From: Escherichia phage fKMPT1
Sequence record: PP620640
Reading direction: 5' to 3' (one strand)
Length of the DNA stretch: 64,000 bases
Position 1 is the first letter of the stretch. Each line of letters opens with the position of its first letter. Positions 1 through 64,000 of the stretch are shown piece by piece. Under the pieces are notes generated by a model. That model saw nothing but the letters and a program-made list of their open reading frames with translations. It did not search any database and was not told where the DNA came from. Both the position numbers and the translations under genes were made by a program.

Positions 1-1602
1 ATGGACTTAAATGCTATTAAGCAGAAGCGAGTGGAAGATGTTAGGAAAGTCCTAGCTGGAGAGTTGGGGCTTTCTGATGAAGTAAAAGAAATTATCAAAT
101 CATTCGGTAAAGACCCCTCTAAATTCCTTCCAACTCAAATTCTGACTTTATTAAGATACACACCAGACCAAGTTAGACTTATCTTCAAATTGATGACTGA
201 TAAGAACTATGTAGCCCCTCAGCCGGGTTCTCAAGAGGTCTTTTTAAATACTAATGCTGACTTGGTTCTCTATGGTGGTGCTGCTGGTGCTGGTAAGACT
301 GCTGCATTGTTAATGGACTCTTTAAGGTTTATTGACGACCCTAATTATAATGCTGTATATTTCCGTCGAAATACAACACAGTTACAAGGTGGTTTATGGC
401 CTGCTGCAAAGAAACTATTTGGTAAGTTTGGTGGGGTTCCTCACGAGCAGAAGATGACTATCACATTCCCTTCTGGGGCAACTATCAAGTTTACCTATCT
501 AGAACTTGAAAAGCACGCTGAAGGTCATCAGGGTATTGAATACTCAGCTATTTACTTTGACGAAGGTACACACTTCTCTGCTTCACAGATTTCATACCTA
601 CAGACTCGTCTACGTTCTGGGGCTGAAGGTGATTCATACATGAAGATTTCTATGAACCCAGACAGAGACCACTTTATTTACGATTGGGTAGAACCATTCT
701 TAGATGAAGAAGGTTACCCAGACCCTGAGAAATGTGGTCGTATTCGTTGGTATGTTATGAATGATGGTGTGATGGTTTCTGATTGGGAGAGAGACAAGAT
801 TCTTGAAATGTTCCCTCTTGAGATTCCTCAGACATATACATTCATCTCTGGTACGATTGATGACAACCCAATTCTTGACTTCTTAGAACCTAAATATCGT
901 GGTAAGTTGGAAAATAACACACCTGTAAACGTTGCAAGACTTCGTTTCGGTAACTGGAAGGCTCGTGCAGAAGGTTCAAACTATTGGCAAAGACAATGGT
1001 GTGAAATTGTTGATTCACTCCCAGAAGATGTATTCGATGTCAGAGCATGGGACTTAGCAGCAACTTTACCATCTGAGATTAACCCTAATCCAGACTGGAC
1101 AGCAGGTGTTAAGATGGGTAAATCTAAAAAAGACGGTTGCTATTATATCATTGATGTAGTAAGATTTAGAGATAGACCCTCTGGAGTCGAAACACAAATT
1201 AATTTGACTGCTGAAAGTGACGGTAAGCGAACTGGTATTTTTATCCCTCAAGACCCAGGCGCTGCTGGTAAATCCTACGCAACATCCCTCATCAGGAAAC
1301 TTGCCGAGAAAGGTTATCGAGCAAGAGCTAAACCAACAAATAAAGATAAAGTTACCCGATTTGCGGGGTTTTCTGCTGCTTCTGAAGCTGGACTTGTAAA
1401 AGTCTTGAGAGGTAGTTGGAATGAAGCTTACTTCCAAGAACTTGAAGGTTTTTGTGGTGATGGTAAAACTAAAGATGACCAAGTGGATGCTACCAGTGAT
1501 GCTTTCAACAGTCTTAACGAAGTTAAATTATTCAAGCCACCATCAATGGGTGCTCACACAGACTTAGTGAGAGGAAACCCATATGAGGGGCTTAGACGTT
1601 GA
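1..1602 (+). CDS. terL: Terminase large subunit (may be 5'-truncated by window edge)
   Basis: 533-aa ORF; Walker A P-loop GGAAGAGKT near N-terminus; first gene of structural module followed by portal-sized ORF. Confidence 0.8.
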   Translation: MDLNAIKQKRVEDVRKVLAGELGLSDEVKEIIKSFGKDPSKFLPTQILTLLRYTPDQVRLIFKLMTDKNYVAPQPGSQEVFLNTNADLVLYGGAAGAGKTAALLMDSLRFIDDPNYNAVYFRRNTTQLQGGLWPAAKKLFGKFGGVPHEQKMTITFPSGATIKFTYLELEKHAEGHQGIEYSAIYFDEGTHFSASQISYLQTRLRSGAEGDSYMKISMNPDRDHFIYDWVEPFLDEEGYPDPEKCGRIRWYVMNDGVMVSDWERDKILEMFPLEIPQTYTFISGTIDDNPILDFLEPKYRGKLENNTPVNVARLRFGNWKARAEGSNYWQRQWCEIVDSLPEDVFDVRAWDLAATLPSEINPNPDWTAGVKMGKSKKDGCYYIIDVVRFRDRPSGVETQINLTAESDGKRTGIFIPQDPGAAGKSYATSLIRKLAEKGYRARAKPTNKDKVTRFAGFSAASEAGLVKVLRGSWNEAYFQELEGFCGDGKTKDDQVDATSDAFNSLNEVKLFKPPSMGAHTDLVRGNPYEGLRR

Positions 1603-1609
1603 TAGCTAG

Positions 1610-3085
1610 GTGAGAAGAATGGCAGAAATTACAGAAACACAAGAAAGCTTACCACCATTTAGAATGGGTGAAGTAGGTTCTTTGGGTCTGAAGGTTAAGA
1701 ATGGAAGAATCTATGAAGAACCTCGTCAGGCACTAAGGTTCCCTGAAAGTATTAAAACTTTCCAATTAATGATGCGTGACCCTGCTGTAGCAGCATCTGT
1801 AAATATTATTAAGATGTTTGTCAGAAAAGTCAACTGGAGATTCGTACCTCCAAAGGGAAAAGAGCAAGACCCTAAAATGCTTGAAAGAGCAGACTTCTTT
1901 AATTCTTTAATGGATGACATGGAGCATGATTGGGCAGATTTTATTAACTCTGTAATGTCATTCTGCACTTATGGGTTCTGTGTTAACGAAAAGGTTTATA
2001 AGAAACGTCAGGGTAAAAAAGGAAAGTATCAGTCAAAATTTGATGATGGTCTAATTGGGTGGGCTAAATTACCAATCAGAAACCAGTCAACACTTGATAA
2101 GTGGTATTTTGACGAAGACTTTAGAAAAGTTACTGGTGTTAGACAGAATCTGAGAAATGTTTCACATATTGCTGGAGCAATTAATCTTGGAGAAAGACCA
2201 CTAACAAGAAAACTTCCACGAGCTAAATTCATGCTGTTTAAGTATGATGATGAATATGGAAATCCAGAAGGTCGTTCACCATTACTTAATGCTTATGTAC
2301 CGTGGAAATATAAAGTACAGATTGAAGAGTATGAAGCTGTTGGTGTTTCAAGAGACTTAGTAGGTATGCCAAAGATTGGTTTACCACCAGACTATCTAGA
2401 TGAAAATGCAGAACCTGAAAAGAAAGCTTTCGTACAATACTGCAAAACTGTTGTTAACGATATGATTGCTAATGACAGAGCAGGTTTAATCTGGCCTAGA
2501 TATATCGACCCAGATACTAAAGAGGATATCTTTGAGTTCTCATTGGTTTCTAGACAGGGTGCTAAAGCATACGATACAGGCTCTATTATTGACAGATATT
2601 CCAAGCAAATTATGATGGCATTTATGTCAGATGTTCTTGCTATGGGCCAGTCAAAATATGGTTCATTCTCTCTTGCAGATTCTAAGACAAGCCTATTAGC
2701 AATGTCAGTAGATATTCTGCTGAAGCAAATTAAGAACGTAATTAACCGTGATTTAGTTGCACAGACTTATGCTCTTAATATGTGGGATGATGAAGAACAT
2801 GTACAAATCACATATGATGATATCGAAACTCCAGACCTTGAAGCAATTGGTTCTTATATTCAGAAGACTGTTGCAGTAGGTGCTTTGGAAGTTGACAAAG
2901 AGCTATCTAACAAACTTAGAGAGCATATTGGTCTTCCTCCTGCTGATGAGTCTCAGCCAGTATCTGAAAAGCTTTCTCCGAATAGCCAAAGCCGTTCAGG
3001 AGATGGTTATAAGACCGCTGGAGAAGGTACTGCAAAGACACCTTCAGCGAAAGACCCAAGCACAGCAAATAAGGCAAATAAATAA
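1610..3085 (+). CDS. Portal protein (candidate)
   Basis: 491-aa ORF immediately downstream of terL, canonical position and size; no motif recognised by eye. Confidence 0.55.
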   Translation: MRRMAEITETQESLPPFRMGEVGSLGLKVKNGRIYEEPRQALRFPESIKTFQLMMRDPAVAASVNIIKMFVRKVNWRFVPPKGKEQDPKMLERADFFNSLMDDMEHDWADFINSVMSFCTYGFCVNEKVYKKRQGKKGKYQSKFDDGLIGWAKLPIRNQSTLDKWYFDEDFRKVTGVRQNLRNVSHIAGAINLGERPLTRKLPRAKFMLFKYDDEYGNPEGRSPLLNAYVPWKYKVQIEEYEAVGVSRDLVGMPKIGLPPDYLDENAEPEKKAFVQYCKTVVNDMIANDRAGLIWPRYIDPDTKEDIFEFSLVSRQGAKAYDTGSIIDRYSKQIMMAFMSDVLAMGQSKYGSFSLADSKTSLLAMSVDILLKQIKNVINRDLVAQTYALNMWDDEEHVQITYDDIETPDLEAIGSYIQKTVAVGALEVDKELSNKLREHIGLPPADESQPVSEKLSPNSQSRSGDGYKTAGEGTAKTPSAKDPSTANKANK

Positions 3086-3585
3086 TGGCTGAAGTTATCT
3101 CTATTTCAAATGCTACACGAGTGCATTCGTATAGAGGTGTCCTTATCATTACTGACAAGCTATCTGTAGAGGCTGGCTCAAGGGTCAGCCTTTCAGGTTA
3201 TGTTAGTGATGGTGGAATCTCTGACGTTTTCACTATTTGCAGGTTACTTGATGCACCAATGAGTGGAAAACCGTTTATTTCAGGAAATTGTAGTGAAATT
3301 GTTAAAATTCCATTTGACAGTTCATGCCTTTTGGGTGTAAAGTTATATAACTGCGAGAATAAACGTATCAATGTTAATAGCATTGAAGCCGCTTTCATTA
3401 CCCTCGATACTGCATTTCAATCCCCAATGACAGTTAACAAAGAAACAAACAGACTTGAATACATTTTTTCACAAAATGATTACAAAGTACTTGTCAAAGG
3501 TAAAGTATATGATATGATTGTAAATGTGGTAGATGAATCTGGTAACCATTCAACAGTCCTTAAACAAAAAGTAAGGTTTAATTAA
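3085..3585 (+). CDS. Hypothetical head-associated protein
   Basis: 166-aa ORF, start overlaps portal stop (ATGA-type coupling). Confidence 0.4.
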   Translation: MAEVISISNATRVHSYRGVLIITDKLSVEAGSRVSLSGYVSDGGISDVFTICRLLDAPMSGKPFISGNCSEIVKIPFDSSCLLGVKLYNCENKRINVNSIEAAFITLDTAFQSPMTVNKETNRLEYIFSQNDYKVLVKGKVYDMIVNVVDESGNHSTVLKQKVRFN

Positions 3586-3917
3586 TGGGAACATTAACTA
3601 TTGATGGTAAGAATAAAATCCTCGCCACGCTAACCCCAACGACTATTATTTTACACAATGTAGACCCAACGGCAGACCCTACAGCAAATAAGGTTACTCA
3701 GCCAGTGGCTATTTATTTTTCTGAACCGGATAATGGCTTAATTGCCTCAGAAGACACAGTTAACATTACTGTTCCAGCTTCTGCAACGGTCTCACACTAT
3801 AGCTTGTGGGATGCTAACGATAAATGCGTGGCAACTGGTGCTCTTAGCAAACCTCAATTCTTTGCTGAAGAAGGTATCTATGTTATCTCTTCAGTCTCTG
3901 TAGATTTAAACAAATAG
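3585..3917 (+). CDS. Hypothetical head-associated protein
   Basis: 110-aa ORF translationally coupled to upstream ORF. Confidence 0.4.
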   Translation: MGTLTIDGKNKILATLTPTTIILHNVDPTADPTANKVTQPVAIYFSEPDNGLIASEDTVNITVPASATVSHYSLWDANDKCVATGALSKPQFFAEEGIYVISSVSVDLNK

Positions 3918-3928
3918 GGTGAGTAAAA

Positions 3929-5275
3929 ATGAGTTCGAATATCTTCAGACTTGCTGATAGATTATTCAACCAACCTTTACTAGCCACTGAATCATTAGCT
4001 CACTCAGCAGCAACTTATGTGAATAACAGATTGCTGGGTGATGTCCAAGCAGCAGTAAACTTTGATAAACCCAAAGGTGAAGCAAGAAGTCTTTTAAAAG
4101 TAAAAGATGATATTGCTATTATCCCTATTATGGGTGGTTTAACCCATCGTATGACATTCATTGATGCAATGTGTACGGGTGGTTTAAGCTCTTATGAGGG
4201 TTTACGCAGAGGCTTTGACGAAGCTTTAGCAGATGAGTCAATTAAGACTATTGTTCTGCATATTGATTCTGGTGGTGGTGAAGCTTCAGGTTGCTTTGAA
4301 TTAGCACGTCACATTATGGCTTCAAGAGGCCAAAAGAAAATTATTGCTTATGTAGATGAGTTCGCTTGTTCCGCTGCATATGCTCTTGCATCTTCTGCTG
4401 AAGAAATTATTGCATCACCAGATGCAGATGTTGGTTCTATCGGTGTAATCATGGTTCATCAGGAATTAACTAAGGCATTTGAAAAGAATGGCGTAACAAT
4501 TAACGTCATCAAAGCTGGTGAGTTTAAAGGTATGGGTTCACCATTCCAAGCACTTTCAGAAGAAAGCAAAGAAAGACTTCAAAAGAGAATTAATGATACC
4601 TACGCAACCTTTACAGGTTTTGTAGCTGAATCTCGTAATCTCTCTGAAGAAGCTGTAAAGAATACTGAGGCGAATGTTTATTCTGCTCAGGAAGCTCTTG
4701 AACTTGGTTTAATTAACTCAATCATGTCTCAAGATGATTTCTTAAATTACTTACAAGGTTCTGAAGAGGCTCCTGTAAGTTTAAACGTTAACAATTCAGG
4801 TGAAGAAATGACTGAACAAGAAAAGCAAGAACTAGAAACTTTGCGTCTTCAGGTTGCTCAAATGAAAGCTAAAGAACAGGAAGCTGCTTTGTCAGATTTG
4901 ACTAATAAGATTTCTGCTTCTGCTGAAGCTTTTGGATTTGATGCAAAAGAAGCTGCAACGACTATTTTAGGTGCTGGTCTTGATAACCCTCTGAGTGTTC
5001 TGTTTATGAATGCTATGGAAGGTGCTAACCAGAAACTTAATGAAACTATCGCGTCCCACGCTTCTGCAATGGAAGAAAAAGAATCAGAAATTACCAAGCT
5101 GAAAGAAACTGCTGGTGCTGTTCTTGAACATTCCAACGCTATGGAAGAAATGGGTAATGACGGCGAAGCTGATTTGGTTGAAGAAGAAAAAGAACCAGCT
5201 AAGAATGCTTCCGAAGACACCGCTGAACAACGCAAACTGGCTCTCCAGAATGCTCTAAAATCTCTTATCAAATAA
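3929..5275 (+). CDS. Prohead protease, S49 (SppA/ClpP-fold) family with C-terminal coiled-coil scaffold-like region
   Basis: 448 aa; S49-like segments HIDSGGGEASGCFELARHI and AYVDEFACSAAYALASSAEEI, VGSIGVIM; acidic/helical C-terminus; lies between portal and capsid. Confidence 0.7.
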   Translation: MSSNIFRLADRLFNQPLLATESLAHSAATYVNNRLLGDVQAAVNFDKPKGEARSLLKVKDDIAIIPIMGGLTHRMTFIDAMCTGGLSSYEGLRRGFDEALADESIKTIVLHIDSGGGEASGCFELARHIMASRGQKKIIAYVDEFACSAAYALASSAEEIIASPDADVGSIGVIMVHQELTKAFEKNGVTINVIKAGEFKGMGSPFQALSEESKERLQKRINDTYATFTGFVAESRNLSEEAVKNTEANVYSAQEALELGLINSIMSQDDFLNYLQGSEEAPVSLNVNNSGEEMTEQEKQELETLRLQVAQMKAKEQEAALSDLTNKISASAEAFGFDAKEAATTILGAGLDNPLSVLFMNAMEGANQKLNETIASHASAMEEKESEITKLKETAGAVLEHSNAMEEMGNDGEADLVEEEKEPAKNASEDTAEQRKLALQNALKSLIK

Positions 5276-5286
5276 GGAACACAACA

Positions 5287-5664
5287 ATGGCATATCAAGG
5301 TTTTACTAAGTTAGGTAACAGAGAACCTCTGAATGATATCATTCTTTGGGAACAGATTACCCCAACAGGCCACTCTCGTAAAGAGTACACTCCAGTTGCT
5401 TCAACAGAATACCGTGTAGGTGAAGTTCTGAAAGCAGATGGTACTAAGGTTACAGCAGGGCAAGAAGCTCAGGCTGACTCTGTATGTATCGTTAACTTCT
5501 ACGCAGACTCACAACTGTCTTATCATGGTCAGTTGAAAGTGGTAGGTATCTACCGCGATGCAGAACTGAAAGACATGCTTACTCTTGAGTCTGGCGTTAA
5601 TGCTGAGAACGTCAAGAAAGCTCTGGCTGCTAAAGGTATTGATTTCGTACCAACTGGCCTGTAA
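5287..5664 (+). CDS. Hypothetical head protein (decoration protein candidate)
   Basis: 125-aa ORF between protease and major capsid gene; RBS-like AAGGAAC upstream. Confidence 0.35.
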   Translation: MAYQGFTKLGNREPLNDIILWEQITPTGHSRKEYTPVASTEYRVGEVLKADGTKVTAGQEAQADSVCIVNFYADSQLSYHGQLKVVGIYRDAELKDMLTLESGVNAENVKKALAAKGIDFVPTGL

Positions 5665-5697
5665 TAACAATAATAAGACATTCTGGAGAATTTTACA

Positions 5698-6810
5698 ATG
5701 TTGACTAATTCTGAAAAAAGCAGATTTTTCCTTGCTGACCTGACTGGTGAAGTCCAGTCTATCCCAAATACTTATGGGTATATTTCCAACTTAGGTCTGT
5801 TCCGTTCAGCACCAATCACCCAAACTACTTTCCTTATGGACTTGACTGATTGGGATGTTAGCTTGCTTGATGCGGTAGACCGTGATAGCCGTAAAGCAGA
5901 GACTAGCGCACCTGAGCGAGTTCGTCAAATCAGCTTCCCAATGATGTACTTCAAAGAAGTTGAAAGCATCACTCCTGATGAAATTCAGGGTGTACGTCAG
6001 CCAGGCACTGCAAACGAACTGACTACTGAAGCAGTAGTACGTGCTAAGAAGCTGATGAAGATTCGTACCAAGTTCGATATTACTCGTGAGTTTCTGTTTA
6101 TGCAAGCTCTGAAGGGTAAAGTTGTTGATGCTCGTGGTACTCTGTACGCTGACCTGTACAAGCAGTTCGACGTTGAGAAGAAGACTATTCACTTCGACCT
6201 AGACAACCCTAATGCTGACATCGACGCTTCTATTGAAGAACTGCGTATGCACATGGAAGACGAAGCGAAGACTGGCACTGTAATCAACGGTGAAGAAATT
6301 CACGTAGTTGTTGACCGTGTATTCTTCAGCAAACTGGTTAAGCATCCGAAGGTTCGTGACGCTTATCTTGCACAGCAGACTCCACTGGCTTGGCAGCAGA
6401 TTACTGGTTCTCTGAGAACTGGTGGTACTGACGGCGTTCAGGCTCACATGAACACTTTCTACTACGGTGGTGTTAAGTTTGTCCAGTACAACGGTAAGTT
6501 CAAAGACAAGCGTGGTAAGGTTCACACTCTGGTGAGCATTGATGGTGTTACTCAGGATGGAACTGTAGGTGTAGGACATGCTTTCCCTAACGTTTCTATG
6601 CTGGGTGAAGCAAACAACATCTTCGAAGTGGCATATGGCCCATGTCCTAAGATGGGTTACGCGAATACACTTGGTCAGGAACTATACGTATTCGAATACG
6701 AAAAAGACCGTGACGAAGGTATCGACTTTGAAGCTCACTCTTACATGCTGCCATACTGTACTCGTCCTCAGCTGCTGGTAGATGTTCGTTCTGACGCTAA
6801 AGGCGAATAA
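5698..6810 (+). CDS. Major capsid protein (candidate)
   Basis: 370-aa ORF following protease; codon usage visibly shifted toward CTG/CGT/GGT/GAA typical of highly expressed genes. Confidence 0.55.
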   Translation: MLTNSEKSRFFLADLTGEVQSIPNTYGYISNLGLFRSAPITQTTFLMDLTDWDVSLLDAVDRDSRKAETSAPERVRQISFPMMYFKEVESITPDEIQGVRQPGTANELTTEAVVRAKKLMKIRTKFDITREFLFMQALKGKVVDARGTLYADLYKQFDVEKKTIHFDLDNPNADIDASIEELRMHMEDEAKTGTVINGEEIHVVVDRVFFSKLVKHPKVRDAYLAQQTPLAWQQITGSLRTGGTDGVQAHMNTFYYGGVKFVQYNGKFKDKRGKVHTLVSIDGVTQDGTVGVGHAFPNVSMLGEANNIFEVAYGPCPKMGYANTLGQELYVFEYEKDRDEGIDFEAHSYMLPYCTRPQLLVDVRSDAKGE

Positions 6811-6831
6811 TATTCTTAAGGAGGGTTATGA

Positions 6832-7281
6832 ATGTGTTATACAGGCGACCCAGCCAATAACCCTCTTGATAGAGTAAGAATCCTCTGCACAGACACCAAT
6901 AATGATGAAATTCTTATTGAACAGTCTGTGCTAGAGTGGTTCTATCTAGAATCTGGAAAGGATGAAAAGAAAGCAGCCATCAAAGCTCTTAAATATTTAC
7001 TCTTTCAAGTAGCCAAGATGGGAGATGAGAAGGTTGGTGGTGTTTACTTGCGTAACTCTTCCAGATTCAAGTCTCTGAAAGCTGTTTATGACGACCTTGT
7101 TAAAAGCTCTGTTTCAGGACTGCCCTATGCAGGTGGTATTAGTCAGTGTGATATTGACATGCGTCGTCATAATCCTTGCTCTGTCAAGAAATACACAGAA
7201 TATGGTGATGCTGCCAGATATGAAGGCAGAGATTACTGCAACCGTGTTAATGGCGTATTTATTATCGAGCGAGATGAATAA
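6832..7281 (+). CDS. Hypothetical head-tail connector/completion protein
   Basis: 149-aa ORF with strong RBS AAGGAGGG; position in morphogenesis module. Confidence 0.4.
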   Translation: MCYTGDPANNPLDRVRILCTDTNNDEILIEQSVLEWFYLESGKDEKKAAIKALKYLLFQVAKMGDEKVGGVYLRNSSRFKSLKAVYDDLVKSSVSGLPYAGGISQCDIDMRRHNPCSVKKYTEYGDAARYEGRDYCNRVNGVFIIERDE

Positions 7282-7763
7282 TGGTTAAAAGGGTTATTCA
7301 CCCCGCTAGAGCAAAATTAGTCGGGGCTATGAAGAACTTGCAAACGGCTAATGCTCAAGTTGGGTATTTTCAAGAACAAGGTCAACATAGCTCTGGTTTT
7401 TCTTATCCTGCTTTAATGTATTTACAAGAAGTTATTGGGGTTCCCTCAGCTTCTGGTAAAGTATATCGTAGGTTGTTTGAAATCACTATGATGCTAAACA
7501 AACAGACCTTGTTAGAGCAGACTAAGAAGAGTCTATATAAGCAACTTAGCAGTCTCAACGTAGACCCTTCAAATACCTTAGAAGCATTTGCAAAGAATGC
7601 TCAGAAGGCAATTAAAAGAGGTTTTGGTAATTCTGCTATCCTCCCTCCTAACGCACCTTCCACAGTCAAGAAAAAAGGCTTTAATGCACCTCTTGTTGAG
7701 ACAGGTGACTTAAGGGATAACCTTGCTTATAAAATTTCTACTAAGAAGGGTATTAAAAAATGA
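7281..7763 (+). CDS. Hypothetical head-tail joining protein
   Basis: 160-aa ORF, coupled start (ATGA overlap). Confidence 0.4.
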   Translation: MVKRVIHPARAKLVGAMKNLQTANAQVGYFQEQGQHSSGFSYPALMYLQEVIGVPSASGKVYRRLFEITMMLNKQTLLEQTKKSLYKQLSSLNVDPSNTLEAFAKNAQKAIKRGFGNSAILPPNAPSTVKKKGFNAPLVETGDLRDNLAYKISTKKGIKK

Positions 7764-8161
7764 GGCTCTTAAACAGACACAGCTTTGTAGTAAAGCGTAA
7801 AGTCTCTGAAGACGGTTATTATAATGATGATGGTGATTGGGTAGCTTCACAAGATATTGTAGAGGTTAACTGCAAAGGTAATATCCAGCCATACATCAAA
7901 GGTTCTGTAAAGAACGGTACACAGATTGCTTTACCGGAAGGTATTAGGTTAACCGATACAAGAATCCTATATACCACATATAAACTTAGAACTTCAGATG
8001 ATGTAGAGTGGAATGAGTCTGACATTGTTATGATTGATGGTCATGAGTATGAAGTATTTATGACTATGGATTGGTCACAGCAATTAGCCCATACGTCCCA
8101 TTATGAATATATCATTATTAGAAGGGATAAAATGAATGCAGTTAGAAACAGCAGAACTTGA
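7760..8161 (+). CDS. Hypothetical head-tail joining protein
   Basis: 133-aa ORF, overlapping start. Confidence 0.4.
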   Translation: MRLLNRHSFVVKRKVSEDGYYNDDGDWVASQDIVEVNCKGNIQPYIKGSVKNGTQIALPEGIRLTDTRILYTTYKLRTSDDVEWNESDIVMIDGHEYEVFMTMDWSQQLAHTSHYEYIIIRRDKMNAVRNSRT

Positions 8162-8735
8162 AAAAGGTCTAGTCAGAACCTTAGTGGATGTTATTGGTCA
8201 CAGACTAGCTCGTGATAAAAATAATAGACCAAATGTAATTAGAGCTTACCCTTCTGATAACTCAAATGACAAAGGTTTAAAACCTGACCAGCCATTTATT
8301 ACTGTATATTGTCAAGATGCCGCAACACCTTATGGTTGGGTTCTTGATAAGTTTGTTGAGGATGATGTAGTTTGCTACAGAATTGCTTTTCAGATTCCAG
8401 TATTAATTACGGTAAATGGTAAAGGTGCTCATAGTATTATGCTTGAGCTTAAACAACGATTAGAGATGAGTTCAGTCAGAGATTTAATTCTTGAAGAGAC
8501 AGGAGCTACAGTTTTAGACACTGGAGCTATCCCAAATGACTACACTTATCTTAATACAGATTTCGAAAATTCTGCACCTCTTGTTGTAACTCTTGTAAAA
8601 AATTCAGTCCTGAAAGATGAACGTGGAGGTATTATTGAACGTGTCATTGTTGATGGTGAATTAGTTTACGAAGAAGGACAAGAGCCACCAGAATATACTA
8701 TCCATCTAGATGTAGACTCCAAAGGGGTAAAATAA
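8136..8735 (+). CDS. Hypothetical tail completion protein
   Basis: 199-aa ORF in structural operon. Confidence 0.35.
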   Translation: MQLETAELEKGLVRTLVDVIGHRLARDKNNRPNVIRAYPSDNSNDKGLKPDQPFITVYCQDAATPYGWVLDKFVEDDVVCYRIAFQIPVLITVNGKGAHSIMLELKQRLEMSSVRDLILEETGATVLDTGAIPNDYTYLNTDFENSAPLVVTLVKNSVLKDERGGIIERVIVDGELVYEEGQEPPEYTIHLDVDSKGVK

Positions 8736-10088
8736 ATGTGGAATCCAATTGTTAATGTAGATATTACATTGAACACCGCAGGAACTACAAGAGAAGGTTT
8801 TGGTTTGCCACTATTCTTAGCTTCAACAGATAACTTTGAAGAAAGAGTTCGTGGTTACACTTCCTTAACTGAAGTTGCTGAAGATTTCGATGAGAAGTCT
8901 GCTGCATATAAGGCTGCTAAACAACTTTGGAGTCAAACTCCTAAAGTAACTCAGCTTTATATTGGTAGACGTGCTATGCAGTACACTGTATCAATTCCTG
9001 ATGCCGTTACCGAAAGTACAGACTACTCAATCACTGTAGCTGCTGGCGGTGGAATTTCTCAACCATATCAGTATACAGCACAAAGCTCAGACACTGCTGA
9101 AGTAGTGTTGCAACAGTTTAAAACACAGATTGAAGCTGACCCAACAATCAAAGATAAGGTTTCTGTGAACGTAACTGGTAGTGGTGCTTCTACCACAATG
9201 ATTATTACCAAAGCTGGTGATAATGACTTTGTGAAAGTAACGACTACAGCACAAACAGTATCAATTGCAAGTACAACTGCTGATACAGCATCAACTGCTC
9301 TAGCAGCTATTGAAGCTTATTCAACTGACTGGTATTTCATTGCAGCAGAAGACAGAACTCAACAGTTTGTCTTAGCAATGGCTTCTGAGATTCAGGCTCG
9401 TAAGAAAATCTTCTTCACTGCTAACTCTGATGTAGCAGCACTACAAGGTACAGAATTAAACAGTGCAAATGATGTCCCAGCACAGCTTGCTAAGAATATG
9501 TACACTCGCACAGTTTGCTTGTGGCATCACACAGCATCAGAAGATTATCCAGAGATGGCATACATTGCTTATGGTGCTCCATATGATGCAGGTTCAATTG
9601 CTTGGGGTAATGCACAGTTAACTGGTGTAGCTGCTTCTCTACAGCCAACTAATAAGAGACCTCTGACAAGTATTCAGAAGTCAGCTTTAGATGCACGTCA
9701 CTGTAACTTTATTGACCTTGATGGTGGTGTTCCAGTGGTTCGTAGAGGGATTACTTCTGGTGGGGAATGGATTGATATCATCCGTGGTGTTGACTGGTTA
9801 GAATCAGACCTGAAAACTTCTCTGAGAGACTTGCTAATTAATCAGAAGGGTGGTAAGATTACTTATGATGATACTGGTATTACCCGTATTCGTCAAGTCA
9901 TTGAAACCTCTCTGCAAAGAGCAGTCAACAGAAACTTCCTGTCATCTTACACAGTTAATGTTCCTAAAGCCTCTCAAGTTGCTTTAGCAGACAAGAAAGC
10001 TCGTATCCTGAAAGATGTTACCTTCTCAGGTATCTTAGCAGGAGCTATCTTGGATGTTGACTTGAAAGGTACAGTGGCTTACGAATAA
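8736..10088 (+). CDS. Tail sheath protein (candidate)
   Basis: 450-aa ORF directly upstream of a ~150-aa tube-sized ORF and chaperone/tape-measure genes; baseplate genes downstream are of contractile-tail type. Confidence 0.45.
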   Translation: MWNPIVNVDITLNTAGTTREGFGLPLFLASTDNFEERVRGYTSLTEVAEDFDEKSAAYKAAKQLWSQTPKVTQLYIGRRAMQYTVSIPDAVTESTDYSITVAAGGGISQPYQYTAQSSDTAEVVLQQFKTQIEADPTIKDKVSVNVTGSGASTTMIITKAGDNDFVKVTTTAQTVSIASTTADTASTALAAIEAYSTDWYFIAAEDRTQQFVLAMASEIQARKKIFFTANSDVAALQGTELNSANDVPAQLAKNMYTRTVCLWHHTASEDYPEMAYIAYGAPYDAGSIAWGNAQLTGVAASLQPTNKRPLTSIQKSALDARHCNFIDLDGGVPVVRRGITSGGEWIDIIRGVDWLESDLKTSLRDLLINQKGGKITYDDTGITRIRQVIETSLQRAVNRNFLSSYTVNVPKASQVALADKKARILKDVTFSGILAGAILDVDLKGTVAYE

Positions 10089-10103
10089 TAGAGGTAAATT
10101 GGA

Positions 10104-10550
10104 ATGGCTATGTATCAGCAATATTCCCCTAAAGACGTTGTATGTAGCTGGAACGGCATTGCTATTGAAGGCTTTGCTCCAGATTCATTCTTACGTCTAC
10201 AGAGAACATCACCACTTATCACACCAGTTGTAGGTGCAGGTGGTCAGGTTGCTCTGACAAGAAATGCAGACAAGACAGGTACTATTGAGATTGAGCTAAT
10301 GCAGACTTCTCTCTCTAATCAGATGCTTTCTGCAATTCAAGCTAAACAAGACAATATGGAACTTGAAGAAGATATCTCTTCTAACTTCGTAATCTACGAC
10401 CCATCAGGCTCTGTTCTGGCAACTGGTATTAATGCTTGGTTGCAGGAACTACCACAGATTGAACTTGGTCGTGACCAGAACTCTAAAACTTGGATTTTTG
10501 GTTGTGAGAAGCTAGACTACACTTCTACAATTCCAGCGTCAAGTGTTTAA
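10104..10550 (+). CDS. Tail tube protein (candidate)
   Basis: 148-aa ORF after sheath candidate, followed by strong terminator. Confidence 0.45.
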   Translation: MAMYQQYSPKDVVCSWNGIAIEGFAPDSFLRLQRTSPLITPVVGAGGQVALTRNADKTGTIEIELMQTSLSNQMLSAIQAKQDNMELEEDISSNFVIYDPSGSVLATGINAWLQELPQIELGRDQNSKTWIFGCEKLDYTSTIPASSV

Positions 10551-10560
10551 TAAATCCTAT

Positions 10561-10597
10561 AAGGGGGAGACTTTAAAAGGTCTTCCCCTTTTTTGTT
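10561..10597 (+). terminator. Rho-independent terminator after tail tube gene
   Basis: aagggggagac / gtcttcccctt stem with short loop followed by TTTTTTGTTT. Confidence 0.7.
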
Positions 10598-10623
10598 TCT
10601 TTTAAAAGTATTAAGGAATCACA

Positions 10624-11022
10624 ATGAAAACAGAATCTAGAGTAATTAATGGTAAGAAAGTAAATATCATTCTGCTTGGGGCAAGAGATGGTATTAAGAT
10701 GTCTATGAAGTTGGGTAAAATTGTTGTTCCAACATTTGCACAGATGCTGTCAAGCCTGACTGATAAAGATAAGAAAGAAGTCCCAATGGTTCCATTTAAA
10801 GAACTTGTTGAGGCTTGTTTTGACAGAATTGAAGAAATTAACCTTGAAGAAATGGCTACCCTGCTATTTCAAGGGGCAACTGTTGATGACTTCCCACTTA
10901 ATATTGATACATACTTCCAAGCAAACTATGGTGAATTTATTGATTACTTAGCATTTGCGCTGGAGGCAAACTTCGGAAGTTTTTTCGAAGCAAGCATTTT
11001 CAAAAGCCTAACTTCTCAGTAA
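10624..11022 (+). CDS. Tail assembly chaperone (candidate)
   Basis: 132-aa ORF in the conserved position between tube and tape measure genes. Confidence 0.4.
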   Translation: MKTESRVINGKKVNIILLGARDGIKMSMKLGKIVVPTFAQMLSSLTDKDKKEVPMVPFKELVEACFDRIEEINLEEMATLLFQGATVDDFPLNIDTYFQANYGEFIDYLAFALEANFGSFFEASIFKSLTSQ

Positions 11023-11024
11023 AC

Positions 11025-11263
11025 ATGGGTAACACTCTACAGACACCACTAACTGATGCTGCTGTAGAGGCAACCTATGAAGAAGCAGACGAGATGAAAT
11101 TTGTGCTTGCTATTTATGGTATGGAAGGGTGTAAAGAAACACTTGACCAACTCTTTGCTATGACATTCTCTGATTTATTATCATTGAGACAATTTCTTGA
11201 AATTCAGAGGTCGTATAAAGAGGAAATTGCTTACAACGAACTTAGAAGAGCAGGAAAAATGTA

Positions 11264-11264
<1 letters not shown>
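11025..11264 (+). CDS. Tail assembly chaperone partner / small tail protein (candidate)
   Basis: 79-aa acidic ORF immediately upstream of tape measure, coupled stop-start. Confidence 0.35.
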
Positions 11265-16666
<5,402 letters not shown>

Positions 16667-16667
<1 letters not shown>

Positions 16668-18136
16668 TGGCAGGATTAACTACAACAGGATTACAAACTC
16701 TAAGATATCAGGAAATTTTTGATAATATCAAATCAAGACTTCTTAGAGATATTTCACCCAACCTTGACGTTTCTGAAGATAGCCAATTAGGACTCTTCCT
16801 AGCTTCAATTGCGAGGTCTTTAGCAGATACTCATGAGATTCTATCAGAAATCTACGATGGGGGTACAATTGATAAGGCTGAAGGCTTTAACCTTGATGAT
16901 ATTACAGCTTTAAATGCGGTATACAGATATGTTGCTCAGGCAACAAGAGGCCAAGTTGAGTTTACTGGAACGACTGGTGCTACCATTCCTTCAACAACAA
17001 GATTAAGAAGTACTGCCGGAAACATCTTTTATCCAGTTAATAATATTACCCTTACTCCATCATATTGTGTTGAAGCTATTCTTGAAGTTAACTCTTTACG
17101 AACTGATGCAGATTATGTTATTATTATTGATAACGTCATTTTCTCATATAAACCAACCTCATCAGACACAATCACCACGCTTCTAACAAAATTATCAGAA
17201 GCTATTAATGGTGGTATTGTAGCAAAAGCAGAAGTCATTAATGATGGAGCCGCACTAAGAGTCTATAAAGACGAGGGTGATATCATTGCAAGAACAAACC
17301 CTATGGTTGTCACTGCAACAACGTTTCTGACCTTTACAAAAATTACAACTATTTCAGATGTAGTAGCTGAAGAGGTTGGTGCTACCCCCGCTTTGGCTGG
17401 TACGCTTATTGAGATTGAGACAACTGTTGATGGTCTTGACAGTATTTATAACAGGTATGACTTAACAACTGGTAGAAACGAAGAAACTGACACAGAACTT
17501 AGACAGAGATATTTAGAATCTTTAGCAGTTACTGGTGTAGGGACTTTAGATGCAATTGTAGCTGCTGTTAAAAGAGTTCAAGGTGTCTCAGATGCTTCAG
17601 GTGTTGAAAATGATACTGAAGAGACAAACTCAGAAGGTCTTCCACCAAAATCTTTTAAGATTGTTGTAGTTGGTGGTCAAAATGATAATGTTGCTCAAGC
17701 AATCTGGGATACAAAACCTGCTGGTATTAGGGCTTATGGCTCAATTTTTGGTACAGCCTATGATTTAGGTGGTTTGGCACATAATATTTATTTTAGCAGA
17801 CCAACACCAAAATACGCATTTGTTAAAGTTTCTTACTCTTTATATGATGAAGAAAGCTTAACAATCCCTGAAGAGGATATCAGAGACAGTATTGTACAAG
17901 GTATTAATGCCTATGGAAGAACGCTTAAGGTTGGTAATGATGTTATCCCTAACAGAATCTACGGATATATCTATGACGCAATCAAAGGTATTGAGGTTAA
18001 TGAGGTTAAAGTAGCCTTATCAAACAGTCAATCAGTTCCACCTAGTGACGGGCAGTATACTACAGCAAGAATTACTGTTGACGGTGACCAATATACTGTT
18101 TGGGAAAGCAGCCAGTATACCATCACTAAGGAGTAA
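16667..18136 (+). CDS. Baseplate wedge protein, gpJ-like (candidate)
   Basis: 489-aa ORF in baseplate cluster. Confidence 0.4.
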
Positions 18137-18138
18137 TA

Positions 18139-18993
18139 ATGTTTGAAAAGATTGATAGTGTTTATTACAAAACACTTGATGAACGAACTGTAACACAGTT
18201 TAAAGATAAGTTTATCTACACAAGTATCTTGAAAGCAATCACTGATGAATTACAAACTCTAGAGGATGTTTGCTGGCAGATGCACACAGAGAGAAATATC
18301 AGGACGTCAGTAGGTCAACAGCTTGATAATATTGGCTCACTGATTAAAGTTCCTAGACCTTTAGGTGCAGATGATGAAACATATAGAGCCATGCTTTATA
18401 TCCAAATCTTCCTAAGACGCTCTGATACTACTCCAACATTCTTGCAAAAAGCAATTATGACACTATATGGTGCAACTTTCTCTCAGATTTTTGAGCATAT
18501 TACTCCCAAGACTGGTGGCATCGTTATCCGTGTTAACACCAGAAAAAACGTTCTTGATGCTGCATATACACTATCAAAGATTTCTGCAACAACTACTGGT
18601 TCTGCTGTTATCTTAAGAGATGTTACTTTAAATGGGACTGCTTGGACACCTGTAGAGGTTGCTGATTCAGCACTTGCTATTGTGGATGATAAAGAGAACT
18701 GGTTTGTAACTGATGCTAACAGAGGTCTTGTTACAAATAACACTGGTGGCTCTCTGGAGTTCAACTTAGTAGGTAGTCTTGCAGATGCTGGTGTTATTGA
18801 TGGTTACTTTAGGGTTGACAGAACAGCAAACTCACAGAGCGATGATTATATGACTGTAGATAGGTCTAATAATAGTGGCTATTTCATCGTTGGTAAAGAA
18901 GCTATTGCAGGTGGTGCATACGGAGTCATGGCTGAGGTTGCACAAATTGTCAAAGGCAGAAAAGATAAATCACAACAAGAAGGAAATTCTTAA
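18139..18993 (+). CDS. Baseplate protein, gpI-like (candidate)
   Basis: 284-aa ORF preceding tail fiber genes. Confidence 0.35.
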
Positions 18994-19295
18994 TGGCAGT
19001 TTTAAATTGGTCTACAAATGAAGTAGATACTGATGGTAACCAGTTAAAAGTTTTACCACCACCGGAAGTTCAAGAGACAGGTCTTTTAAAGGGTGAACCT
19101 ATGGGTAGGCAGTGGTTCAACTATATTATCAACTACCTACTGAATAAAGTAAACGGCACTGTTGGTGAAGTTCGCTCATATGCAACTCAGCAACCAGATT
19201 TAGTAGCCAATGGCTGGAAACTAATTAAGTCTGAGACAGGTACTGCAACAACAAGTACAAAGAACCTTTACACATATGAATATGTAGGAGCTTAA
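18993..19295 (+). CDS. Hypothetical tail protein
   Basis: 100-aa ORF, coupled start. Confidence 0.35.
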
Positions 19296-19297
19296 TA

Positions 19298-20473
19298 ATG
19301 GCAGTCGGTGAAATTCAAATTAGTGCCTTGCCACAAGCGGCATTACCTGTTGATTTAAGTGATATCTTCCATCTTAAGCAAGGTGTTGAGGATAAAAGAT
19401 GTACGCTTGAACAGTTGTTAGCACCTCACGCATCTTTGAGGAATAATCCTCATGGTGTAACCAAATCGCAAGTGGGTCTTGATAATGTTATTAACTCTCT
19501 TCAATTAGTTGCAGCTAATAACTTGTCAGACATTGTGAATGTTGCTGAGGCAAGAGCGAATCTGCAAATTATGTCTTCAGATGAAGTGAACAGTTTAATT
19601 AAGAGACATATCGACGACAAAAGTAACCCACACAATACAACTAAAGCACAGGTTGGGTTAAGTAATGTTCAGAACTGGACAACATCAAACCTGTACAATG
19701 AAGATGCTGATAAATATGCTACTGCGAGAGCAGTGAATAATTTATACAAAGCTATCCAAGCATCATATCCAGTAGGGACTATTCATCTATCTGTTAACTC
19801 TGCTAACCCATCTACTTACTTGCTTTGTGGTGGTACTTGGGAGTTAGTCTCTAAAGGTAAGGCACTAGTTGGTTATGATACAGATTCTAGACCTGTTGGT
19901 TCAACGTTTGGTTCTCAGACTGTAGCATTAACAAATAATAATTTACCAGCACACACCCACTCTATCTATTTAACAGGTGGTGGTCATACACACTCTGCAA
20001 GTGTATCTATCTCTAGTTTCGACTATGGTTCAAAAAGTACATCGACTTTTGACTACGGTACGAAGGCAACTAACAGTGCTGGTGCTCACACCCACACATT
20101 TAGTGGAACGACAAGTAATGCTGGTAACCACAACCATAGAGTACCTATGAGGGGTAACGACAGAAGTGGGTCAAATGCTATTACTGCATCTGCTGATGCT
20201 GGTGTTGGGTATGCTGTGTATACTGATTTGGCTGGTGCTCATACTCATAGCTTCTCAGGTACAACTGCATCATCTGGTGCTCACAGTCATACTGTCGCAA
20301 TTGGTGCTCACAGTCACACTGTTAATATTGGTTCACACAGTCATACAGGGTCTGTTACTGTTTCTAGCTCCGAGCATACACACTCAGGAACATCTGGTTC
20401 TGTTGGTGGTGGGCAGGCTTTCAGTGTTGAGCAGCCATCTTTTGTAGTATATGTGTGGCAGAGAACAGCTTAA
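19298..20473 (+). CDS. Tail fiber protein with phage-tail-fibre repeats and His-x-His repeat tip
   Basis: 391 aa; two copies of NPH(G/N)xTK(S/A)QVGLxNV motif (tail fibre repeat); C-terminal array of HTHS/HSHT/HNHR motifs (AHTHSFSGTTASSGAHSHTVAIGAHSHTVNIGSHSHTG) as in T4 gp37 metal-binding tip; ends ...VWQRTA. Confidence 0.75.
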   Translation: MAVGEIQISALPQAALPVDLSDIFHLKQGVEDKRCTLEQLLAPHASLRNNPHGVTKSQVGLDNVINSLQLVAANNLSDIVNVAEARANLQIMSSDEVNSLIKRHIDDKSNPHNTTKAQVGLSNVQNWTTSNLYNEDADKYATARAVNNLYKAIQASYPVGTIHLSVNSANPSTYLLCGGTWELVSKGKALVGYDTDSRPVGSTFGSQTVALTNNNLPAHTHSIYLTGGGHTHSASVSISSFDYGSKSTSTFDYGTKATNSAGAHTHTFSGTTSNAGNHNHRVPMRGNDRSGSNAITASADAGVGYAVYTDLAGAHTHSFSGTTASSGAHSHTVAIGAHSHTVNIGSHSHTGSVTVSSSEHTHSGTSGSVGGGQAFSVEQPSFVVYVWQRTA

Positions 20474-20482
20474 TTTCTTTAC

Positions 20483-20503
20483 AGGGGCTTTGTAGCCCCT
20501 TTT
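20483..20503 (+). terminator. Rho-independent terminator
   Basis: aggggct-ttgt-agcccct hairpin followed by TTTT. Confidence 0.6.
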
Positions 20504-20519
20504 AAGAGGAAAATTTATA

Positions 20520-22898
20520 ATGGCAGATTACAAATTGAGTCAATTAAACTCAATCGACACAATTCGTTCAGAAGACCTATTGCACATCAGAGTTAAGAAA
20601 AGACCTGAAATGTTGGGTGACGAAGACCGTAGAATGACCTATCAAGACTTCTTAGCTTCCTTCAAGCTAGAAAGGTTTGTTCAGATTGCTGGGAGTACTA
20701 TGGTTGGGGATTTAGGTATTGTCAAGTTACTTTACGGTGGTAAGGCAGTATTTGACCCAACAGGCTCTTCTGAGATTACTATTGGGGATATTTTAAAGAC
20801 TTTTAAAATTAACTCAAATGGGCTTAAACTCACTATTGCAGATGCCACAAGGTCGGCAACTGTTTATCATACTTTGAATAAACCAAGCCCTAATGAACTT
20901 GGTATGAGAACTAATGAAGAGAATGATGCAAGATATGCAAGGCTTGCTGTTACAAACACATTCTCTGGGACTCAGAACATTCAAGGTGATGCTAACTTAC
21001 TTCGCCTTAGAAACCGAAATGCAAACAATGCACAATACATTGAAGGTGTGAACCTAGATGGTTCAGCTAGATGGTGGGTTGGTATTGGTAGCAATGGTTC
21101 TGACGAAGTAAAACTGTACAATAACAAATACAACTCAGTCTTGACTGTTGCAAGTAATATCTCTGTTAATAAGTCTTTAGCAATCACTGGACAAGTCCAA
21201 CCTTCAGATTTCTCTAACTTAGATGCTAGATACTTTACTCAGACAGTTGCTAATCAGAGATTTGCACAGTTAGCTGCTAATAATAATTTTACTGGAACAA
21301 ACACGTTCAGCAGAAACCTCACCATCATCAGTGATAGTGCTGCTTTAAGGTTGAAAAATGCAACAGCTAGCTCACTATTCATTCAGGGTGTTGGCCCCCA
21401 GAACACTAACAGGTGGTATGTAGGAAACGGGGATAACACAGCCTCTGTGCTGCTACACAACTATGTACACGGTTCAAATATCAGGCTTGATAATGGTTAT
21501 ATCTCAGTCAACCAGAACTTCAGAATCACTGGACAAGTTCAACCTTCAGATTGGGCTAACATTGACTCTAGATATATTCCAGCAGCAACATTAAGTACGA
21601 TTGCAAGAACTAATGCACAAAATACTTTTAATGGTGTACAGAAAGTTGTTGCGGATAATGAAGCCCTGATTTTTAAAAACTCTACTCAGAACAGACCATT
21701 GTATATCCGTGGTGTGGACACTGCTAATGTTTCAAGATGGTGGGTAGGTGTTGGTGGTGCTGATACGAATGATGTTACCCTAAATAACAGTTATTCTGGA
21801 ACCCAATTGGTTCTCGGAAATACAACATCATACATTAACAAAACATTGGCTATTGCTGGACAAGTCCAACCTTCAGATTTCTCTAACTTAGATGCCAGAT
21901 ATTATACACAATCTGTTGCGAACTCTAGGTACATGCTTGCTGTCTCTTCTGGCACTGGTACAGAGGTAGGTGATAGTGATGGAATTGCTTGGAATGCTAA
22001 AACTGGTCTGTATAATGTTACAGGGAAATCTGGTGGTTCAACACAACTGGTCTACCATATGTATCAGGGTAGCAGTTCTACACCAGCAGCTCAGTTAAAA
22101 TTTAACTACAACAATGGCGGTTTTTGGTATAGGTCAGCAAGAGATGATTATGGTTTTGAGAGTGCTTGGTCTAAAATCTATACAGACAAAGATAAACCAA
22201 CCCCTTCAGATATCGGTGCATACACTAAAACTGAAACTGACCAGAAGATTGCACAGGCTATCAGTGACTCTACAGACCTGAATAAAATCTACCCAGTAGG
22301 TATCGTGACATGGTTTAATAGTAATGTTAACCCTAATACAGCACTTCCTGGTCTAACTTGGACGTACCTGAATAATGGTGTTGGCAGAACTATTAGAATT
22401 GCAGCAGCAAATGGTTCAGATGTTGCTACAACTGGTGGTTCAGACTCTGTAACGTTATCTGTTGGTAACTTACCTTCACACACACATAGTTTCTCTGCCA
22501 CCACTTCATCATTTGACTATGGTACTAAATCTACTAGCAACACAGGTGCGCATACCCACAGTGTCAGTGGGACAGCCGCATCGTCAGGTAATCACTACCA
22601 CACTTATATTGGCGATGACTCTCTTTATAACAGAAAATTGGCGACCAGAGATAGCCTGGTCAACTGGGATTGTGGTGATGGAACGGGGAACGGAGGAAAC
22701 TACCGCACTAGCACGTCCGGCGCACATACCCATAGTGTCAGTGGGACAGCAGCTTCTTCTGGTGCACACGCACATACTGTTGGTATTGGTGCTCACAGCC
22801 ACACAGTTAGTGGTAACACAGGTGGTACTGGTTCTGGTTCAGCATTTAGTGTTACTAACCAGTTCTACAAGTTAATGGCTTGGGTAAGAACTGCTTAA
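20520..22898 (+). CDS. Long tail fiber protein with three internal repeats and His-x-His repeat tip
   Basis: 792 aa; three ~110-aa repeats each containing ITGQVQPSD(F/W)(S/A)N(L/I)D(A/S)RY; C-terminal HTHS/HYHT/HAHT/HSHT array; C-terminus ...AWVRTA paralogous to upstream fiber. Confidence 0.75.
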   Translation: MADYKLSQLNSIDTIRSEDLLHIRVKKRPEMLGDEDRRMTYQDFLASFKLERFVQIAGSTMVGDLGIVKLLYGGKAVFDPTGSSEITIGDILKTFKINSNGLKLTIADATRSATVYHTLNKPSPNELGMRTNEENDARYARLAVTNTFSGTQNIQGDANLLRLRNRNANNAQYIEGVNLDGSARWWVGIGSNGSDEVKLYNNKYNSVLTVASNISVNKSLAITGQVQPSDFSNLDARYFTQTVANQRFAQLAANNNFTGTNTFSRNLTIISDSAALRLKNATASSLFIQGVGPQNTNRWYVGNGDNTASVLLHNYVHGSNIRLDNGYISVNQNFRITGQVQPSDWANIDSRYIPAATLSTIARTNAQNTFNGVQKVVADNEALIFKNSTQNRPLYIRGVDTANVSRWWVGVGGADTNDVTLNNSYSGTQLVLGNTTSYINKTLAIAGQVQPSDFSNLDARYYTQSVANSRYMLAVSSGTGTEVGDSDGIAWNAKTGLYNVTGKSGGSTQLVYHMYQGSSSTPAAQLKFNYNNGGFWYRSARDDYGFESAWSKIYTDKDKPTPSDIGAYTKTETDQKIAQAISDSTDLNKIYPVGIVTWFNSNVNPNTALPGLTWTYLNNGVGRTIRIAAANGSDVATTGGSDSVTLSVGNLPSHTHSFSATTSSFDYGTKSTSNTGAHTHSVSGTAASSGNHYHTYIGDDSLYNRKLATRDSLVNWDCGDGTGNGGNYRTSTSGAHTHSVSGTAASSGAHAHTVGIGAHSHTVSGNTGGTGSGSAFSVTNQFYKLMAWVRTA

Positions 22899-22905
22899 TC
22901 CCTTG

Positions 22906-22934
22906 TTGACTGATTGTTAAGATGGTGTTAATAT
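22906..22934 (+). promoter_or_regulatory. Sigma70-like promoter (TTGACT-17 bp-TAATAT) overlapped by 9-bp inverted repeat
   Basis: -35 TTGACT at 22906-22911, 17-bp spacer, -10 TAATAT at 22929-22934; inverted repeat aagatggtg (22919-22927) / caccatctt (22951-22959). Confidence 0.45.
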
Positions 22935-22977
22935 TCTTTATGGGTGTTCTCACCATCTTGGCTGATGAGGTGATTAA

Positions 22978-23175
22978 ATGCCTACAATCCTAGCAATTCT
23001 TCTAAAAAATCTAGGTAGCTTCTTCTGGAAACTCGTTTTATCCCTTCTAAGTGAATACATGATTGAGAAAGTGTTCTTTAGGCTTGCAAGATATCTTGCG
23101 AGTAAGACAGATACACCTATTGATGATGAGTTCGTAGATAACTTAGAAAAAGCTTTTAAGGGGGAGAATAAATGA
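22978..23175 (+). CDS. Small membrane protein (holin/antiholin-class candidate)
   Basis: 65 aa, N-terminal hydrophobic helix ILAILLKNLGSFFWKLVLSLL; RBS GATGAGG. Confidence 0.3.
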   Translation: MPTILAILLKNLGSFFWKLVLSLLSEYMIEKVFFRLARYLASKTDTPIDDEFVDNLEKAFKGENK

Positions 23176-23543
23176 AGTGGCTAGAGGAAGCTTTTAAAAA
23201 TAATATTGGTGCAATTGTAGTTGGTATTTTTAGTGTTATCGGAATGTATACCACGATGCAGGTTTCAAGTGGTAAACAAGAGGTGTCTGTCAAAACAAAG
23301 TTACAACAGTTGGATAATTACACAAGTAGTAACTATTCAGCTATTCGTGATTTACAGTCTGACATTAGGCTTATCCAGTTAGGGATGGAGAACCAGAAAG
23401 TCCAGTTAGAGAATGTTAAGGGTGAGAACGCAAAACTTACTAAAACCCTTGATAAATTCTCTGACAGCGTGAACAATCTGGCTCAATCAGTATCAGCCCT
23501 CCAAGCTATTACTGAAAAGAACACAAAGAATACTGAAAAGTAA
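23172..23543 (+). CDS. Membrane-anchored protein, T4 t-like holin candidate
   Basis: 123 aa; single N-terminal TM (IGAIVVGIFSVIGMYTTM) followed by helical soluble domain; located directly after tail fiber genes as holin t is in T4. Confidence 0.35.
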   Translation: MKWLEEAFKNNIGAIVVGIFSVIGMYTTMQVSSGKQEVSVKTKLQQLDNYTSSNYSAIRDLQSDIRLIQLGMENQKVQLENVKGENAKLTKTLDKFSDSVNNLAQSVSALQAITEKNTKNTEK

Positions 23544-23548
23544 AGTTT

Positions 23549-23576
23549 AAGGCTCCTTTTTACGGGAGCCTTTTTG
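23549..23576. terminator. Bidirectional intrinsic terminator between convergent genes
   Basis: ggctcc-loop-ggagcc hairpin flanked by A-run upstream and TTTTTGTTTT downstream. Confidence 0.65.
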
Positions 23577-23579
23577 TTT

Positions 23580-24479
23580 TTACTTACCTACTGACAGAGG
23601 TGCTTCAATCTTACCTGCATGTTGGTAGTTATTAATCCCACCAATAAAGTCACTTGCAGTAAGATGTTTCAGGTCACTTAAAGTATTAAGTGGTAGACCA
23701 ATCTCAAAAGTTGGTGCATGGAACTCTTCATTGTTCATCAGTTCATAAACCTGCTTCATATGGTTCTGATAAATTTGAGTATCTCCAAAGACACCTATCA
23801 AGTACCGTGGAGTGTATCCGGTCATCTTGCAAAGAACTTCCAGAATAAAACCATAAGAGGCAATATTAAATGGAAGTCCTAAGAAGGTGTCTACTGAACG
23901 CTGATACCATTGTAAGTCAACTTCACCCTCGTTAGTGATATAAATCTGAAACAGTACATGACAAGGTGCTAAAGCCATTGAGTTCGCTGCAATATCTGCT
24001 GCATTCCAAGCATTAACAAGCATGTAACGGTCTGTGATATCACCCTTCATCTTCGTTACTAAGGTCTCTAGCTGGTCTACAACACAACCGTTATGACCTT
24101 CGAAGTTTCTCCACTGAACCCCATAGATTCTCCCACCTGCATCCTCTAACCAATCTTGTTCAGAAGAATAATTAGAGCTTAACCAGCGTTTAAAATCATC
24201 TGACCAGATAGTCCAGCGTTCTCCGTCATTTTCACCCCAAGTACGGTAACGAAGTTCACCAAGCTTATTCTCACCATTCAGGAACCATAAAGCTTCCCCA
24301 ATAACTTGCCGTGTAAACACCTGTTTAGATGTTAATAGCGGGAAACCAGTTCGCATATCAAAACGAAACTGAGGTGGAGCAAATGCAGAGATAACATCTC
24401 CAGTTCGTGTAGTACGCAGTTCACCAACGGATAAAACATGGTTCAGGATATTTTTGTAACTTGTATCTGCTTGTGACAT
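23580..24479 (-). CDS. thyA: Thymidylate synthase (ThyA/Td family)
   Basis: 299 aa; near-collinear with E. coli ThyA: RTGDV, FPLLTSK, WFLNG, YGVQWR, MALAPCH catalytic Cys, YQRSVDTFLGLPFNIASY, GDTQIYQNH. Confidence 0.85.
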   Translation of the reverse strand: MSQADTSYKNILNHVLSVGELRTTRTGDVISAFAPPQFRFDMRTGFPLLTSKQVFTRQVIGEALWFLNGENKLGELRYRTWGENDGERWTIWSDDFKRWLSSNYSSEQDWLEDAGGRIYGVQWRNFEGHNGCVVDQLETLVTKMKGDITDRYMLVNAWNAADIAANSMALAPCHVLFQIYITNEGEVDLQWYQRSVDTFLGLPFNIASYGFILEVLCKMTGYTPRYLIGVFGDTQIYQNHMKQVYELMNNEEFHAPTFEIGLPLNTLSDLKHLTASDFIGGINNYQHAGKIEAPLSVGK

Positions 24480-24480
24480 A

Positions 24481-25026
24481 TCAAAAGTGTCCTTTTACTT
24501 GTGGAACATAAATTTCAAAGGTTGCTTTACCATCCTCTGATGGTTTTGACTGTACCTTTGTAAATACACGGTTATCATACAGCTTCTCGAAGAAGTTTTC
24601 AAAAGGTAAATGCACAGTGGTCTCTTCAGTAACTTTATGGAAAACTGTATGGAAAACTACACCAGCATACGGTAAAGCATTGACAAGGACACCTGCACCA
24701 CCAATTACAAAGACATCTTCATCAATAGAGCTATCAAGATAGTTCAAGAATGCTCCAAAGGATTCTTTGCTGGCCTTAGCATACATTACATCATCTTTGC
24801 CAAAATCTATGCCTAAATATGGTACAGAATTTGTTAAGATTAGGTTTGCACGTTCTGGTAAAGGTTTACTCCCCAGAGTCTTGAAAGTTTCATTACCCAT
24901 CACTACTAAGTTGTTTTTAGTGAGTCTCTTAAACTCTTGCATGTCCTGTTTATGTCGAGGCCACGGCATACCAGTTGGAGTACCAAACTCACCATTTTCA
25001 CCACTTGCAAAGATTAATTTAATCAT
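24481..25026 (-). CDS. frd: Dihydrofolate reductase
   Basis: 181 aa; N-terminal MIKLIFA...GMPWPRHKQDMQEFKRLT and VVMGNETFKTL resemble phage/bacterial DHFR; adjacent to thyA. Confidence 0.7.
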   Translation of the reverse strand: MIKLIFASGENGEFGTPTGMPWPRHKQDMQEFKRLTKNNLVVMGNETFKTLGSKPLPERANLILTNSVPYLGIDFGKDDVMYAKASKESFGAFLNYLDSSIDEDVFVIGGAGVLVNALPYAGVVFHTVFHKVTEETTVHLPFENFFEKLYDNRVFTKVQSKPSEDGKATFEIYVPQVKGHF

Positions 25027-25283
25027 TTTGTAAATCCTTTCTTAATGAACCAGTTGACAACATTCTTCACAGCTTTATTGCTATGATAGATTAAGTGTGG
25101 TGTAGGTTGGTATGAACCATAGGCCCAGAAAGCAATAATTTCACTACACCCTGTACACCTTGTACTCTCTTCAGCAATATGACCGTTGACTATTTCACTC
25201 ACCTCACCTTGTAAGTCTGTACATCCACAATGTGGGCAACGGATAGGTGCTCCGTCAGACTCATAGCAGTGTTCAATTTTCAT
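25023..25283 (-). CDS. Small zinc-ribbon protein
   Basis: 86 aa with CPHCGC ... CTGC cysteine pairs. Confidence 0.4.
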   Translation of the reverse strand: MKIEHCYESDGAPIRCPHCGCTDLQGEVSEIVNGHIAEESTRCTGCSEIIAFWAYGSYQPTPHLIYHSNKAVKNVVNWFIKKGFTK

Positions 25284-25799
25284 TTATTTAACCTCAAAAA
25301 CTGGTTCAAGAACCAATATAAAGTCTACACAGTCATCTTCTTCATCCAGAATACCATCAAAGTTCTTAGGAACGAAGTCGAAGAGACTCATCACAAAGCA
25401 GTCAGAAGTAACCCTGATAGTTCCTCCGATGTTCTCTACAGTTAACACTGTACGACTTTCTTTTACCTCTCGCAAAAGATTACTCACAAAGTCATCTAAG
25501 AAGTACTTCATCAGTGATTTAAAGCCTTTAGGGTAATCTGTACCAGAGTATGTTTCAATCTGAGGTACAAGCTTAACATTTATACTAGTCTTTGTTAAGA
25601 ATGTGTTAGAGAACATACTATCAGGTAACTTACAAACAATCTTTCCAGTACCTTCATGTTCAATCTCAACAAAACCAGCTTCATCGCCACATGTAACTAT
25701 TTTAAAAGATGCTTCATTCTCACACTGTGAAGCCATAAACTTTTTAAGCATAATTTTAAGGAAATCTGCATGAGCATCTTGTAAGTAGACATCAATCAT
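25284..25799 (-). CDS. Hypothetical protein
   Basis: 171-aa ORF in tightly packed minus-strand operon. Confidence 0.4.
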   Translation of the reverse strand: MIDVYLQDAHADFLKIMLKKFMASQCENEASFKIVTCGDEAGFVEIEHEGTGKIVCKLPDSMFSNTFLTKTSINVKLVPQIETYSGTDYPKGFKSLMKYFLDDFVSNLLREVKESRTVLTVENIGGTIRVTSDCFVMSLFDFVPKNFDGILDEEDDCVDFILVLEPVFEVK

Positions 25800-25812
25800 A
25801 GTTAATCACCTA

Positions 25813-26172
25813 TTATGGGAACAGACACTTAATGTCATCATTTTTGAAAACGAAGCTTGTGTAATTGTGACCATCAACATCCAGCCAAACAGCCTGAACA
25901 TCTACACCATCAAGATTGTGGTAAATCTCTTTGATGAAGTGGTCTTTTACAATCTGGCTACTAGTTGTTTCCAGCTTAATGTTTGAGATTGCTGAACCTA
26001 CAGCCATATAACCCATGACACGTTTCTTCTCAGTATGCTTAATCTTACCATCTTTATAAGCCATAATGAGATTGGAAAGAATCTTCACACCATAATACTT
26101 TTCAAGGTGAGTAGGTACACCATAAAAGCCTAATGCGAAGTTTTCAGAGTGGATAATGTTTTCACGTTTCAT
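25813..26172 (-). CDS. Hypothetical protein
   Basis: 119-aa ORF. Confidence 0.4.
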   Translation of the reverse strand: MKRENIIHSENFALGFYGVPTHLEKYYGVKILSNLIMAYKDGKIKHTEKKRVMGYMAVGSAISNIKLETTSSQIVKDHFIKEIYHNLDGVDVQAVWLDVDGHNYTSFVFKNDDIKCLFP

Positions 26173-26173
26173 A

Positions 26174-26503
26174 TTAATCTGCCAGCCTTAAATTAAAATT
26201 AACACCAAATTTTTCGCATACTTCCAACATATACTCAAGCGAGACATTACCAGTGAGGTGGATTATGTTGGATACGCGAGCCTGAGAGATACCACAAATT
26301 TTAGCAACTTGCTCTTGAGAAAGACCTCTGGATTTAATCTCTCTCTTAAAACGATGTGCAACGAAGTCTCTCATTTCGTCTACATCCATTGGACAAATAT
26401 AACTCTCCATTTCAGCCTCTCTGTCAACCTCCCAATCATCTTGTGGAGCATAAGGGTCAAAAGTCTCATTCATCTTTCTTCTTCCGTTTGCGTGAAGTGT
26501 CAA
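26174..26503 (-). CDS. Helix-turn-helix (XRE-like) DNA-binding protein
   Basis: 109 aa; C-terminal region LSQEQVAKICGISQARVSNIIH typical HTH. Confidence 0.55.
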   Translation of the reverse strand: MTLHANGRRKMNETFDPYAPQDDWEVDREAEMESYICPMDVDEMRDFVAHRFKREIKSRGLSQEQVAKICGISQARVSNIIHLTGNVSLEYMLEVCEKFGVNFNLRLAD

Positions 26504-26678
26504 TCAATGAATCTATGTTTGTAGCCCTAACCTTTTCACGTTCATCGTTAAGATAATCATCAAGAGCCTTTTCAATCTGTGAATCATCTTGACAGATAAC
26601 TGTAAAGACTGTAAAGCCGTCTGTATCGTCAATTATCTTACCATAACCGCTTCTGGGGTGTAACTTTTTAAGAGCCAT
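26466..26678 (-). CDS. Hypothetical small protein
   Basis: 70-aa ORF with basic C-terminus. Confidence 0.35.
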   Translation of the reverse strand: MALKKLHPRSGYGKIIDDTDGFTVFTVICQDDSQIEKALDDYLNDEREKVRATNIDSLIDTSRKRKKKDE

Positions 26679-26679
26679 A

Positions 26680-27063
26680 TCAAATACCTGTGCAGCTTCT
26701 GTTTTCTAAGAAATACTCAACACCATACATAGCTTTTTGCATCAAATCTTCTTTAAACTGGATGCGATGGTTGAGCATAGCCTGTACATCAATATCATCA
26801 TGGTGCTTTTCTTTAATATTTGCAGATTGCAGGAAATACTCTCCAAGAACACGATACTGGTAGTCAGTTACCTTATCAGTCATCTCTGTCAAAGACTCTT
26901 CAGAGATTGGTTTAAGTAGCTCACCTTTAGATAGCGCAACACCTTTTACAATCTGGCAAGTGTCTTCTGGAACACCTGATAAGTCCACATTTGGAAGTTC
27001 TGTTGCATTGACTGGTAAATTCATTGCCATAACCATTGCAGCAGCTAATAAAATCTTTTTCAT
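26680..27063 (-). CDS. Secreted/periplasmic small protein
   Basis: 127 aa; N-terminal signal peptide MKKILLAAAMVMAMNLPVNA. Confidence 0.5.
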   Translation of the reverse strand: MKKILLAAAMVMAMNLPVNATELPNVDLSGVPEDTCQIVKGVALSKGELLKPISEESLTEMTDKVTDYQYRVLGEYFLQSANIKEKHHDDIDVQAMLNHRIQFKEDLMQKAMYGVEYFLENRSCTGI

Positions 27064-27169
27064 AATGACCTCAAAGTTATATTAAATTTTGTATTACATT
27101 GAGTATAAAAATAAGCTATAACACCTGACTTGTCAACAGATTTTATAGCTTATTTGGCAGATTTTTTAT

Positions 27170-27430
27170 AAGGCTACTGCCATCCTTCCATACCACACCA
27201 AACCACACCTTACCTCACACCACCACACCCAACCGAGCCTGACCTTATTAAAAGACCCTCTTAAAGACCTTTTAAAAAGGTAAGTCTCATTTTAATGTAG
27301 TTGAGACTAACTACCCATACTTTACCGGACCTTACTGGACCATACCTAACACCACCGAACCAAACCATACACCACCGAACCGTACCATACCAGACATCAC
27401 TTAAAAACCCTCTTAGAAAGACTCTTAAGT
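27170..27430. repeat. Duplicated G-depleted CA-rich module with conserved TTAAAA(G)ACCCTCTTA box
   Basis: Two ~100-130-bp units (27170-27270 and 27300-27430): plus strand runs of CCA/CAC/ACC almost devoid of G (e.g. ccataccacaccaaaccacaccttacctcacaccaccacaccc; accaccgaacc twice), each ending in ttaaaagaccctcttaaagacc / ttaaaaaccctcttagaaagac. Confidence 0.6.
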
Positions 27431-27648
27431 GATGCTGGTGAGTACCCGTTGGTTTATGCTGCTCAGTATACTCACCAAATTTTCTATGTCAACAACTTTT
27501 ATAAAAAAGTTCTGATAGCTATATGCGTCACGAAACAAAAGATTGTAAACAAGACACCCATTGCAAAAGATGTGTCCAAAAGCTTACTTGCAACGTATGA
27601 CAATACAAAGACAACCAGTATAAACAAAATGACTGTACTGAACATAGT

Positions 27649-28749
27649 TTACTCATAATCCCTAATAACTAGCCCAACAGGAAACTGTAAAGACCCCTTA
27701 CGAGTCATCTTCTGGAACTGAACCGTTAAAGGTTTCCCGATAAACTCTTCAGGATGCTCAGCAAGATACTGTTTCTTCTCATGAGTAGTCTTCCATGAGA
27801 CATCTACAAAGACGTTAGGAAGCGTCTCTACAACGAACTTGCCATGACCACGTTTATCGGTCTTTACACCAGTTACTTTAAACTCTTCAGTGTGCATCTT
27901 CTTGTGCTTAATCAAGAAGTATGAACGGTGACAACACTCATAGAAGGAGTCTTCAGAAATTGAACGGTACATTGCACCTTCAAACTTAGCTTCAACCCAC
28001 TTATCATGGGCTTCATCAAACTCTTCCCAAGAGTTAACACGACGAGATTTAACAGGGACAACTTTACAGCCATCTCTAAAGTCATTCAATGGTGAAGTCT
28101 CAATAATATCTCTACGCTCAGGCCACGTCTTAGTACTGTCACAGATATCATACCAGTAGAACTGGAGTAGATGTCGGTCTGGATTGTCAGCATTCTTAAT
28201 CATAGACACAATGTCTTCTAAGTCCCAACCATGAGCATAAATCTCGCCATCAAAGTCTTTAACTTGCGGATGTAATTTAAGCAACAAAAGTAAATCTGGG
28301 ATTAGTTCTGCTGGAACGTTGTAAACAGTATTCTCACGAGAATAAGCCGTGAAGCTAACTGAATCAGCATCTCTTGAAATTCTACAACGAACACCATCAA
28401 GTTTTGGTTGAGCATCAGCAGGGAATATCAAATACTTTGCATGACTAACCTTTGCAGCATCATGCGCAAGCTGTACACCTACCTTCTCAGTATTCTGTGC
28501 AGACTCTTTTGTGTAAGCATAACCTTTGCGGTCAACCTGCTTTTTATACTTAGCAGCAACTTCAAAGAGAGCTTGCTGTTCAGCGTTACGCTCATTCTTT
28601 TTACCGATGTTTTTAGGTTCTGCTGTATACTCTTCAAACATCATCTTGCCATTCTCTTTACCGTAGGTTGTAATAACTTTGTCGCCTACAGCAACACATG
28701 ACCAGACGTTGAAGGAGCCATCTTTATTTTGTTTGTATAGAATTGTCAT
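27649..28749 (-). CDS. ATP-dependent DNA ligase
   Basis: 366 aa; adenylation motif I KLDGVRC (KxDG); size as T7-type ligases. Confidence 0.8.
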   Translation of the reverse strand: MTILYKQNKDGSFNVWSCVAVGDKVITTYGKENGKMMFEEYTAEPKNIGKKNERNAEQQALFEVAAKYKKQVDRKGYAYTKESAQNTEKVGVQLAHDAAKVSHAKYLIFPADAQPKLDGVRCRISRDADSVSFTAYSRENTVYNVPAELIPDLLLLLKLHPQVKDFDGEIYAHGWDLEDIVSMIKNADNPDRHLLQFYWYDICDSTKTWPERRDIIETSPLNDFRDGCKVVPVKSRRVNSWEEFDEAHDKWVEAKFEGAMYRSISEDSFYECCHRSYFLIKHKKMHTEEFKVTGVKTDKRGHGKFVVETLPNVFVDVSWKTTHEKKQYLAEHPEEFIGKPLTVQFQKMTRKGSLQFPVGLVIRDYE

Positions 28750-28952
28750 TTTCTCTTACCACCAATTTCTACGTCAATAACTTGAATATCACCAGCATCA
28801 TCAAACTTGTGAATGATGCTTTTCACAGTGTAAGTCCAACCCTCGATGCGAACCAATTCACCTTCTCGTGGAACTATTGGGTTACGTTGAGCTACCGTTG
28901 TAGTGGAGTGAACAACATCATAACAATAGATATAGTTTACTAGGACTTCCAT
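28746..28952 (-). CDS. Hypothetical small protein
   Basis: 68-aa ORF coupled to ligase start. Confidence 0.35.
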   Translation of the reverse strand: MEVLVNYIYCYDVVHSTTTVAQRNPIVPREGELVRIEGWTYTVKSIIHKFDDAGDIQVIDVEIGGKRK

Positions 28953-28961
28953 GCCTTTTCC

Positions 28962-29195
28962 TTAAAATGATAAGTCAATATTGATACGTTCACCCTTAAG
29001 GACTCCTGTACGGTCCCTTGCAATCTTACCGTCAACAATAAGGATATGCGCAGACCTTAAAGATTCACTATTAAAACCTTTTACGAACTTACTAGGCATA
29101 ACTACAATAAGCATCTCTTGAATCAACTCTGGAGTGTAGCAGTTGTCGTGAAGTTGCTGAATAACGTCTGCAAGTGTCATTTTTGATGTCTCCAA
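28962..29195 (-). CDS. Small protein, paralog 1 of a two-member family
   Basis: 77 aa; alignable over full length with 29383..29601 product (shared ...DGKIA(R/K)D(R/K)TG.LKGER(I/V)NI...). Confidence 0.45.
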   Translation of the reverse strand: METSKMTLADVIQQLHDNCYTPELIQEMLIVVMPSKFVKGFNSESLRSAHILIVDGKIARDRTGVLKGERINIDLSF

Positions 29196-29386
29196 TACTC
29201 AATGTCAATAAGTTCTTGTGCAATGCTTTTCAGATTACCTTTCAAGAAAACCTTCTCAGAATCTGAAAGAGATGAATTGTCAATTAACCTGTTCATTCTC
29301 TCAAACAACTTCTGCTTACGATTCTTGATAGTTTCCTTTGAAGCACCTTTCATCATCGCTGCATGGGTTCTTCCACGGTGGCTCAT
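29177..29386 (-). CDS. Small basic protein
   Basis: 69 aa, Lys/Arg-rich. Confidence 0.35.
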   Translation of the reverse strand: MSHRGRTHAAMMKGASKETIKNRKQKLFERMNRLIDNSSLSDSEKVFLKGNLKSIAQELIDIEYWRHQK

Positions 29387-29601
29387 AGTAAAGTCTCAAT
29401 GTTTACACGCTCACCTTTTAAGTAGCCTGTCTTGTCTTTTGCGATTTTGCCTCCAGCAATAAAGATATCAACTCTACGTAGAACTTCAGGGTTTACCTTC
29501 AAATTCCTACAGCTACTGCAAAGAACAATAAACATCCCTTCAATCTCTTTTTGAGAGTAACCTGCACATTGCAACTGAACTTCAATCTCTGAAAGCGTCA
29601 T
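29383..29601 (-). CDS. Small protein, paralog 2 of a two-member family
   Basis: 72 aa; paralogous to 28962..29195 product. Confidence 0.45.
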   Translation of the reverse strand: MTLSEIEVQLQCAGYSQKEIEGMFIVLCSSCRNLKVNPEVLRRVDIFIAGGKIAKDKTGYLKGERVNIETLL

Positions 29602-29652
29602 GTGACCTCCTATATAAGATATTGTATATGGTACTCTTCCATGAGCACCTTG

Positions 29653-30156
29653 TCAAGATAGTTTTGCAAACTCTCCGTGGAGTTTTATAGCAGCTTCACA
29701 GTAAGCTTTATGGGCTTCTTCAGGTGTATCAAATAGACCAAGTGATGACCTTTTACCTCTGCATGTTATAGTCGCCCTCCACTTATTGCAGTCTTTAAAG
29801 TAATGAACACCCTTGTAACCTGATTTGTTAGTCGTCTGCTTTACCCTGTTTTGAGCGTTTCCATATTTATCGGTCTCCCTAAGATTAGAAATGTGATTAT
29901 TACTCCTGTTGCCATCAATGTGGTCTATCATCTTAGTAGGTTTGTAACCATGCTCAAACCACCAAACAAGGTGATGCACTTTTATTACAACATCTTTGAA
30001 TTTAAGCACTTTGTAACCATAAGCATCACTTCCTCCGGCAACCTGACCAGCTTTAGCTTGTCTATTCCTATCATACCTGTTGTAGAAGACCCCTTTATCG
30101 GGGTCGTAAATAAAGTTGTCCTTGTAATCTTGAAGTGTTAGTGAACGGCGTACCAT
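29653..30156 (-). CDS. HNH homing endonuclease with AP2-type DNA-binding domain
   Basis: 167 aa; HNH_3-like motif MIDHIDGNRSNNHISNLRETDKYGNAQNR and AP2-like SGYKGVHYFKDCNKWRATI...LGLFDTPEEAHKAY; immediately downstream of intron-containing polymerase gene. Confidence 0.75.
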   Translation of the reverse strand: MVRRSLTLQDYKDNFIYDPDKGVFYNRYDRNRQAKAGQVAGGSDAYGYKVLKFKDVVIKVHHLVWWFEHGYKPTKMIDHIDGNRSNNHISNLRETDKYGNAQNRVKQTTNKSGYKGVHYFKDCNKWRATITCRGKRSSLGLFDTPEEAHKAYCEAAIKLHGEFAKLS

Positions 30157-30689
30157 GTTTTACCTACCTTACCAGTACCCGTGACAAGTGTCTTACTCTT
30201 TAATCCAAGATTTTTTGATGCTTGACCATACATTCTATCAATAATCTCCTTAACATCTGGTACAGCTTTTGTTGGAACCTCTAAAGAAACTTCGTCGTGG
30301 TAACTACAGACCCATCTAGCACCAATAGCTGGTTTCCTACCATTTAGAACTGTAAGTTTTCGCTCTGTTAACTCTCTATTAGCCAAGTTAATCCCCTCAT
30401 TCTGTACCTGCGCCTCACTACCCATGAGTGTGAAATTCAATAACTTATGTGGAGATTTACACCATAACCACGCTCCAGCGACTTTGATATAACCACCTTT
30501 GGCAATTGCAGAAGTTTTTCCAAAAACCTCTTCAAGTGCTTTCTTAGTTGCTTTGAAGTCTTCCTCTAACCTATCAAGCAGCTTTTTAATCTTAGGTAGA
30601 CGTACAAAGTAAGTTTGTTTAGTCAATGCACCTTCTTCCGTAGATGATGCCTTGATAGTTTTTGCAAACTTCTCGTCTCCAGCACCGAA
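30138..30689 (-). CDS. DNA polymerase, family A (T7-like), exon 2 (5' boundary approximate)
   Basis: Contains FGAGDEKFA (second half of motif B, cf. T7 YGAGDEK) and motif C YHDEV; no in-frame ATG or RBS at its 5' end, stop codon 4 codons upstream. Confidence 0.65.
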   Translation of the reverse strand, partial: FGAGDEKFAKTIKASSTEEGALTKQTYFVRLPKIKKLLDRLEEDFKATKKALEEVFGKTSAIAKGGYIKVAGAWLWCKSPHKLLNFTLMGSEAQVQNEGINLANRELTERKLTVLNGRKPAIGARWVCSYHDEVSLEVPTKAVPDVKEIIDRMYGQASKNLGLKSKTLVTGTGKVGKTWYAVH

Positions 30690-30965
30690 CAATACATCTG
30701 GTCAATACACTCGCAAGGTGTACCAGTTCTCTTATGAACTTCTCCGCATTTCTACGGAGTGTCGGACTATATCACGTAGCAGGATGCTACCGTTGCACTT
30801 GGGAATGGTCATTAGCTTACCACCCTACTCTACTCAGTTCATACGTTAAGTATGCTTTTCGATAGTCTCTGAACGTTCCTCTCAAGAGGCTTCGCTGCTG
30901 ATTACCGTATCTTCTCAGACTTAGGCTTCCAGCAATTCACAACGTTTTACATGCGCCACTGACGC
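30690..30965 (-). mobile_element. Group I self-splicing intron (ORF-less) in DNA polymerase gene; boundaries approximate
   Basis: On minus strand, in order: P-like gaattgctggaagcc (~30924-30938), Q-like aatcagcagcg (~30893-30903), R-like gttcagagactat (~30862-30874), S-like gatatagtccgac (~30761-30773) giving P7 GACTAT/ATAGTC; P9-like hairpin ctccgtagaaatgcggag; possible P1 pairing exon tttaT with intron Gtaaa; interrupts motif B of polymerase. Confidence 0.75.
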
Positions 30966-33104
30966 ATAAATGCCATTTTTGGCTTTCTTACGACCTTTTG
31001 TAATCTCGTGGAGAAGTTCCTCATCCTGTGTATACCTACAACGAACAATATCTTCTTCCTTGTTCAGACCAAAGTAAATACTGTTCAGTGTATGTGCATC
31101 AGTACCTGTGTATACTTCATAGAGGTCATTCTCAGCATCATAACGAAGGTACTTGTCAGTTTCTGGATTGAGGTACTTATCAAGATGCTTGCAATAGTAT
31201 CTTCCATCCTCTTGCTTGGTAAATTCTACTGACTCTTTACCTTGTGTTACCGCTTTAGTGAACTCTTCATCACCCATAAAGTTACAAAGAAGAACTAGCT
31301 GTGCTGAGTTTTGGTCTACAGAGATGATATCTGTCCCCTCTTCACAAGTCCACACCTCCCTCATAGGTGCTCCATAGACAGCAGCACCAGACGGTACGTT
31401 TACAATACCATATTGTGTCATACGTCCAGTTGAAGTACCAAATACCATTGCACCAGCACTAAGGCGACCATCAGGACGAATCTGGTTCAACCAACCTTTT
31501 TCATCATCCTTTGAGTTCTCAATAGTTCTGCGTCGGTGCATCAAAGTATAGTACTTAGCAATCTTCTGTCCAAGCTCACCTTCAATCGTATCATAAGATG
31601 ATTCAGTAAGTTTTGGTGAAGTACGGATTAAGCAAGGTTCAAGCAAATCTGTGTATTTCTTCACAGACCAGTTATGTTCAATGTACTGGACACCTTCATG
31701 TTCAACATAACTCAAACCACACCTTTCAACCATCTCATCCCACTTAGGATGCTTTGTAATCATCTTTTTGTTGTCTTTGAAACGACAAACTTTGACAGGA
31801 CGACCATCTGAGTCTTTCTTGTAGTTCCAGTCATCTGGAATCCAACCAACTGATTTCAAATAGTCTTTCACAACTGCTACCTGAGTCATACGAGAAACTT
31901 CGAACTCAATTGGTGTATATGGTGCATCAATCAAACCTGTGTAGCGACTTGACTCAAGCTCAAAGTGGTTAACAACATGGCTGTTATAGTACTTCACAGT
32001 TTTAACTGTTTTTACTGGCTTCCAATCTTTGCACTTCTTACCAATCTTTGCATTCAACTCATTGCAAATTGCACGAGCATCCTTCATTGCTACAAAACCT
32101 TCCTTGTACTCTTCACCAGTTACAGAGTTGGTTGGTGTATAGCAATTCCGCTTTTCAATGTTAAAAATCTTTGTAGTTGGCTTACCAAATGGCTTGATTT
32201 CATATGTCTGCATCTCACCGTTACGTACCTGCTGACGATACTTTGTCTTAGGGTACTTGGTAATTCTCTTCAGTCCATCTGCGTGACCAAATGCTTCAAC
32301 ATACTCATTCCAAGCTTTTGCAAACTCTTCTCCAGTGACTTTAACTTTGGTCTTGATAGTTGGAGGAAGATGTGGTTCAACTTCTGAAGCAAGCTCATTA
32401 GTCAACTTGTCAAGTTCCTTTACATGGAACTCCATAAGCTCTTTATCAGCTTTCCAACCATTGATAGCTTGTTGACTCATCCAGAAAGATGTTTCTTTAG
32501 CTCGCATGTAGGTTTCATAAGTATCTACGCCACACTTCTTCAGCTTGAGATATTCATTATCCAGTGCACGTTTAGTTTTGGCGTTAATACGGATATCTTC
32601 TACAACACGAGTGAAGATTTCTGCATTCCACACACCCCAATGTTCAATCTCTGGTTTACGTACACCGACACGAGCACCCCATGCAGCCAAGCCATGAGCA
32701 CCTTTATAGCCTTTTGGAGTTGGTCTATCCATCCATTGAACACGAGATTGGATAAGAGAATCCTGAAAGAAATTACTCCACGGCTTACACTTTGGATTAT
32801 CAAAGTTCCACAAATCAGGTGCAATGTGATTGAAAACCCACCAGTCATACCCCAGACCATTATGGATGCAAAGTCGTTTTGCCTTTAACGCAAACTCAAC
32901 ACCTTCACGCAAGCCACCCTTAATGTACTTGGTATACTTGTGACCGAGGATAGGCTCATCTGTAAAGACCCATACAGGTGGCTCTTCATCGTCAGATTTA
33001 TAGTCTGCGAAAGCCATTACGTGTACTTTAGTGAACTCAAGGAGTAAACCATCAGTTTCTGTATCGCCAACTAAATGTAAGTTTTTAAAATCTACGTTTT
33101 CCAT
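30966..33104 (-). CDS. DNA polymerase, family A (T7-like), exon 1 (3' boundary approximate)
   Basis: 3'-5' exonuclease Exo I motif VGDTETDGL; motif A-like DQNSAQLVL; ends in RKKAKNGIY (first half of motif B); likely true start at second in-frame ATG (MENVD) preceded by GAGGGAG RBS. Confidence 0.75.
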
Positions 33105-33361
33105 TTTTACTCCCTCTAAAATCATTAACCACATACATTACTGCAAAAAATTATAAAAAGCAAGTTGACAATGTACTTGACAAGGTGTTAATCTTTGCGA
33201 AGTGGGTTTTTACTTAAAAGGTTACTTAACAGTTTAACTATACAGATACTTTAAAACTCTTAAAAGATTATTTAATAGTTTTTAAAAAGCTTTAAAGTAT
33301 AACGTATAGAATACGTTAAGATAAAAGATTAAAACTTAATAGTTACTTAAAAGAGGCTTAC

Positions 33362-33784
33362 ATGCAGAAAATGTTTGTTCACCCAGACATAGCTGACTTT
33401 GTTAGAGCTTTGCAGAAGTTGGAAGAACTTGACATTGCTGCTCAACGGGAATATGCTCACCATCACAGGAGAATGGTTGATATACAACATGAAATAGAGT
33501 TGTCTGAAAACTATGAAGATGACTTAAAATGCTCTGTATTTGAGCATATGAAAGATGTTGCTACAGCGAGACGTAAAGCTAAAGACACAGTTGCTTTACT
33601 AGATTCTCTTAAAAAGAGATTGCAAAGTGGTACAGACCTGTGTAATCTAGCGTCACTGATTAACGATGTTGAAACTTCTTGGGATAGACATTACTATCCA
33701 CGTTCTGAAAAGACACTTGACTTTTCTTCATCCGAAAACTTAAAATGTTCTAGAAAGAAACTTAACCAACTGAGAGAGAAATAA
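33362..33784 (+). CDS. Hypothetical early protein
   Basis: 140-aa ORF, first gene after AT-rich divergent control region. Confidence 0.4.
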   Translation: MQKMFVHPDIADFVRALQKLEELDIAAQREYAHHHRRMVDIQHEIELSENYEDDLKCSVFEHMKDVATARRKAKDTVALLDSLKKRLQSGTDLCNLASLINDVETSWDRHYYPRSEKTLDFSSSENLKCSRKKLNQLREK

Positions 33785-33785
33785 T

Positions 33786-34598
33786 ATGAACACTACTGTA
33801 GACCAGATGCTTAAAGAAAAAGGTGTTGACGAAGCATTCTTAATCAATGCCGTAGAAAGCATGGCTATGATTCTTCGTGGAAACAACTATACAGAACAGT
33901 TTATGCCTGCAAGCTATAACTTACCTAAAGACAAGTCTGATAACGGTGCTTTTGCAGAACAGGTTAATATGATGCTGTGTGACAAAAAACTTGCTTTAGC
34001 ATCTATCGTTGTAGGTGTTGATGCTCTTGCAGAGTTCATTTTTTATGAGATGCAGAAAAATGACTATATTGCCATGACCTCTGAAGAAAAAGACTCGCTA
34101 CTACTCTTAGATAATAATGAGTTAGTTGACCTGTTAATTTCGTCAACGAGTGCTGTTATGGCTGCTCTTGAGAAGCGCATGGAAGAGAAGCTGTCACGAT
34201 ATGAAAAGCTTGATTGGGGTGTAGAAGAGTTAAACCCACGAATCAAAGAGATTATCCAGCAAACTAAAGAGTCTTTAGAAGAGGCTGTGAAAGATGATTC
34301 CGTAGCTGATGTAGAACCACTACAGGTGAAGGTTGCTCTGATGATTCCAGCTATCTCTACAATGATGAATATCGTTGCACTAATCCAACTTTCACAGATG
34401 TTGGGTGTAACCATTGAGTTCGTTGAGGAGATGACTGGTGGTGTCAGCATGCAAGCAATCAATGATGTTTTGGTAAACATTGGCGCTTCAATCATTGAAG
34501 AGAAGCTGCGTATTAACTTTGGCGATGATTTTGTGAAGCAAGTATCAGCTATGGCTGAAAAAGAGTATTCACAGATTAATACCGACCAACTGCACTAA
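33786..34598 (+). CDS. Hypothetical acidic protein
   Basis: 270-aa ORF, coupled to upstream gene, followed by terminator. Confidence 0.4.
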   Translation: MNTTVDQMLKEKGVDEAFLINAVESMAMILRGNNYTEQFMPASYNLPKDKSDNGAFAEQVNMMLCDKKLALASIVVGVDALAEFIFYEMQKNDYIAMTSEEKDSLLLLDNNELVDLLISSTSAVMAALEKRMEEKLSRYEKLDWGVEELNPRIKEIIQQTKESLEEAVKDDSVADVEPLQVKVALMIPAISTMMNIVALIQLSQMLGVTIEFVEEMTGGVSMQAINDVLVNIGASIIEEKLRINFGDDFVKQVSAMAEKEYSQINTDQLH

Positions 34599-34615
34599 GT
34601 CTTTATAAACCTTAC

Positions 34616-34640
34616 AAGCCTCCTTAGTTGGGGGCTTTTT
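34616..34640 (+). terminator. Rho-independent terminator
   Basis: aagcctcc-ttagtt-gggggctt hairpin followed by TTTTT. Confidence 0.6.
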
Positions 34641-34659
34641 AGTAATTAAGGGAGATAGA

Positions 34660-35403
34660 ATGAGTAGTATTATTGCATTTACTGGAAAGGCACGTTCTGG
34701 AAAAGACACCTCATGTTCTATTGTTAAGAATATTCTAGAAGATGAGTATGGCTACAATGTTGCAGTAATGGCCTATGCAGACAATCTTAAACTTTCTGCA
34801 TCAAAGATATTTGACTTGACTTGGAATGACCTGTACGGTGAAACTAAAGAAACTCCACAGGTTTTTGATTTATCATACTCTGAACTTATGCCTAAAGTTA
34901 CAGAAGCTATTGAGTTCACCTTCAAAGATGAACGTTACCATATGGACTTCAAGCTTATGTCAGAGTTAACCGGACGATTAATCATGGAGCTTAAGAAGGT
35001 TGCTAAACCAACTCTATTGACACGTCTGGGATTTAGCAAAAAGTATAAATTCTCATCAAGACAAATTCAACAGATTTGGGGAACTGAAGTTATCCGTAAA
35101 GTTATGGGTGACAAATTCTGGGCTAAAGACCTTGAAAAACGAATGGCTCGCTTCTTTGAATCTTGTTCACTTATGAGTCAAGAGGGTGTTGTTTTAATCA
35201 GTGACTTAAGGTTTGACTCTGAAGCTGAGTGGCTGAGTAGATTTGCACACCAGATTATTGAAGTAAAAAGAGACAATGTGGACAAGGTTTCATCACATGT
35301 TTCAGAAAATGGAATTTCTACCAAATATGCGCGTGACATTATCCATAATAATGGTACTCTTGCAGACCTTGAAAACAAGCTAAGAGCTATCCTGAAAATT
35401 TAA
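34660..35403 (+). CDS. Deoxynucleoside monophosphate kinase (T4 gp1-like)
   Basis: 247 aa; N-terminal P-loop IIAFTGKARSGKDT matching T4 dNMP kinase LIFLSGVKRSGKDT. Confidence 0.7.
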   Translation: MSSIIAFTGKARSGKDTSCSIVKNILEDEYGYNVAVMAYADNLKLSASKIFDLTWNDLYGETKETPQVFDLSYSELMPKVTEAIEFTFKDERYHMDFKLMSELTGRLIMELKKVAKPTLLTRLGFSKKYKFSSRQIQQIWGTEVIRKVMGDKFWAKDLEKRMARFFESCSLMSQEGVVLISDLRFDSEAEWLSRFAHQIIEVKRDNVDKVSSHVSENGISTKYARDIIHNNGTLADLENKLRAILKI

Positions 35404-35411
35404 AAGAGAGA

Positions 35412-35612
35412 ATGAAGATGAGAGTAAAAGATAATTTCAAAGTTATTGACCATCGTTTAGTGGAACTCTCATCTCTTTCCAATGAGGTAATGATTGAACG
35501 TCTTAAGAGAGTTGAATCACGAAGGAAAGAGATTGCAGATGAAGTCCATGAACTTGACAAGATTGAAAATGGATTGAAGGCAGAACTACAACGAAGAGGT
35601 GCTAATGTCTAA
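35412..35612 (+). CDS. Hypothetical small protein
   Basis: 66-aa ORF with coiled-coil character. Confidence 0.3.
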   Translation: MKMRVKDNFKVIDHRLVELSSLSNEVMIERLKRVESRRKEIADEVHELDKIENGLKAELQRRGANV

Positions 35613-37590
35613 AGGTCGTAAATTGAAAGAGGCTGGTCAGTTTATTGGTCATTGTGCGTGTCCACGTTGTGGTTCATCAGATGCTGGTTCAATCTATCAT
35701 CATGACGATGATTCTTATTCGATGACTTGCTTTAGTTGTAACAAAGGTTTCCCAGAGTGGGATTTTGATAAAGGACAAATCGTGAGCACTTATTCTACTG
35801 GTTCAGATAATAAAAACCGTACTTTCCGTGGAATGGATTTAGACGATGTAAAAGAAAACCTTGAAGCAATGGACTTGAAAGACAGGAAGATTCCTGCAAA
35901 AGTTCTTGAACGCTTAGGTATCAAGGTTGACATTGACAGTGATGGTGAAATTGATGCACATTTCTATCCGACTTACAAACGTAATGAAGATGGCAAGCTA
36001 GAACATGTTGGCTACCGTGTTCGTCACCGTTACCCAGAAGACCATCCAAAAGAACACCTACGTGGTAAACTAAAAGACTTTTCAGGTGGTGTTGGAGACA
36101 TTAAAGGCGAACTGGCAATGTTCGGTTCATGGATTGCTCCAGAAGGTGGCAATCGTCTATTCATCTGGGAAGGTGAGATGGAATGTGCTACAGCAATCTA
36201 CATGACTTCTCTGGCAATTAAAGATAAGTCTCGTCGTAAGAATTACTGTCACGTATCTGTTCCATCAGGTGCAAACATTAAGTCTATCAAAGACAACTAT
36301 CAGTATATCACATCATTTGATGAGATTTACTTGTGCTTTGATAACGATGAAGCAGGTGCTAAAGCTACCAAAGAGGCTGCTGGTATCCTGCCTATTGAGA
36401 AGGTTCGTTTATTCCAGTATCCAGAAGGTGTAAAAGACCTTAATGAATGGTGGACAAAGTTCTATAAAGAGAAAGACACAGTTCTGGAAGGATTTAAGCA
36501 GCGTATCTACAACGCACCTCGTTATTGCCCTGCTGGTATCAAGAACTTTGCAGATGGTTTTGAGGCAATGAAGAATCGTGGTCAGATTCCATTGATTCCT
36601 TTCCCAGAGTCTTTCGGGGATTTGAACAGACTGACTTATGGTGGTTACGGTTTAGGTGAGATTACAACTCTGGCAGCACCATCTTCAGTAGGTAAATCAG
36701 CGTACACCCGTGAAATGATTTACACTGCTTGGAAGGAAACCGATTATAATATTGGTGTAATTCCTGTAGAAGATACCTACGAAGAGTTGATGGAAATGCT
36801 CTGTGCAATTCACCTGAGCAAGCAGATTTCTGAGATTCCTTATGACGAACGTGATTGGGATGAATTGAAGGAAGCACACGCAGAGCTATCTAAAGGTCGT
36901 CGTATCCATATCGTTGACCATCAAGGGGCAATTGACCAAGATAACCTGCTGGAGTTTGTTGACTATCTTGTTAATAGTTTAGACTGTAAGATTATTATTC
37001 TTGACCCTATTACGTTGGCTCTGTCACGTTCTGATACGGATGAAGAGGAAGTATTGTCTGAACTATTGCGTCGTTGCAAACGCTACCAGTATGCGCAGGT
37101 AAACGTGTGTCACGTTCGTAAGAGTGCAGGTGGTCAGAAAGCCAACTCTGAAGGTGGAGATATCTCTGAAGAGGACATTAAAGGTTCTGGTGCGTATTTC
37201 CAGATTTCTATGAACAACATTCTGTTAATGCGTAACAAGGTTGACCCAGACCCTGTTAAGAAAAACTTGACAAAAATCAAGTTAACTAAGTGTCGTCGTC
37301 ATGGTAAGTCAACAGGTATTGCTGGTCACACTTGGTACAATCCAGACACAGGACGTCTTATCAAAGCTTCTGGATGTGGTGTTGATATTGATGGTGCAGC
37401 AGAAAATATTCGTCAACAGTTTGGTATTGGTGAAGCTGAAGACCATTACGATGACTCTTTACCTCATTATGAGGATGAAGTGTTTGACCGTGAGACTGGT
37501 GAAGTCTATACTGAAGAACAGCGTCAAAGCTCAACGATTCCACCTGTATTAAGTGAGGATGCAGATGACTGCCCGTTTGAAACTGAGTGA
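35599..37590 (+). CDS. Bifunctional DNA primase/helicase (T7 gp4-like)
   Basis: 663 aa; N-terminal Cys4 zinc ribbon CPRCGSSD...CFSCN, TOPRIM-like acidic segment (FDNDEAG), C-terminal DnaB-type helicase with Walker A AAPSSVGKS and Walker B IIILDP. Confidence 0.8.
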   Translation: MLMSKGRKLKEAGQFIGHCACPRCGSSDAGSIYHHDDDSYSMTCFSCNKGFPEWDFDKGQIVSTYSTGSDNKNRTFRGMDLDDVKENLEAMDLKDRKIPAKVLERLGIKVDIDSDGEIDAHFYPTYKRNEDGKLEHVGYRVRHRYPEDHPKEHLRGKLKDFSGGVGDIKGELAMFGSWIAPEGGNRLFIWEGEMECATAIYMTSLAIKDKSRRKNYCHVSVPSGANIKSIKDNYQYITSFDEIYLCFDNDEAGAKATKEAAGILPIEKVRLFQYPEGVKDLNEWWTKFYKEKDTVLEGFKQRIYNAPRYCPAGIKNFADGFEAMKNRGQIPLIPFPESFGDLNRLTYGGYGLGEITTLAAPSSVGKSAYTREMIYTAWKETDYNIGVIPVEDTYEELMEMLCAIHLSKQISEIPYDERDWDELKEAHAELSKGRRIHIVDHQGAIDQDNLLEFVDYLVNSLDCKIIILDPITLALSRSDTDEEEVLSELLRRCKRYQYAQVNVCHVRKSAGGQKANSEGGDISEEDIKGSGAYFQISMNNILLMRNKVDPDPVKKNLTKIKLTKCRRHGKSTGIAGHTWYNPDTGRLIKASGCGVDIDGAAENIRQQFGIGEAEDHYDDSLPHYEDEVFDRETGEVYTEEQRQSSTIPPVLSEDADDCPFETE

Positions 37591-37657
37591 TAGTTATAAA
37601 AGAGAGGGGTTTATACCCTTCTTTGAAGAAAAAAGTTTAAATAAATTTCAGGAAGAG

Positions 37658-37689
37658 TGTTTGACAAAGGTTGATAGGTTCTATAGAAT
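37658..37689 (+). promoter_or_regulatory. Promoter, TGTTTGACA-N17-TAGAAT
   Basis: -35 TTGACA 37661-37666 with upstream TGT, 17-bp spacer, -10 TAGAAT 37684-37689. Confidence 0.55.
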
Positions 37690-37842
37690 GCTCTACATGA
37701 AATGTGATGGAGGAGTTGAGGTTGAACAAAAGTCCCATCACAGTATAATAACAGTCACTATTACTATACCTCAACATAATATTGGTTGGCTGTTTATAAT
37801 TAAAGAAAATGTGTTTGAATATCAAGTATATCGGAGAATATC

Positions 37843-37992
37843 ATGAAACACTCTAAAGCATTTGAAAAAGTTTTTGGGGATTCCTTAAAAGCCACTGCTG
37901 GTAAACCAGCAAAATACTATGAAGAGAAGCGTGTAAGAACTGGAAAAACTGCACGTAAAGCAGCTTCTAAAGATAAGCACAACTTCCAGTAA
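37843..37992 (+). CDS. Small basic protein (49 aa), candidate
   Basis: ATG at 37843 preceded by GGAG; encodes MKHSKAFEKVFGDSLKATAGKPAKYYEEKRVRTGKTARKAASKDKHNFQ; below the ORF-track length cut-off. Confidence 0.3.
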   Translation: MKHSKAFEKVFGDSLKATAGKPAKYYEEKRVRTGKTARKAASKDKHNFQ

Positions 37993-37996
37993 TTAA

Positions 37997-38028
37997 TGTT
38001 TGACAATAGAGTATCAACAAATTAGAAT
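37997..38028 (+). promoter_or_regulatory. Promoter, TGTTTGACA-N17-TAGAAT, upstream of SSB gene
   Basis: -35 TTGACA 38000-38005, 17-bp spacer, -10 TAGAAT 38023-38028. Confidence 0.55.
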
Positions 38029-38064
38029 TGGTACTCTTCATAAATTGAGATAGAGGTTTAAATA

Positions 38065-38922
38065 ATGTCTAAAGTTGTTAAAATGAAAGCTCCGGTAGAG
38101 AAGTACAATGGTACTGAACGTCAAACTCTGCGTTACCTGCTGAAAGATGTTTGGTTTTATTACCTGAACACTTCACCACGTCCGGGAAAAGGTAAATCCA
38201 TTGATAAGAAATTCCCAGGCAAAGACTGTAACTACAGTGTTTCAATTCTGGCAGAAGATGGTAATAAACTATTTAAAGAGTTTACTAAGTCTAAGAAAAA
38301 CCCAGAAGGTTGGGATAAAGTTACTACTGAAGCAGTTGATGCAGATGACTTCGAAGAGAAGTTTGGTTGCAAACCACCATTTGAAGCAGACACTTACTAC
38401 ATCTTGAAAGTAAGTCGTGCAGCAGCTTATAAAGACGGTGCTGTGTGGACAGCTAAACAGTCATTCCCTGTAATGCTGATTGAAGAAGTAAATGGTAAGC
38501 GTGTAGCTGTTAAACAGCCGATGAAGAAAATCAAAGCTCAAGCATCTGACAAACATGAAGATGACAAGAACTATGATGTAATTCATCCAGATATTGCAGT
38601 TGGTAACGGTTCTTTTGGTAGTGTGATTCTGTCTACTCACTTCTACACTTTTGAGAACAATGTTCTGACAAAACCTATTCAGGAACAGTTTATCATTGAC
38701 ACTCTTGTACCTTACACTGGTGGTAACGGTGCTAACGGTGAACCTGAACTGGATGAAGACGAACTGGCTATGCTTGGTCTTGATGGTGTTGAAGATAACG
38801 GTGAAATCACTGAAGAAGACGCAAAAGACCACAAACCTTCTAATGATTCTGATGATGGTGACGATGAAGACTTGCCAGACCCAGATGACGAAGAAGATGA
38901 AGACTTCGATACAGAAGACTAA
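38065..38922 (+). CDS. Single-stranded DNA-binding protein (T7 gp2.5-like) candidate
   Basis: 285 aa with strongly acidic C-terminal tail DDGDDEDLPDPDDEEDEDFDTED; located in replication module after primase-helicase. Confidence 0.5.
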   Translation: MSKVVKMKAPVEKYNGTERQTLRYLLKDVWFYYLNTSPRPGKGKSIDKKFPGKDCNYSVSILAEDGNKLFKEFTKSKKNPEGWDKVTTEAVDADDFEEKFGCKPPFEADTYYILKVSRAAAYKDGAVWTAKQSFPVMLIEEVNGKRVAVKQPMKKIKAQASDKHEDDKNYDVIHPDIAVGNGSFGSVILSTHFYTFENNVLTKPIQEQFIIDTLVPYTGGNGANGEPELDEDELAMLGLDGVEDNGEITEEDAKDHKPSNDSDDGDDEDLPDPDDEEDEDFDTED

Positions 38923-38940
38923 TCTTTAAAAGTTACTTTA

Positions 38941-38968
38941 AAGCCCTGTACTTAGTATGGGGCTTTTT
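38941..38968 (+). terminator. Rho-independent terminator
   Basis: aagccct-loop-ggggctt hairpin followed by TTTTT. Confidence 0.55.
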
Positions 38969-38984
38969 CATATGGAGAGCCACA

Positions 38985-40025
38985 ATGGAGAAGTATACAC
39001 TAACAAAACTTCCCGATTCAGTTACACATGTCTTTATCGACTCTGACAGTATTGCCTATAAAGGTGCTTGTGTAGTTGAGAAAGCAAAATATAAGTATGT
39101 CAATAAACTCACAGCAGAAGAATCTGAACCATTTGATAATGCAAAAGATGCTGCAAGATGGTTAGCAGACCAGAGAATCCTTGTGGAAGAACTTGGCCTG
39201 ACATTTGATGAAGATGAATGGGAAAGACAGACTTGGAAAGAGGCTAAGAGTGAAAAAGAAGCTATCATGGCTACTCAGCAGGTTCTTCAGGAATGGCTTA
39301 AGGTTGTTGGTAAAGAAAGAACTTGGGTAGGTTATTTAACAGAGAAGGGTGTACATAAACATAAAGACATTAAAGGTCTTGAGCACCAATATCAAGGTAA
39401 CCGTAAAGATGCTGTCACACCAACACACTTAGTTGCTTGCCGTGAATATCTTCTGTCAAGACCAGAGTTTAAGCTTCTCCGTGGAGGATTTGAAGCCGAT
39501 TCCATCGTAATTGCTAAAGCTGAAAAGATGGGTAAGAAGGCCGCTCTTATGAGTATTGACAAAGACCTTCGACAAGCTGAAGGGACTTATTGTATTGATA
39601 TGACTTATGAAAAATCACCACTAATTTTTATCGCTGATAATAATGTTGGTAACATCTGGGATTGCCCTATCAAATCAAAACCAAAAGCTGCAAAAACAGT
39701 TGGTGTAGGTTTTAAATTCTTGTGTTATCAGGCTGTTGCTGGAGATAATGCAGATAACTACTTCGGTCTTAAAGGTGCTGGAAAAGTAGCTGTGATGAAT
39801 GCTTTAGATGGTAAAGAGACCTATAAAGAGTGCCTTGACGCTATCTATGAACTCTATGCTAAAAAAGAGTCTTACACCTATGTATCATGGGATGGGCAGA
39901 CTGTTACAAAAACACCATTAGAGTTAATGGAGCAGCATTTCTGGGTGGCATATCAAGAGAGAAATCCAAAAGATAATTTCTCTTTTAAGAAATATAATTG
40001 GGAGCCGTGTATGAATGAAGATTAA
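38985..40025 (+). CDS. 5'-3' exonuclease / flap endonuclease (FEN family)
   Basis: 346 aa; N-terminal FIDSDSIAYKG and helix-hairpin-helix-like GDNADNYFGLKGAGKVA resembling FEN/Pol I 5'-nuclease motifs. Confidence 0.6.
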   Translation: MEKYTLTKLPDSVTHVFIDSDSIAYKGACVVEKAKYKYVNKLTAEESEPFDNAKDAARWLADQRILVEELGLTFDEDEWERQTWKEAKSEKEAIMATQQVLQEWLKVVGKERTWVGYLTEKGVHKHKDIKGLEHQYQGNRKDAVTPTHLVACREYLLSRPEFKLLRGGFEADSIVIAKAEKMGKKAALMSIDKDLRQAEGTYCIDMTYEKSPLIFIADNNVGNIWDCPIKSKPKAAKTVGVGFKFLCYQAVAGDNADNYFGLKGAGKVAVMNALDGKETYKECLDAIYELYAKKESYTYVSWDGQTVTKTPLELMEQHFWVAYQERNPKDNFSFKKYNWEPCMNED

Positions 40026-40512
40026 AGGATTTGGCAATTGTCCCACCTATGGTCATTGGGTATCTTTGTGTGGGGAAGTTGACCCCACTAAACATTTTGG
40101 TTTTGTCTATTTAGTATACTGTAAGAAAACCGGACAATATTATATCGGAAAGAAACAGCTTAATAGTGTGACCAAAAGAAAAGTTGCTGGCAAGACTCGG
40201 AAGAAGGTAGTCACTAAGGAAAGTGATTGGATGACTTATGAGACTTCTTCTGAGTATGTTAAAAAAGATATTGAGAGCTTTGGAAAAGAATTTTTTGACT
40301 TTTACATTATTCAAACCTACTACACAAAAGGTGGTCTAGTTTATGGTGAAGCAAACCTTCAACATAAATTCGATGTAATGACAAAAAGGATTGACTCTAA
40401 GCTCAGACTCTTCTACAATGCCAACATTGCAGCAATTAAGTTTATCACTAAAGAAACTTATGAAGATGCTGAAAAAAGAATCCATAAGGTAATGAAAGCA
40501 AATTGTGCTTGA
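40015..40512 (+). CDS. GIY-YIG-like endonuclease (candidate free-standing homing endonuclease)
   Basis: 165 aa; GFVYLVYCKKTGQYYIGKK resembles the GIY-(10 aa)-YIG module; basic region follows. Confidence 0.35.
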   Translation: MKIKGFGNCPTYGHWVSLCGEVDPTKHFGFVYLVYCKKTGQYYIGKKQLNSVTKRKVAGKTRKKVVTKESDWMTYETSSEYVKKDIESFGKEFFDFYIIQTYYTKGGLVYGEANLQHKFDVMTKRIDSKLRLFYNANIAAIKFITKETYEDAEKRIHKVMKANCA

Positions 40513-40518
40513 TAACTA

Positions 40519-40782
40519 TTGAGAGAGAATAAAATGTTTAACAAAAGTAAAGCTGTGAGTCATGTAGCAAAAGTTGACAGCAAGATTGAAGAACTTGAGC
40601 GCATTCTTGCAAATGTCAGAGAGTCAATAATTAAAGAAGTTGAAGCTGTTGAATCTCAAATGCAGCACCTAATGCTTAAACGTCAAGAGCTACGTGAGCA
40701 TCTGGAATATATTGAAACACGAGAGCTAAAGGTTAACAGATATTTTAAGGAGTCCGAATGTTTAACTCAAGAGAATCAGTAA
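40519..40782 (+). CDS. Hypothetical coiled-coil protein
   Basis: 87-aa ORF. Confidence 0.35.
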   Translation: MRENKMFNKSKAVSHVAKVDSKIEELERILANVRESIIKEVEAVESQMQHLMLKRQELREHLEYIETRELKVNRYFKESECLTQENQ

Positions 40783-41513
40783 AAAACTGGAATCTTCGTT
40801 GTGGAAACACCCAAAAGCATCCTTACAGTGACGAGTATTGGGAATCTTTAAAGTCTCAATCTTTATGTATGCTTGAAGAAGCAAAAGAGCTTGTGAAGGC
40901 AATTGAAGAGAAAGACCCCATTGAGACACTGGATGCTCAGGCAGATTTGCAATATGTTCTTGATGGTTTGATTTACCTGTCACAACATGACCATAACGGT
41001 GCTATGAAAGCTGTTTGCCATAACAATGACCTGAAGTACACAGACGACTATGAAGAAGCTTTAAAACGTCTTGCAGATATTGAGAAGCGTACTGGTCAAG
41101 AGTGTATCATCAGAATGTCAGTAGTTGATGGCAAAGAATGGTATGCAATTGCTCGTGCAGCCGATGGGAAGATTATGAAGCAATCTAATCTCCCTAAAGT
41201 TCAGCTTGGTGAATACATTGTAGAACTTGAAAGCCAAGAACTTTTTGTGGTAGTATCTGACACATGCGTTATCTGCAAAGGTATTGTATGTAGCTTAAAG
41301 GATTTGGGTGTAGATGGTTTTGTAGAAGTTAATCCAATTACCTCTAAAGCAGATAAAGATTTCTGTAAAGAGAATGGACTATGGATTGCAGATATTGTCT
41401 ACTATGATGGTGAGCAGTTCCATGTAACCTCATACCCGAAACTTAATTATGATGCTAATAACCTGAAGTGCTGGTTAAAAGGGGTTGGTTATAATGGATT
41501 CACAGAACATTAA
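40758..41513 (+). CDS. MazG-like nucleotide pyrophosphohydrolase domain protein (candidate) with unknown C-terminal domain
   Basis: 251 aa; N-terminal EEAKELVKAIEEKDPIETLDAQADLQYVLDGL resembles the MazG EExxE...D helical motif. Confidence 0.35.
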   Translation: MFNSRESVKNWNLRCGNTQKHPYSDEYWESLKSQSLCMLEEAKELVKAIEEKDPIETLDAQADLQYVLDGLIYLSQHDHNGAMKAVCHNNDLKYTDDYEEALKRLADIEKRTGQECIIRMSVVDGKEWYAIARAADGKIMKQSNLPKVQLGEYIVELESQELFVVVSDTCVICKGIVCSLKDLGVDGFVEVNPITSKADKDFCKENGLWIADIVYYDGEQFHVTSYPKLNYDANNLKCWLKGVGYNGFTEH

Positions 41514-41817
41514 TAAAGAAGGTGTGGCTCAGAAGAGCCACTTCTCAAACTACAATATCTCTATGACGGTGTTTATGAATGACCCGTTACTTGAGAAGTA
41601 TGGTGAGACTCCAGATACACTTCTGGATAATGAACAAGTTTTAAAAGCAGTTCTGTACAAATACGGGATTGATATTGAGAAAGAGTATTCTTTTGAAATC
41701 TGTCAACACAGGAATACTTTTGGTAAAGTTGTAATGGCTCCACTCTTCATGGGTGTAGAAAGAACTGACTATGGTTGGTTATATCTAAAAAGAAACTTGG
41801 AGAAATACCGTGTCTAA
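41485..41817 (+). CDS. Hypothetical protein
   Basis: 110-aa ORF. Confidence 0.35.
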   Translation: MVIMDSQNINKEGVAQKSHFSNYNISMTVFMNDPLLEKYGETPDTLLDNEQVLKAVLYKYGIDIEKEYSFEICQHRNTFGKVVMAPLFMGVERTDYGWLYLKRNLEKYRV

Positions 41818-42148
41818 AGCAAAAAAGCTATCTTATGATGACATTATCTCAGGTGCTAAATTAGGTGTTGATAGTATCGGACAAGATGTTAAGCACGGAG
41901 ACACAGTTATGTACTGTGATGACCGAAGAGGGAGAAGTGCAATCTTGTTTGGAAGAATTGTTTGCAAGATGCGAGGTAATTACGTTGTTGCAGACATGGA
42001 TGTGAACGTTACACAAAAACTTGAAACACTTATGGATGATAATACATCATCATGGTTCTCCCTGAATTGTATGCACACTTCTTCAGTCACAAAAGTAAGT
42101 GATAAGTTTTACGATATGTGGCAGAATGAGCAAATTTTCAAGATTTAA
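41810..42148 (+). CDS. Hypothetical protein
   Basis: 112-aa ORF followed by terminator. Confidence 0.35.
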   Translation: MSKAKKLSYDDIISGAKLGVDSIGQDVKHGDTVMYCDDRRGRSAILFGRIVCKMRGNYVVADMDVNVTQKLETLMDDNTSSWFSLNCMHTSSVTKVSDKFYDMWQNEQIFKI

Positions 42149-42154
42149 ACTAGG

Positions 42155-42176
42155 GAGCCTCTTCGGAGGCTCTTTT
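42155..42176 (+). terminator. Rho-independent terminator (UUCG loop)
   Basis: gagcctc-ttcg-gaggctc hairpin followed by TTTT. Confidence 0.7.
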
Positions 42177-42194
42177 CATCTGTAGGATTTAAAA

Positions 42195-44429
42195 ATGATT
42201 AAGACAATTAAAAAATCAAACGGTACAGTAGTAAGCTTTGACCCAGAAAGACTGAATAAGTGGGCATCATGGGCAGATAAGCGTGGAATTATCTGGTCAG
42301 AAGTCACTATGGAAGCCATGAAGCGTGTCTATGAGGGTTGCACTACAAAAGAGATGCACCAAGCCATGATTGATGTTTGTGTTGATAAGCAAACTCAAGA
42401 GTACTCAGATATGGCTGGGCGGCTACTTCTGGGGATTATCTACAAAGAAGCCTTTGGAGGTTTTACTAAGGTTCCTACGCTGGTTACCTTCGTTAAAAAT
42501 ATGGAGAGAGCAGGACTTTGGGAGAAAATGGACTATTCTCAGGAAGAGCTTGAATATCTGCAAGGGTACATTGTGCACTCAAAAGATATCTCTTACGGTT
42601 ATGCAGTATTGAAACAGTTTAGAGACAAGTATGGTATCCGTGATATTAAAACGGGAAGACTTTTTGAGTCACCACAATTTATGTTTATGGGTATGGCTAT
42701 GAAAGCCTTCGAGAAGCAACCAAAGCACCGTAGGCTGCAAGATGTTATCAAGCTGTACACTTACCTATCTGACCTGAAGATTAACGCTCCTACGCCTTAT
42801 CTGAATGGTTTAAGAGCTACTAAATCAGGTTATGCGTCATGCTGTTTGATTAAGGCAAATGATACTGCCGAATCACTTGGTATTGCTGCAAAGGTTGCTT
42901 ATGATATGACTACAAAGCAAGCTGGTATTGGTATGCTTATGGAGACTCGCACTATTGGTGATGGTATCCGTCAAAACACGATTGAGCACATGGGTAAGCT
43001 GCCTTATTACAAGCTTGTACGTTCATCTGTAGAGGCAAATAAACAGAAGAGTCGTGGTGGTTCAGCTAACAACTTCTACACCGCTCTAGACCCGCAGATT
43101 GAAGATTTACTGCGTTTGAAGCACCCTACAACAGTTCCTTCGAAACGTATTAACGAGATGGACTACTCATTCGGTACAAATGATTATTTCTGGCAGTGTG
43201 TTCAGTATGATACAGATTGGTTGCTATTCTCTTACAAGGATGCACCAAAACTTTATGATATGTTCTACACCGCATCTGCTGATGAGTTTGCTATGGCAGT
43301 TGGTCACGCAGTACATTCTGGTGTTAAACACAGACGAGTAAAGGCTCGTGAAATTGCTAAACTGTTTATCCAGCAGCGTTACGCAACAGGTCGTGTGTAT
43401 CCATTCTTCACAAACAATGCAAACACACATACACCATTTAAAGAGCCTTTGAAGATGTCAAATCTGTGTATGGAAATTGTGTTGCCAGTATACGGCTTTG
43501 AGAAAGAGACAGACCTTTACAGAGATGATGCTGTGAAAGAGGATGGTGAGGTAGCTCTTTGCTTCCTAGCTAGTTTGGTTGCAGGGAGAATTTCAGAAGA
43601 TGAATACGCTGACGTTGCTTATTATGCTCTTGCAATGGTTGACTCCGTTATTGACCTTATGGATTATCCGTATCCGTCGATGCGCAACCATGTTCAGAAG
43701 CGTCGCTCTGTTGGTATTGGCCTTACAAATGTGGCTCATTACCTTGCGAAAAACTATGTGAACTATTCTTCAAGAGCAGGTAAGACAAAGCTTCATGAGC
43801 TTGCAGAGATGCACTCTTACTACTTACACGAAGCTTCTTTAAGACTTGCTAAAGAACGTGGTGTACCTGAGTATATGCAGTTCACTAAATATCCTGAAGG
43901 TTGGGTTCCTCCGAAGACAGCTAACAGGAAGATTGATGAAAAGCATGATGCAAAACTACGATATGATTGGGATGACTTAGCACAACGTATCAAAGAAAAT
44001 GGTGGAATCCGAAACTCTGTATTAGAAGCTTACATGCCTAATGAAAGTTCTTCACTAGCAACTAATACGACAAATGGCTTGTACCCAATTCGTGACTTTA
44101 TTTTAACTAAAAAGTCTGCAACTGGTAACGTACTGTTTATTGTTCCAGATTACGAAGAGTTGAAGTATGTCTATGAAATTGCTTGGGATATTGACACCTT
44201 TGACCTGATAGATTGTTATGCAATTGTTCAAAAGTTCACTGGTCAAGCTATCTCTTCAGATTTCTATGTTGACTATGCAAAGTCTAAGAAGGTATCATTG
44301 GCTCAAGCTCTGAAGTACATGATTTATGCCAACTCGGTAGGTATGAAAACCATGTACTACCTTAACAGTCGCATCGGTGTAGGTAAATCTGCACTGCAAG
44401 ATGCTTATTGCGAGGGTTGTGGTGTTTAG
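42195..44429 (+). CDS. nrdA: Ribonucleotide reductase class I large subunit
   Basis: 744 aa; N-terminal ATP-cone (IKTIKKSNGTVVSFDPERL), active-site region NLCMEIVLP, C-terminal Cys pair CEGCGV. Confidence 0.85.
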   Translation: MIKTIKKSNGTVVSFDPERLNKWASWADKRGIIWSEVTMEAMKRVYEGCTTKEMHQAMIDVCVDKQTQEYSDMAGRLLLGIIYKEAFGGFTKVPTLVTFVKNMERAGLWEKMDYSQEELEYLQGYIVHSKDISYGYAVLKQFRDKYGIRDIKTGRLFESPQFMFMGMAMKAFEKQPKHRRLQDVIKLYTYLSDLKINAPTPYLNGLRATKSGYASCCLIKANDTAESLGIAAKVAYDMTTKQAGIGMLMETRTIGDGIRQNTIEHMGKLPYYKLVRSSVEANKQKSRGGSANNFYTALDPQIEDLLRLKHPTTVPSKRINEMDYSFGTNDYFWQCVQYDTDWLLFSYKDAPKLYDMFYTASADEFAMAVGHAVHSGVKHRRVKAREIAKLFIQQRYATGRVYPFFTNNANTHTPFKEPLKMSNLCMEIVLPVYGFEKETDLYRDDAVKEDGEVALCFLASLVAGRISEDEYADVAYYALAMVDSVIDLMDYPYPSMRNHVQKRRSVGIGLTNVAHYLAKNYVNYSSRAGKTKLHELAEMHSYYLHEASLRLAKERGVPEYMQFTKYPEGWVPPKTANRKIDEKHDAKLRYDWDDLAQRIKENGGIRNSVLEAYMPNESSSLATNTTNGLYPIRDFILTKKSATGNVLFIVPDYEELKYVYEIAWDIDTFDLIDCYAIVQKFTGQAISSDFYVDYAKSKKVSLAQALKYMIYANSVGMKTMYYLNSRIGVGKSALQDAYCEGCGV

Positions 44430-44442
44430 TTTTAATAACTAT

Positions 44443-44462
44443 GAGGGTCGTAAAAGACCCTC
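44443..44462 (+). other. Perfect 7-bp hairpin downstream of nrdA without T-tract
   Basis: gagggtc-gtaaaa-gaccctc; followed by TAAAATT rather than a U-run. Confidence 0.3.
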
Positions 44463-44484
44463 TAAAATTAACTTTGGAGAAACT

Positions 44485-44742
44485 ATGAAAGATTTGATAG
44501 CGAATCACGAATGGCCCATATACTTGCTCCACAAACCTCGGAAAACGATGTACTATGTGAGTAGCACAGACATGATGATAAAACAAAATGATGACTCATG
44601 GGTCGAGGGTGTCTCTTACATCTCTACAGCAGATGGTAAAATCTATGCAAGACCTTATGACATGTTTAACAAAGAAAATTGGGAAGTTTTAGACAGAAAA
44701 CAAGCCTTAGAGATGATAAAGAAAGGAGAAATCACACTATGA
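44485..44742 (+). CDS. Hypothetical protein
   Basis: ORF re-started at internal ATG 44485 preceded by GGAG; track start 44401 overlaps nrdA. Confidence 0.35.
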   Translation: MKDLIANHEWPIYLLHKPRKTMYYVSSTDMMIKQNDDSWVEGVSYISTADGKIYARPYDMFNKENWEVLDRKQALEMIKKGEITL

Positions 44743-45812
44743 TTAACCAACACCCAATCTTTTTAGGTGGTGAGAGAAAGACATTTGACTCACTTAACAA
44801 GCACTACCCAAAAATCTTTGAACTCTATAAACAACAAAAAGCACAAGACTGGTCAGAAGATGAGTTCCCTTTTGAACAATCACGTCTTGATTTTGAGAGT
44901 GTGCCAGCATCAATGTCAGGTGTAATGCTTGAGATTCTTAAGTGGCAGTGGGAAGCAGATACCCAAGTTGCTAAGAGTTTAGCGTTTGCTTTTGCACCAT
45001 TCATCTCTGATGACATTTATGCAACTGCAATTATGAAGCAGTCTGAGATTGAAAACCTACATGCTCTTACTTACTCAGAGATTGTAAGGCAATGTATTAA
45101 AAATCCTGAGACAATCTTAGATGAGATTAACCAGAACGTTGCTGTACAAGACCGATTAAAAACTGTGAATCGTGTTCTTGAAGAATTACTGGATGAAGGT
45201 ATAAACTATCGGCTGAGTTATGTCCGTGACTCACTTCTGGACAAAGACCCTTTACACTTCCATAAAGTGATTCTAAAAGGTCTATTTGCAGTGACTGCAC
45301 TTGAAGGTATTTCTTTTATGGCATCCTTTGCATGTACTTTTGCACTTGATGCTCAAGATAAATTTCAGGGTATTGCTCAAGCTGTCCAGAAAATTATGCT
45401 TGATGAAATTCTTCACACTAAAATTGATATTGAAGTTTTAAAAGAAACTTTAAGAGATGATGAGTGGCAAAAAGCTTTCCAACAAATTCTTCCAGAGATT
45501 AAAGTAATCTTAGATGAAGTAGTTGAAAGTGAAGAAAAATGGTCGTATTATATCTTCTCCGAAGGACGTGCTGTAGTTGGTTTAAATACAAAGCTTCTTC
45601 ATGAGTGGGTTTACTATAATGCTGCCCCACTGTATGATATGTTTGGCATTCCCAGAGATTTTGTAGCTCCTAAAGAACCACCTTTGAAGTATATGATTAA
45701 GAAGATGGAAATTGATAAAGAGCAGAATGCTAATCAGGAGCAACAGAACGGTGCGTACTTATTGAATACTGTTGTAGATGATTTGAATAGTGGATTTTTA
45801 GAGGTTCCTTAA
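44739..45812 (+). CDS. nrdB: Ribonucleotide reductase class I small subunit
   Basis: Start taken at ATG 44739 (MINQHPIF) preceded by AAGGAG; ferritin-like helical protein with ExxH-type segments (MLDEILHTKID); adjacent to nrdA. Confidence 0.7.
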   Translation: MINQHPIFLGGERKTFDSLNKHYPKIFELYKQQKAQDWSEDEFPFEQSRLDFESVPASMSGVMLEILKWQWEADTQVAKSLAFAFAPFISDDIYATAIMKQSEIENLHALTYSEIVRQCIKNPETILDEINQNVAVQDRLKTVNRVLEELLDEGINYRLSYVRDSLLDKDPLHFHKVILKGLFAVTALEGISFMASFACTFALDAQDKFQGIAQAVQKIMLDEILHTKIDIEVLKETLRDDEWQKAFQQILPEIKVILDEVVESEEKWSYYIFSEGRAVVGLNTKLLHEWVYYNAAPLYDMFGIPRDFVAPKEPPLKYMIKKMEIDKEQNANQEQQNGAYLLNTVVDDLNSGFLEVP

Positions 45813-46054
45813 TGACTTATGTAATTTACTCCAAAACTGGATGCCCTCAGTGTGAGACTGCAAAGAATTTTGCAAAAGCTCGTGGTATTGACCATGTTGT
45901 GAGAATGTTAGGGCAGGATTATGAACTGTCAGACCTGATGGATATTGCACAGATGCCAGTTCGTCAGATGCCATTCATCATGAAGACTGATGGTCAAAAT
46001 CTAAAACCTGTTGGGACGCTACAGAATTTTATGGCAGAGGTGAATAATGCTTAA
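45812..46054 (+). CDS. Glutaredoxin-like protein (NrdC/NrdH-type RNR reductant)
   Basis: 80 aa; N-terminal CPQC redox motif (KTGCPQCETAK); follows nrdB. Confidence 0.65.
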   Translation: MTYVIYSKTGCPQCETAKNFAKARGIDHVVRMLGQDYELSDLMDIAQMPVRQMPFIMKTDGQNLKPVGTLQNFMAEVNNA

Positions 46055-46253
46055 ACGCCTTTGGGAAGGTTTGGTTGTTGATGCACCAGCCATTGTGATT
46101 GGTATGCTTGTTGTTAACCTATTTACTGATTTTGAACAAGGTTCATTGTTTGGAGCCATGCTATTATGGGTTATCTTTGAAATATTAGAGATACAGCTAG
46201 GCATCACTGAAAAACTAAGAAAACTCGTTTCAAAGTTTTCTAAAAAGATTTAA
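46047..46253 (+). CDS. Small membrane protein
   Basis: 68 aa with two hydrophobic helices. Confidence 0.35.
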   Translation: MLKRLWEGLVVDAPAIVIGMLVVNLFTDFEQGSLFGAMLLWVIFEILEIQLGITEKLRKLVSKFSKKI

Positions 46254-46258
46254 AATGA

Positions 46259-46282
46259 AAGGGTCTCTTCGGAGACCTTTTT
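46259..46282 (+). terminator. Rho-independent terminator (UUCG loop)
   Basis: ggtctc-ttcg-gagacc hairpin followed by TTTTT. Confidence 0.7.
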
Positions 46283-46301
46283 AGCATGTAAAGGGGCAAT
46301 A

Positions 46302-48446
46302 ATGAACAAAGTACAGATTATTAAAAAGAATGGCTCACTTGAAGAACCTGATATCAAAAAAGTTTTAGCAGCAGTAACTAAGTCAGCTAATAGGGTTGGG
46401 TATAAAGAACTCCCACCAGATGTTACCCAAGCTCTTGAGTCAGCATTCATGAGGATTCTGGTGAAGTCCACTAAGCAGAATAATTTGCTCATCTCGGTAA
46501 ATGACATTCACAGTATTGTTGAGGGTGCTTTGGCAGAAGTCAATCACGAGATTTACGAGTCTTACTCAACATATAGAAATTACCGTAAAGAGGTTGCTCA
46601 AAATTGGGATGAGCTTTACCAAAAGACTAGAGACACACTCTTCTTAGGTGACCGTGAAAATGCTAACTTTGACAGCAGTTTAATCTCTACAAAAGGCTCA
46701 ATTATTCGTGGTTATCTGACTAAAGAAATCTTTAAACAGTACCATTTAACACCAGAAGAACTCGAAGCCATTGAACAAGGGTTTATCTACATCCATGACT
46801 TAAGAGACCTAATTTTTGGTGGTATTAACTGTTGCTTGTTTGACATTGGTAAAGTACTGAAAGGTGGCTTTGAAATGTCTGGCATCGAATACTGTGAACC
46901 GAAGTCTGTACTGTCAGCCTTACAAGTCATCGGTGATGTAGTTCTTTCAGCAACTGCACAGCAATTTGGTGGCTTTACTTTAGCAGAGATTGATAAGGTA
47001 CTTGTACCGTATGCTAAGAAGTCTCTACGCTATCATGCTGAGAAAGCAGCATCTTACGGTATTCCTAAAGAACATTACCATAACTATGTCATGGAGCAGC
47101 TACAGATTGAATTAACTCAAGGCTTCCAGTCACTAGAGATGAAGCTAAATACTGTACCTTGTAGCCGTGGTGATTTCGCATTCACAACTTTAACATTTGG
47201 GTTGCTCGACTCAGATATGTCTAATGAAGACAACAGACTGCAATACATGATTGCAAGTACTCTCCTAGATGTTCGTATGAATGGGCAAGGTAAGAGCAAA
47301 AAACCTGTTGTATTCCCTAAACTGGTTTATATCTACGACCAGAAGAGACATGATGAAAATATCTGTCAAGGTCACCTGTACAGTAAAGCTATCGAGTGTT
47401 GCTCTAAAGCAATGTATCCAGATTTCTTAAGTGTATCTGGTCACGGTGCTGTAGCAGAGGCTTTTGAGCGTTCTGGTAAGGTAATTTCACCGATGGGTTG
47501 CAGAGCTTTCTTGTCTCCATATCTTAACGATGATGGGGAAGAGTTCTACGTTGGTCGTGCTAACATTGGTGCTGTGTCTTTGAACTTGCCAATGATTTAC
47601 CAGTATTCTAAAGAGAATGGTTTAGATTTCTGGAAAGAGCTTGATAAGTACCTAGAGATGATTCGCAGCTTCCACAAGAAACGCTACGAAATGATTGCTA
47701 ATATGCCAGCAAGTTCTAACCCTCTTGCATTCACACAAGGTGGTCTGTACAAAGGTACTAAGAAATCTACTGACAAGGTTGGCTGGGATATCGTGAAGTC
47801 CTTCACAGCTTCTTTTGGGGTTACTGCACTTGATGAGTTATCTGTTCTTGCTGAAGGTAAACGACTTCATGAAGTTGGAAGCTATAGTTTCGCATACGAT
47901 GTTCTGGCATACATCAACATGAAAACTGAAGAGTTTAAAAATGAAGATGGCTTCTTATATGCTGTCTATGGTACTCCAGCAGAATCACTTTGTGGAACTC
48001 AGCTAAAACAGTTCAGAGATATGTTTGGCGTTATTAAAGGCGTTTCTGACAAGGAATACTTCACAAACAGTTTTCATATGAATGTTGCAGCAGACATCTC
48101 ACCATTTGAGAAGCAGGACTTAGAAGAGCCATTCTTCCATATCTGTAGAGGCGGTAGAATCCAGTATGTAAGGGTAGCTAACCCAGAAAACTTAACAGCA
48201 CTTAAAAGTTGTATTACAAGAGGGATGTTGAAGGGTTTTTATCAGGGACTTAACTTTGACTTAGCAATCTGTGAACATTGTGGTAGCAGACCAAAGGCTG
48301 ATGTTGAAGAATGTGAGGTTTGCCATTCACATGATATCTCTGTGATTAACAGGGTGTGCGGGTACTTGGGGTGGACTAAGATTAAAGGTGAATCCCGAAT
48401 GAATGATGCAAAAATTGCTGAGATTCGTGATAGAGTATCTATGTAA
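46302..48446 (+). CDS. nrdD: Anaerobic ribonucleoside-triphosphate reductase
   Basis: 714 aa; N-terminal ATP-cone, C-terminal zinc ribbon CEHCGS...CEVC and glycyl-radical motif RVCGYLG. Confidence 0.85.
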   Translation: MNKVQIIKKNGSLEEPDIKKVLAAVTKSANRVGYKELPPDVTQALESAFMRILVKSTKQNNLLISVNDIHSIVEGALAEVNHEIYESYSTYRNYRKEVAQNWDELYQKTRDTLFLGDRENANFDSSLISTKGSIIRGYLTKEIFKQYHLTPEELEAIEQGFIYIHDLRDLIFGGINCCLFDIGKVLKGGFEMSGIEYCEPKSVLSALQVIGDVVLSATAQQFGGFTLAEIDKVLVPYAKKSLRYHAEKAASYGIPKEHYHNYVMEQLQIELTQGFQSLEMKLNTVPCSRGDFAFTTLTFGLLDSDMSNEDNRLQYMIASTLLDVRMNGQGKSKKPVVFPKLVYIYDQKRHDENICQGHLYSKAIECCSKAMYPDFLSVSGHGAVAEAFERSGKVISPMGCRAFLSPYLNDDGEEFYVGRANIGAVSLNLPMIYQYSKENGLDFWKELDKYLEMIRSFHKKRYEMIANMPASSNPLAFTQGGLYKGTKKSTDKVGWDIVKSFTASFGVTALDELSVLAEGKRLHEVGSYSFAYDVLAYINMKTEEFKNEDGFLYAVYGTPAESLCGTQLKQFRDMFGVIKGVSDKEYFTNSFHMNVAADISPFEKQDLEEPFFHICRGGRIQYVRVANPENLTALKSCITRGMLKGFYQGLNFDLAICEHCGSRPKADVEECEVCHSHDISVINRVCGYLGWTKIKGESRMNDAKIAEIRDRVSM

Positions 48447-48454
48447 AACTTGAC

Positions 48455-48494
48455 AAGGTGGTGTGGGTCTTGGTAGGCTTACATCACCTTTTTT
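48455..48494 (+). terminator. Rho-independent terminator
   Basis: aaggtggtgt / acatcacctt 10-bp stem (one G-U) with 16-nt loop followed by TTTTTT. Confidence 0.55.
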
Positions 48495-48508
48495 ATTGGA
48501 GTTGCATT

Positions 48509-48853
48509 ATGGGCTTATGGCTTTATGTAGCAGTTGGTGGACTTGCATGTGTTATAATCTTAGTTGTTCTTGGAGTAATGCGATTCAAAGACATCATACG
48601 GTCAGATTTTTGGCCTGATTTTATTTTAAAATCTGTAGCAGTTGTGGTCATTATACTTTGTGTTTTTGTTGTGTACTACGCATATAAAACTATAATATGG
48701 ATGGACACAAGCAACTGTGTAAAAACCTCTCAACATCGTGAAGTTACCTACTTTGTAAGTGTGTTAAGTGGGAGCACCACTATACTTGTTCCACAAACTT
48801 CTGTAGAGTATCTTTACACATGTGATAATGGTAAAACTATATGGTGGAATTAA
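48509..48853 (+). CDS. Membrane protein
   Basis: Start moved to ATG 48509 after GGAG; multiple hydrophobic helices. Confidence 0.35.
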   Translation: MGLWLYVAVGGLACVIILVVLGVMRFKDIIRSDFWPDFILKSVAVVVIILCVFVVYYAYKTIIWMDTSNCVKTSQHREVTYFVSVLSGSTTILVPQTSVEYLYTCDNGKTIWWN

Positions 48854-49056
48854 CAATGACAACACTCTTAAAGGTATTGACACCCATACTACACATAGCA
48901 ATCTTCTTCTTTGGTGTTAGTGTTATGGTGTGGGGTTTTTCAGACCCACAATGGGGTTTCTCATATCATGGTCAGATGGATTTATGGTCATGCTTCAAAC
49001 CATTCTTAGGGTTAGCTATAGCATTCAGTGCATTACCAACTAAGGTGAAATTATGA
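48841..49056 (+). CDS. Small membrane protein
   Basis: 71-aa hydrophobic ORF. Confidence 0.3.
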   Translation: MVELTMTTLLKVLTPILHIAIFFFGVSVMVWGFSDPQWGFSYHGQMDLWSCFKPFLGLAIAFSALPTKVKL

Positions 49057-49448
49057 TTAAGTTGAACAAAAAACAGCTAGAGTGGATTAAAGATTACGCC
49101 TCAGAGTGTGGCTCTTGCGAAAAGAATCACGTAAGATATTCAGCATTCCATACGACCTTCACATTGTACATCAGTGACAACGTTCTAAGTGATTCCGTAG
49201 AAGATGGTGTAGCGTTGCCTAATGAATTACTTGATAAATTAGCTATAGTCACTGGAACTTGGTCTGAAGAAGACGGTCATGAATTATTTGACAATGTTGT
49301 CTTCTACAGTCTTGAAAACATTATGAATCCAGAGTACATTATGCTAATGACTTGTGCACAAGACTGTGTGCCATTACAAAACTTCATTAAAGAGCACTGT
49401 GAAGAGTTTATTACTAAACAGGTTCCTTGTCAGGTGGTGTTTGAATGA
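49053..49448 (+). CDS. Hypothetical protein
   Basis: 131-aa ORF. Confidence 0.35.
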   Translation: MIKLNKKQLEWIKDYASECGSCEKNHVRYSAFHTTFTLYISDNVLSDSVEDGVALPNELLDKLAIVTGTWSEEDGHELFDNVVFYSLENIMNPEYIMLMTCAQDCVPLQNFIKEHCEEFITKQVPCQVVFE

Positions 49449-49744
49449 GTAAAACAATTCGAAGAAAAGGTTTAAAGAACGTTCATGGACTTTATGAGTG
49501 GAGAAATGAGGTACGTAACAGAGAAAATGCTTCAGAGGTCTACTACCACTCTGATATGATGTCCAGAAAAGGTGGCTCTTACGACTTCACAAGTCAGCCT
49601 TGTAGAGAGATTAAGAAGGCTACTAAACGTCTTACAAGAACACAAATAAGGCAGCTTTCTAAGACATCCTACTTAGATGAAGACTTTGACATTGATAGTA
49701 AGTCTCCAAAGAAAGCTGCTCAGAGCACTTATATGTATTGGTGA
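49445..49744 (+). CDS. Hypothetical protein
   Basis: 99-aa ORF. Confidence 0.35.
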   Translation: MSKTIRRKGLKNVHGLYEWRNEVRNRENASEVYYHSDMMSRKGGSYDFTSQPCREIKKATKRLTRTQIRQLSKTSYLDEDFDIDSKSPKKAAQSTYMYW

Positions 49745-49753
49745 GGTAACTAG

Positions 49754-50239
49754 ATGAATTACATGGAGATTCGGCCATTTGACACAGCTAATGGTGAAGG
49801 GGTTCGTGTAAGCCTCTTTGTAGCTGGTTGTAAGCACCACTGTGAAGGCTGCTTTAACAGGGAATCTTGGAAGTTTAATGCTGGTAAAGAGTTTACTTAT
49901 GCAAACCTCTACGGCATCATTAAGTTAATGGATGATGAGGCCATCAGTGGTTTGTCAATACTTGGTGGAGAACCTCTGGATGATAGAAATATTCAAGAGG
50001 TTACCAACATATGCAAACGTATTAAAACTGTTTATCCAGAAAAGTCTATATGGCTTTGGACTGGTTTTCAACTGCACGAAAAAATCCACTTAGATGTAAT
50101 GAAATATGTTGACGTGGTGATTGATGGTAAGTATGATTCATCTAAACCAACAGTTAAACCATATCGTGGTTCTGATAACCAAAACCTCTGGAGAAAAGAG
50201 TATGGGTGGCAAGGTGATTGTCAATGGCGAGCAGAATGA
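49754..50239 (+). CDS. nrdG: Anaerobic ribonucleotide reductase activating protein (radical SAM)
   Basis: 161 aa; radical-SAM Cys triad CKHHCEGC; in same block as nrdD. Confidence 0.75.
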   Translation: MNYMEIRPFDTANGEGVRVSLFVAGCKHHCEGCFNRESWKFNAGKEFTYANLYGIIKLMDDEAISGLSILGGEPLDDRNIQEVTNICKRIKTVYPEKSIWLWTGFQLHEKIHLDVMKYVDVVIDGKYDSSKPTVKPYRGSDNQNLWRKEYGWQGDCQWRAE

Positions 50240-50477
50240 TTATTCTGGCAAGTGGACTTACGACATCAACAAGTTAGATGCTTGGATGATTTACACAAGA
50301 GAAAAATTTGGCGAACGTTCATTATGTGCTCTTGCAACGATGGTGAAGAACGTTACCTTTGTCATTCATGAATCAGATAAGTTTGGAGACTTCTACAGGA
50401 TTCAAAACATCAGAGAAGGTATAACTCCAATCGGTATCACTGAAGAAGAACTTCATAAGTTCTGTATTAAACTTTAA
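50202..50477 (+). CDS. Hypothetical protein
   Basis: ORF re-started at ATG 50202 after GGAG, overlapping nrdG end. Confidence 0.3.
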   Translation: MGGKVIVNGEQNDYSGKWTYDINKLDAWMIYTREKFGERSLCALATMVKNVTFVIHESDKFGDFYRIQNIREGITPIGITEEELHKFCIKL

Positions 50478-50492
50478 TGAGAGAGACTAAAA

Positions 50493-50759
50493 ATGGGAAT
50501 TTTAGGTAATATGAAAGCTGGCTTCTTGAAGGCACTGGCAAAAGCAGCAGCAATCATTTCTATGACTGGGAAGCAGGTTGGTGTAGATGCTTCAGCAATT
50601 GCACAGGTTCTTGCAAGCCAAATTGAACAGCAGCCTTACATCCACGTTGGACGTGGTAAAGGTGGTAAGAAGCAGGCTCATCGTAAATCTGGTGCAGCAG
50701 CTATTAAACGAGCAGCTAAAAAAGCTCGTAACCGTAAACGTAACAAGAAGGTTAAATAA
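50493..50759 (+). CDS. Small protein with highly basic C-terminus
   Basis: 88 aa; C-terminal KKQAHRKSGAAAIKRAAKKARNRKRNKKVK. Confidence 0.4.
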   Translation: MGILGNMKAGFLKALAKAAAIISMTGKQVGVDASAIAQVLASQIEQQPYIHVGRGKGGKKQAHRKSGAAAIKRAAKKARNRKRNKKVK

Positions 50760-50761
50760 TC

Positions 50762-51073
50762 ATGAGCAAAGTTTATAACACTCGCAAGATTCAGATTTTA
50801 GCACTTTGTCAGTTCATGCTTGACAAACATAATGCTCACTATTGTGGGACTGGCTTCTTGTGTTTTGACCGAAAGTATATACCTTTCAAAGAGGCTGTAA
50901 AGCTCTACAATGAGCATGATGAAAGTGACAAAGAGTTAAAACAACTTAAGCTGACTTATGACAAGAAGCATAAGAAGATTGTTTGCCTGAACAATTATAT
51001 CAAGCCAACTGAAGTACTGAAGTCAACGCTTGGTGAAGGTGAATTTGAAAAAGTCTTGAAGGCTATCCAATAA
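50762..51073 (+). CDS. Hypothetical protein
   Basis: 103-aa ORF followed by terminator. Confidence 0.35.
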   Translation: MSKVYNTRKIQILALCQFMLDKHNAHYCGTGFLCFDRKYIPFKEAVKLYNEHDESDKELKQLKLTYDKKHKKIVCLNNYIKPTEVLKSTLGEGEFEKVLKAIQ

Positions 51074-51086
51074 GCTTGTATGATTA

Positions 51087-51111
51087 GGGAACTGTAAAAG
51101 GTTCCCTTTTT
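51087..51111 (+). terminator. Rho-independent terminator
   Basis: gggaac-tgtaaaa-ggttccc hairpin followed by TTTTT. Confidence 0.65.
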
Positions 51112-51125
51112 ATTTTGGAGAAAAT

Positions 51126-51659
51126 ATGTATCTGGCAAACCTTAAGCGCTCTGCTGCAATGTCTGTCCTTCGTCTTGACTTTGATGAGCGTCAAGAATTT
51201 ATAGACTCCCACAAGTATGACCCTTCAAATTCTAATCACATGGTTCTTTGGAATCGTGGAAGCTTCCGTGATAAATCCCTCTTCAGATACTACCCACATT
51301 ACACCATTGATAACCTGTATGAGTACTGCGTTGTCAAAAACACTATTACAGTACTTAATAAACTATGCAAATACTCTGACAAGAGAGCCTTCACATTAGG
51401 TCACCACACACCTGTTACAAAAGGTGGCGAGCATCACTGTACAAACTGGTTTATCCAAACTAAAGCTGATAATCAGAAGCAAGGGGATAACCTACTAAGT
51501 ACTCCTAAGATGACCTATGAAGAGCAAGAGAAATATATCAAAAATAATATGCCAGATGTGCTTGACAACAACTATACAGATTTGGCAATATCTCTCCTGT
51601 TGAAGTTCGAGACAGTTTATAGGGCAACTTACAATGGCAGTAACAAACGTAACTTTTGA
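51126..51659 (+). CDS. HNH endonuclease-like protein (candidate)
   Basis: 177 aa; LGHHTPVTKGGEHHCTNWFIQTKADNQKQGD fits the HNH pattern HH..P..KGG....N.......N.K.GD. Confidence 0.45.
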   Translation: MYLANLKRSAAMSVLRLDFDERQEFIDSHKYDPSNSNHMVLWNRGSFRDKSLFRYYPHYTIDNLYEYCVVKNTITVLNKLCKYSDKRAFTLGHHTPVTKGGEHHCTNWFIQTKADNQKQGDNLLSTPKMTYEEQEKYIKNNMPDVLDNNYTDLAISLLLKFETVYRATYNGSNKRNF

Positions 51660-51674
51660 TTGAGAGAGAAAACT

Positions 51675-52130
51675 ATGATTTTTTGCAGCTTCCAAAAAAG
51701 AATTATTGAGATTCTATACAATAAGTTTGGGACAGATAACACATTTGACTCAAATGAAGCTATTGAAGCCCTACAAGAAGGAAGTGATTACATCAAAAAA
51801 CAGCCAATAGCAAACATCAGGTACTACTTGACTCAGATGAGAAAGTGGGGTGTGCTCATCGTGGTAGGACAGATTAAGCAACAAGGGAGGATGCTCATCA
51901 ACCAATTAAATAGGGGTTTTATTGAGAAGCACATTCAGCTAGAATATTTACTTAAAGAGCCACGAAACCAACGTGAAGAACAGCAAAAAGACTTAAGTGA
52001 TGGTGTAGGTGTGTCTCCAGACATAAAATTCTTTATTGGTGAGTTGATGTTTGATACACTCCAAGACGCTGTCGAACACTGCAAAAAGTATATTATCAAA
52101 GTAAAACGTGCAAAAATTATTTGGGAGTAA
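51675..52130 (+). CDS. Paralog family member A1 (unknown function)
   Basis: Start at ATG 51675 (MIFCSFQ); shares N-terminal MIFCxxQK..IEILY..FGT.NTFDSNEAI and C-terminal AVEHCKK.(I/L)IKVK.AK(I/V)IWE with 52552..53016. Confidence 0.5.
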   Translation: MIFCSFQKRIIEILYNKFGTDNTFDSNEAIEALQEGSDYIKKQPIANIRYYLTQMRKWGVLIVVGQIKQQGRMLINQLNRGFIEKHIQLEYLLKEPRNQREEQQKDLSDGVGVSPDIKFFIGELMFDTLQDAVEHCKKYIIKVKRAKIIWE

Positions 52131-52134
52131 TAAC

Positions 52135-52530
52135 ATGTTTGAGCTTCTGAAGGTTCTGTATATAACTTTTGGCTATGATAAAACATTTTCTGGCTCACAG
52201 CTAACTAAGGTTTTTAATAAATATCTACCACATGCTTCAATCAGGGATAAAGCTAATTGGTCTCACAGATTACGTAAAAGTGGGTATATTAGCGTTGTTG
52301 GAGCGACAGGCTTTAATAATGAGTATCTTATGAGAATCAATGAAAGCAAAGCTAAAAAGGTGCTTTTAAATTGTAATGACCATCAACAAAAGTATGAAGA
52401 GGCTAGTGTAGGTGAAGTAGGGTACTTCATAGGTGACATACACTTTACCAGTATGGAGGCAGCAGTTGAGCATTGTAAGAAAACGGTTATCCAAACAAAA
52501 AGAAAGCGTATTGTTTGGGAAGAAGTTTAA
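52135..52530 (+). CDS. Paralog family member B1 (unknown function)
   Basis: Start at ATG 52135 (MFELLKVLY) with GGGAG 7 nt upstream inside previous gene; C-terminal AAVEHCKKTVIQTKRKRIVWE. Confidence 0.5.
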   Translation: MFELLKVLYITFGYDKTFSGSQLTKVFNKYLPHASIRDKANWSHRLRKSGYISVVGATGFNNEYLMRINESKAKKVLLNCNDHQQKYEEASVGEVGYFIGDIHFTSMEAAVEHCKKTVIQTKRKRIVWEEV

Positions 52531-52551
52531 ACATTTGATTAGGAATACACT

Positions 52552-53016
52552 ATGATTTTTTGCAATTTACAGAAGCACGTAATAGAGATTTTATACAAAA
52601 CCTTCGGGACAGAAAACACTTTTGACTCTAATGAAGCAATTGACGCATTAAGAGAGAATAGTCTTTTTATACGAGGCCAGTCAATCAGTAATACCCGTGG
52701 GTATCTAACAATGTTAAGACAGTCTGGTGTACTGCTGACTGTAGGGCAGGTAAAAAGCAAAGGTAGGCTAAGTATTAATCAATTAAATCGAGCCTTTATG
52801 GAGAAGCACATACAACTGTCAAGGATGCTAGATAATACGCGTGAAGAGTTGGGGAGTTCACAAAAAGCAAGTTCATCTGATGTTAAAGATGTGGATGTAC
52901 AACCTGACGTAAGATACTTTATCGCAGATGTTATGTTTAAAACACTTGATGAAGCTGTTGAGCACTGCAAAAAGCATCTTATTAAAGTTAAACATGCAAA
53001 AGTTATTTGGGAGTGA
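52552..53016 (+). CDS. Paralog family member A2 (unknown function)
   Basis: 154 aa; full-length alignable with A1. Confidence 0.5.
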   Translation: MIFCNLQKHVIEILYKTFGTENTFDSNEAIDALRENSLFIRGQSISNTRGYLTMLRQSGVLLTVGQVKSKGRLSINQLNRAFMEKHIQLSRMLDNTREELGSSQKASSSDVKDVDVQPDVRYFIADVMFKTLDEAVEHCKKHLIKVKHAKVIWE

Positions 53017-53020
53017 TGTT

Positions 53021-53401
53021 ATGATTGAACTGTTAAAAGTCCTATATAATAAGTTTGGTTATGATGAAACTTTTACTTGTTCACAGATACGTAGTATCCA
53101 TGATAAGGAATTTCCAAATGTATCCAAGACAAACAAGTCAACTCGGTTCAATCGTCTTCGCCAGAGGGGTTACATTAAAATAGTTGGATACAAGAATAAC
53201 TCTTTTGAGTATGTAATGCAGATTAACAGAGAAGTATCAAGTAAAATACTTGAAGAGCCAACAGCCGAAGAACAAAAGATACAAGATGGTGAAGTTCGCT
53301 TCTTTGTGGAGAAGGAAAGTTTTGGGTCAATAGACGAAGCTATCGAATATTGCAAAAAGAACATTATCCAGATAAAGCGTAGAAAGGTTATTTGGGAATA
53401 A
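53021..53401 (+). CDS. Paralog family member B2 (unknown function)
   Basis: Start at ATG 53021 (MIELLKVLY) with GGGAG 7 nt upstream; C-terminal EAIEYCKKNIIQIKRRKVIWE. Confidence 0.5.
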   Translation: MIELLKVLYNKFGYDETFTCSQIRSIHDKEFPNVSKTNKSTRFNRLRQRGYIKIVGYKNNSFEYVMQINREVSSKILEEPTAEEQKIQDGEVRFFVEKESFGSIDEAIEYCKKNIIQIKRRKVIWE

Positions 53402-53420
53402 AGAGAAAGAGAGAGAAACT

Positions 53421-54302
53421 ATGAAAACATCTATCCGCGTTACAGTTCATTCACCAACTAAAGGAACTTATGAAGAAGAGTTTAACATCATCCAATTCCC
53501 TTCTGGTGAGATTGGTGGACACTTTTCACCAGAGTTTGTTGACTTCACTACTTATGCAGCATCATCTATCAACAATGTGATTATGATTGTAAAAGGTTAT
53601 GATAAAGATACATTGTTTGCTGTGGCACTTGCTAAAGAGGCGGTGGACAACTTAGTACCTCATAAGTTTGCTATGAAGACCATTATCTTTTACTATTTGC
53701 CAAATGCACGTTATGACCGTCACATGTTTAAAGGTGATGCAGCAGCTTTGAAAGTGTTTGCACAACAGGTTAATGCAATGGGTTTTGATGCAGTCTGTGC
53801 AGTTGACCCTCACAGCTATGTACCAGATAACCTGTTTAACTGCTTCCAAAGTATCCCTCAAAATGAAGTTGCAGTTCACTATGCAAATGACCCTCTGGTT
53901 GATTACTTAGTAGCCCCAGATGCAGGTGCTTCTAAGAAGATTGCAGAGACTGCTAAAGAGGTGGATAAACCATATATCACAATGTCTAAGGTGCGTAACC
54001 TTAAGACTGGTGAAATTACTGGTATGCGAATCCTTGATGATGTTGATTTGACAGATAAAACCGTCATGATTCTGGATGATATTTGTGATGGAGGACGAAC
54101 CTTCATAGAAGCAGCTAAACATCTTCGTGAAGCAGGTGCAAAACGTGTGGAACTCTATGTAACTCATGGTATTTTCTCTAAAGGGGTTGAAAACTTGCTT
54201 GACAATGGTATTGACCATATCTACACTACAAACTCTTTAGGGGAAGCTAAAGACCGTGGCTTAACACATTATGCTCAAGTTACTGTAGCAAACCTTGATT
54301 AA
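53421..54302 (+). CDS. Ribose-phosphate pyrophosphokinase (Prs) family protein; Prs or ADPR-PP synthetase-like
   Basis: 293 aa; collinear with Prs motifs: IFYYLPNARYDRH (cf. VIPYFGYARQDR), VAPDAGASKK (cf. VSPDIGGVVRA), PRPP-binding loop VMILDDICDGGRTF...AGAKRVELYVTHGIFS. Confidence 0.7.
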   Translation: MKTSIRVTVHSPTKGTYEEEFNIIQFPSGEIGGHFSPEFVDFTTYAASSINNVIMIVKGYDKDTLFAVALAKEAVDNLVPHKFAMKTIIFYYLPNARYDRHMFKGDAAALKVFAQQVNAMGFDAVCAVDPHSYVPDNLFNCFQSIPQNEVAVHYANDPLVDYLVAPDAGASKKIAETAKEVDKPYITMSKVRNLKTGEITGMRILDDVDLTDKTVMILDDICDGGRTFIEAAKHLREAGAKRVELYVTHGIFSKGVENLLDNGIDHIYTTNSLGEAKDRGLTHYAQVTVANLD

Positions 54303-54311
54303 AACTTTATA

Positions 54312-54332
54312 GGGGCTTACAAGCCCCATTTT
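54312..54332 (+). terminator. Weak terminator-like hairpin
   Basis: ggggc-ttacaa-gcccc followed by ATTTT. Confidence 0.4.
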
Positions 54333-54347
54333 GAGAGAGATTAAAAG

Positions 54348-56129
54348 ATGACTAAATCACTTTATGCAGTACCAGCAGGTTTAAACGCAGACGCTTACAA
54401 ATCTGGTCACATCTACCAGTATCCTAGTGCAATAGAGTACTTGATGTTCAACCTGACACCACGTAGTGATAAATGGTTTAACAGCCCCTTAGCAATTGAC
54501 GGTGTAGTGGCTTTTGGTATTCAACGTTTTGTTAAAGATTACCTGATAGACCACTGGAACGCCACCTTCTTCGAACGTGACAAAAAAGAAGCAATTGACG
54601 AAATCTTAGAAGTCATGAACGGTGTTCTGGGTAAAGATGCTATTGGTCGAGAACATTGGGAAGCACTCCACGACTTAGGTTATCTACCAGTTGAAGTATA
54701 CGCTGTAGAAGAAGGCACAGTTGTCCCTATGCGTGTACCAATGATTGTCTTCCAGAACACTGTTTCAGGTTTCCATTGGGTAGCGGGGTATCTGGAAGAT
54801 GCTTTCTCTGCTGAGATTTGGAAGGCTTGTACCATTGCAACTATTGCATTGCACTACAAACGTATCTGTAAGAAGTGGTCTGACCTTACTTGTGACAATG
54901 ACTTGCATTTACCTTATCAGTGCCATGACTTTGCTATGCGTGGTATGTCTGGCTTTACTGATGACGCATTTAATGCTGTAGGCCACTTAACCAGCTTTAA
55001 AGGGACTGATAGCTTCCCTGCTGTATACACGGCTAAACGCATCTATGGACAGCCCTACCCAATCTCTGATATTGGTAGTTCTGTACCAGCCACTGAACAC
55101 TCTGTAATGTGTGCAAACATTGCTTGGGAAGGTGGTAATGAGTTGATTGAAGAAGAAAGACGCTTTAAAGGTGAGTTACAAACCTTCCGTCGTTTCTTAA
55201 CAGAAACTTACCCAACTGGTATTGCAAGTGTTGTTTCAGACACTTATAATTTCTGGAAAACTGTATCAGAAATCTTACCAGCACTTCGCAAAGAGATTAT
55301 GGAACGTGACGGAAAACTGGTAATTCGTCCTGACTCTGGCGACCCTGTACATATTGTCACAGGTTATAAAGCAATCCACTTAGAGTGCGCTAAAAAAGCT
55401 TATTACGAACACCTAAGCAAGCTGGAAGCCAGCGACACAAAGTTGAATGCTGTTCTGAACATGAATCTTGAAGACATTCACTATATTATGGCTGGGTGGT
55501 TACGTACAGAAGGCTATGAAATGGTGGTTGACAGAGAAGACTTTGAAGTAGCTGATACAGTGCTTCTGAAAGATGCCTACATCAACGGCTCTGCAAACGT
55601 TGTAACACGTCCTGTAGCAGAGATTGATGGAGCTATTAAGACCCTGTATAACATCTTTGGAGGGACTATCAACGCTAAAGGTTTTAAAGTACTGGATGAG
55701 CACATTGGACTTATTTATGGTGACTCTATCACGTTGGAACGTGCAAACGAAATCCTTAAGCGTTTGTATGAAATGGGTTTTGCAAGCTCTAACGTAGTGT
55801 TTGGTGTAGGTTCTTACACTTACCAGTACATGACTCGTGACACCTTTGCATTTGCTGTTAAAGCAACTCTGGCAAGCATTGGTGGCAAAGAGATTATGCT
55901 TGCAAAAGACCCTAAAACAGATAGTGGTGTTAAGAAGTCTGCTTTTGGTGGTGTAGCACCTATGTGGGATGGTGATAAGCTGAAAGCTGTAGATGGCTAT
56001 GGGTTCCAGAGCTTTGCAGATGTGCTTGAACATCCAGCTTGTGCTTTACGTTTAGTCTTTAGTGACTCTGAGCAGTTTGGTTACACAAATCTTGGTGATA
56101 TTCGAAATAATATTGACAAGCAGCTTTAA
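54348..56129 (+). CDS. Nicotinamide phosphoribosyltransferase family protein (NadV/NAMPT-like or Namat-like)
   Basis: 593 aa; N-terminal LNADAYKSGHIYQYPS matches NAMPT LATDSYKVTHYKQYP; immediately downstream of Prs-like gene. Confidence 0.7.
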   Translation: MTKSLYAVPAGLNADAYKSGHIYQYPSAIEYLMFNLTPRSDKWFNSPLAIDGVVAFGIQRFVKDYLIDHWNATFFERDKKEAIDEILEVMNGVLGKDAIGREHWEALHDLGYLPVEVYAVEEGTVVPMRVPMIVFQNTVSGFHWVAGYLEDAFSAEIWKACTIATIALHYKRICKKWSDLTCDNDLHLPYQCHDFAMRGMSGFTDDAFNAVGHLTSFKGTDSFPAVYTAKRIYGQPYPISDIGSSVPATEHSVMCANIAWEGGNELIEEERRFKGELQTFRRFLTETYPTGIASVVSDTYNFWKTVSEILPALRKEIMERDGKLVIRPDSGDPVHIVTGYKAIHLECAKKAYYEHLSKLEASDTKLNAVLNMNLEDIHYIMAGWLRTEGYEMVVDREDFEVADTVLLKDAYINGSANVVTRPVAEIDGAIKTLYNIFGGTINAKGFKVLDEHIGLIYGDSITLERANEILKRLYEMGFASSNVVFGVGSYTYQYMTRDTFAFAVKATLASIGGKEIMLAKDPKTDSGVKKSAFGGVAPMWDGDKLKAVDGYGFQSFADVLEHPACALRLVFSDSEQFGYTNLGDIRNNIDKQL

Positions 56130-56142
56130 AAGTATATGATAA

Positions 56143-56165
56143 GAGGCTCCTACGGGAGCCTTTTT
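56143..56165 (+). terminator. Rho-independent terminator
   Basis: ggctcc-tacg-ggagcc hairpin followed by TTTTT. Confidence 0.7.
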
Positions 56166-56182
56166 AATTTCTGGAGAAGATT

Positions 56183-56518
56183 ATGAAAATCAAAGAAATG
56201 AATATCAATATTGTCTTAGAAGAACGTTGGGAGAACATCAAGAAGCCTGAAAATGGTCATAAGTTCCTCAACAAAATCTTAGTAGCAGCTAAAGAAGAAC
56301 TGACTGGCAAGGTTGCAGCAGCAATTACAATAAAGGTGTGTGTAAAAGGTCTTCCAGACAATCACCAATTTGCACTTGACGAGTTTAAAGAAAGCTTCTA
56401 CAATCCAAACAAACAGATGCTTGAAAGTAATTTTGCAGTATCTACAAGTATCGTCCATGACAGAAGCTTTATCCTTTACAAGAATATGAGAGGTGAGTCA
56501 TGCAAGCATATTGGATAG
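56183..56518 (+). CDS. Hypothetical protein
   Basis: 111-aa ORF. Confidence 0.35.
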   Translation: MKIKEMNINIVLEERWENIKKPENGHKFLNKILVAAKEELTGKVAAAITIKVCVKGLPDNHQFALDEFKESFYNPNKQMLESNFAVSTSIVHDRSFILYKNMRGESCKHIG

Positions 56519-56676
56519 AAATTTTACTGTCACTTGGTAGTGTAGCAGTATTTGTTTACCTTCTTTGCAAGTACTATGCAGAACACAAAAAATGTGACTT
56601 CTGTAACGGAGAGGGTTATACAAGAGCAGGTTGTTGCCCTATGTGTGGTGGTTCTGGTAAAATGTTTAATAAGTAA
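56500..56676 (+). CDS. Small membrane-anchored protein with two CxxCxGxG (DnaJ-type) zinc-finger motifs
   Basis: 58-aa ORF missed by track length cut-off; MQAYWIEILLSLGSVAVFVYLLCKYYAEHKKCDFCNGEGYTRAGCCPMCGGSGKMFNK; RBS GAGAGGTGAG. Confidence 0.45.
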   Translation: MQAYWIEILLSLGSVAVFVYLLCKYYAEHKKCDFCNGEGYTRAGCCPMCGGSGKMFNK

Positions 56677-56704
56677 TTTAACAGTAAACTAAGAGGAAAG
56701 TATT

Positions 56705-59071
56705 ATGCGCATGGTAAACGACCACGCAGAAGTGATTAAGAGTTCAACTTCTTTAGAGACGTCGCAAGCACAGATTACAATGACACCTGAAATGTTCAGC
56801 CTTTTGAGTTCTGGTGTATATACCTTTAAAGAAAGGGCAGTGATTCGTGAACTGTCATGTAACGCAGTAGATGCTCAGAAAGAAGCTGGAAAAGAGAATA
56901 TCCCGTTCCATGTGCATTTACCTACTCGTTTTGAGCCTTACTTTGAAGTTCGTGATTTTGGAACTGGATTAACTCATGATAAAGTTATGAGTTTGTACCT
57001 AAACTATGGGGCTTCTACGAAGAATGACTCTAATGACTACATTGGTGCAATGGGTATCGGCTCAAAATCACCATTTGCAATTGCTCAGTCATTCACAGTG
57101 TCTAGCTATGTTGACGGTGTTGTTAATAAGTACTCTGTTTATCTTGAGAATGGTATCCCTCAAGTAACTAAACTGACCACTAACCCAACAAAAGAACCTA
57201 ATGGTTTAGCTGTACGTGTGGCAGTTGCTGACCACCGTATTTCAAAGTTCTTTGAAGAGGCTGGTAATGTATACTCATACTTTGCTGTAAAACCAGAAAG
57301 TAACATCGAGTATGACGATGTACTAGCAGATATGAATGTCATTGCCCGTGAAGAAGGTGTCTATGATGCCATGATTCATAAGCAAAGCTGGCGTTCTAGT
57401 GGTAACAGGACAGAGTTTAATGTGGTGATGGGTAATATCGCCTATCCAGTTAACATGGAAGCATTACTTGGAGATGATTTCTTCAAAGTCTTGCCAGAAT
57501 TTTTCCGTAGGAGCGTAGACCTTGTAAACATCTACATGCCTATTGGTTCAGTCGCTATTGCAGCTTCTCGTGAAGCATTGCAGATGAATGATACGACAAA
57601 AAATGTTATCATTGAGGCTACTAAAAAGATAACTGAAGCAATTACAAAGGATGTTATCAAGAAAGTTAATAGCCAACCTACACTCATGGATGCTGCACAG
57701 GCTTATGCTGAGTTACGTTTGAACTCACGAGAGATGTTCAATGCTGTGTGTCCAAAGCTAGAGTGGGGTGGTGTTAAGCTTGATTCTCTGGAAGAAGAAT
57801 TACTAAACATTCGTCGTGGAATTATCTACGCAGAAGACGGCTCAGTCATTTACGAACGTGACGGCAAAGGCAATATTAAGGTTGATAGGAACGGGAACAA
57901 TATCCCTAAAGTAGATTATCTTTATGACCCAGTTGCTTACGTCAAGTTCAACTCTTTAGAGAGTAAGATTCGTGCAACATCGCTTTCCTACACTCAAGAG
58001 GCAAGTATGTTCAATATCTTTGGCGCAATGCGTAAAAGCCAAATTGAACAGTTTTTGTTTGTTATAAATGACCGTCGCAATAAAAATGGTACTGAGAAGA
58101 CTGTAGGACGCAATCAAATTTTGCGTGGTGCATGTCGAGACTATGCCAATGAGTCAAGTCTGTTTCACAGATACAATGGTATTGTCTTTGTATTCTCTAC
58201 AGAGAAAGAGCTAGACGACTTAATCAATTTGCACAAACTTGATAAAAGCTTGTTAAAGATTGTGAAGATGTCTGATAAGGAACACCATTATCAGCGTAAA
58301 GAAGCTGTAAGAGGTGTTGTAAAACTTTGGAAAGCTGTTCCAGCAGAAGGTGTAGCTTCCTATAAAGAGGTTTCAGAGGACTTTGATACAATTGAAGAAC
58401 CTCAGCTTTACATTAAGGCAGTCGGCGACACAGTTGACGGTGAATGTTTTTGCTCATCTCCAGAAGATGTAGCTAAGTCAGTTGCAAATGTCATTGGGAA
58501 GACAGTCTATGTTTTCCGAAAAGCAAATTGGAAAAAGATACCAGAAGACTGGATTGAAGTAGATGAGAAGCTCTTGAACGACAGCTTAACTGATGTTCAC
58601 TGGATTAACCATAATAGGTATATGACACGCATCTATATGAATGGTGTCCTTGACCTCACAAGCAGTTGGATTATTGCCAGAAACTTTACGTTCAATAACA
58701 GGAAGATTTCTCGTGGCTATTGTTATTCACGGGATACAAACAAAACTATCTTCCTAGAAGGCAATGAGGATGCTGTTGAGGCAATGTTTGGTAAAATCCA
58801 ATACGTTGCTGCACCGTTTGCATACACTTACACTATTAGTAGACTGCAAACTTTGAAAGAATGCCTTGATAACGATACAAAGCTGTACAAGAAAATCAAG
58901 AAAGCTGGTGACCGTATGGTCATTAAGGTGACAAACTACCTTTCAAAAAGGAAACAAGAAAACTTCTTGCTTTCTCATTTAGATTGGGATAAAGTGTCAC
59001 CCATCGAAGTGAGTAAGTTCTTAGGCTTTGATGTGAAGTGTGTTCCAGAAGGGACTACAATTTACGATTAA
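56705..59071 (+). CDS. rIIA: rIIA-like protein with GHKL (HATPase_c) ATPase domain
   Basis: 788 aa; Bergerat-fold boxes: N-box ELSCNAVDA, G1 DFGTGL, G2 GAMGIGSKSPFA; size as T4 rIIA. Confidence 0.6.
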   Translation: MRMVNDHAEVIKSSTSLETSQAQITMTPEMFSLLSSGVYTFKERAVIRELSCNAVDAQKEAGKENIPFHVHLPTRFEPYFEVRDFGTGLTHDKVMSLYLNYGASTKNDSNDYIGAMGIGSKSPFAIAQSFTVSSYVDGVVNKYSVYLENGIPQVTKLTTNPTKEPNGLAVRVAVADHRISKFFEEAGNVYSYFAVKPESNIEYDDVLADMNVIAREEGVYDAMIHKQSWRSSGNRTEFNVVMGNIAYPVNMEALLGDDFFKVLPEFFRRSVDLVNIYMPIGSVAIAASREALQMNDTTKNVIIEATKKITEAITKDVIKKVNSQPTLMDAAQAYAELRLNSREMFNAVCPKLEWGGVKLDSLEEELLNIRRGIIYAEDGSVIYERDGKGNIKVDRNGNNIPKVDYLYDPVAYVKFNSLESKIRATSLSYTQEASMFNIFGAMRKSQIEQFLFVINDRRNKNGTEKTVGRNQILRGACRDYANESSLFHRYNGIVFVFSTEKELDDLINLHKLDKSLLKIVKMSDKEHHYQRKEAVRGVVKLWKAVPAEGVASYKEVSEDFDTIEEPQLYIKAVGDTVDGECFCSSPEDVAKSVANVIGKTVYVFRKANWKKIPEDWIEVDEKLLNDSLTDVHWINHNRYMTRIYMNGVLDLTSSWIIARNFTFNNRKISRGYCYSRDTNKTIFLEGNEDAVEAMFGKIQYVAAPFAYTYTISRLQTLKECLDNDTKLYKKIKKAGDRMVIKVTNYLSKRKQENFLLSHLDWDKVSPIEVSKFLGFDVKCVPEGTTIYD

Positions 59072-59073
59072 AG

Positions 59074-59106
59074 TGTTTGACAAGGGGCTTCAAAGCCCCT
59101 TAGAAT
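59074..59106 (+). promoter_or_regulatory. Promoter, TGTTTGACA-N18-TAGAAT with GC hairpin in spacer
   Basis: -35 TTGACA 59077-59082; spacer aggggcttcaaagcccct (palindromic); -10 TAGAAT 59101-59106. Confidence 0.5.
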
Positions 59107-59150
59107 AGTCTTACAAAATGATTTATTAACTAACAAGAGAGAGTAATAAG

Positions 59151-60260
59151 ATGACTACTAAAACTAAAGCACAGATTGACGCAGAAATTTACGAACTGGT
59201 TAAAGAAGGTAAGCTGACTAAAACAGCTATTGCACAGAAGTTCAATACTTCAACCCGTTCAGTTGGTCGTGCTGTAGAGCGTCATGAAGCAACCTTAAAA
59301 GGTAAGAAGAAGACGACTTCTAATCCAGCTAAGAAGACCCTAAAGCAAGTTGCTAAGTCAGTTAAAAAGAAAGCTGGAAAACCAGTTGAAAAGGTTGTTA
59401 AAAAGGCTGTACAAAAAGCTCCGGTAAATAAACTACACGAAGCTATGCAGAAAGATGACAAGATTGAGTACATGATTACTGGTGACTCTGTAATTATGAC
59501 TTACGGTTCAGAATCTGAAATTGTTGAGTCTACTCATCCGAACTATCAAGAGATTGTAGTTCATGTTGTGAAAGGTGAGTTCAAGAAAGCCTTTGAACTG
59601 ATGAACATTCGTAAGTCTATCGAAAACTTCACTCAGGGTGCTATCACAATCAAAGGTGACAAGTTATTCTACGGTGCTGTTGAGATGCGTTCTACTCTGG
59701 TTGACCGTATTCTTCACATGATGAAGACTGGTGATAAAGGTTTTGAACGACTTGTAATGTTCTTCGAAAAACTGATGGAAAACCCATCTAAAGACTCTGT
59801 AGAACAACTTTGGGGATTTGTATCTCACCTTGATGTTGAGATTGATGAAGAAGGCTTCATCATTGGTTGGAAGAAAGTCTCTACTCGTGAAGGTAAGCTG
59901 GTTGACTCCCACACCTACAAAGTACCTAATGATTTGGGTAACATTGTAGAAATGCCACGTTGGATGGTTGATAACAACCGTAACGTAACTTGTTCTCAAG
60001 GTCTTCATGTTGGTGCTTGGGATTATGTTCGTTACTTCTCAGGTGATACCATCCTGAAGGTTCGTGTCCATCCACGAGATGTTGTATCTGTTCCAACTGA
60101 TTACAACGATATGAAGATGCGTTCATCCCGTTATGAAGTTGCAGCAATCGTTGATAATCAGCGTAAAGTACTGAAAGCGTGGGATGGTAAGACTGAGGCT
60201 TTGCATGTCATCGTTGGCACTGCTGGTGAACTCATCTCCCAACGTAAACGTGAAATCTAA
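59151..60260 (+). CDS. rIIB-like protein (candidate, by synteny)
   Basis: 369-aa ORF directly after rIIA-like gene; N-terminal HTH-like segment and Lys-rich linker; no diagnostic motif recognised. Confidence 0.35.
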   Translation: MTTKTKAQIDAEIYELVKEGKLTKTAIAQKFNTSTRSVGRAVERHEATLKGKKKTTSNPAKKTLKQVAKSVKKKAGKPVEKVVKKAVQKAPVNKLHEAMQKDDKIEYMITGDSVIMTYGSESEIVESTHPNYQEIVVHVVKGEFKKAFELMNIRKSIENFTQGAITIKGDKLFYGAVEMRSTLVDRILHMMKTGDKGFERLVMFFEKLMENPSKDSVEQLWGFVSHLDVEIDEEGFIIGWKKVSTREGKLVDSHTYKVPNDLGNIVEMPRWMVDNNRNVTCSQGLHVGAWDYVRYFSGDTILKVRVHPRDVVSVPTDYNDMKMRSSRYEVAAIVDNQRKVLKAWDGKTEALHVIVGTAGELISQRKREI

Positions 60261-60276
60261 TAAGTAATTTCTTAAA

Positions 60277-60300
60277 AGGCTGCTTCGGCGGCCTTTTTTA
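60277..60300 (+). terminator. Rho-independent terminator (UUCG loop)
   Basis: aggctgc-ttcg-gcggcct hairpin followed by TTTTTTATTT. Confidence 0.65.
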
Positions 60301-60301
60301 T

Positions 60302-60329
60302 TTGTATTTTGTGCAGAGTGCTGTATAAT
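60302..60329 (+). promoter_or_regulatory. Sigma70-like promoter candidate
   Basis: TTGTAT -35-like at 60302-60307, TATAAT at 60324-60329 preceded by TG; RBS AGGAG before ATG 60361. Confidence 0.4.
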
Positions 60330-60360
60330 TGTTGTCACGATAAACTAAACAGGAGAACCA

Positions 60361-60909
60361 ATGAAGAATTTGATTCTAGGTTTGTGCTTAATGTTTACAG
60401 CACACTTATCTTATGCAGTTGACTGCCCAGAGCTATCAATTAGCCAAAAAGTAAACATGTTAAAAGCTTACCAGTATGGTGAGAACAACATGGGTAAAGG
60501 TTGGGGTATCACTCTAGCAGCTATAGCCTTACAAGAGTCAGAGTTAGGTCTGAAGGTAGAGAATAAAAAGACCCATGACTATGGTATTTTCCAGAATCAC
60601 TTGAAGACTGTTGTAAAGCGTAACAAAATCAGTCCTAATGTGGCTAAAAAGAAACTCTTAAAAGATTTTGACTATGCTGCAAAAGAGACACATAAAGAGC
60701 TTGAGTTTTGGACTAAGGTACATGGTCACCCGAAGTCAAAGAAGACTTTACAAAAAGTTTTGGCATCATATAATGCTGGGTATTCGTACAAAATCCCTAA
60801 AGCTAAGAAATACTCTCAAGATGTCTATAACAATATGAAAGTTATTGCTCAATGTGAATTTGCAACAAACATTTCTAAGGTAAATCATGAAAAAATTAAG
60901 AAAGTCTGA
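60361..60909 (+). CDS. Secreted lytic transglycosylase (SLT domain), endolysin candidate
   Basis: 182 aa; signal peptide MKNLILGLCLMFTAHLSYA; SLT motifs LQESELG, DYGIFQ, SYNAGYSY. Confidence 0.55.
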   Translation: MKNLILGLCLMFTAHLSYAVDCPELSISQKVNMLKAYQYGENNMGKGWGITLAAIALQESELGLKVENKKTHDYGIFQNHLKTVVKRNKISPNVAKKKLLKDFDYAAKETHKELEFWTKVHGHPKSKKTLQKVLASYNAGYSYKIPKAKKYSQDVYNNMKVIAQCEFATNISKVNHEKIKKV

Positions 60910-61582
60910 TGAAGTCCTGTGCCACGCTTATGACTTGCATCCTCATGAGTTAGGTCTTGATTCCTGTGTATGGACTCCAGAACAGTGCAGGGATTTTGAA
61001 GACACTGCAAGAGAAGTTGTATGTTCACTTGAAGAGTTCCACACATCAGAACCAATTGTGAACGTTGTGGATAAAGAAACTGGACAAGCTATAGGTGTAA
61101 GTCGTGATAGTTTAGTCATAGTCAATGAAGACCTTGTAGAAAAAGGTAACCTCATCTTAGCAGATATTGATGGTGTTCTTACAAATTTTAATCACGAAGA
61201 TTGCTCAACGGAATTGACTGACGGGTCATTTTCACAGTACACTAATCTTCTTGACTCTGTAAGAGCAAAACCAACATATATTTTCAGTATCATTGATGCA
61301 ATTGCTAATCATGCTGCCATTGGCCTCTTAACAGCAAGAGGTGAAACTCAGAGAATACCTACTGAGATGTTCTTGAGGCACAATATAGAGCATGATTACA
61401 TGCTTTTTATGCGTGGTTTTGGAACTAACTCTCTAAGTGCAGAAAGTTTAAAAGTGAGGATGATTCAGTCTTGCATTCTTCCTTACTTTAATATAGTATG
61501 TTTTATAGAAGATACAGAGAAGAATGTTCAGAAGGTTAACAGAATCCTTCCACACATCAAAACCATGCTAGTTAAACATTGA
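60887..61582 (+). CDS. HAD-like phosphatase domain protein (candidate)
   Basis: 231 aa; ILADIDGVLTNF resembles HAD motif I DxDG(T/V)L. Confidence 0.35.
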   Translation: MKKLRKSDEVLCHAYDLHPHELGLDSCVWTPEQCRDFEDTAREVVCSLEEFHTSEPIVNVVDKETGQAIGVSRDSLVIVNEDLVEKGNLILADIDGVLTNFNHEDCSTELTDGSFSQYTNLLDSVRAKPTYIFSIIDAIANHAAIGLLTARGETQRIPTEMFLRHNIEHDYMLFMRGFGTNSLSAESLKVRMIQSCILPYFNIVCFIEDTEKNVQKVNRILPHIKTMLVKH

Positions 61583-61592
61583 GAGAAAACTT

Positions 61593-62057
61593 ATGAACAA
61601 TATCATTACGGTAGCACTGGACGTTACGGAAAACAAATCTGCAGTAGTTCGTAACATTATCAAGAGCAACTTTGAGGGTAAAATCTTCCGTGCTGTCAAT
61701 GTAAAAGCAGACGGGAACATTCGGGAGTATCGTGCTCTTCTGAATGTTAAGAAACATGTCAAAGGTGCTGGTTCAACGACTGCACACAAAGAAAACCTGA
61801 TGACTATCTATGATATGGGTATGGCTTCAGAGTTAGGTGCTGAAGGTATCGTTAAAGAAGGTGCTCCGTATCGCTCTTTCAATCTGGAAACTGCTCTTAT
61901 GCTTTCCTTTACAAGTGGTTCTAAAACAACTACTTATCTCTTTACTGATGCTGCAACGGTATCTGCTATTAAGGATAGCACTGTCAAAGCTGGGGTAGCT
62001 GCTGCTGCAAAAGCTTCTTCGATGGCTGCAAATGTCCTTGCTAAAGTCCTCAGTTAA
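61593..62057 (+). CDS. Hypothetical protein
   Basis: 154-aa ORF followed by terminator. Confidence 0.35.
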   Translation: MNNIITVALDVTENKSAVVRNIIKSNFEGKIFRAVNVKADGNIREYRALLNVKKHVKGAGSTTAHKENLMTIYDMGMASELGAEGIVKEGAPYRSFNLETALMLSFTSGSKTTTYLFTDAATVSAIKDSTVKAGVAAAAKASSMAANVLAKVLS

Positions 62058-62068
62058 GGTTAAGATAC

Positions 62069-62090
62069 AGGCTCCTTCGGGAGCCTTTTT
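62069..62090 (+). terminator. Rho-independent terminator (UUCG loop)
   Basis: ggctcc-ttcg-ggagcc hairpin followed by TTTTT. Confidence 0.7.
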
Positions 62091-62109
62091 CATTTCAGGA
62101 GATTGTTAA

Positions 62110-62457
62110 ATGACATTTAAAGAGTTTTGTCAAGCTACTTTCATAATTGTTTTCTTAGTTGGGGCAGGTGTCTGGGGAGGATACTCTTACAGAGACTACC
62201 AAGTTGCTGAAGCTGAGCTAAATAATGAGAAACTAATAAGTGTCGCTAAAGATGCTTATCAGGAAGGTTTAGTCACACTCAGCACCAATTACAAAAATGA
62301 TTTGAAAGACGTGCTTGCTAAGAATAAGCATACAAAAGAGGTACTAACATATGAAAAAACTAAGCCAGAGTTTTATAATGTTTGTGTTACTGATAATTAT
62401 GTCAGGGTGTTCAACGAACAAAGTGAACAGTACATTCAAAAACTCCCAAGTAAGTGA
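62110..62457 (+). CDS. i-spanin (Rz-like) candidate
   Basis: 115 aa; N-terminal TM FIIVFLVGAGVWGGYSY then helical periplasmic domain; overlapped out of frame by lipoprotein gene. Confidence 0.5.
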   Translation: MTFKEFCQATFIIVFLVGAGVWGGYSYRDYQVAEAELNNEKLISVAKDAYQEGLVTLSTNYKNDLKDVLAKNKHTKEVLTYEKTKPEFYNVCVTDNYVRVFNEQSEQYIQKLPSK

Positions 62458-62620
62458 GAGTGACAAGTACACTCAAGAAGAATCAAGATTCACTGTCAAA
62501 GGCAACACTGGTAGTGATGTGGCAGCAGCCCTTGAGTTTTATCGTGATGGTTTTTACCAGTGCACAATCAAAGCTAATAACCTTATTGATATGATTTTAT
62601 TAGGAAACAAACAGCAATGA
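62351..62620 (+). CDS. o-spanin (Rz1-like) lipoprotein candidate
   Basis: 89 aa; signal peptide with lipobox-like IIMSGC; start embedded in 3' end of i-spanin ORF in another frame. Confidence 0.5.
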   Translation: MKKLSQSFIMFVLLIIMSGCSTNKVNSTFKNSQVSESDKYTQEESRFTVKGNTGSDVAAALEFYRDGFYQCTIKANNLIDMILLGNKQQ

Positions 62621-62886
62621 CAGAGAATGAAGACACTTTCTATGTAGAAGGGTACTTACTACTACCACGACCAAAAGAAACTTATATACGGGTTGATTTC
62701 TCACCAACCATTATGGATAACGTGATGTGTCATATCTTTATGCAAGGTGTCACAGCACAACTTAAGCATGTTGGTAAAGAGTGCAAAATAAAGGTTGACA
62801 CTCATCCAGAAATCAAAGAGAATCACTACACATGGTTCTTGCCAGACTCTAAAGAAATCTTAGCAGTTCTTAAAACGAGGAAATGA
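62617..62886 (+). CDS. Hypothetical protein
   Basis: 89-aa ORF, coupled start. Confidence 0.35.
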   Translation: MTENEDTFYVEGYLLLPRPKETYIRVDFSPTIMDNVMCHIFMQGVTAQLKHVGKECKIKVDTHPEIKENHYTWFLPDSKEILAVLKTRK

Positions 62887-63197
62887 TTATGCAATTCCAG
62901 CCAACAAATCGTGGATTTTCTTATGCAGAATTTAAAGATGCTAAAGGAGAGATTTGTACTTTACAAGAAAGTTCATCATATGAACCATGTATCTGGTTAG
63001 GTGCTAAAGAGGTCTCTGTTCAGTACCTAGATGGTGGCTGGAAAACACTTGATATCCAAGCGTTAGTAGGCAAAGATTTTGTAGGTAACCAAAGAATGAA
63101 ACTCAACCAAGAACAGGTGAAAGAGTTATTGCCATACCTTCAGTACTTTGCTGAAAATGGTGAATTACCAACAGAGGAACTTACAAATGCAGATTAA
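62883..63197 (+). CDS. Hypothetical protein
   Basis: 104-aa ORF. Confidence 0.35.
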   Translation: MIMQFQPTNRGFSYAEFKDAKGEICTLQESSSYEPCIWLGAKEVSVQYLDGGWKTLDIQALVGKDFVGNQRMKLNQEQVKELLPYLQYFAENGELPTEELTNAD

Positions 63198-63513
63198 TGG
63201 AAGAGACTTTGTAGCCGTTTACTACGAGAAAGATAAAGAAGTTGGCGTAGCACAAGTATCTTATGGTAATGGTAAGTGGTTATATGGCACAATCGCAGTA
63301 GTAGGAACAAGAAGTGATACAAAAACTTTTAAAGACTGTGTTGACCTTCTTGAAGAATCCATCCACAATCATTGGTGTCTGATATGGATGACTGACAACG
63401 AAGTGATAGAACGCTTCAAAAAGATTGGTATCAACATTGATAGCATTGAGCATGTTGACTTGTATGAGCTAACTGAGAAGGTAAATTATGAAAGTAATAC
63501 TAGCCAGAGATAA
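63187..63513 (+). CDS. Hypothetical protein
   Basis: Start moved to ATG 63187 (MQINGRDF) preceded by GAGG. Confidence 0.3.
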   Translation: MQINGRDFVAVYYEKDKEVGVAQVSYGNGKWLYGTIAVVGTRSDTKTFKDCVDLLEESIHNHWCLIWMTDNEVIERFKKIGINIDSIEHVDLYELTEKVNYESNTSQR

Positions 63514-63715
63514 AAAGACACGGAAAATTATCCGGTCAGCAGTATTCATTGGAAGAAATAAAGTGATTCCATTTACAGCAAATGATGTAATAGCCTACAG
63601 GGAAAAATTAGCATTTAGTTATTGCTTGCGTGGCTTCATCTCACAACCATTGGAAGACTTCAAAAGTCGTTGTGGCAAAGGTATCATCATTCAAGAGGCA
63701 ATTATTCATGGCTGA
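63488..63715 (+). CDS. Hypothetical protein
   Basis: 75-aa ORF. Confidence 0.3.
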   Translation: MKVILARDKKTRKIIRSAVFIGRNKVIPFTANDVIAYREKLAFSYCLRGFISQPLEDFKSRCGKGIIIQEAIIHG

Positions 63716-63908
63716 CTTCTGCAAAGATTGTGCTATCGAAATGTTCGGGCGGGATACAGGAGACTTAAAAGGTCTTATCACTGAAGATGACTTTAAAGCT
63801 GGCTATGCAATGCCAGTAATCTGTGAAGGCTGTGGATGTATCTGGGTAGACCACGAAGGACAACGTGTAAAACCTTCAGAAGATAAAGAATCTTGGGAGA
63901 GATGTTAA
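63708..63908 (+). CDS. Small zinc-binding protein (candidate)
   Basis: Start at ATG 63708 (MADFCKDCAIEMF...ICEGCGC); paired CxxC / CxGC motifs. Confidence 0.35.
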   Translation: MADFCKDCAIEMFGRDTGDLKGLITEDDFKAGYAMPVICEGCGCIWVDHEGQRVKPSEDKESWERC

Positions 63909-64000
63909 ATGGGTATTGTAAAAATCATCAATGGTGATATCTTTGCAGCATTTGATAAAGGTAAGTTTGACATCATCGGTCACGGTTGCAACTGTATGAA
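63909..64000 (+). CDS. Macro-domain-like protein, N-terminal fragment (continues beyond window)
   Basis: MGIVKIINGDIFAAFDKGKFDIIGHGCNCM resembles macro-domain N-terminus (GDI(T/F)...D.I(V/I)N.AN pattern). Confidence 0.25.
   Translation, partial: MGIVKIINGDIFAAFDKGKFDIIGHGCNCM

Follow-up and report, generated by a model that had tools for sequence, protein, structure and literature searches.

A putative free-standing homing cassette of the HNH-AP2 type beside the intron-containing DNA polymerase gene of Felix O1-like phages

Introduction

In phage T4, the free-standing endonuclease MobE and the intron of nrdB, whose own endonuclease I-TevIII is defunct, form a described case of homing in trans, with a co-conversion range of roughly 2 kb and with an enzyme that need not cut at the intron site itself (PMC2790892). 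Within the Felix O1-like phages, the genome of Felix O1 was reported in 2010 to contain six HNH endonuclease genes and no introns (PMC3185647). The intron-encoded proteins of the phages Berlin, YpP-G and LUZ24 have been placed in the DHHRN clade of homing endonucleases (PMC6083498), and 'two introns' are mentioned in passing for SPJ41 (PMC9951933). Already known were the annotation of the HNH gene described here, the HNH genes of Felix O1 and at least one polymerase annotated as a joined CDS, that of phage Meda. A search of the literature on the Felixounavirus polymerase intron, its endonuclease gene or the alleles of the cassette found passing remarks only and no analysis.

The window analyzed in this work is a stretch of 64,000 nucleotides from Escherichia phage fKMPT1 (PP620640). 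The 4.4 kb surrounding its HNH gene are 100% identical to Salmonella phage fBSPA4 (OR711204.1), in which the coordinates are equal and the ORF at 29653-30156 is already labeled 'putative HNH endonuclease'. This region is common to 259 phage records, nearly all of them from Felix O1-like myoviruses (genus Felixounavirus). Loci for comparison were gathered from viral contigs (31), metagenomes (19) and GenBank (a dozen); the metagenome scan gave no further intron-bearing ones. The features of the region are collected in Table 1.

Table 1. Features in and around the HNH-AP2 gene and the DNA polymerase gene (positions are those of the window)
Feature	Position	Strand	Details	Basis
Sigma-70-like promoter of the downstream genes	29628..29656	-	TTGACA-17-TACCAT	Promoter scan, 10/12 match
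Free-standing HNH-AP2 endonuclease gene, 'type A' allele	29653..30156	-	167 aa, ATG start	ORF list, Pfam
3' end of the HNH-AP2 gene	29653..29758	-	Last 80-106 nt, ~90-97% shared by alleles otherwise 37-50% identical	Record matches
AP2 DNA-binding domain	29674..29823	-	aa 112-161	Pfam
HNH_3 catalytic domain	29863..29982	-	aa 59-98; D78-H79, N91, N100/N103	Pfam
Overlap of HNH start and polymerase stop	30138..30156	-	19 nt, ATGGTACGCCGTTCACTAA	Sequence
'Y_A' block	30138..30594	-	Last 457 nt of polymerase	Segment identity matrices
DNA polymerase exon 2	30138..30694	-	185 codons	Pfam DNA_pol_A; Felix O1 alignment; splice check
ORF-less group I intron	30695..30961	-	267 nt	Rfam RF00028; boundaries from alignment to the uninterrupted Felix O1 polymerase
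DNA polymerase exon 1	30962..33125	-	721 codons	Start per GenBank; other ATG at 33134

Domains and Conservation of the HNH-AP2 Protein

To the Pfam profiles, the product of the type A gene scored above both cut-offs, with 46.1 bits for HNH_3 (PF13392, cut-off 24.8) and, C-terminal to this domain, 41.7 bits for AP2 (PF00847, cut-off 33.3). This bears out the initial annotation, which had described an HNH_3/AP2 endonuclease gene overlapping polymerase exon 2 by 19 nt. The ORF was also found to match PHROG 99 'HNH endonuclease' (E = 4.7e-63), and its AP2 part matches plant AP2/ERF structures. Among solved structures, the top match of the protein is I-HmuI (PDB 1U3E), whose residues 50-105 are aligned and whose D74, H75, N87 and N96 correspond to D78, H79, N91 and N100 of the type A protein. 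Residues D78, H79, N87, N91 and N103 are invariant across five HNH-AP2 alleles, and D78, H79, N91 and N103 across six. Judging by these alignments, the beta-beta-alpha-metal motif appears to be kept in the type A protein, with an Asp-His general base, a structural Asn and a metal-binding Asn (N100/N103).

Comparison with six orthologs, all of them intact, gave a dN/dS of 0.04-0.10 for type A, indicating purifying selection. The ortholog in Felix O1 is ORF95 (NP_944955), which has 95% amino acid identity, and no HNH-AP2 paralogs were found within the window by tblastn. We infer that type A is an intact free-standing HNH-AP2 gene of homing type, with presumed nuclease activity and homing.

Two further nuclease-like genes had been pointed out in the window, of which one is confirmed as such. 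The ORF at 40015-40512 (+) matches SegE_GIY-YIG with E = 2.4e-27, whereas the HNH signal of the ORF at 51126-51659 (+) is marginal, there being no Pfam match and a weak PHROG HNH match (9e-4). These ORFs occur in 228 and 251 records, respectively, and given this near-universal presence they are better regarded as core genes than as mobile endonuclease genes.

The Polymerase Intron and Its EndoVII-Type Gene

The intron, situated 538 nt upstream of the type A HNH gene, matches the Rfam model RF00028 with 59.9 bits (gathering score 50), and the ORF list has no ORF within its 267 nt, so that an ORF-less intron in the polymerase gene, as initially proposed, is upheld. It starts after the exon sequence ...TATGCGT and closes in ...AGATG, with G as its terminal nucleotide. 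Its predicted splicing would give an open polymerase of 906 aa, ...KNGIYALLFGAGDEK (motif B), collinear with that of Felix O1. The structure of the intron was taken from the covariance model together with direct reading of P1, P10 and P6a, while minimum-free-energy folding of the intron alone was uninformative (z = -1.07). In P1, as read from the sequence, the exon AUGCGU pairs with GCGCAU at intron nt 6-11, with a U.G pair at the 5' splice site, and the hairpin having a UUGA tetraloop at intron nt 77-80 (30882-30885) is that labeled P6a by the Rfam model. In many records the annotations 'DNA polymerase (x2)' are split, and these should be joined across the intron.

It is in this tetraloop of P6a, between intron nt 77 and 80, that Si3, JH2, VpaE1, EC6 and others carry an insert of ~535 nt, coding for a protein of 160 aa with the endonuclease VII motif CxxC...DHDH...CxxC. 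Full-length copies of this ORF, at 78% identity or above, were identified by tblastn in about 39 records, which is ~40% of the intron-bearing relatives. The copy of VpaE1 is frameshifted, as is expected of a decaying homing gene. The protein is ~51% identical to Endo VII-motif ORFs present in LUZ24 and within polymerase gene 5 of T7-like Yersinia phages. The cognate enzyme of the intron site is most likely, by these sequence relationships, the EndoVII-type (DHHRN) enzyme and not the HNH-AP2 protein.

At the gathering threshold, neither the polymerase intron of Yepe2 nor the ORF-containing intron of Si3 was matched by Rfam, since its model is disrupted by inserted ORFs. Relatives were for this reason assigned an intron state from blastn matches and from the spacing of two polymerase motifs. 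A reading of VpaE1_ev78 as a laboratory-evolved VpaE1 in which the intron had been swapped for the HNH cassette was dropped; an infant-faecal coliphage survey hints that 'ev78' may be a naming convention.

Insertion Site and Alleles of the Cassette

The 19-nt overlap with the polymerase stop is the same in all type A loci, the divergent L059 included, and a Shine-Dalgarno-like AAGGTAGGT occurs directly upstream of the overlap and the HNH start. In view of this overlap and of the Shine-Dalgarno-like element, the HNH gene is probably transcribed with the polymerase and read off its transcript. At its other end, the stop codon of the HNH gene, TGA, falls inside the -35 box TTGACA of the downstream promoter, so that the right edge of the insertion can be placed there. 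In genomes lacking the cassette, the polymerase end continues as pol-TAA-TTAGTA-TTGACAAGG... (longer: TTGACAAGGTGCTCA...), with the next gene 62 nt past the polymerase stop, and in those bearing it the junction is ...AAGTTGACAAGG... (longer: ...AAACTAAGTTGACAAGGTGCTCA...). Comparison of the empty and filled junctions thus indicates that the HNH gene is a clean insertion at one intergenic point. All alleles finish in ...EEAHKAYCEAAIKLHGEFAKLS, and the stretch that they share at the 3' end of the gene (Table 1) is likely to be the right-hand recombination boundary of the cassette.

Five or more HNH-AP2 alleles share precisely this insertion point, which is bounded by the polymerase stop on one side and by the -35 box of the following promoter on the other. 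Those distinguished are A (167 aa), B (171 aa), C (177 aa), D (175 aa) and E (183-188 aa), the others being 37-50% identical to A. A cassette is present in at least 147 of the 259 records and absent from roughly 40% of close relatives; full-length type A DNA was found in 17 records, with 130 more matching query positions 380/407-485 only, although near-identical isolates and GenBank/RefSeq duplicates raise all such counts of records. Among cleanly classified IMG/VR and metagenome loci (L004-L053), the cassette is missing at 17 of 41. The gene is, on this distribution, apparently one of at least five interchangeable cassettes, and its sporadic presence at a fixed site fits a free-standing homing endonuclease gene.

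A different role for the protein has to be considered here, either as a co-opted function, such as the exclusion of competitors or the regulation of neighboring genes, or as an inactive relic. The strong purifying selection on the gene would be compatible with any useful function, and with its stop codon lying within the downstream promoter the cassette could affect the expression of the next genes. However, absence from so many close relatives and five diverged alleles at one site make a selfish pattern, and the intact catalytic residues speak against a relic, so that we hold either of these roles to be very improbable.

Co-occurrence of the Intron and the Cassettes

The state of the intron in type A records was determined with a 301-nt probe across the intron site, a match in one piece denoting a record without the intron. 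Fifteen of the 17 type A records were found to be without it, among them both Felix O1 records, FO1a, P219 and Danish wastewater coliphages, and only in fBSPA4 and tootiki was the probe matched in two pieces 267 nt apart. The polymerase is also uninterrupted in L059, a divergent relative with an HNH gene 83% identical. As for the intron, it is present in about 96 records, ~94 of them having another allele or no cassette, and it occurs with type C in 32 of 42 records vs. type A in 2 of 17 (Fisher p=7e-6). Relatives that carry the HNH gene with no correlation to the intron had been named at the outset as grounds for rejecting the collaborative reading, and type A provides them, since this gene is found without the intron in most of the phages that have it, Felix O1 included. 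What stands of the collaborative arrangement first suggested is a homing-type cassette at 538 nt from an ORF-less intron, but not a specific partnership of the two.

In collaborative homing the HNH-AP2 enzyme would cut intron-less polymerase DNA near the insertion site and so promote inheritance of the intron, for which there are precedents in the psbA intron and F-CphI of S-PM2 (PMC6083498) and in a pair of phage systems covered by a review (PMC3984707). In keeping with this, every type A or type C locus either has the intron or shows one specific intron-less variant of the site. However, a type A enzyme cutting the intron-less insertion site would have most type A carriers cut themselves, and another form of immunity would be needed for these as well as for the 10 of 42 type C carriers that are intron-less. 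The intron-less variant in question is, furthermore, the same in type A, B and C genomes and so is not allele-specific. For these reasons collaborative homing is judged improbable at this locus, and the combination of intron and type A in fBSPA4 and tootiki would appear to be a rare recombinant one rather than an obligate collaboration.

Absence of the cassette was examined using a synthetic probe composed of the intron and the downstream promoter, which joins only where there is no cassette between them. The probe was joined in 26 clear records, all of which have the ORF-containing intron; one more joined match was to the anomalous GEC_vB_BS record, which appears to be without exon 2. Among roughly 57 records with the ORF-less intron, none was found to be without a downstream cassette. 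The cassette is accordingly absent in 26 of about 39 ORF-containing-intron records and in 0 of roughly 57 ORF-less ones (Fisher p=4e-14, at the level of records), and the ORF-less intron adjoins four cassette types.

Such a distribution is what would be expected if the ORF-less intron spread only by way of any adjoining HNH-AP2 cassette, acting in trans, with the cassette itself needing no intron. The spacing of 538 nt would also allow this, being inside both the hypervariable zone of 950 nt described below and the co-conversion range of T4 (PMC2790892). However, every ORF-less intron sits in the same polymerase haplotype around the site (X_F), and all 28 intron-less records of this haplotype carry a cassette too, which links the cassette to the haplotype and not to the intron. 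As there are only about 5 independent contexts of intron and cassette, the evidence from co-occurrence is weak once relatedness is allowed for. Linkage would explain the pattern of ORF-less intron and cassette as well as dependence does, and we consider dependence of this kind unlikely, if still worth bearing in mind. By analogy with MobE, the most that could be expected is that the intron can be carried along passively in a long conversion tract. A little more doubtful again is the possibility that both stages of a mobile intron may coexist in these phages in complementary distribution, one an ORF-less intron that persists only beside an HNH-AP2 cassette of any of four types, acting in trans, the other the same intron with its own EndoVII-type gene and usually no cassette. 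Were this true, a free-standing cassette would keep an enzyme-less intron in circulation.

Sequence Tracts and Diversity at the 3' End of the Polymerase Gene

Seven pairs of intron-containing and intron-less sequences in like background were found to differ only in a cluster at -8 to +14 from the intron site, reaching up to -23 to +20. The clustered differences, at -8, -5, -2, -1, +2, +5, +8, +11 and +14, are almost all at third codon positions. The same site-centered tract (20-45 nt) was observed next to HNH types A, B, C and E, and from its recurrence across cassette types it follows that gain or loss of the intron is recurrent, centered on the site and independent of cassette type. These short tracts, as opposed to long ones extending from the cassette, also weigh against spread of the intron in trans. 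Synonymous third-position differences from -8 to +14 are as would be seen in an endonuclease target in an arms race, and to that extent agree with collaborative homing, but an arms race at this site would more simply be due to the EndoVII-type enzyme of the intron. In addition, the common haplotype shows neither the ORF-less intron nor the 'Felix-type' site variant, contrary to what collaborative homing leads one to expect. When fBSPA4 was compared with L004, its nearest intron-less type A relative, the tract could be bounded to under about 165 nt. The idea that a type C donor gave rise to the fBSPA4 combination through a long conversion tract was rejected, as fBSPA4 differs from L004 only in a short tract at the intron site.

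In 38 core-genus polymerase genes, nucleotide diversity is ~0.035 over the first 1.7 kb, climbs to 0.15-0.20 at position -400 relative to the intron site and has its maximum of ~0.30 at +300 to +500, just before the cassette. Diversity of the polymerase increases 5-8 fold across its last 950 nt, peaking near the HNH site and not near the intron. The Y_A block is found only beside the type A HNH gene and is 65-71% identical to all other haplotypes, with 95-98% identity in the upstream polymerase. Y_A and the diversity peak may be interpreted as the trace left by conversion that the cassette drove, with diverged genomes as donors, in which case the target of the enzyme would be nearer to the polymerase 3' end than to the intron site. 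The hypervariable zone also spans the intron site, so an HNH target at that position is likewise conceivable.

The reading that we favor, and consider reasonably probable, is that type A is a selfish free-standing homing cassette, with a head like the HNH domain of I-HmuI and an AP2 tail, and is separate from the intron; its putative cut site is deduced from diversity and linkage. During mixed infection, the type A enzyme would nick or cut a co-infecting genome without the type A allele, with the break falling either at the empty site or within the final few hundred bases of the polymerase gene. Repair by recombination would then copy the cassette along with the adjoining 3' segment of the polymerase gene, and such co-copying would explain both the hypervariability of this segment and its travel with the cassette. 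In this view the ORF-less intron, which lies 538 nt upstream, would be a separate selfish element. Less readily accommodated is that this intron, though coding for no enzyme, has been gained or lost in several backgrounds and always in genomes with an HNH-AP2 cassette, which a view of wholly independent elements has to ascribe to linkage.

Significance

The gene itself is a routine annotated homing endonuclease, and it is the population-level picture around it that is of more interest. Within the final kilobase of the polymerase gene, three selfish elements meet and interact, namely a group I intron, an intron-borne EndoVII-type gene and an HNH-AP2 cassette with five alleles. With hundreds of sequenced natural recombinants, and with several members that grow on E. 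coli K-12, these phages offer a convenient system for determining the reach of conversion tracts driven by endonucleases. The system could show whether an intron lacking an enzyme hitch-hikes on endonucleases nearby and what allows an essential polymerase to accommodate 30% nucleotide diversity at the 3' end. It is also advisable that the polymerase 3' region be masked in phylogenies of Felixounavirus.

Comparison with Known Systems

The locus most similar to that described here is found in Felix O1, where ORF95 also has 167 aa, overlaps the polymerase stop by 19 nt and has the same junction with the downstream promoter. The two differ in that the polymerase of Felix O1 is uninterrupted and its genome has no introns, fBSPA4 having acquired one.

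In T4 MobE, as in these phages, a free-standing gene of the HNH family adjoins a gene with an intron that is non-autonomous and within co-conversion distance. The T4 system differs in that activity and co-inheritance of the intron were measured, whereas here both would be presumed from sequence. It also contrasts in that the same cassette allele is in these phages mostly without the intron and the intron polymorphism is short and centered on the site. With regard to collaborative homing, the contrast is again that most carriers of the enzyme are here without the intron. F-CphI, the partner of the psbA intron in cyanophage S-PM2, is an enzyme of the EndoVII/DHHRN family, and it is a member of that family, not an HNH-AP2 protein, that sits inside the intron of the Felix group.

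I-HmuI, a nicking HNH endonuclease encoded by an intron of Bacillus phage SPO1, is likewise tied to a phage DNA polymerase gene. Its match to type A is weak (E=3e-4, over 55 residues only), and it is intron-encoded whereas type A is free-standing. The C-terminal DNA-binding modules of I-HmuI differ from AP2.

A further likeness is to the gene 5.3-type enzymes of T7-like phages, in which an endonuclease gene immediately follows the gene of a family A polymerase or lies in its intron (PMC4925675, PMC6083498). The polymerase intron of Yepe2 lies ~3 codons from the site used in the Felix group, within the same coding stretch of motif B. The gene 5.3-type enzymes themselves have the EndoVII motif and are ~51% identical to the intron ORF of the Felix group, but are not homologous to the HNH-AP2 protein.

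Polymerase Diversity and the Exon Flanks of the Intron

Within the genus, nucleotide diversity of the DNA polymerase gene rises from ~0.035 to 0.15–0.30 in a sharp step that lies 400 nt upstream of where the intron sits. It remains raised from there through to the polymerase stop, over the final ~950 nt of the gene in spliced form (window 30138–31360). Several deep polymerase haplotypes (X_F/X_c; Y_A, Y_C, and others) were found in shuffled combinations across genomes. When alleles with the intron are compared with the intron-less "Felix-type" ones, each of eight codons around the site (-8 to +14) differs in its third position, with all of these differences being synonymous. SUSP1 and SUSP2 (L009, L010) are without the intron, yet have a flank that is nearly of the intron type (TATGCGTTACTG), representing either a trace left by a lost intron or the ancestral state of the site.

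In many GenBank records of relatives the two parts of the interrupted polymerase stand as CDSs of their own, each named "DNA polymerase," with the exon 1 CDS running on into the intron; phage Meda (MH586731) is the only record among these relatives with the polymerase CDSs joined. In Salmonella phage GEC_vB_BS (MW006475.1; L062; locus 3501–3958), the downstream promoter comes almost immediately after exon 1 and an intron-like piece, and polymerase exon 2 appears to be missing. Its sister record, MG969407, has the complete arrangement known from phage Si3, and the exon-2-less layout probably reflects an error of assembly or editing. A Felix O1-like region is present in GU169904, "Staphylococcus phage SA1," which suggests that this record is a mixed assembly.

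Coordinates of features in the window and at polymerase loci of relatives (L-numbers)
Feature	Position	Strand	Remark
Exon flanks of intron	30680–30694 and 30962–30969
Endonuclease VII-type ORF, insertion point	30882–30885		P6a tetraloop (intron nt 77–80)
Endonuclease VII-type ORF in relatives	L007:3306–3788		also L008, L013, L016
Endonuclease VII-type ORF, frameshifted copy	L014:3327–3787		VpaE1
Small ORFs immediately downstream of HNH gene	29383–29601 and 28962–29195	-	paralogues
SegE-like GIY-YIG domain protein gene	40015–40512	+
"HNH-like" ORF	51126–51659	+	PHROG 3500 (unknown function)

Other Nuclease-Like Genes and Small ORFs

The initial annotation had listed two further free-standing nuclease-like genes in the window. 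The GIY-YIG domain of the first was borne out; this SegE-like gene is kept in ~228 related records, frequently under the label "NAD synthetase," and has the behaviour of a core gene. Some relatives (O157 typing phage 8, VSe102) have an inserted gene next to it, of the AP2-domain or HNH kind. The second, the "HNH-like" ORF, has no Pfam match and is found in ~250 relatives at ~86% identity; rather than a sporadically distributed endonuclease, it is a core gene that has diverged.

The two small ORFs beside the HNH-AP2 endonuclease gene share 45% identity (E = 9e-18). Their order and copy number differ between relatives, with Felix O1 and tootiki lacking the 29383–29601 copy.

Introns and Intron ORFs in Relatives

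Rfam returned a single intron match in the window, whose 64 kb leave 23 kb of the genome outside it. Two introns have been reported for the Felixounavirus genome SPJ41 (PMC9951933), and an endonuclease gene splits nrdD in UAB_Phi87, HB-2014, and JH2 (PMC4837284). In ~39 related records the intron found in the window has an ORF of its own, which encodes 160 aa and is of the endonuclease VII type (DHHRN), the VpaE1 copy being disrupted by its frameshift. This Felix-group intron ORF shows ~51% identity to Endo VII-motif ORFs of LUZ24 and of T7-like Yersinia phages, those of the Yersinia phages lying within polymerase gene 5.

Follow-up and report, generated by a model that had tools for sequence, protein, structure and literature searches.

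The family A DNA polymerase gene of Escherichia phage fKMPT1 is distributed over two open reading frames, which raises the question of whether the enzyme is made as two polypeptides or whether the gene is interrupted by an element that leaves its RNA. The DNA analysed here is a 64,000-nt stretch of record PP620640 (the window), for which an earlier note had proposed a compact group I intron, without an ORF of its own, inside motif B. The ORF list bears out the arrangement that it described, with two minus-strand polymerase ORFs at 30921..33134 and 30138..30692. The upstream ORF ends in ...AKNGIYASVAHVKRCELLEA*, and the downstream one reads MFGAGDEK from a TTG start. The downstream half had been said to lack both an ATG and a ribosome-binding site, and on inspection we saw no Shine-Dalgarno-like sequence upstream of the TTG. 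Salmonella phage fBSPA4 (OR711204.1) matches region 30100-33200 with 100% identity and at the same positions, and about 259 records of Felix O1-like phages (genus Felixounavirus) match it at 90-97% identity. In the fBSPA4 GenBank record, the minus strand has two CDSs in succession (30921-33125 and 30138-30692), each labelled 'putative DNA polymerase', and then a 'putative HNH endonuclease' (29653-30156, minus strand).

Intron boundaries and the restored polymerase

In Felix O1 and P219 the polymerase CDS is uninterrupted and 2721 nt long, and an alignment with these phages revealed exactly 267 extra nucleotides in the window. We scanned both strands of the 64-kb window with the covariance models of 4227 Rfam families, the type of check that the earlier note had suggested for RF00028, and obtained one match only: RF00028 (Intron_gpI) at 30742-31024 on the minus strand, over the full model (1-253), with E = 1.1e-12 and a score of 59.9 bits, where the gathering score is 50. 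RF00028 was still the sole match in the window at E ≤ 0.1 with permissive filters, and sister copies of the intron score 59-63 bits. The conserved core elements P (gaattgctggaa), Q (aatcagcagc), R (gttcagagactat) and S (gatatagtccgac) lie on the minus strand in the order in which the note had given them.

We placed the intron boundaries at 30961 and 30695 because this is the sole placement that combines a U at the exon end, a terminal G in the intron and the protein of the intronless alleles. With these junctions, the last base of exon 1 is T30962 (...AAA AAT GGC ATT TAT GCG T), the first base of exon 2 is T30694 ((T)TA TTG TTC GGT GCT GGA GAC...), and the intron runs from CAGUGGCGCAU at its 5′ end to ACCAGAUG at its 3′ end. 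In keeping with the splice-site rules, the exon-end U is paired to a G in P1 and the intron terminates in G. The exact junctions are thereby a comparative and rule-based placement; the Rfam alignment, which agrees with our drawn model for P3-P9, wrongly puts P1 into exon 1. The interval first proposed, 30690-30965 with junctions given to within about 15 nt, lies within 5 nt of 30695-30961. Its exon ends, ...GIY and FGAGDEK, were partly right: motif B is split as claimed, but the ends themselves are not exact, as three codons (A-L-L) lie between them.

Splicing at 30961/30695 gives a CDS of 2721 nt that encodes 906 aa, with 898 of 907 aligned positions identical to the P219 polymerase (stop codon counted). 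The exonuclease domain, the thumb and the fingers through the first half of motif B are encoded by exon 1, and the second half of motif B and motif C by exon 2. Across the junction the spliced protein reads KNGIYALLFGAGDEK (...GRKKAKNGIYA-L/LFGAGDEKFAK..., with the slash marking the insertion site), the junction peptide predicted from splicing is NGIYALLFGAGDEK, and at the nucleotide level the predicted junction is ...TATGCGT/TATTGTTC. The insertion point follows the first base of the Leu722 codon, and the junction peptide is identical in uninterrupted alleles. The spliced C-terminal region aligns with residues 517-701 of T7 DNA polymerase as a single stretch that crosses the junction (GRKKAKNGIYALLFGAGDEK vs TRDNAKTFIYGFLYGAGDEK), which puts the insertion site at T7 F528, within the O-helix and motif B. 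We take T7 R518/K522/Y526/Y530 to be equivalent to Klenow R754/K758/F762/Y766, so that the site would correspond to approximately position 764 of E. coli Pol I.

There is no ORF of 40 aa or more wholly inside the intron on the strand of the gene, and the P6a loop is 4 nt long. An Rfam score above the gathering threshold, an exact 267-nt presence/absence polymorphism, a restored 906-aa frame and a full secondary structure together support the reading of the interruption as a compact ORF-less group I intron within motif B of the family A DNA polymerase gene, as had been proposed. We also considered an intein, which is excluded by the in-frame stops, and translational bypass or frameshifting, which is unnecessary given the ribozyme evidence. 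The two polymerase CDSs in the GenBank record are an annotation artefact, because the predicted spliced mRNA encodes one polymerase of 906 aa. The coordinates of all features are given in Table 1.

Table 1. Features of the polymerase locus in window coordinates; helices are those of the proposed ribozyme model.
Feature	Position	Strand	Evidence or detail
DNA polymerase exon 1	30962..33125	minus	Annotated CDS start 33125; colinear with the uninterrupted P219 and Felix O1 polymerases
Predicted group I intron, 267 nt, ORF-less	30695..30961	minus	RF00028, 59.9 bits; 267-nt insertion relative to intronless alleles
In-frame TAA	30921..30923	minus	13 codons into the intron; ORF ends ...GIYASVAHVKRCELLEA*
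DNA polymerase exon 2	30138..30694	minus	Pfam DNA_pol_A profile positions 218-380
P1	30951..30967	minus	Exon AUGCGU (30967-30962) / guide GCGCAU (30956-30951); 6/6 pairs, invariant in six variants
P10 5′ strand	30957..30961	minus	Intron nt 1-5 CAGUG / exon 2 UAUUG (30694-30690); 5/5 standard pairs, two of them G.U
P3 5′ strand	30938..30944	minus	CGUUGUG; partner UGCAACG at 30797-30791
P4	30896..30934	minus	UGCUGG/UCAGCA, classical P and Q elements; encloses P5 and P5a
P6/P6a minimal hairpin	30873..30895	minus	CCUC-UUGA-GAGG; HK3 alignment; compensatory C-G to U-A
P7 5′ strand	30862..30867	minus	GACUAU in element R; partner AUAGUC (30770-30765) in element S
P7.1 and P7.2	30801..30854	minus	P7.1 30854-30840; P7.2 30825-30801; between P7 and the P3 3′ strand
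P8 hairpin	30776..30790	minus	GUAGCA-UCC-UGCUAC; compensatory C-G to U-A; length varies in the loop only
P9, P9.1 and P9.2	30700..30759	minus	P9 30759-30742; P9.1 30739-30726; P9.2 30724-30700
Synonymous cluster	30684-30970 (spliced CDS nt 2157-2178)	minus	Intron-plus vs intronless alleles
Free-standing HNH_3 + AP2 endonuclease gene	29653..30156	minus	Pfam HNH_3 E = 3.7e-12; AP2 E = 1.5e-10

Ribozyme model and predicted splicing

In the proposed model, the intron folds with a P3/P7 pseudoknot and without P2, and the U.G wobble of P1 is located at the 5′ splice site. The P7 pairing of GACTAT with ATAGTC and the P9-like hairpins that the note had sketched both appear in the model, the latter as P9, P9.1 and P9.2; its internal guide, in which Gtaaa would pair with the exon end tttaU, was wrong, as P1 is formed by AUGCGU and GCGCAU. 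P9.2 is followed by AGAUG, which closes with the terminal G at 30695. The P5a loop of the window intron is of the GNRA type (GAGA), and is GAGA, GUAA or UAAA across variants. The stretch that forms P7.1 and P7.2 is an insertion in the Rfam alignment. The presence of these extra helices between P7 and the P3 3′ strand is diagnostic for subgroup IA and assigns the modelled intron to it. Subgroup IA2 is defined by P7.1 and P7.2 in this position, joined by G-U-A (PMC3428280); the window intron has both helices and a GUA directly before P7.2, but its linker is 14 nt long (AACUGAGUAGAGUA).

We compared the model across six distinct intron variants (fBSPA4, tootiki/Meda, REP5, HK3, GEC_vB_BS and SP4), with P6a inserts masked. 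Each of the 77 pairs in the model is a standard pair in every variant (462 cells, 100%), and in a control in which the 3′ partners were slid by 1-3 columns pairing fell to 27-49%. Only two stem positions vary, both by double compensatory change: a C-G pair is replaced by U-A in P6a in three sequences and in P8 in two. The remaining variable columns fall in the loops of P5a, P6a, P7.1 and P8, in the P5/P5a internal loop and in a P7.2 bulge, and the single indel among the six variants is in the P8 loop. As the copies share 96-99% identity, covariation is limited to two compensatory pairs, and with a sample this small and closely related the comparison appears supportive of the structure rather than statistically strong. 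Plain minimum-free-energy folding gave a z-score of -1.39, which is weak and does not discriminate; an unremarkable score of this kind is usual for pseudoknotted ribozymes.

On this evidence the element is very probably a working ribozyme that splices itself out of the polymerase pre-mRNA, which would then encode a single 906-aa enzyme. The polymerase gene would be transcribed as one pre-mRNA, in which the intron would fold into a canonical P1-P10 ribozyme. An external guanosine would then attack after exon U30962, held in P1 by the guide GCGCAU, P10 would align exon 2, and attack by the freed exon 1 behind the terminal G30695 would give an mRNA for the 906-aa polymerase; unspliced RNA would give a truncated protein that stops at the TAA 13 codons into the intron. 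We infer catalysis in vivo, as we do any mobility, and a search of the full-text literature found no report of experimental splicing or homing of this intron in any Felixounavirus. It is very improbable that the polymerase is truly split, with a dead intron remnant between two polypeptides of 737 aa and 184 aa that are translated separately and then assemble. GenBank does annotate two CDSs in fBSPA4 and many relatives, and the TTG could in principle start the second ORF, but two separate chains would leave the O-helix broken between Y720 and F724, no ribosome-binding site was seen before the TTG and the uninterrupted alleles encode the same junction peptide. Moreover, the core elements are all intact and every pair is kept across variants, with compensatory changes, which argues for selection on the RNA rather than decay.

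Allelic states in Felixounavirus and relation to known introns

The intron sequence is present in 96 phage records, all of them Felix O1-like whatever their names, among the approximately 259 with the polymerase region, and the identical site is found in four states. It is empty in approximately 163 records, including Felix O1, P219 and wV8-like phages. An ORF-less form of 267-268 nt occurs in at least 44 of the 96 intron-bearing records, for example in fBSPA4, tootiki, Meda, REP5-12, the BPS17 series and SPJ41. At least 18 relatives, including HK3, JH2, VpaE1, Si3 and SP4, have a form of 802-805 nt with an ORF of 160-161 aa in the loop of an extended P6a stem, which is the usual location of phage intron ORFs (PMC3428280). 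The HK3 ORF matches Pfam Endonuclease_7 (E = 6e-20); RF00028 at its gathering threshold misses the HK3 intron, presumably owing to the insertion of approximately 540 nt, and homology was shown by alignment instead. In a few phages (GEC_vB_BS, NJ12 and Mushroom), a footprint form of 311 nt keeps the long P6a stem and has lost the Endo VII-type ORF; in Salmonella phage GEC_vB_BS (MW006475) it lies at 1501-1811 of the extracted locus L008. These footprint alleles are clearly deletion derivatives of the ORF-containing form. We rejected the same simple origin for the ORF-less form of the window: no single clean deletion in the HK3 stem yields its minimal P6a, and the two differ by a compensated pair. 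Since one deletion step from the ORF-bearing stem does not produce it, the minimal P6a may be ancestral or an older derivative.

Several records with the locus are unusual. In GEC_vB_BS, exon 2 runs only as far as ...GAGDEKFAK and continues directly into the final approximately 22 codons of the HNH-AP2 gene (L008 1812-1906), with most of exon 2 lost, motif C included; either the genome is defective or the assembly went wrong at a short repeat. Three records named for other phages, MG065664 and MG065668 (Campylobacter phages A132 and A126) and GU169904 (Staphylococcus phage SA1), contain Felixounavirus polymerase sequence at 95-97% identity, and both Campylobacter-named records also contain the intron. 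Contamination, chimeric assembly or mislabelling is the likely source of these oddly named records. Separately, the N4-like Erwinia phage MIF8 (PP700702) has an unannotated group I intron (L010 2455-2702; RF00028, 94.4 bits) between the CDS of an 'RNAP2-like protein' and the next ORF, and its core has 74.6% nucleotide identity to positions 15-138 of the window intron.

Group I introns have been known in phage polymerase genes since SPO1 (1990), and the present intron is itself already known: it is annotated and in print for sister phages, and it is ordinary in kind. The genome announcement of Meda in 2019 described an intron without an HNH gene in the DNA polymerase gene (PMC6486253). The Meda polymerase CDS (GenBank MH586731) is a two-piece join, and the Meda intron is 97.4% identical to that of the window; in fBSPA4, unlike in Meda, no intron is annotated. 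The Meda protein spliced at the corresponding junctions had no exact match in the protein collection. Fang et al. (2018) listed the Endo VII-motif proteins of JH2, EC6, FSL SP-010 and 2 JES-2013 as intron-encoded (PMC6083498), and introns detected with Rfam were reported for the SPJ41 genome in 2023 (PMC9951933). The novelty implied by the earlier note does not hold, as the same intron had been annotated as spliced in Meda and mentioned in print (PMC6486253), and its endonuclease form listed (PMC6083498). The Felix O1 paper of 2010 reported no introns (PMC3185647), which is correct because Felix O1 has the empty allele.

The window intron shares gene, site and ribozyme with the ORF-less intron of Meda and with the introns of Escherichia phage JH2 and Salmonella phage FSL SP-010, which contain an Endo VII-type ORF, at 96-99% identity; it differs from its sister copies in a P8 loop that is 1 nt shorter and in a P5a loop of GAGA rather than GUAA. 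The T7-like phages PhiI and W31 have group I introns in the polymerase gene at Pol I position 881 (Bonocora & Shub 2004, summarised in PMC3428280). Like these, the present intron comes from a phage of a proteobacterial host, interrupts a family A polymerase and is of subgroup IA with P7.1 and P7.2, and the endonuclease ORF, when present, is in P6a. Unlike these, which lie at site 881 in motif C and encode an HNH endonuclease (I-TslI), it lies at approximately 764 in motif B, and the endonucleases of its Felixounavirus relatives are of the Endo VII/DHHRN type, the window copy being ORF-less. The polymerase introns of SPO1, SP82, Bastille and Pf-WMP3 are at site 674 and that of phiL7 is at 676 (PMC3428280); they differ from the window intron in insertion site and in carrying nicking HNH endonucleases, although the Pf-WMP3 intron likewise lacks P2. 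We found no nucleotide similarity to these five introns beyond the ribozyme core.

Exon flanks, mobility and the neighbouring nuclease gene

Alleles with the intron (fBSPA4 and tootiki) and intronless ones (P219 and Felix O1) are set apart by nine substitutions in a 22-nt stretch that has the insertion site at its centre (GGCATTTATGCGT/TATTGTTCGGTGCT vs GGCATCTACGCC/CTGTTATTTGGAGCC). All nine are synonymous, and the background difference across the gene is 2.9%. Splicing constraints explain part of this pattern, because positions -6 to -1 and +1 to +5 are the partners of P1 and P10; the changes at +8, +11 and +14 are not explained by P1 or P10 and may mark an endonuclease target or a co-conversion tract. 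The exon flanks AUGCGU/.../UAUUG are identical in all seven intron-bearing loci that were extracted, and none of the intronless alleles in a spread sample of 294 matching records has intron-type flanks.

The window intron lacks the homing endonuclease of its own that characterizes a mobile group I intron, and without such a gene it could not home autonomously. It is possible, though we would not favour it, that the ORF-less intron is mobile in trans, with the Endo VII-type endonuclease (DHHRN family) of ORF-containing copies cutting intronless alleles during co-infection and either form of the intron serving as the repair template. At least 18 relatives have this intron in the identical position and, within it, an Endonuclease_7 ORF, the proteins of JH2 and FSL SP-010 have been classed as intron-encoded homing endonucleases (PMC6083498), and trans-homing of ORF-less or defunct introns has been documented in T4-type phages (PMC2790892, PMC3984707). 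The nine clustered synonymous differences also look like the signature of a target site or of co-conversion, but they could instead reflect the pairing requirements of P1 and P10, and copies without the ORF are no rarer than those with it. Otherwise, the intron is simply inherited and shuffled by general recombination.

A second potential source of a nuclease is the free-standing HNH-AP2 gene directly downstream of the polymerase gene, which overlaps the polymerase stop by 19 nt and encodes a candidate trans-acting nuclease. This slot holds three divergent alleles in different Felixounaviruses (L006 3825-4337 and L007 3829-4362 in relatives) and is empty in HK3 and SP4. The fBSPA4-type and Meda-type proteins are 40% identical and share an identical C terminus of 22 residues (EEAHKAYCEAAIKLHGEFAKLS), and conservation of the final approximately 80-150 nt of the gene extends to further records. 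This pattern suggests cassette replacement with a fixed 3′ boundary. The absence of the HNH-AP2 gene from HK3 and SP4 had prompted the idea that it and the intron-borne endonuclease are mutually exclusive, which we rejected, as both are present in Si3, SBA-1781, SPT-1, DE7 and FM4b. Two small minus-strand ORFs lie nearby, at 29383-29601 (72 aa) and 28962-29195 (77 aa); they look like paralogues (…GGKIAKDKTGYLKGERVNIE vs …DGKIARDRTGVLKGERINID), and relatives differ in how many copies lie in the polymerase-ligase interval.

We consider it improbable that the intron collaborates with this gene, such that the nuclease would cut intronless alleles near an insertion site approximately 540 bp away while the intron protects its own genome and is co-converted. 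The HNH_3 + AP2 gene does abut the polymerase gene, which is the adjacency expected of a collaborative-homing pair; the arrangement parallels the published cases of T3 gene 5.3 with PhiI and of S-PM2 F-CphI with psbA (PMC3984707, PMC6083498), and the divergent alleles of the slot with their conserved 3′ end are suggestive of an active mobile cassette. However, the gene co-occurs with every intron state, so its association with the intron is not specific: 15 of the 17 records with the fBSPA4-type allele are intronless, and the Meda-type allele is found alongside ORF-less, ORF-containing and intronless polymerases. Because of this co-occurrence, the comparative data speak neither for nor against collaborative homing. 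The locus resembles T4 nrdB/I-TevIII with MobE (PMC2790892) and S-PM2 psbA with F-CphI (PMC6083498) in having an intron without a working endonuclease beside a free-standing endonuclease gene, and differs from both in that the neighbouring nuclease gene is not specifically associated with the intron state.

These findings can be drawn into one broader reading, which we regard as rather doubtful. One genus and one site may preserve every stage in the life cycle of a mobile intron (empty, bare ribozyme, invaded by an Endo VII/DHHRN endonuclease, and footprint), with a swappable HNH-AP2 cassette next door. The window intron would be a pre-invasion ancestor or a trans-mobilized 'hitch-hiker' rather than a decayed relic, the synonymous block would be both endonuclease target and immunity determinant, and motif B would be a fourth independent insertion site in family A polymerases beyond the three in PMC3428280.

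The main use of the analysis is an annotation fix: in the record of fBSPA4 and in dozens of others from its relatives, one spliced gene is entered as two 'DNA polymerase' CDSs, and sometimes as 'hypothetical proteins', which is relevant to the curation of phage-therapy genomes and to comparisons of gene content. The biological addition is small, as group I introns in polymerase genes are long established and this one had been noted in sister phages. What is added is a precise model of the splice sites and structure, an insertion site in motif B that differs from all three listed for polymerase genes in PMC3428280, and a natural allelic series within one genus that is suited to experiments on the invasion and loss of homing endonucleases in easily grown coliphages.

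Follow-up and report, generated by a model that had tools for sequence, protein, structure and literature searches.

The window analysed here is a stretch of 64,000 nucleotides from Escherichia phage fKMPT1 (record PP620640). Positions 33135-34598 hold a conserved back-to-back promoter region that heads the DNA-replication genes of Felix O1-like phages (Felixounavirus), followed by a two-gene unit. The leftward block encodes DNA polymerase, ligase and thymidylate synthase. The rightward block begins with g140 (33362-33784, plus strand), which encodes 140 aa and corresponds to Felix O1 ORF97 and Bas63 gene 48, and g270 (33786-34598, plus strand), which encodes an acidic orphan protein of 270 aa, predicted to be all-helical, and corresponds to Felix O1 ORF98 and Bas63 gene 49; the genes for dNMP kinase and primase/helicase follow. 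The region is syntenic in SUSP1, Moogle, the metagenomic contig L005, phiEa104, the Hafnia phage SarahDanielle and SB18. An earlier note on this DNA had described the gap as an AT-rich divergent control region, and the 140-aa and 270-aa ORFs as the first rightward genes. Both descriptions are borne out: the G+C content of the gap is 26%, comparative analysis resolves both promoters, and a conserved terminator closes the two-gene unit.

The gap (33135-33361), which is mostly leader, shows 82–86% nucleotide identity to SUSP1 and Moogle. In the same comparison identity was 85% for the polymerase 5' end, 68–77% for g140, 55–58% for g270 and 64–68% for the dNMP kinase gene. By these alignments the conservation of the gap matches that of the core enzymes, represented by the polymerase 5' end, and exceeds that of g140, g270 and dNMP kinase.

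Probable polymerase start and predicted divergent promoters

The DNA polymerase gene probably begins at the minus-strand ATG at 33104..33102, preceded by a Shine-Dalgarno sequence, GAGGGAG, at 33116..33110 (feature 33102..33116). The combination of TACTCCCTCT and CAT is conserved across 8 aligned genomes, and the same start is annotated in Moogle, Mordin and CHB7. GenBank places the start at 33125, and the longest ORF begins at 33134. Since both the Shine-Dalgarno sequence and the start codon are conserved in relatives, we place the start at 33104, which gives a gap of 257 bp; the 227 bp reported earlier holds for the longest ORF.

Upstream of the polymerase gene, a sigma-70 promoter, P_left, is predicted on the minus strand at 33135..33163, with a -35 element TTGCTT (33163..33158), a 17-nt spacer, a -10 element TAATGT (33140..33135) and a start near 33128. 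Of 12 Ounavirinae gaps searched by regular expression, 10 have the pattern TTG(C/A)(T/A/C)(T/A)-N17-TAnn(G/A)T at the matching place; the search gave no match in phiEa104. The spacing is fixed while the spacer sequences vary, the -10 variants including TAGGGT, TAGTGT, TATAGT and TACTAT, and distant relatives carry stronger versions (TTGCAA-N17-TATAGT and TTGACT-N17-TACTAT). P_left would drive the polymerase/ligase/thymidylate synthase block leftward from a leader of about 24 nt.

On the plus strand, the predicted sigma-70 promoter P_right (33165..33194) consists of a -35 TTGACA at 33165-70, an 18-nt spacer with an upstream TG at 33186-87, and a -10 TAATCT at 33189-94, with a predicted start near 33201 and an A-tract (33145-33159) on its 5' side. 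The -35 elements of the two promoters lie on opposite strands, 1 bp apart. A second TTGACA, at 33177-82, sits within the P_right spacer; the tandem boxes at 33165-33170 and 33177-33182 are exactly where the earlier note had put them. Theirs is the sole exact occurrence of TTGACA-N6-TTGACA in the window; five matches with one mismatch were rejected as regulatory copies, all being in coding DNA. Only the hexamer that separates the two boxes varies. phiEa104 and SB18 carry a single TTGACA-N17/18-TACATT, and we therefore assign the -35 element to the first box.

The arrangement TTGACA-N17/18-TAnnnT is kept in 12 of 12 Ounavirinae genomes from at least five lineages, and the -35 hexamer, which is the sigma-70 consensus, is invariant in all 12. 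The -10 TAATCT matches TATAAT at three of six positions, including T1, A2 and T6, and TAnnnT at 17–18 nt is retained in all 12 genomes and all three paralogues described below. The -10 hexamers match TATAAT at only 3–4 of 6 positions. A strict consensus promoter scan called no plus-strand promoter in the gap, and its total counts did not exceed those in shuffled sequence. Use of the two promoters and their transcription starts are predictions from conserved sequence patterns; a search of the literature on Felix O1 promoters and early genes and on the Felixounavirus transcriptome found no transcription-start mapping.

Divergent promoters had been presumed between genes 96 and 97 of Felix O1, but none was recognisable (Whichard 2010, PMC3185647). 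The 96/97 gap is the gap studied here, and comparative alignment goes beyond that work by resolving a predicted promoter in each direction. As the phage encodes no RNA polymerase (Whichard 2010, PMC3185647), transcription must be started by the host enzyme.

The analysis matched the window to Salmonella phage fBSPA4 (Felixounavirus), and the rightward module is present in three paralogous copies in the fBSPA4 genome (33165, 69743 and 79346), each heading a rightward unit. Counterparts of the two further modules were found at 71587 and 82409, at syntenic sites in the part of the SUSP1 genome that was scanned. The promoter named P41 in Felix O1 (TTGACA-N15-TATAGG; PMC3185647) is the counterpart of the third module (79346), and the 96/97 gap holds its paralogue. 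Felix O1-like phages are widely used for typing of Salmonella and E. coli, biocontrol and therapy, and their transcription programme is essentially unmapped. With both promoters placed, and one recurrent module found to head three transcription units in more than one genus, targets are available for start-site mapping, for engineering and for a search for the regulator that would bind the box array.

Leader, boxes and palindrome

Between the predicted P_right start and g140 lies a conserved AT-rich leader of 161 nt (33201..33361, plus strand), marked by the identity of the gap and by enrichment in CTTWWAAG-like boxes. These start at 33213, 33225, 33249, 33259, 33290, 33335 and 33346, nearly all in one orientation; four are exact and three have one mismatch (33213-33353). 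None of 20,000 composition-matched shuffles reached four copies, and the box density is 15.6 per kb vs 0.38 per kb elsewhere in the genome, about 40-fold higher. Boxes are also present in L005 and in the Hafnia phage; as g140 is missing from both, the boxes do not depend on it.

Two shorter repeats had been singled out before. Two copies of gttacttaa do exist, each one base away from the positions first given (33221-33229 and 33342-33350, not 33220-33228 and 33343-33351). As a motif of its own gttacttaa was rejected (2 found vs 1.04 expected, a count equalled in 29 of 100 shuffles), and the copies are real only as members of the wider CTTWWAAG-like family. The box ctcttaaaaga is found at 33257-33267; its other exact copies (11526 and 60655) lie inside coding sequence with no sign of a common regulatory role, and it was rejected as a shared regulatory box.

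Within the leader, the palindrome TAACGTAT-AGA-ATACGTTA (33300..33318, unstranded) may be a hairpin or an operator. All 7 of its pairs are kept in 8 genomes and none is broken; two covary (UA/AU 6:2 and CG/UA 5:3). As single-stranded DNA it folds with -5.4 kcal/mol (z = -3.8). Its spacer is inverted in phage phiST56 and reads AGA in 21 of 21 oriented IMG/VR contigs. We interpret the second TTGACA, together with the CTTWWAAG array and the palindrome, as putative binding sites for at least one DNA-binding regulator.

It is also conceivable, but in our judgement unlikely, that the leader acts as RNA, namely as a structured 5' UTR whose repeated CUUAAAAG motifs and hairpin bind a regulator of translation or stability of the g140-g270 message. 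Every box is 3' of the predicted P_right start; in Felixounavirus, SUSP1 and Moogle the orientation is nearly uniform; the last box shares bases with the Shine-Dalgarno sequence AAGAGG; the hairpin has compensatory changes; and folding of the whole leader is somewhat better than that of shuffled sequence (z = -2.0). Against this, L005 has boxes in both orientations, similar boxes also fill a 1.7-kb non-coding region, and CTTTAAAG is a DNA palindrome, as is typical of sites for dimeric proteins. An Rfam search of the gap gave no family match. Covariation is confined to the 7-bp hairpin, the other predicted helices being invariant or broken, and a whole-leader RNA structure was rejected with only the short hairpin supported. 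Near-uniform box orientation in Felixounavirus would also fit an RNA-level motif, and the last box may be mere ribosome-binding-site context.

A further reading is that P_right and the AT-rich leader form, perhaps in addition to their role in gene expression, a T7-style replication origin at which host RNA polymerase transcripts open the leader and prime the replisome, with the other two modules as secondary origins. The replisome genes encoded on either side are T7-like (a family A polymerase and a gp4-type primase/helicase), and cumulative GC skew is lowest near 33.2 kb. In addition, the non-coding conservation is far above what a promoter alone needs, the hairpin-forming palindrome has an inverted spacer in one case, and the module is repeated three times. 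The switch in GC skew, however, coincides with the switch in gene direction and is explained by it, and the boxes and the conservation are equally well explained by transcriptional control. A literature search on a Felix O1 replication origin found nothing relevant. On balance an origin at this site seems improbable. Still more speculative is a combined scheme in which the thrice-repeated module (tandem TTGACA, a GGGTTT motif, the oriented CTTWWAAG array, the palindrome) would serve as docking platform for a putative Ounavirinae regulator that couples early transcription by the host polymerase to replication start at the leader, as in a T7-like transcription-primed origin, with g140 and g270 encoding partners in the switch.

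The g140-g270 unit and its products

Downstream of g270 the terminator scan identified an intrinsic terminator, AAGCCTCC-TTAGTT-GGGGGCTT followed by a T-run (34616..34640, plus strand). This hairpin, with a U-run, also stands behind the gene in SUSP1, Moogle, L005 and phiEa104, and is annotated as a terminator in Moogle. Because g140 and g270 are translationally coupled and a conserved intrinsic terminator stands at their end, we consider them one transcription unit. Endpoint RT-PCR in Felix O1, a coarse measure, showed transcripts of ORF96-99, 101 and 104 all maximal at 25 min (Whichard 2010, PMC3185647). ORF97 and ORF98 share this timing with polymerase, dNMP kinase and primase/helicase, and belong neither to the 5-min nor to the 60-min class (PMC3185647). 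The label "early" given to them before is therefore only approximately right: they are not late and accompany the replication genes, but they are not of the 5-min class (PMC3185647).

Searches of Pfam, NCBIfam, PADLOC and PDB sequences returned no match for either protein, in agreement with the earlier statement that they have no recognisable motifs. The g140 protein (pI 6.65) is a full-length member of phrog_4039 (E 3e-83), annotated as function unknown. Its homologues are found only in Ounavirinae, the phiEa104 homologue being 54% identical, and share an invariant core (MVDxQHEIELSExY, RRKxKDT and PRxxKxLDF). With a Kyte-Doolittle peak of only 0.27 (19-residue window), no membrane segment is indicated.

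The g270 protein (pI 4.34, net charge -23) is a full-length member of phrog_4251 (E 1e-143). It is confidently predicted to be all-helical, and a fold search returned no structural neighbour; single-sequence AlphaFold2 gave an unusable model (pLDDT 42). Its positional counterparts have 264–283 aa and net charges of -14 to -25, acidity and size being kept even where sequence similarity is lost: hhalign and BLASTP comparisons of the g270 family with the 283-aa counterpart in phiEa104 and the 279-aa counterpart in the Hafnia phage were not significant. A second, word-indexed protein search using the alignment added one distant relative. A membrane-protein reading of two hydrophobic helices was rejected, because homologues have charged residues at those places. 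Both proteins are orphans confined to this subfamily. With dN/dS values of 0.035 (g140) and 0.135 (g270), they are under purifying selection rather than engaged in an arms race. Both orphan genes, strictly conserved within the replication module, are candidates for functional work.

Most GenBank records of Felixounavirus, and phrog_4251, label g270 "minor tail protein", and the puncture apparatus of Bas63 has at its tip one helical density with no assigned gene. That g270 is a minor tail or virion protein is nevertheless scarcely credible. The virion proteins of Felix O1 detected by LC-MS/MS do not include it, there named gp98 (PMC3185647), nor do the at least 23 virion gene products of the Bas63 cryo-EM inventory, and the Bas63 authors place the gene of the unassigned tip density in the baseplate module. 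The gene is part of the replication module, with the polymerase gene on one side and the dNMP kinase gene on the other, and the structural block ends about 10 kb away; the ORF98 transcript peaks with the replication genes at 25 min and not with the late class at 60 min (PMC3185647); and in structure the protein resembles no tail protein. Presence in virions, a late gene in a morphogenesis module and a tail-related fold are what a minor tail protein would show, and g270 shows none of them. The earlier note had named assignment to a structural family as grounds against its reading; such an assignment formally exists in the GenBank and phrog_4251 label, but it is unsupported, g270 being absent from virion inventories. 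Virion proteomics and cryo-EM contradict the label, as do gene position, the timing of expression and the fold; it is wrong and largely refuted already. This corrects an annotation error that has spread to most of 258 phage records with a g270 gene.

The same slot had been proposed to hold host-takeover or anti-restriction proteins. More specifically, g270, with g140, may be a host-takeover or anti-defence factor, such as a protein that mimics DNA, or an inhibitor that sequesters a nuclease, restriction enzyme or RNA polymerase of the host. T7 likewise has host-directed inhibitors among its replication genes, namely gp2, gp5.5 and gp5.9. The strong negative charge, retained with size across all positional counterparts, fits such a role, as does the fact that g270 evolves fastest among the neighbouring genes; and a terminator-closed first unit behind a strong-looking promoter favours high, stoichiometric expression. 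We nonetheless consider this role rather doubtful. Structure prediction, which had been suggested as a check for a DNA-mimic fold, gave an all-helical protein that matches neither Ocr nor ArdA nor any other solved structure, and PADLOC and Pfam gave no match. The dN/dS of g270 indicates no gene-wide positive selection, and in all genomes examined its gene keeps the same place in the replication module, which typical accessory anti-defence genes do not. Neither gene 48 nor gene 49 of Bas63 is named among defence counters or triggers in the available PhageMaP text. The proposal of a takeover or anti-restriction slot is not supported, but it is not refuted either.

Preferred reading and comparison with known systems

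Taken together, the locus is probably best explained by back-to-back host sigma-70 promoters with putative regulator sites, and by g140-g270 as a subfamily-specific, non-virion accessory unit. Both promoters in the gap would be read by the host sigma-70 RNA polymerase. P_right, which looks strong with its A-tract, consensus -35, extended -10 and second TTGACA in the spacer, would drive the 161-nt leader and then the bicistronic g140-g270 message up to the conserved terminator, and read-through would carry transcription on into the genes for dNMP kinase and primase/helicase. Putative regulators that set timing or level may bind the second TTGACA, the oriented CTTWWAAG array (about +12 to +145) and the palindrome. 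The products would be accessory proteins expressed along with the replication genes, g270 being presumably an abundant acidic helical bundle that most likely binds a partner protein rather than acting in catalysis. For the boxes, and for both proteins, function is proposed here from conservation and context.

Early promoters of T4 and T5 are strong and of the host-RNA-polymerase type, with an UP-like A-tract and an extended -10. P_right resembles these phage early sigma-70 promoters in its -35 TTGACA, a 17–18-nt spacer, TAnnnT with upstream TG, and A-tracts. It differs in carrying a second, equally conserved TTGACA within the spacer, in its 161-nt leader with a CTTWWAAG array and a covarying palindrome, conserved like core enzymes, and in the occurrence of the module in three paralogous copies.

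In the primary origin of T7, an AT-rich region comes after the promoters phi1.1A and phi1.1B. In the same way P_right directly precedes a leader of 26% G+C and adjoins T7-like replication genes, a likeness by anatomy only; unlike those of T7, the promoters here are host-type and not phage-type.

With the DNA mimics Ocr and ArdA, g270 shares strong acidity and a gene position at the start of a transcription unit of early type, and its predicted fold is all-helical like that of Ocr. Unlike these proteins of about 117–170 aa, it has 270 aa; no similarity to a known mimic was detected in sequence or in fold, and its gene is embedded in the replication module.

Genome setting and predicted divergent promoters

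The window matches Salmonella phage fBSPA4 (OR711204) over its first 64 kb at 100% identity, with coordinates unchanged. fBSPA4 is a Felix O1-like myovirus of the genus Felixounavirus, subfamily Ounavirinae. The gap at 33135-33361 sits at one of the genome's gene-direction switches. Leftward, on the minus strand, run the genes for DNA polymerase, an HNH endonuclease, ligase, dihydrofolate reductase and thymidylate synthase. On the plus strand follow a 140-aa ORF (g140, 33362-33784), a 270-aa ORF (g270, 33786-34598), dNMP kinase, a 66-aa ORF, a T7 gp4-like primase/helicase, a 285-aa acidic-tailed protein and an exonuclease. The gene order is common to SUSP1 (Suspvirus), Moogle (Mooglevirus), a distant metagenomic contig of 87 kb (L005), the kolesnikviruses phiEa104 and SB18, and a Hafnia phage. 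The 285-aa protein (38065-38922; pI 4.5) is a member of phrog_3877, function unknown, and had no matches in sequence searches of Pfam, NCBIfam and PDB; at its C terminus, a very acidic tail (...DDGDDEDLPDPDDEEDEDFDTED) is reminiscent of that of T7 gp2.5-type single-stranded DNA-binding proteins. Felixounavirus sequence was also found in 'Staphylococcus phage SA1' (flagged UNVERIFIED_ORG) and two 'Campylobacter' phage records, which are probably contaminated or mislabelled.

The divergent control region proposed in the earlier note proved real, and sharper than on first reading, with its tandem TTGACA boxes exactly at 33165-33170 and 33177-33182. A strict consensus promoter scan gave no plus-strand matches within the gap, and in the Felix O1 gene 96/97 gap divergent promoters were assumed, with no recognisable one reported (Whichard 2010, PMC3185647). 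Comparison locates putative promoters where both had recognised none. All 12 Ounavirinae gaps compared contain one TTGACA-N17/18-TAnnnT, with the -10 variants TAATCT, TAGTCT, TAATGT, TAACGT and TACATT. Directly back-to-back with it, 10 of the 12 carry TTG(C/A)(T/A/C)(T/A)-N17-TAnn(G/A)T on the opposite strand, and 22-30 nt beyond lie a Shine-Dalgarno sequence and the start codon of the polymerase or an inserted HNH gene; a pattern search of the phiEa104 gap found no match to this leftward element. The promoter spacing is constant among lineages, while spacer sequences vary. We predict a compact back-to-back pair of sigma-70-type promoters: P_right (plus strand; -35 at 33165-70, TG at 33186-87, -10 at 33189-94, start near 33201) and P_left (minus strand; -35 at 33163..33158, -10 at 33140..33135, start near 33128). 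The first TTGACA is assigned as the -35 of P_right because phiEa104 and SB18 have a single TTGACA only.

A whole-genome search (the window plus the rest of the record, L011) found exactly three TTGACA-N6/7-TTGACA sites (33165, 69743 and 79346), and all three read on the plus strand. A-tracts precede each of them, TAnnnT follows 17-18 nt past the first TTGACA, and CTTWWAAG-like boxes lie downstream at 9-14 bp spacings. Outside the window, the second module (record 69743-69840; L011 27744-27841) lies before ASP4_00105, and the third (record 79346-79495; L011 37347-37496), counterpart of Felix O1 promoter 'P41', sits in front of the tRNA block at the genome's other divergent junction. SUSP1 has modules at both syntenic places (record 71587 and 82409; scanned part 41.0-90.7 kb), and its polymerase-gap copy is visible in alignments. 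P_right belongs to this module, which is present in three copies and is conserved throughout the subfamily. No usable -10 lies downstream of the second TTGACA; in the Felixounavirus module core only the hexamer between the boxes varies, so the second TTGACA is under selection as a box.

The gap length of 227 bp claimed earlier holds for the longest polymerase ORF (start 33134) and becomes 257 bp with the conserved start at 33104. The starts in the longest ORF and in GenBank (33125) are probably mis-set, and ATG 33104 is favoured both by GAGGGAG, a conserved Shine-Dalgarno sequence, and by relatives, which begin with 'MENVDF'; annotations of Moogle, Mordin and CHB7 use the equivalent start. The polymerase gene also contains a group I intron (30697-31024, minus strand), identified by Rfam RF00028 (30742-31024, minus strand; 59.9 bits, E 7e-14) and by comparison with the intron-less gene of phage SP116, relative to which 267 nt are inserted at 30963..30697. 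Excising these gives back one 900-aa frame, joined between ...KNGIYA and VLFGAGDEKF...; GenBank splits the gene into two separate 'putative DNA polymerase' CDSs. No introns were reported in the Felix O1 genome paper (Whichard 2010, PMC3185647).

Conservation and boxes of the leader

The gap, mostly predicted leader (33201-33361), shares 86% nucleotide identity with SUSP1 and 82% with Moogle. The corresponding values are 85% and 85% for the polymerase 5' end, 77% and 68% for g140, 68% and 64% for dNMP kinase, and 58% and 55% for g270. Within the genus the gap is at least 95% identical in 214 of 259 matching records. Such constraint far exceeds the need of two promoters.

Of the repeats named earlier, gttacttaa was placed one base off at both sites and, occurring at chance level as a 9-mer, does not stand as a motif; ctcttaaaaga is present at 33257-33267, with its other copies in coding DNA. 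The true repeat is the 8-mer family CTTWWAAG, of which 33213-33353 contains four exact copies and three with one mismatch. Its density there is 15.6 per kb versus 0.38 per kb elsewhere in the 87-kb genome, and four copies were reached by none of 20,000 composition-matched shuffles. L005 and the Hafnia phage have boxes and lack g140, which shows that the boxes do not depend on g140. Since CTTTAAAG is palindromic and both orientations occur in L005, the boxes read as putative protein-binding sites on DNA.

The boxes or leader may instead act at the RNA level. Only one RNA or DNA structure has comparative support, a palindrome at 33300-33318: none of its 7 pairs is broken in eight genomes, and two covary (CG to UA in three Moogleviruses; UA to AU). 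Folded as single-stranded DNA, the palindrome has an energy of -5.4 kcal/mol (z = -3.8). An Rfam search of the gap returned no family matches. That the leader serves as a T7-like origin is a further guess, and an unlikely one; for the boxes, protein binding on DNA is the reading we retain. In phage SLAM_phiST56 the 3-nt palindrome spacer (equivalent to 33308-33310) is inverted, TCT for AGA, between the same arms, the signature of a hairpin-mediated flip. The spacer is AGA in 21 of 21 IMG/VR Felixounavirus contigs, so the inversion is rare.

Boxes and repeats were also seen outside the window. A 1.7-kb stretch without annotated gene (record 70779-72513; L011 28780-30514) is crowded with the short boxes CTTAAAAG, CTTATAAG, CTGTTAAG and CTTGTTAG and has 10 exact CTTWWAAG; SUSP1 has a similar cluster at 73.2-73.6 kb. 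Between small ORFs at record 65423-70529 (L011) lie seven near-identical intergenic cassettes of ~70-95 bp, each with a GGGGCTTA...TAAGCCCC hairpin and then ...CTTAAACTAGGAGATTCAAAA ahead of a start codon, a repeated terminator and ribosome-binding-site unit. The exact 17-mer AACGTATAGAATACGTT occurs without Felix O1-like flanks in six short IMG/VR viral contigs (L024, L025, L026, L032, L033 and L034).

The g140-g270 unit

Both ORFs are as the earlier note described, the 270-aa product having a pI of 4.34 and a net charge of -23. A single nucleotide separates the g140 stop codon from the g270 start codon, and 17 nt past the g270 stop codon lies a terminator (34616-34640, plus strand), a G+C-rich hairpin of 8 bp followed by a T-run. 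The terminator is kept in SUSP1, Moogle (where it is annotated) and L005, and phiEa104 has a clearly homologous one, AGCCCC-TTAATT-GGGGCT-TTTT, behind a 283-aa positional counterpart of g270. From the coupled gene spacing and conserved terminator we infer that P_right, leader, g140, g270 and terminator form one conserved, discrete unit heading the replication block.

The g140 product is phrog_4039, function unknown, with no matches in Pfam, NCBIfam, PADLOC or PDB. Homologues are confined to Ounavirinae, with 49-75% identity outside the genus (54% in phiEa104), and share the invariant core MVDxQHEIELSExY, VFxH, RRKxKDT and PRxxKxLDF. Its dN/dS of 0.035 indicates strong constraint. Mean dS within the genus is 0.09 for g140 (33362-33784) versus 0.21-0.30 in neighbour genes, from sequence sets that differ by gene. 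This low synonymous divergence extends the near-invariance of the gap; added constraint at the nucleotide level, or a sweep in the recent past, might explain it.

For g270, HMMER run exhaustively over 1.84 billion representative proteins detected nine relatives, all either of ~265-277 aa or fragments; tblastn placed them in Felixounavirus (83-98% identity) and in Suspvirus and Mooglevirus (~40%). The phiEa104 283-aa and Hafnia phage 279-aa positional counterparts have no detectable similarity to g270 and match it in size and acidity (net -14 to -25), the former also sharing the flanking terminator. The dN/dS of g270 within the genus, 0.135, is the neighbourhood maximum (polymerase 0.018, primase-helicase 0.009, dNMP kinase 0.098), yet clearly purifying. 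A confident AlphaFold2 model from a seven-sequence alignment (pLDDT 88.2, pTM 0.86) has 13 helices and no strands. Foldseek found no PDB match and, in BFVD, only its own family. Homologues carry charged residues in the hydrophobic helices, which argues for a soluble helical bundle. A host-takeover role for this acidic protein is a reasonable guess, though a tentative one. In the g270 family, (L/I)-H stands at the extreme C terminus in 6 of the 7 aligned members (34587-34598) and (F/Y)G(D/E/K)(D/E)F ~25 residues before the end in all seven, possibly as docking motifs.

Both phrog_4251 and most GenBank records label g270 'minor tail protein'. Felix O1 ORF97 (140 aa, pI 7.0) and ORF98 (266 aa, pI 4.1) correspond to g140 and g270; by RT-PCR both were maximal at 25 min, like ORF96, 99, 101 and 104, the late class peaking at 60 min, and gp98 was missing from the set of virion proteins that mass spectrometry detected (PMC3185647). 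In Bas63, where the counterparts are bas63_0048 and bas63_0049, a cryo-EM study lists at least 23 virion gene products, all from the structural module except for one decoration protein. It noted that several 'tail' proteins of the genus are mis-annotated, and left a single helical density at the tip of the puncture apparatus unassigned. The text of a genome-wide knockout study of Bas63 does not name genes 48 and 49. Virion mass spectrometry, the cryo-EM inventory, expression time and fold all go against the 'minor tail protein' label, which fails every test applied.

Overall, this is an ordinary kind of phage early/DNA-metabolism control, in which an unusually conserved and box-rich leader is followed by a putative two-gene unit closed by a terminator. 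Known systems do not account for four features: a second -35 box embedded in the promoter, the uniform orientation of the box array, the palindrome with its covarying pairs and the roles of the two strictly conserved orphans.

Follow-up and report, generated by a model that had tools for sequence, protein, structure and literature searches.

The region at positions 35,599-50,239 very probably is the conserved block of early/middle genes of a Felix O1-like myovirus (genus Felixounavirus, subfamily Ounavirinae). It lies in a window of 64,000 nucleotides, the whole stretch of Escherichia phage fKMPT1 DNA that was analysed (record PP620640), and an earlier note had described it as a mosaic joining a T7-type replisome to T4-type nucleotide metabolism. 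We found that this combination is real, yet ordinary, because the gene block is standard for Felix O1-like phages, was published in 2010 and is common to about 260 sequenced relatives. Indeed, the genome paper on Felix O1 describes the same gene set, with the nrdABDG-glutaredoxin cluster, td, frd, the dNMP kinase and rIIA/B, and the Felix O1 polymerase and primase-helicase were already likened to proteins of T7-like podoviruses (PMC3185647). The gene set is kept across the genus (PMC8300805). Every gene named in the earlier note was found intact in the window, but only about half of them lie inside the interval to which they had been assigned, while td, frd and the genes for the ligase, the polymerase, the dNMP kinase, rIIA and rIIB lie outside it.

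Over its 14.6 kb, the region shows 100% identity to Salmonella phage fBSPA4 (OR711204.1), with matching coordinates. In total, 263 phage records match it, and 242 of them, of the Felixounavirus type, cover at least 80% of its length, with a best-place identity of 80-99% in almost all of the 242. Felix O1 (NC_005282) shares these genes, their order and their strands, and all 13 comparable replication and nucleotide proteins are 85-100% identical and syntenic. Its order is td, frd, ligase, HNH, polymerase, dNMP kinase, primase-helicase, ORF104, exonuclease, MazG, nrdA, nrdB, glutaredoxin, nrdD, nrdG, PRPP synthetase and nadV. Over the 35 kb between 21.6 and 56.6 kb of the window, 89% aligns with Felix O1 at a mean nucleotide identity of 92%. 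The two genomes differ in that Felix O1 carries an HNH gene (ORF106), missing here, between the exonuclease and a GIY-YIG-like gene, in small ORFs that are not alike between nrdD and nrdG and at 51.6-53.5 kb, and in the polymerase gene, as described below. The nearest neighbours of these genes thus lie in one well-known genus, the case in which, by the earlier note, the mosaic would be ordinary; a reading of it as noteworthy is not supported.

The replication genes are of the type found in T7, with one exception. The family A DNA polymerase gene (30,138-33,125, minus strand) is interrupted by an intron; joined, exon 1 (30,962-33,125) and exon 2 (30,138-30,694), both on the minus strand, encode a 906-aa protein with 98.3% identity to the Felix O1 polymerase, whose gene is uninterrupted. 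Exon 2 matches positions 218-380 of the 381 of the Pfam DNA_pol_A profile. The best solved relative of the joined protein is T7 gp5 (E=2.7e-11), in an alignment that crosses the splice junction. The bifunctional primase-helicase of the T7 gp4 type (35,605-37,590, plus strand) contains Toprim_2 and DnaB_C domains (phrog_239, E=5.5e-185), a Cys4 zinc motif at residues 19-45 and an acidic C-terminus (...DADDCPFETE). It matches T7 gp4 structures with E=1.3e-40, at a sequence identity of 28%.

The ORF at 38,065-38,922 (plus strand) is labelled hypothetical in nearly all sampled records and SSB in none. We place its 285-aa product in the T7 gp2.5 family of ssDNA-binding proteins, with a disordered acidic C-terminal tail. 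The next gene (38,985-40,025, plus strand) encodes a 5′-3′ flap endonuclease/exonuclease of the T7 gp6 type, identified by hhalign against T7 gp6 (probability 96%, E=4.7e-9). Its family profile also matches the Taq 5′-nuclease domain (E=6.6e-8) and T5 FEN (E=0.006), 19 of its 24 family members match PF01367, and the acidic residues D19, D21, E170, D172, D192, D194, D254 and D257 are invariant. The acidic-tailed SSB and the FEN exonuclease of the earlier note thus both hold, with no database record supporting either assignment. The exception is the ATP-dependent DNA ligase of 366 aa (27,649-28,749, minus strand; Pfam DNA_ligase_A_M, phrog_114), which has a KxDG motif at residue 116 and an OB domain match that is weak and under the cutoff. 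The solved structures closest to it are 6imj/6imk in the PDB and the ligase of PBCV-1 (Chlorella virus), and BLASTP against the T7 ligase gave no significant similarity (E=2.2). The picture of a T7-style replisome beside T4-style nucleotide-precursor genes is therefore mostly right, but its ligase does not deserve the T7 label.

The precursor genes start with those for thymidylate synthase (td; 23,580-24,479, minus strand; Pfam Thymidylat_synt, E=5.5e-73), whose product has 98.7% identity with its Felix O1 counterpart, 34-36% with T4 td and 32% with E. coli ThyA, and dihydrofolate reductase (frd; 24,481-25,026, minus strand; DHFR_1, E=8.4e-22), with identities of 85%, 30% and 32% to the Felix O1, T4 and E. 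coli proteins. The deoxynucleoside monophosphate kinase is of the T4 gp1 type (34,660-35,403, plus strand; DNMK, E=1.5e-22, 80.8 bits with the cutoff at 27.1); T4 gp1 (1DEK) is its only solved relative, at 24% identity to T4 gene 1. A MazG-like nucleotide pyrophosphohydrolase is encoded at 40,758-41,513 (plus strand; PRA-PH, E=1.1e-5; phrog_2144, E=1.8e-101). PRPP synthetase and NadV genes sit downstream, and rIIA (56,705-59,071; phrog_612, E=2.5e-189) and rIIB (59,151-60,260; phrog_609, E=5e-89) are both on the plus strand, the former 32% identical to T4 rIIA across the first 300 residues and the latter 41% identical to T4 rIIB.

Both classes of ribonucleotide reductase (RNR) named in the earlier note are present, with nrdA, nrdB, nrdD and nrdG intact inside the region and all on the plus strand. 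The class Ia large subunit NrdA (42,195-44,429; Pfam Ribonuc_red_lgC, E=3.9e-91, and lgN), with an ATP-cone match under the cutoff, matches E. coli NrdA structures with E=1.7e-126, and is 33% identical to the E. coli and 31% to the T4 protein. The small subunit NrdB (44,739-45,812; Ribonuc_red_sm, E=1.9e-34) is 100% identical to that of Felix O1. It is followed on the same strand by a glutaredoxin (45,812-46,054; Glutaredoxin, E=4.4e-7) with a CPQC active site at residue 11, likely the reductant for NrdAB, as was likewise inferred for the Felix O1 glutaredoxin (PMC3185647). The class III anaerobic enzyme NrdD (46,302-48,446; NRDD, E=5.6e-114) has an N-terminal ATP-cone (E=6.9e-12), a weak Gly_radical match just under the cutoff, an RVCGY motif at residue 684 and two CxxC motifs, and matches solved NrdDs, including that of T4, with E=1e-75 to 1e-76. 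Its radical-SAM activase NrdG (49,754-50,239; Fer4_12, E=2.5e-43, and Radical_SAM) has a CX3CX2C motif at residue 26 and is 46% identical to T4 NrdG and 40% to that of E. coli. The two classes together could reasonably be expected, as is standard, to allow dNTP synthesis in both oxygenated and anoxic hosts. This combination is the norm among phages of facultative anaerobes: class I and class III occurred together in 27% of the RNR-bearing genomes in a survey of phages, and most of these came from phages of facultative anaerobes (PMC3653736).

We propose that the block would provide a compact, self-sufficient replisome of T7 design (family A polymerase, gp4-type primase-helicase, gp2.5-type SSB, gp6-type flap nuclease and ATP-dependent ligase), with a dNTP supply of the kind best known from T4 (thymidylate synthase, dihydrofolate reductase, gp1-type dNMP kinase and MazG-like pyrophosphatase). 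Class Ia NrdAB with its own glutaredoxin would serve aerobic cells and class III NrdD/NrdG anaerobic cells. By analogy with T7, the acidic tails of the SSB and of the primase-helicase may dock on the polymerase. Both tails bear a Phe, as in T7, where it is terminal, whereas here three or four residues follow it (FDTED, FETE). The family A polymerase (gp5), the fused zinc-ribbon/TOPRIM/DnaB-type primase-helicase and the gp6-type FEN are also shared with T7, but the polymerase has 704 aa in T7 and 906 aa here, and T7 is a 40-kb podovirus whereas the present phage is a myovirus of about 87 kb. With T4 the phage shares the same list (td, frd, gene 1, nrdA/B/C, nrdD/G, rIIA/B). In T4, however, introns interrupt td, nrdB and nrdD, all uninterrupted here, where the intron is in the polymerase gene. 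Among the ORFs examined, we saw no homologue of a family B polymerase, clamp or clamp loader of the T4 type.

This gene combination is very probably old and vertically inherited in the Felix O1-like lineage. A recent recombination of a replication module from a T7-like podovirus with a nucleotide module from a T4-like myovirus would fit the list of genes, and for both the polymerase and the primase-helicase the closest proteins of solved structure are those of T7; such an event is nonetheless extremely unlikely. Identity to the T7 counterparts is only 21-28%, and the ligase is unrelated to that of T7 by BLASTP; the T4 counterparts are only 24-46% identical, in the same range as those of E. coli K-12, so that the nucleotide genes are T4-like in their list but not in sequence affinity. 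Moreover, NrdD has its N-terminal ATP-cone here, whereas the alignment with T4-type phage NrdDs begins only at about residue 92-118, the nearest homologues beyond the subfamily belong to other myoviruses, neither T7 nor T4, and the arrangement is fixed in about 260 genomes and in a relative only 60-68% identical. G+C is also even across the window (0.37-0.42). Nothing in these sequences indicates a recent exchange with T7 or T4, and the likeness to both is ancient and at the level of protein families, with recent mosaicism behind neither. A recent capture of nrdAB, nrdDG, td and frd from an enterobacterial host is scarcely more probable. The hosts have the same two RNR classes and, among solved structures, the phage NrdA is closest to E. 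coli NrdA, but the gene products share only 24-40% identity with those of E. coli K-12, phage homologues lie much nearer (49-55%; ICP1 and a 145-kb coliphage), and the G+C of the genes, 38-41%, is that of the phage, against about 50% in the hosts (PMC3185647). It is conceivable that the entire RNR clade of phages came from a host in the distant past.

Stepwise assembly within the lineage, which would refine this explanation rather than oppose it, is possible, at somewhat under even chances: an ancestral core of T7-type replisome, nrdDG, td, dNMP kinase and rII, with the nrdA-nrdB-glutaredoxin cassette and frd gained later in Felixounavirus or lost in the branch of Yersinia phages. Yersinia phage P778, the 60-68% identical relative, has the polymerase, primase-helicase, SSB, exonuclease, ligase, td, dNMP kinase, nrdD, nrdG and rIIA/B in the same order. 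Identities decrease gradually, from 68% to 33%, and none stands out in a way that would suggest recent transfer. NrdA, NrdB, glutaredoxin and Frd had no tblastn match in the 53 kb of P778 compared, which start after its first 37 kb, and are not listed in its annotation; this part of the T4-type set is thus apparently not present throughout the wider lineage, where its gain or loss could have been a separate event. In addition, among phage records at 60-80% identity, only 3 match NrdA against 44 for the primase-helicase, and beyond the subfamily the closest NrdA is at 49-55% against 28-31% for the polymerase and primase-helicase. Nevertheless, loss in P778 fits equally well as gain in Felixounavirus, and the legend of a published nrdA/B tree names Erwinia phages phiEa104 and phiEa21-4 (PMC3653736), so that class I genes are carried by other relatives too.

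Beyond the subfamily, the polymerase is nearest to that of an Alteromonas myovirus (31%) and the primase-helicase to those of PAK_P1/KPP10-type Pseudomonas myoviruses. NrdA is nearest to that of coliphage AV124 (55%), the nearest coliphage having a genome of about 145 kb, and to that of Vibrio phage ICP1 (49%), whereas NrdD is nearest to those of ICP1 (53.5%) and of an Aeromonas phage (50%), with T4-like phages at about 30%. Because the nearest relatives of the polymerase and of the RNRs differ in this way, the replication and RNR modules may have partly different deep histories. ICP1, a virulent phage that likewise combines a gp4-type primase-helicase with class I and III RNRs, also matches the primase-helicase (24%) and the polymerase, and the virulent T5-like phages share the RNR, td and frd set (NrdA 37%, NrdD 29%), but these genomes are of 110-150 kb and their genes are far more diverged. 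Felix O1, PAK_P1/KPP10-like phages, rV5-like phages and ICP1 have been placed in one supergroup of distantly related myoviruses (PMC4309531).

Finally, the polymerase gene differs from that of Felix O1 by an exact insertion of 267 nt, a group I intron lacking an ORF (30,695-30,961, minus strand; Rfam RF00028, score 59.9 bits, gathering threshold 50) located inside polymerase motif B. The last nucleotide is T/U in exon 1 and G in the intron, and the predicted spliced junction, KNGIYA|LLFGAGDEK, is the same as in Felix O1; the intron is predicted to be self-splicing. About 96 phage records contain this intron, either ORF-less or in a longer version, of about 800 nt, that includes an ORF for an endonuclease. 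In the annotation of the present record, the intron-split polymerase is listed as two separate genes.

The 14.6-kb region singled out by the earlier note (35599-50239) is 100% identical, at the same coordinates, to Salmonella phage fBSPA4 (OR711204.1), so that the window corresponds to the initial 64 kb of this record. A megablast search of 50,697 phage records returned 263 matches to this region, 242 of which cover at least 80% of it, and almost all identities at the best-matching place lie between 80 and 99%. The matching phages infect Salmonella, Escherichia, Shigella and Citrobacter; several records bear the name Felixounavirus, and many records of this genus are 94-96% identical over the 14.6 kb. 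Against Felix O1 (NC_005282), the Salmonella phage that serves as reference for the genus, 89% of the 35 kb at 21.6-56.6 kb of the window aligns with 92.3% nucleotide identity. The ICTV delimits Felixounavirus at about 70% identity over genome length, and on the 64 of ~87 kb considered here the phage falls within the genus by nucleotide identity. It also does so by gene order, as the order and strands of the genes from td to nadV are identical in the Felix O1 annotation, and protein identity to Felix O1 is 85-100% for all 13 genes compared.

The earlier note had described a mosaic that combines a T7-type replisome with T4-type nucleotide metabolism, including an anaerobic ribonucleotide reductase (RNR). 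As an observation this is largely correct. Apart from the SSB and the exonuclease, treated below, the genes it named were confirmed by Pfam, PHROGs or PDB searches. Key catalytic motifs are intact, and the named genes are included in the GenBank annotation of fBSPA4. Their location had to be amended, since 35599-50239 holds just those from the primase-helicase gene to nrdG: td, frd and the ligase, polymerase and dNMP kinase genes are upstream (23.6-35.4 kb), and rIIA/B are downstream (56.7-60.3 kb). That the mosaic is a notable one does not stand. Nearest neighbours from a single genus throughout had been set beforehand as the outcome that would speak against it, and this is what we found, because the gene order, the identities and the published gene set of Felix O1 all coincide with those of the present phage. 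The 2010 genome paper on Felix O1 already has this set of genes for nucleotide metabolism and replication, points out the nrdABDG cluster and its glutaredoxin, and reports the polymerase and primase-helicase as resembling proteins of T7-like podoviruses (PMC3185647); a later comparative paper describes this backbone as common to Felixounaviruses (PMC8300805). The gene combination is thus already known, published in 2010 for Felix O1 and conserved across the genus, and its T7-type and T4-type parts are each widespread in virulent phages.

We also considered whether the two sets of genes could have been brought together recently. Identity to T7 is low for the polymerase (23%), primase-helicase (28%) and exonuclease (21%), and so is identity to T4 for Td (34-36%), Frd (30%), dNMP kinase (24%), NrdA (31%), NrdB (25%), NrdD (29-30%), NrdG (46%), rIIA (32%) and rIIB (41%). 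Among phages outside the subfamily Ounavirinae, the primase-helicase is nearest to that of PAK_P1/KPP10-type Pseudomonas myoviruses (~28%) and the polymerase to that of an Alteromonas myovirus (31%); for NrdD the nearest are ICP1 (53.5%) and an Aeromonas phage (50%), and for NrdA a 145-kb coliphage (55%) and ICP1 (49%). PAK_P1/KPP10-like phages and ICP1 are part of an assemblage of distantly related myoviruses to which Felix O1 has already been linked (PMC4309531). Together with a G+C content that is even across the window (0.37-0.42), these values give no indication that genes were recently exchanged with phages like T7 or T4, and the even composition leaves no compositional island at the nrd cluster. 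With identities to E. coli of only 24-40%, we rejected the possibility that the phage had lately acquired its RNR, td and frd genes from the host; the values for E. coli K-12 NrdA (33%), NrdD (30%), NrdG (40%), ThyA (32%) and FolA (32%) are in the same range as those for T4. An ARAGORN scan of the 64-kb window detected no tRNA genes and 22 are reported for Felix O1 (PMC3185647), so that the tRNA genes presumably sit in the remaining 23 kb of the genome.

As judged from its sequence, the window encodes a complete replisome of T7 design. The primase-helicase (35605-37590, +) has the architecture of T7 gp4, a single polypeptide with a Cys4 zinc ribbon (CxxC at residues 19 and 42), a TOPRIM domain (Pfam Toprim_2, 223-281) and, at its C-terminus, a hexameric helicase domain of the DnaB/RecA type (DnaB_C, 336-494) with an SSVGKS P-loop. 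In the PDB search it matches full-length T7 gp4 over residues 149-592 (E=1.3e-40). The exonuclease (38985-40025, +) is less easily recognised: as a single sequence it has no Pfam match at E<=0.01 and nothing meaningful by phmmer against the PDB. The FEN assignment of the earlier note is nonetheless right. The family profile detects the Taq 5′-nuclease domain (E=6.6e-8) and T5 FEN (E=0.006), 19 of 24 homologues match PF01367 and 5 of 24 match PF02739, and hhalign gives 96% probability against T7 gp6. The protein thus combines 5′-nuclease N-terminal and H3TH homology with the metal-binding carboxylates of FEN/5′-3′ exonucleases, the invariant acidic residues D19, D21, E170, D172, D192, D194, D254 and D257 all being present. 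The ligase has the general ATP-ligase architecture and a KxDG motif; its "T7-like" label was dropped because BLASTP shows no similarity to T7 ligase (gp1.3, E=2.2). T7 ligase is also absent from its PDB matches, the best of which are 6imj/6imk and the PBCV-1 ligase.

The single-stranded DNA-binding protein (SSB) is the 285-aa ORF at 38065-38922 (+). Taken alone, this ORF has no Pfam match at E<=0.01 and nothing meaningful in the PDB by phmmer; a shallow nine-sequence alignment gives no hhalign signal to T7 gp2.5 (6%) and a poor model. An exhaustive profile search retrieved 70 relatives, mostly of 200-240 aa, and a 46-sequence profile aligns with T7 gp2.5 at 93.6% hhalign probability (E=2.2e-7). 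Moreover, 6 of 10 intermediate homologues match both phrog_3877, the PHROG of the ORF itself, listed as of unknown function, and phrog_112 ("Gp2.5-like ssDNA binding protein"). The acidic-tailed SSB proposed beforehand is thereby borne out by homology: the ORF can be assigned to the T7 gp2.5 SSB/annealing family (Pfam Enc34_ssDNA-bd, formerly DUF2815; phrog_112), with a gp2.5-type OB fold and predicted ssDNA binding. It also ends in an acidic, disordered tail with an aromatic residue: the tail reads ...DSDDGDDEDLPDPDDEEDEDFDTED, pLDDT falls under 50 for most of residues 243-275, and the Phe is invariant in nine homologues. This Phe is not the last residue here, whereas in T7 gp2.5 it is.

No SSB label was found for homologues of this ORF in the sampled public records. 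Among 60 sampled records, 52 have an annotation at the match; 51 of these assign no function (a gp number without a name, "unknown" or hypothetical), and one reads primase/helicase. Yersinia phage vB_YenM_P778 (hereafter P778), a distant relative, labels its homologue as a methyltransferase. Our literature search found no published gp2.5-type SSB in Felix O1-like phages, and Felix O1 is absent from the main text of Lopes et al. 2010. A gp2.5-family annotation can now be given to the replicative SSB of Ounavirinae, "hypothetical" in nearly all of the annotated records sampled. Upstream of the gene are two promoter-like sites (37661-37689 and 38000-38028, +) with identical hexamers (TTGACA, 17 nt, TAGAAT; 11/12 matches). 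Sigma-70-like sites are no commoner across the region than in shuffled sequence (55 versus 47.8 ± 6.3), and we therefore make no claim on operon structure.

A six-frame survey of the window for ORFs of 60 aa or more shows just two with an acidic C-terminal tail of the pattern F-[DE]-T-[DE], the SSB and the primase-helicase (...EDEDFDTED, 38890-38922, and ...DADDCPFETE, 37560-37590, respectively). In P778 the corresponding tails read ...EEFETD and ...KQFSTT. These tails parallel those of T7 gp2.5 (...DGDF) and gp4 (...DTDF), which dock on the T7 polymerase. By analogy, it is conceivable, although we would put it slightly below an even chance, that Felix O1-like myoviruses run a T7-style replisome in which both tails compete for a single docking site on the polymerase (906 aa), thereby coordinating synthesis of the leading and lagging strands. 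In that case, the coupling mechanism of T7 would be an ancient module common to podoviruses and a large myovirus lineage.

The polymerase gene (30138-33125, -) consists of exon 1 (30962-33125), an intron (30695-30961) and exon 2 (30138-30694). Exon 2 matches Pfam DNA_pol_A just above the cutoff (34.4 versus 34.3 bits) and exon 1 weakly, below the cutoff. In the PDB search the joined protein matches T7 gp5 over residues 711-903, across the splice junction (E=2.7e-11), and its motif B reads KNGIYALLFGAGDEK. With its Pol A palm and fingers motifs, and T7 gp5 as its closest characterised relative, it is a family A polymerase; it exceeds T7 gp5 by 200 aa, and its insertions fall in the N-terminal two thirds.

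Compared with the Felix O1 gene, which is uninterrupted, the intron is an insertion of exactly 267 nt, within motif B between KNGIYA and LLFGAGDEK, and is ORF-less. Its removal restores the reading frame and yields a 906-aa protein 98% identical to the Felix O1 polymerase. It scores 59.9 bits with Rfam RF00028 (gathering score 50), and its ends (exon 1 ...GCGT; intron ...CAGATG) provide the U before the 5′ splice site and the terminal G. On these sequence features the insertion is classed as a group I intron, with self-splicing predicted. It is present in about 96 phage records, either in the ORF-less form or in a form of ~800 nt with an 'endonuclease VII'-type ORF. The Felix O1 polymerase gene, by contrast, lacks it, and Felix O1 is reported as intron-free (PMC3185647). 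Because the intron was not recognised, annotation splits the polymerase into two genes in this phage and in roughly a third of its relatives; the present GenBank record has two separate 'putative DNA polymerase' CDS. Phage polymerase genes are a well-known location of group I introns (PMC3984707, PMC3428280). Our literature search for a polymerase intron in Felixounavirus returned only a passing remark on 'two introns' in phage SPJ41, a member of the genus. A free-standing gene for an HNH_3 and AP2-domain endonuclease (29653-30156, -) shares 19 nt with the 3′ end of the polymerase gene and is also found in the intron-less Felix O1 (ORF95). The arrangement of an ORF-less intron beside a free-standing endonuclease recalls, by analogy, the 'collaborative homing' reviewed in PMC3984707.

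The nucleotide-metabolism genes include two RNRs. The class Ia enzyme is represented by NrdA (ATP-cone, all-alpha and barrel domains, with the ATP-cone match below the Pfam cutoff; E. coli NrdA in the PDB search, E=1.7e-126), NrdB and a redoxin partner; NrdA ends in CEGCGV and the glutaredoxin has a CPQC motif. The class III enzyme comprises NrdD, a glycyl-radical protein with a C-terminal zinc site (RVCGY at 684; CxxC at 657 and 671), and the radical-SAM activase NrdG, in which the CX3CX2C motif reads CKHHCEGC at residue 26. NrdD matches Pfam NRDD (E=5.6e-114) and solved NrdDs (E=1e-75), has an ATP-cone, and falls just below the cutoff for Gly_radical. The nrdD gene is uninterrupted here (46302-48446); in many relatives, for example VSe102, phiWec177, Alf5 and nataliec, it is split in two by an insertion of ~740 nt, in which the VSe102 annotation places an HNH endonuclease. 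The dNMP kinase is of the T4 gp1 type (Pfam DNMK, 80.8 bits versus a cutoff of 27.1), with T4 gp1 (1DEK) as its sole PDB match, and rIIA (phrog_612, E=2.5e-189) and rIIB (phrog_609, E=5e-89) are adjoining genes at 56705-60260. PRPP synthetase and NadV are also encoded in the window according to the annotation of the record.

Together these genes form a dNTP-supply set in which NrdAB with glutaredoxin would serve aerobic and NrdDG anaerobic reduction, Td and Frd would supply dTMP, and the gp1-type kinase would phosphorylate dNMPs. We infer that the dual RNRs let the phage replicate in enteric hosts with or without oxygen, which is the usual reading. Among RNR-bearing phage genomes, 27% carry both class I and class III enzymes, and most of these are phages of facultative anaerobes (PMC3653736).

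The comparison with P778 extends these observations to the wider lineage. Its gene order is unchanged (polymerase, primase-helicase, SSB, exonuclease, ligase, td, dNMP kinase, nrdD, nrdG, rIIA/B), and protein identities fall smoothly from 68%, the value for the primase-helicase, to 33%. In the 53 kb of P778 examined (37349-90106), tblastn found no match to NrdA, NrdB, glutaredoxin or Frd. In the wider lineage, therefore, the class Ia cassette and frd may be accessory genes, either gained or lost; judging from this stretch of P778 sequence, the aerobic RNR cassette appears not to be universal there.

Overall, the gene combination has little importance as a discovery, and its practical value lies in the annotation of the SSB and of the intron-split polymerase. 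Since Felix O1-type phages serve in Salmonella diagnostics and biocontrol, the correct annotation of their replication genes is of modest applied value.

Several smaller ORFs also call for comment. The 165-aa ORF at 40015-40512 (+) matches Pfam SegE_GIY-YIG (E=2.4e-27), and the name 'NAD synthetase' that it bears in RefSeq Felix O1 and PHROG 447 is probably a propagated misannotation. P778 has a GIY-YIG ORF, annotated as a GIY-YIG homing endonuclease, at the equivalent position, and this unchanged position suggests a fixed rather than a mobile nuclease. The 107-aa ORF at 41494-41817 (+) belongs to phrog_4007 and also matches phrog_3506 'thymidylate synthase' (E=4e-12), although it falls far short of the length of such an enzyme. 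Finally, the nrdD-nrdG spacer (48447-49753) is a variable small-ORF region that aligns only partly to Felix O1. Just after the nrdD stop codon it holds a strong terminator-like hairpin (48455-48490), with a 16-bp stem followed by a T run. An ORF at 48458-48853 (+) matches phrog_8826 from residue 48 onward (E=2.4e-30); the record annotates instead a 42-aa ORF on the minus strand (48523-48651), which is probably a miscall.
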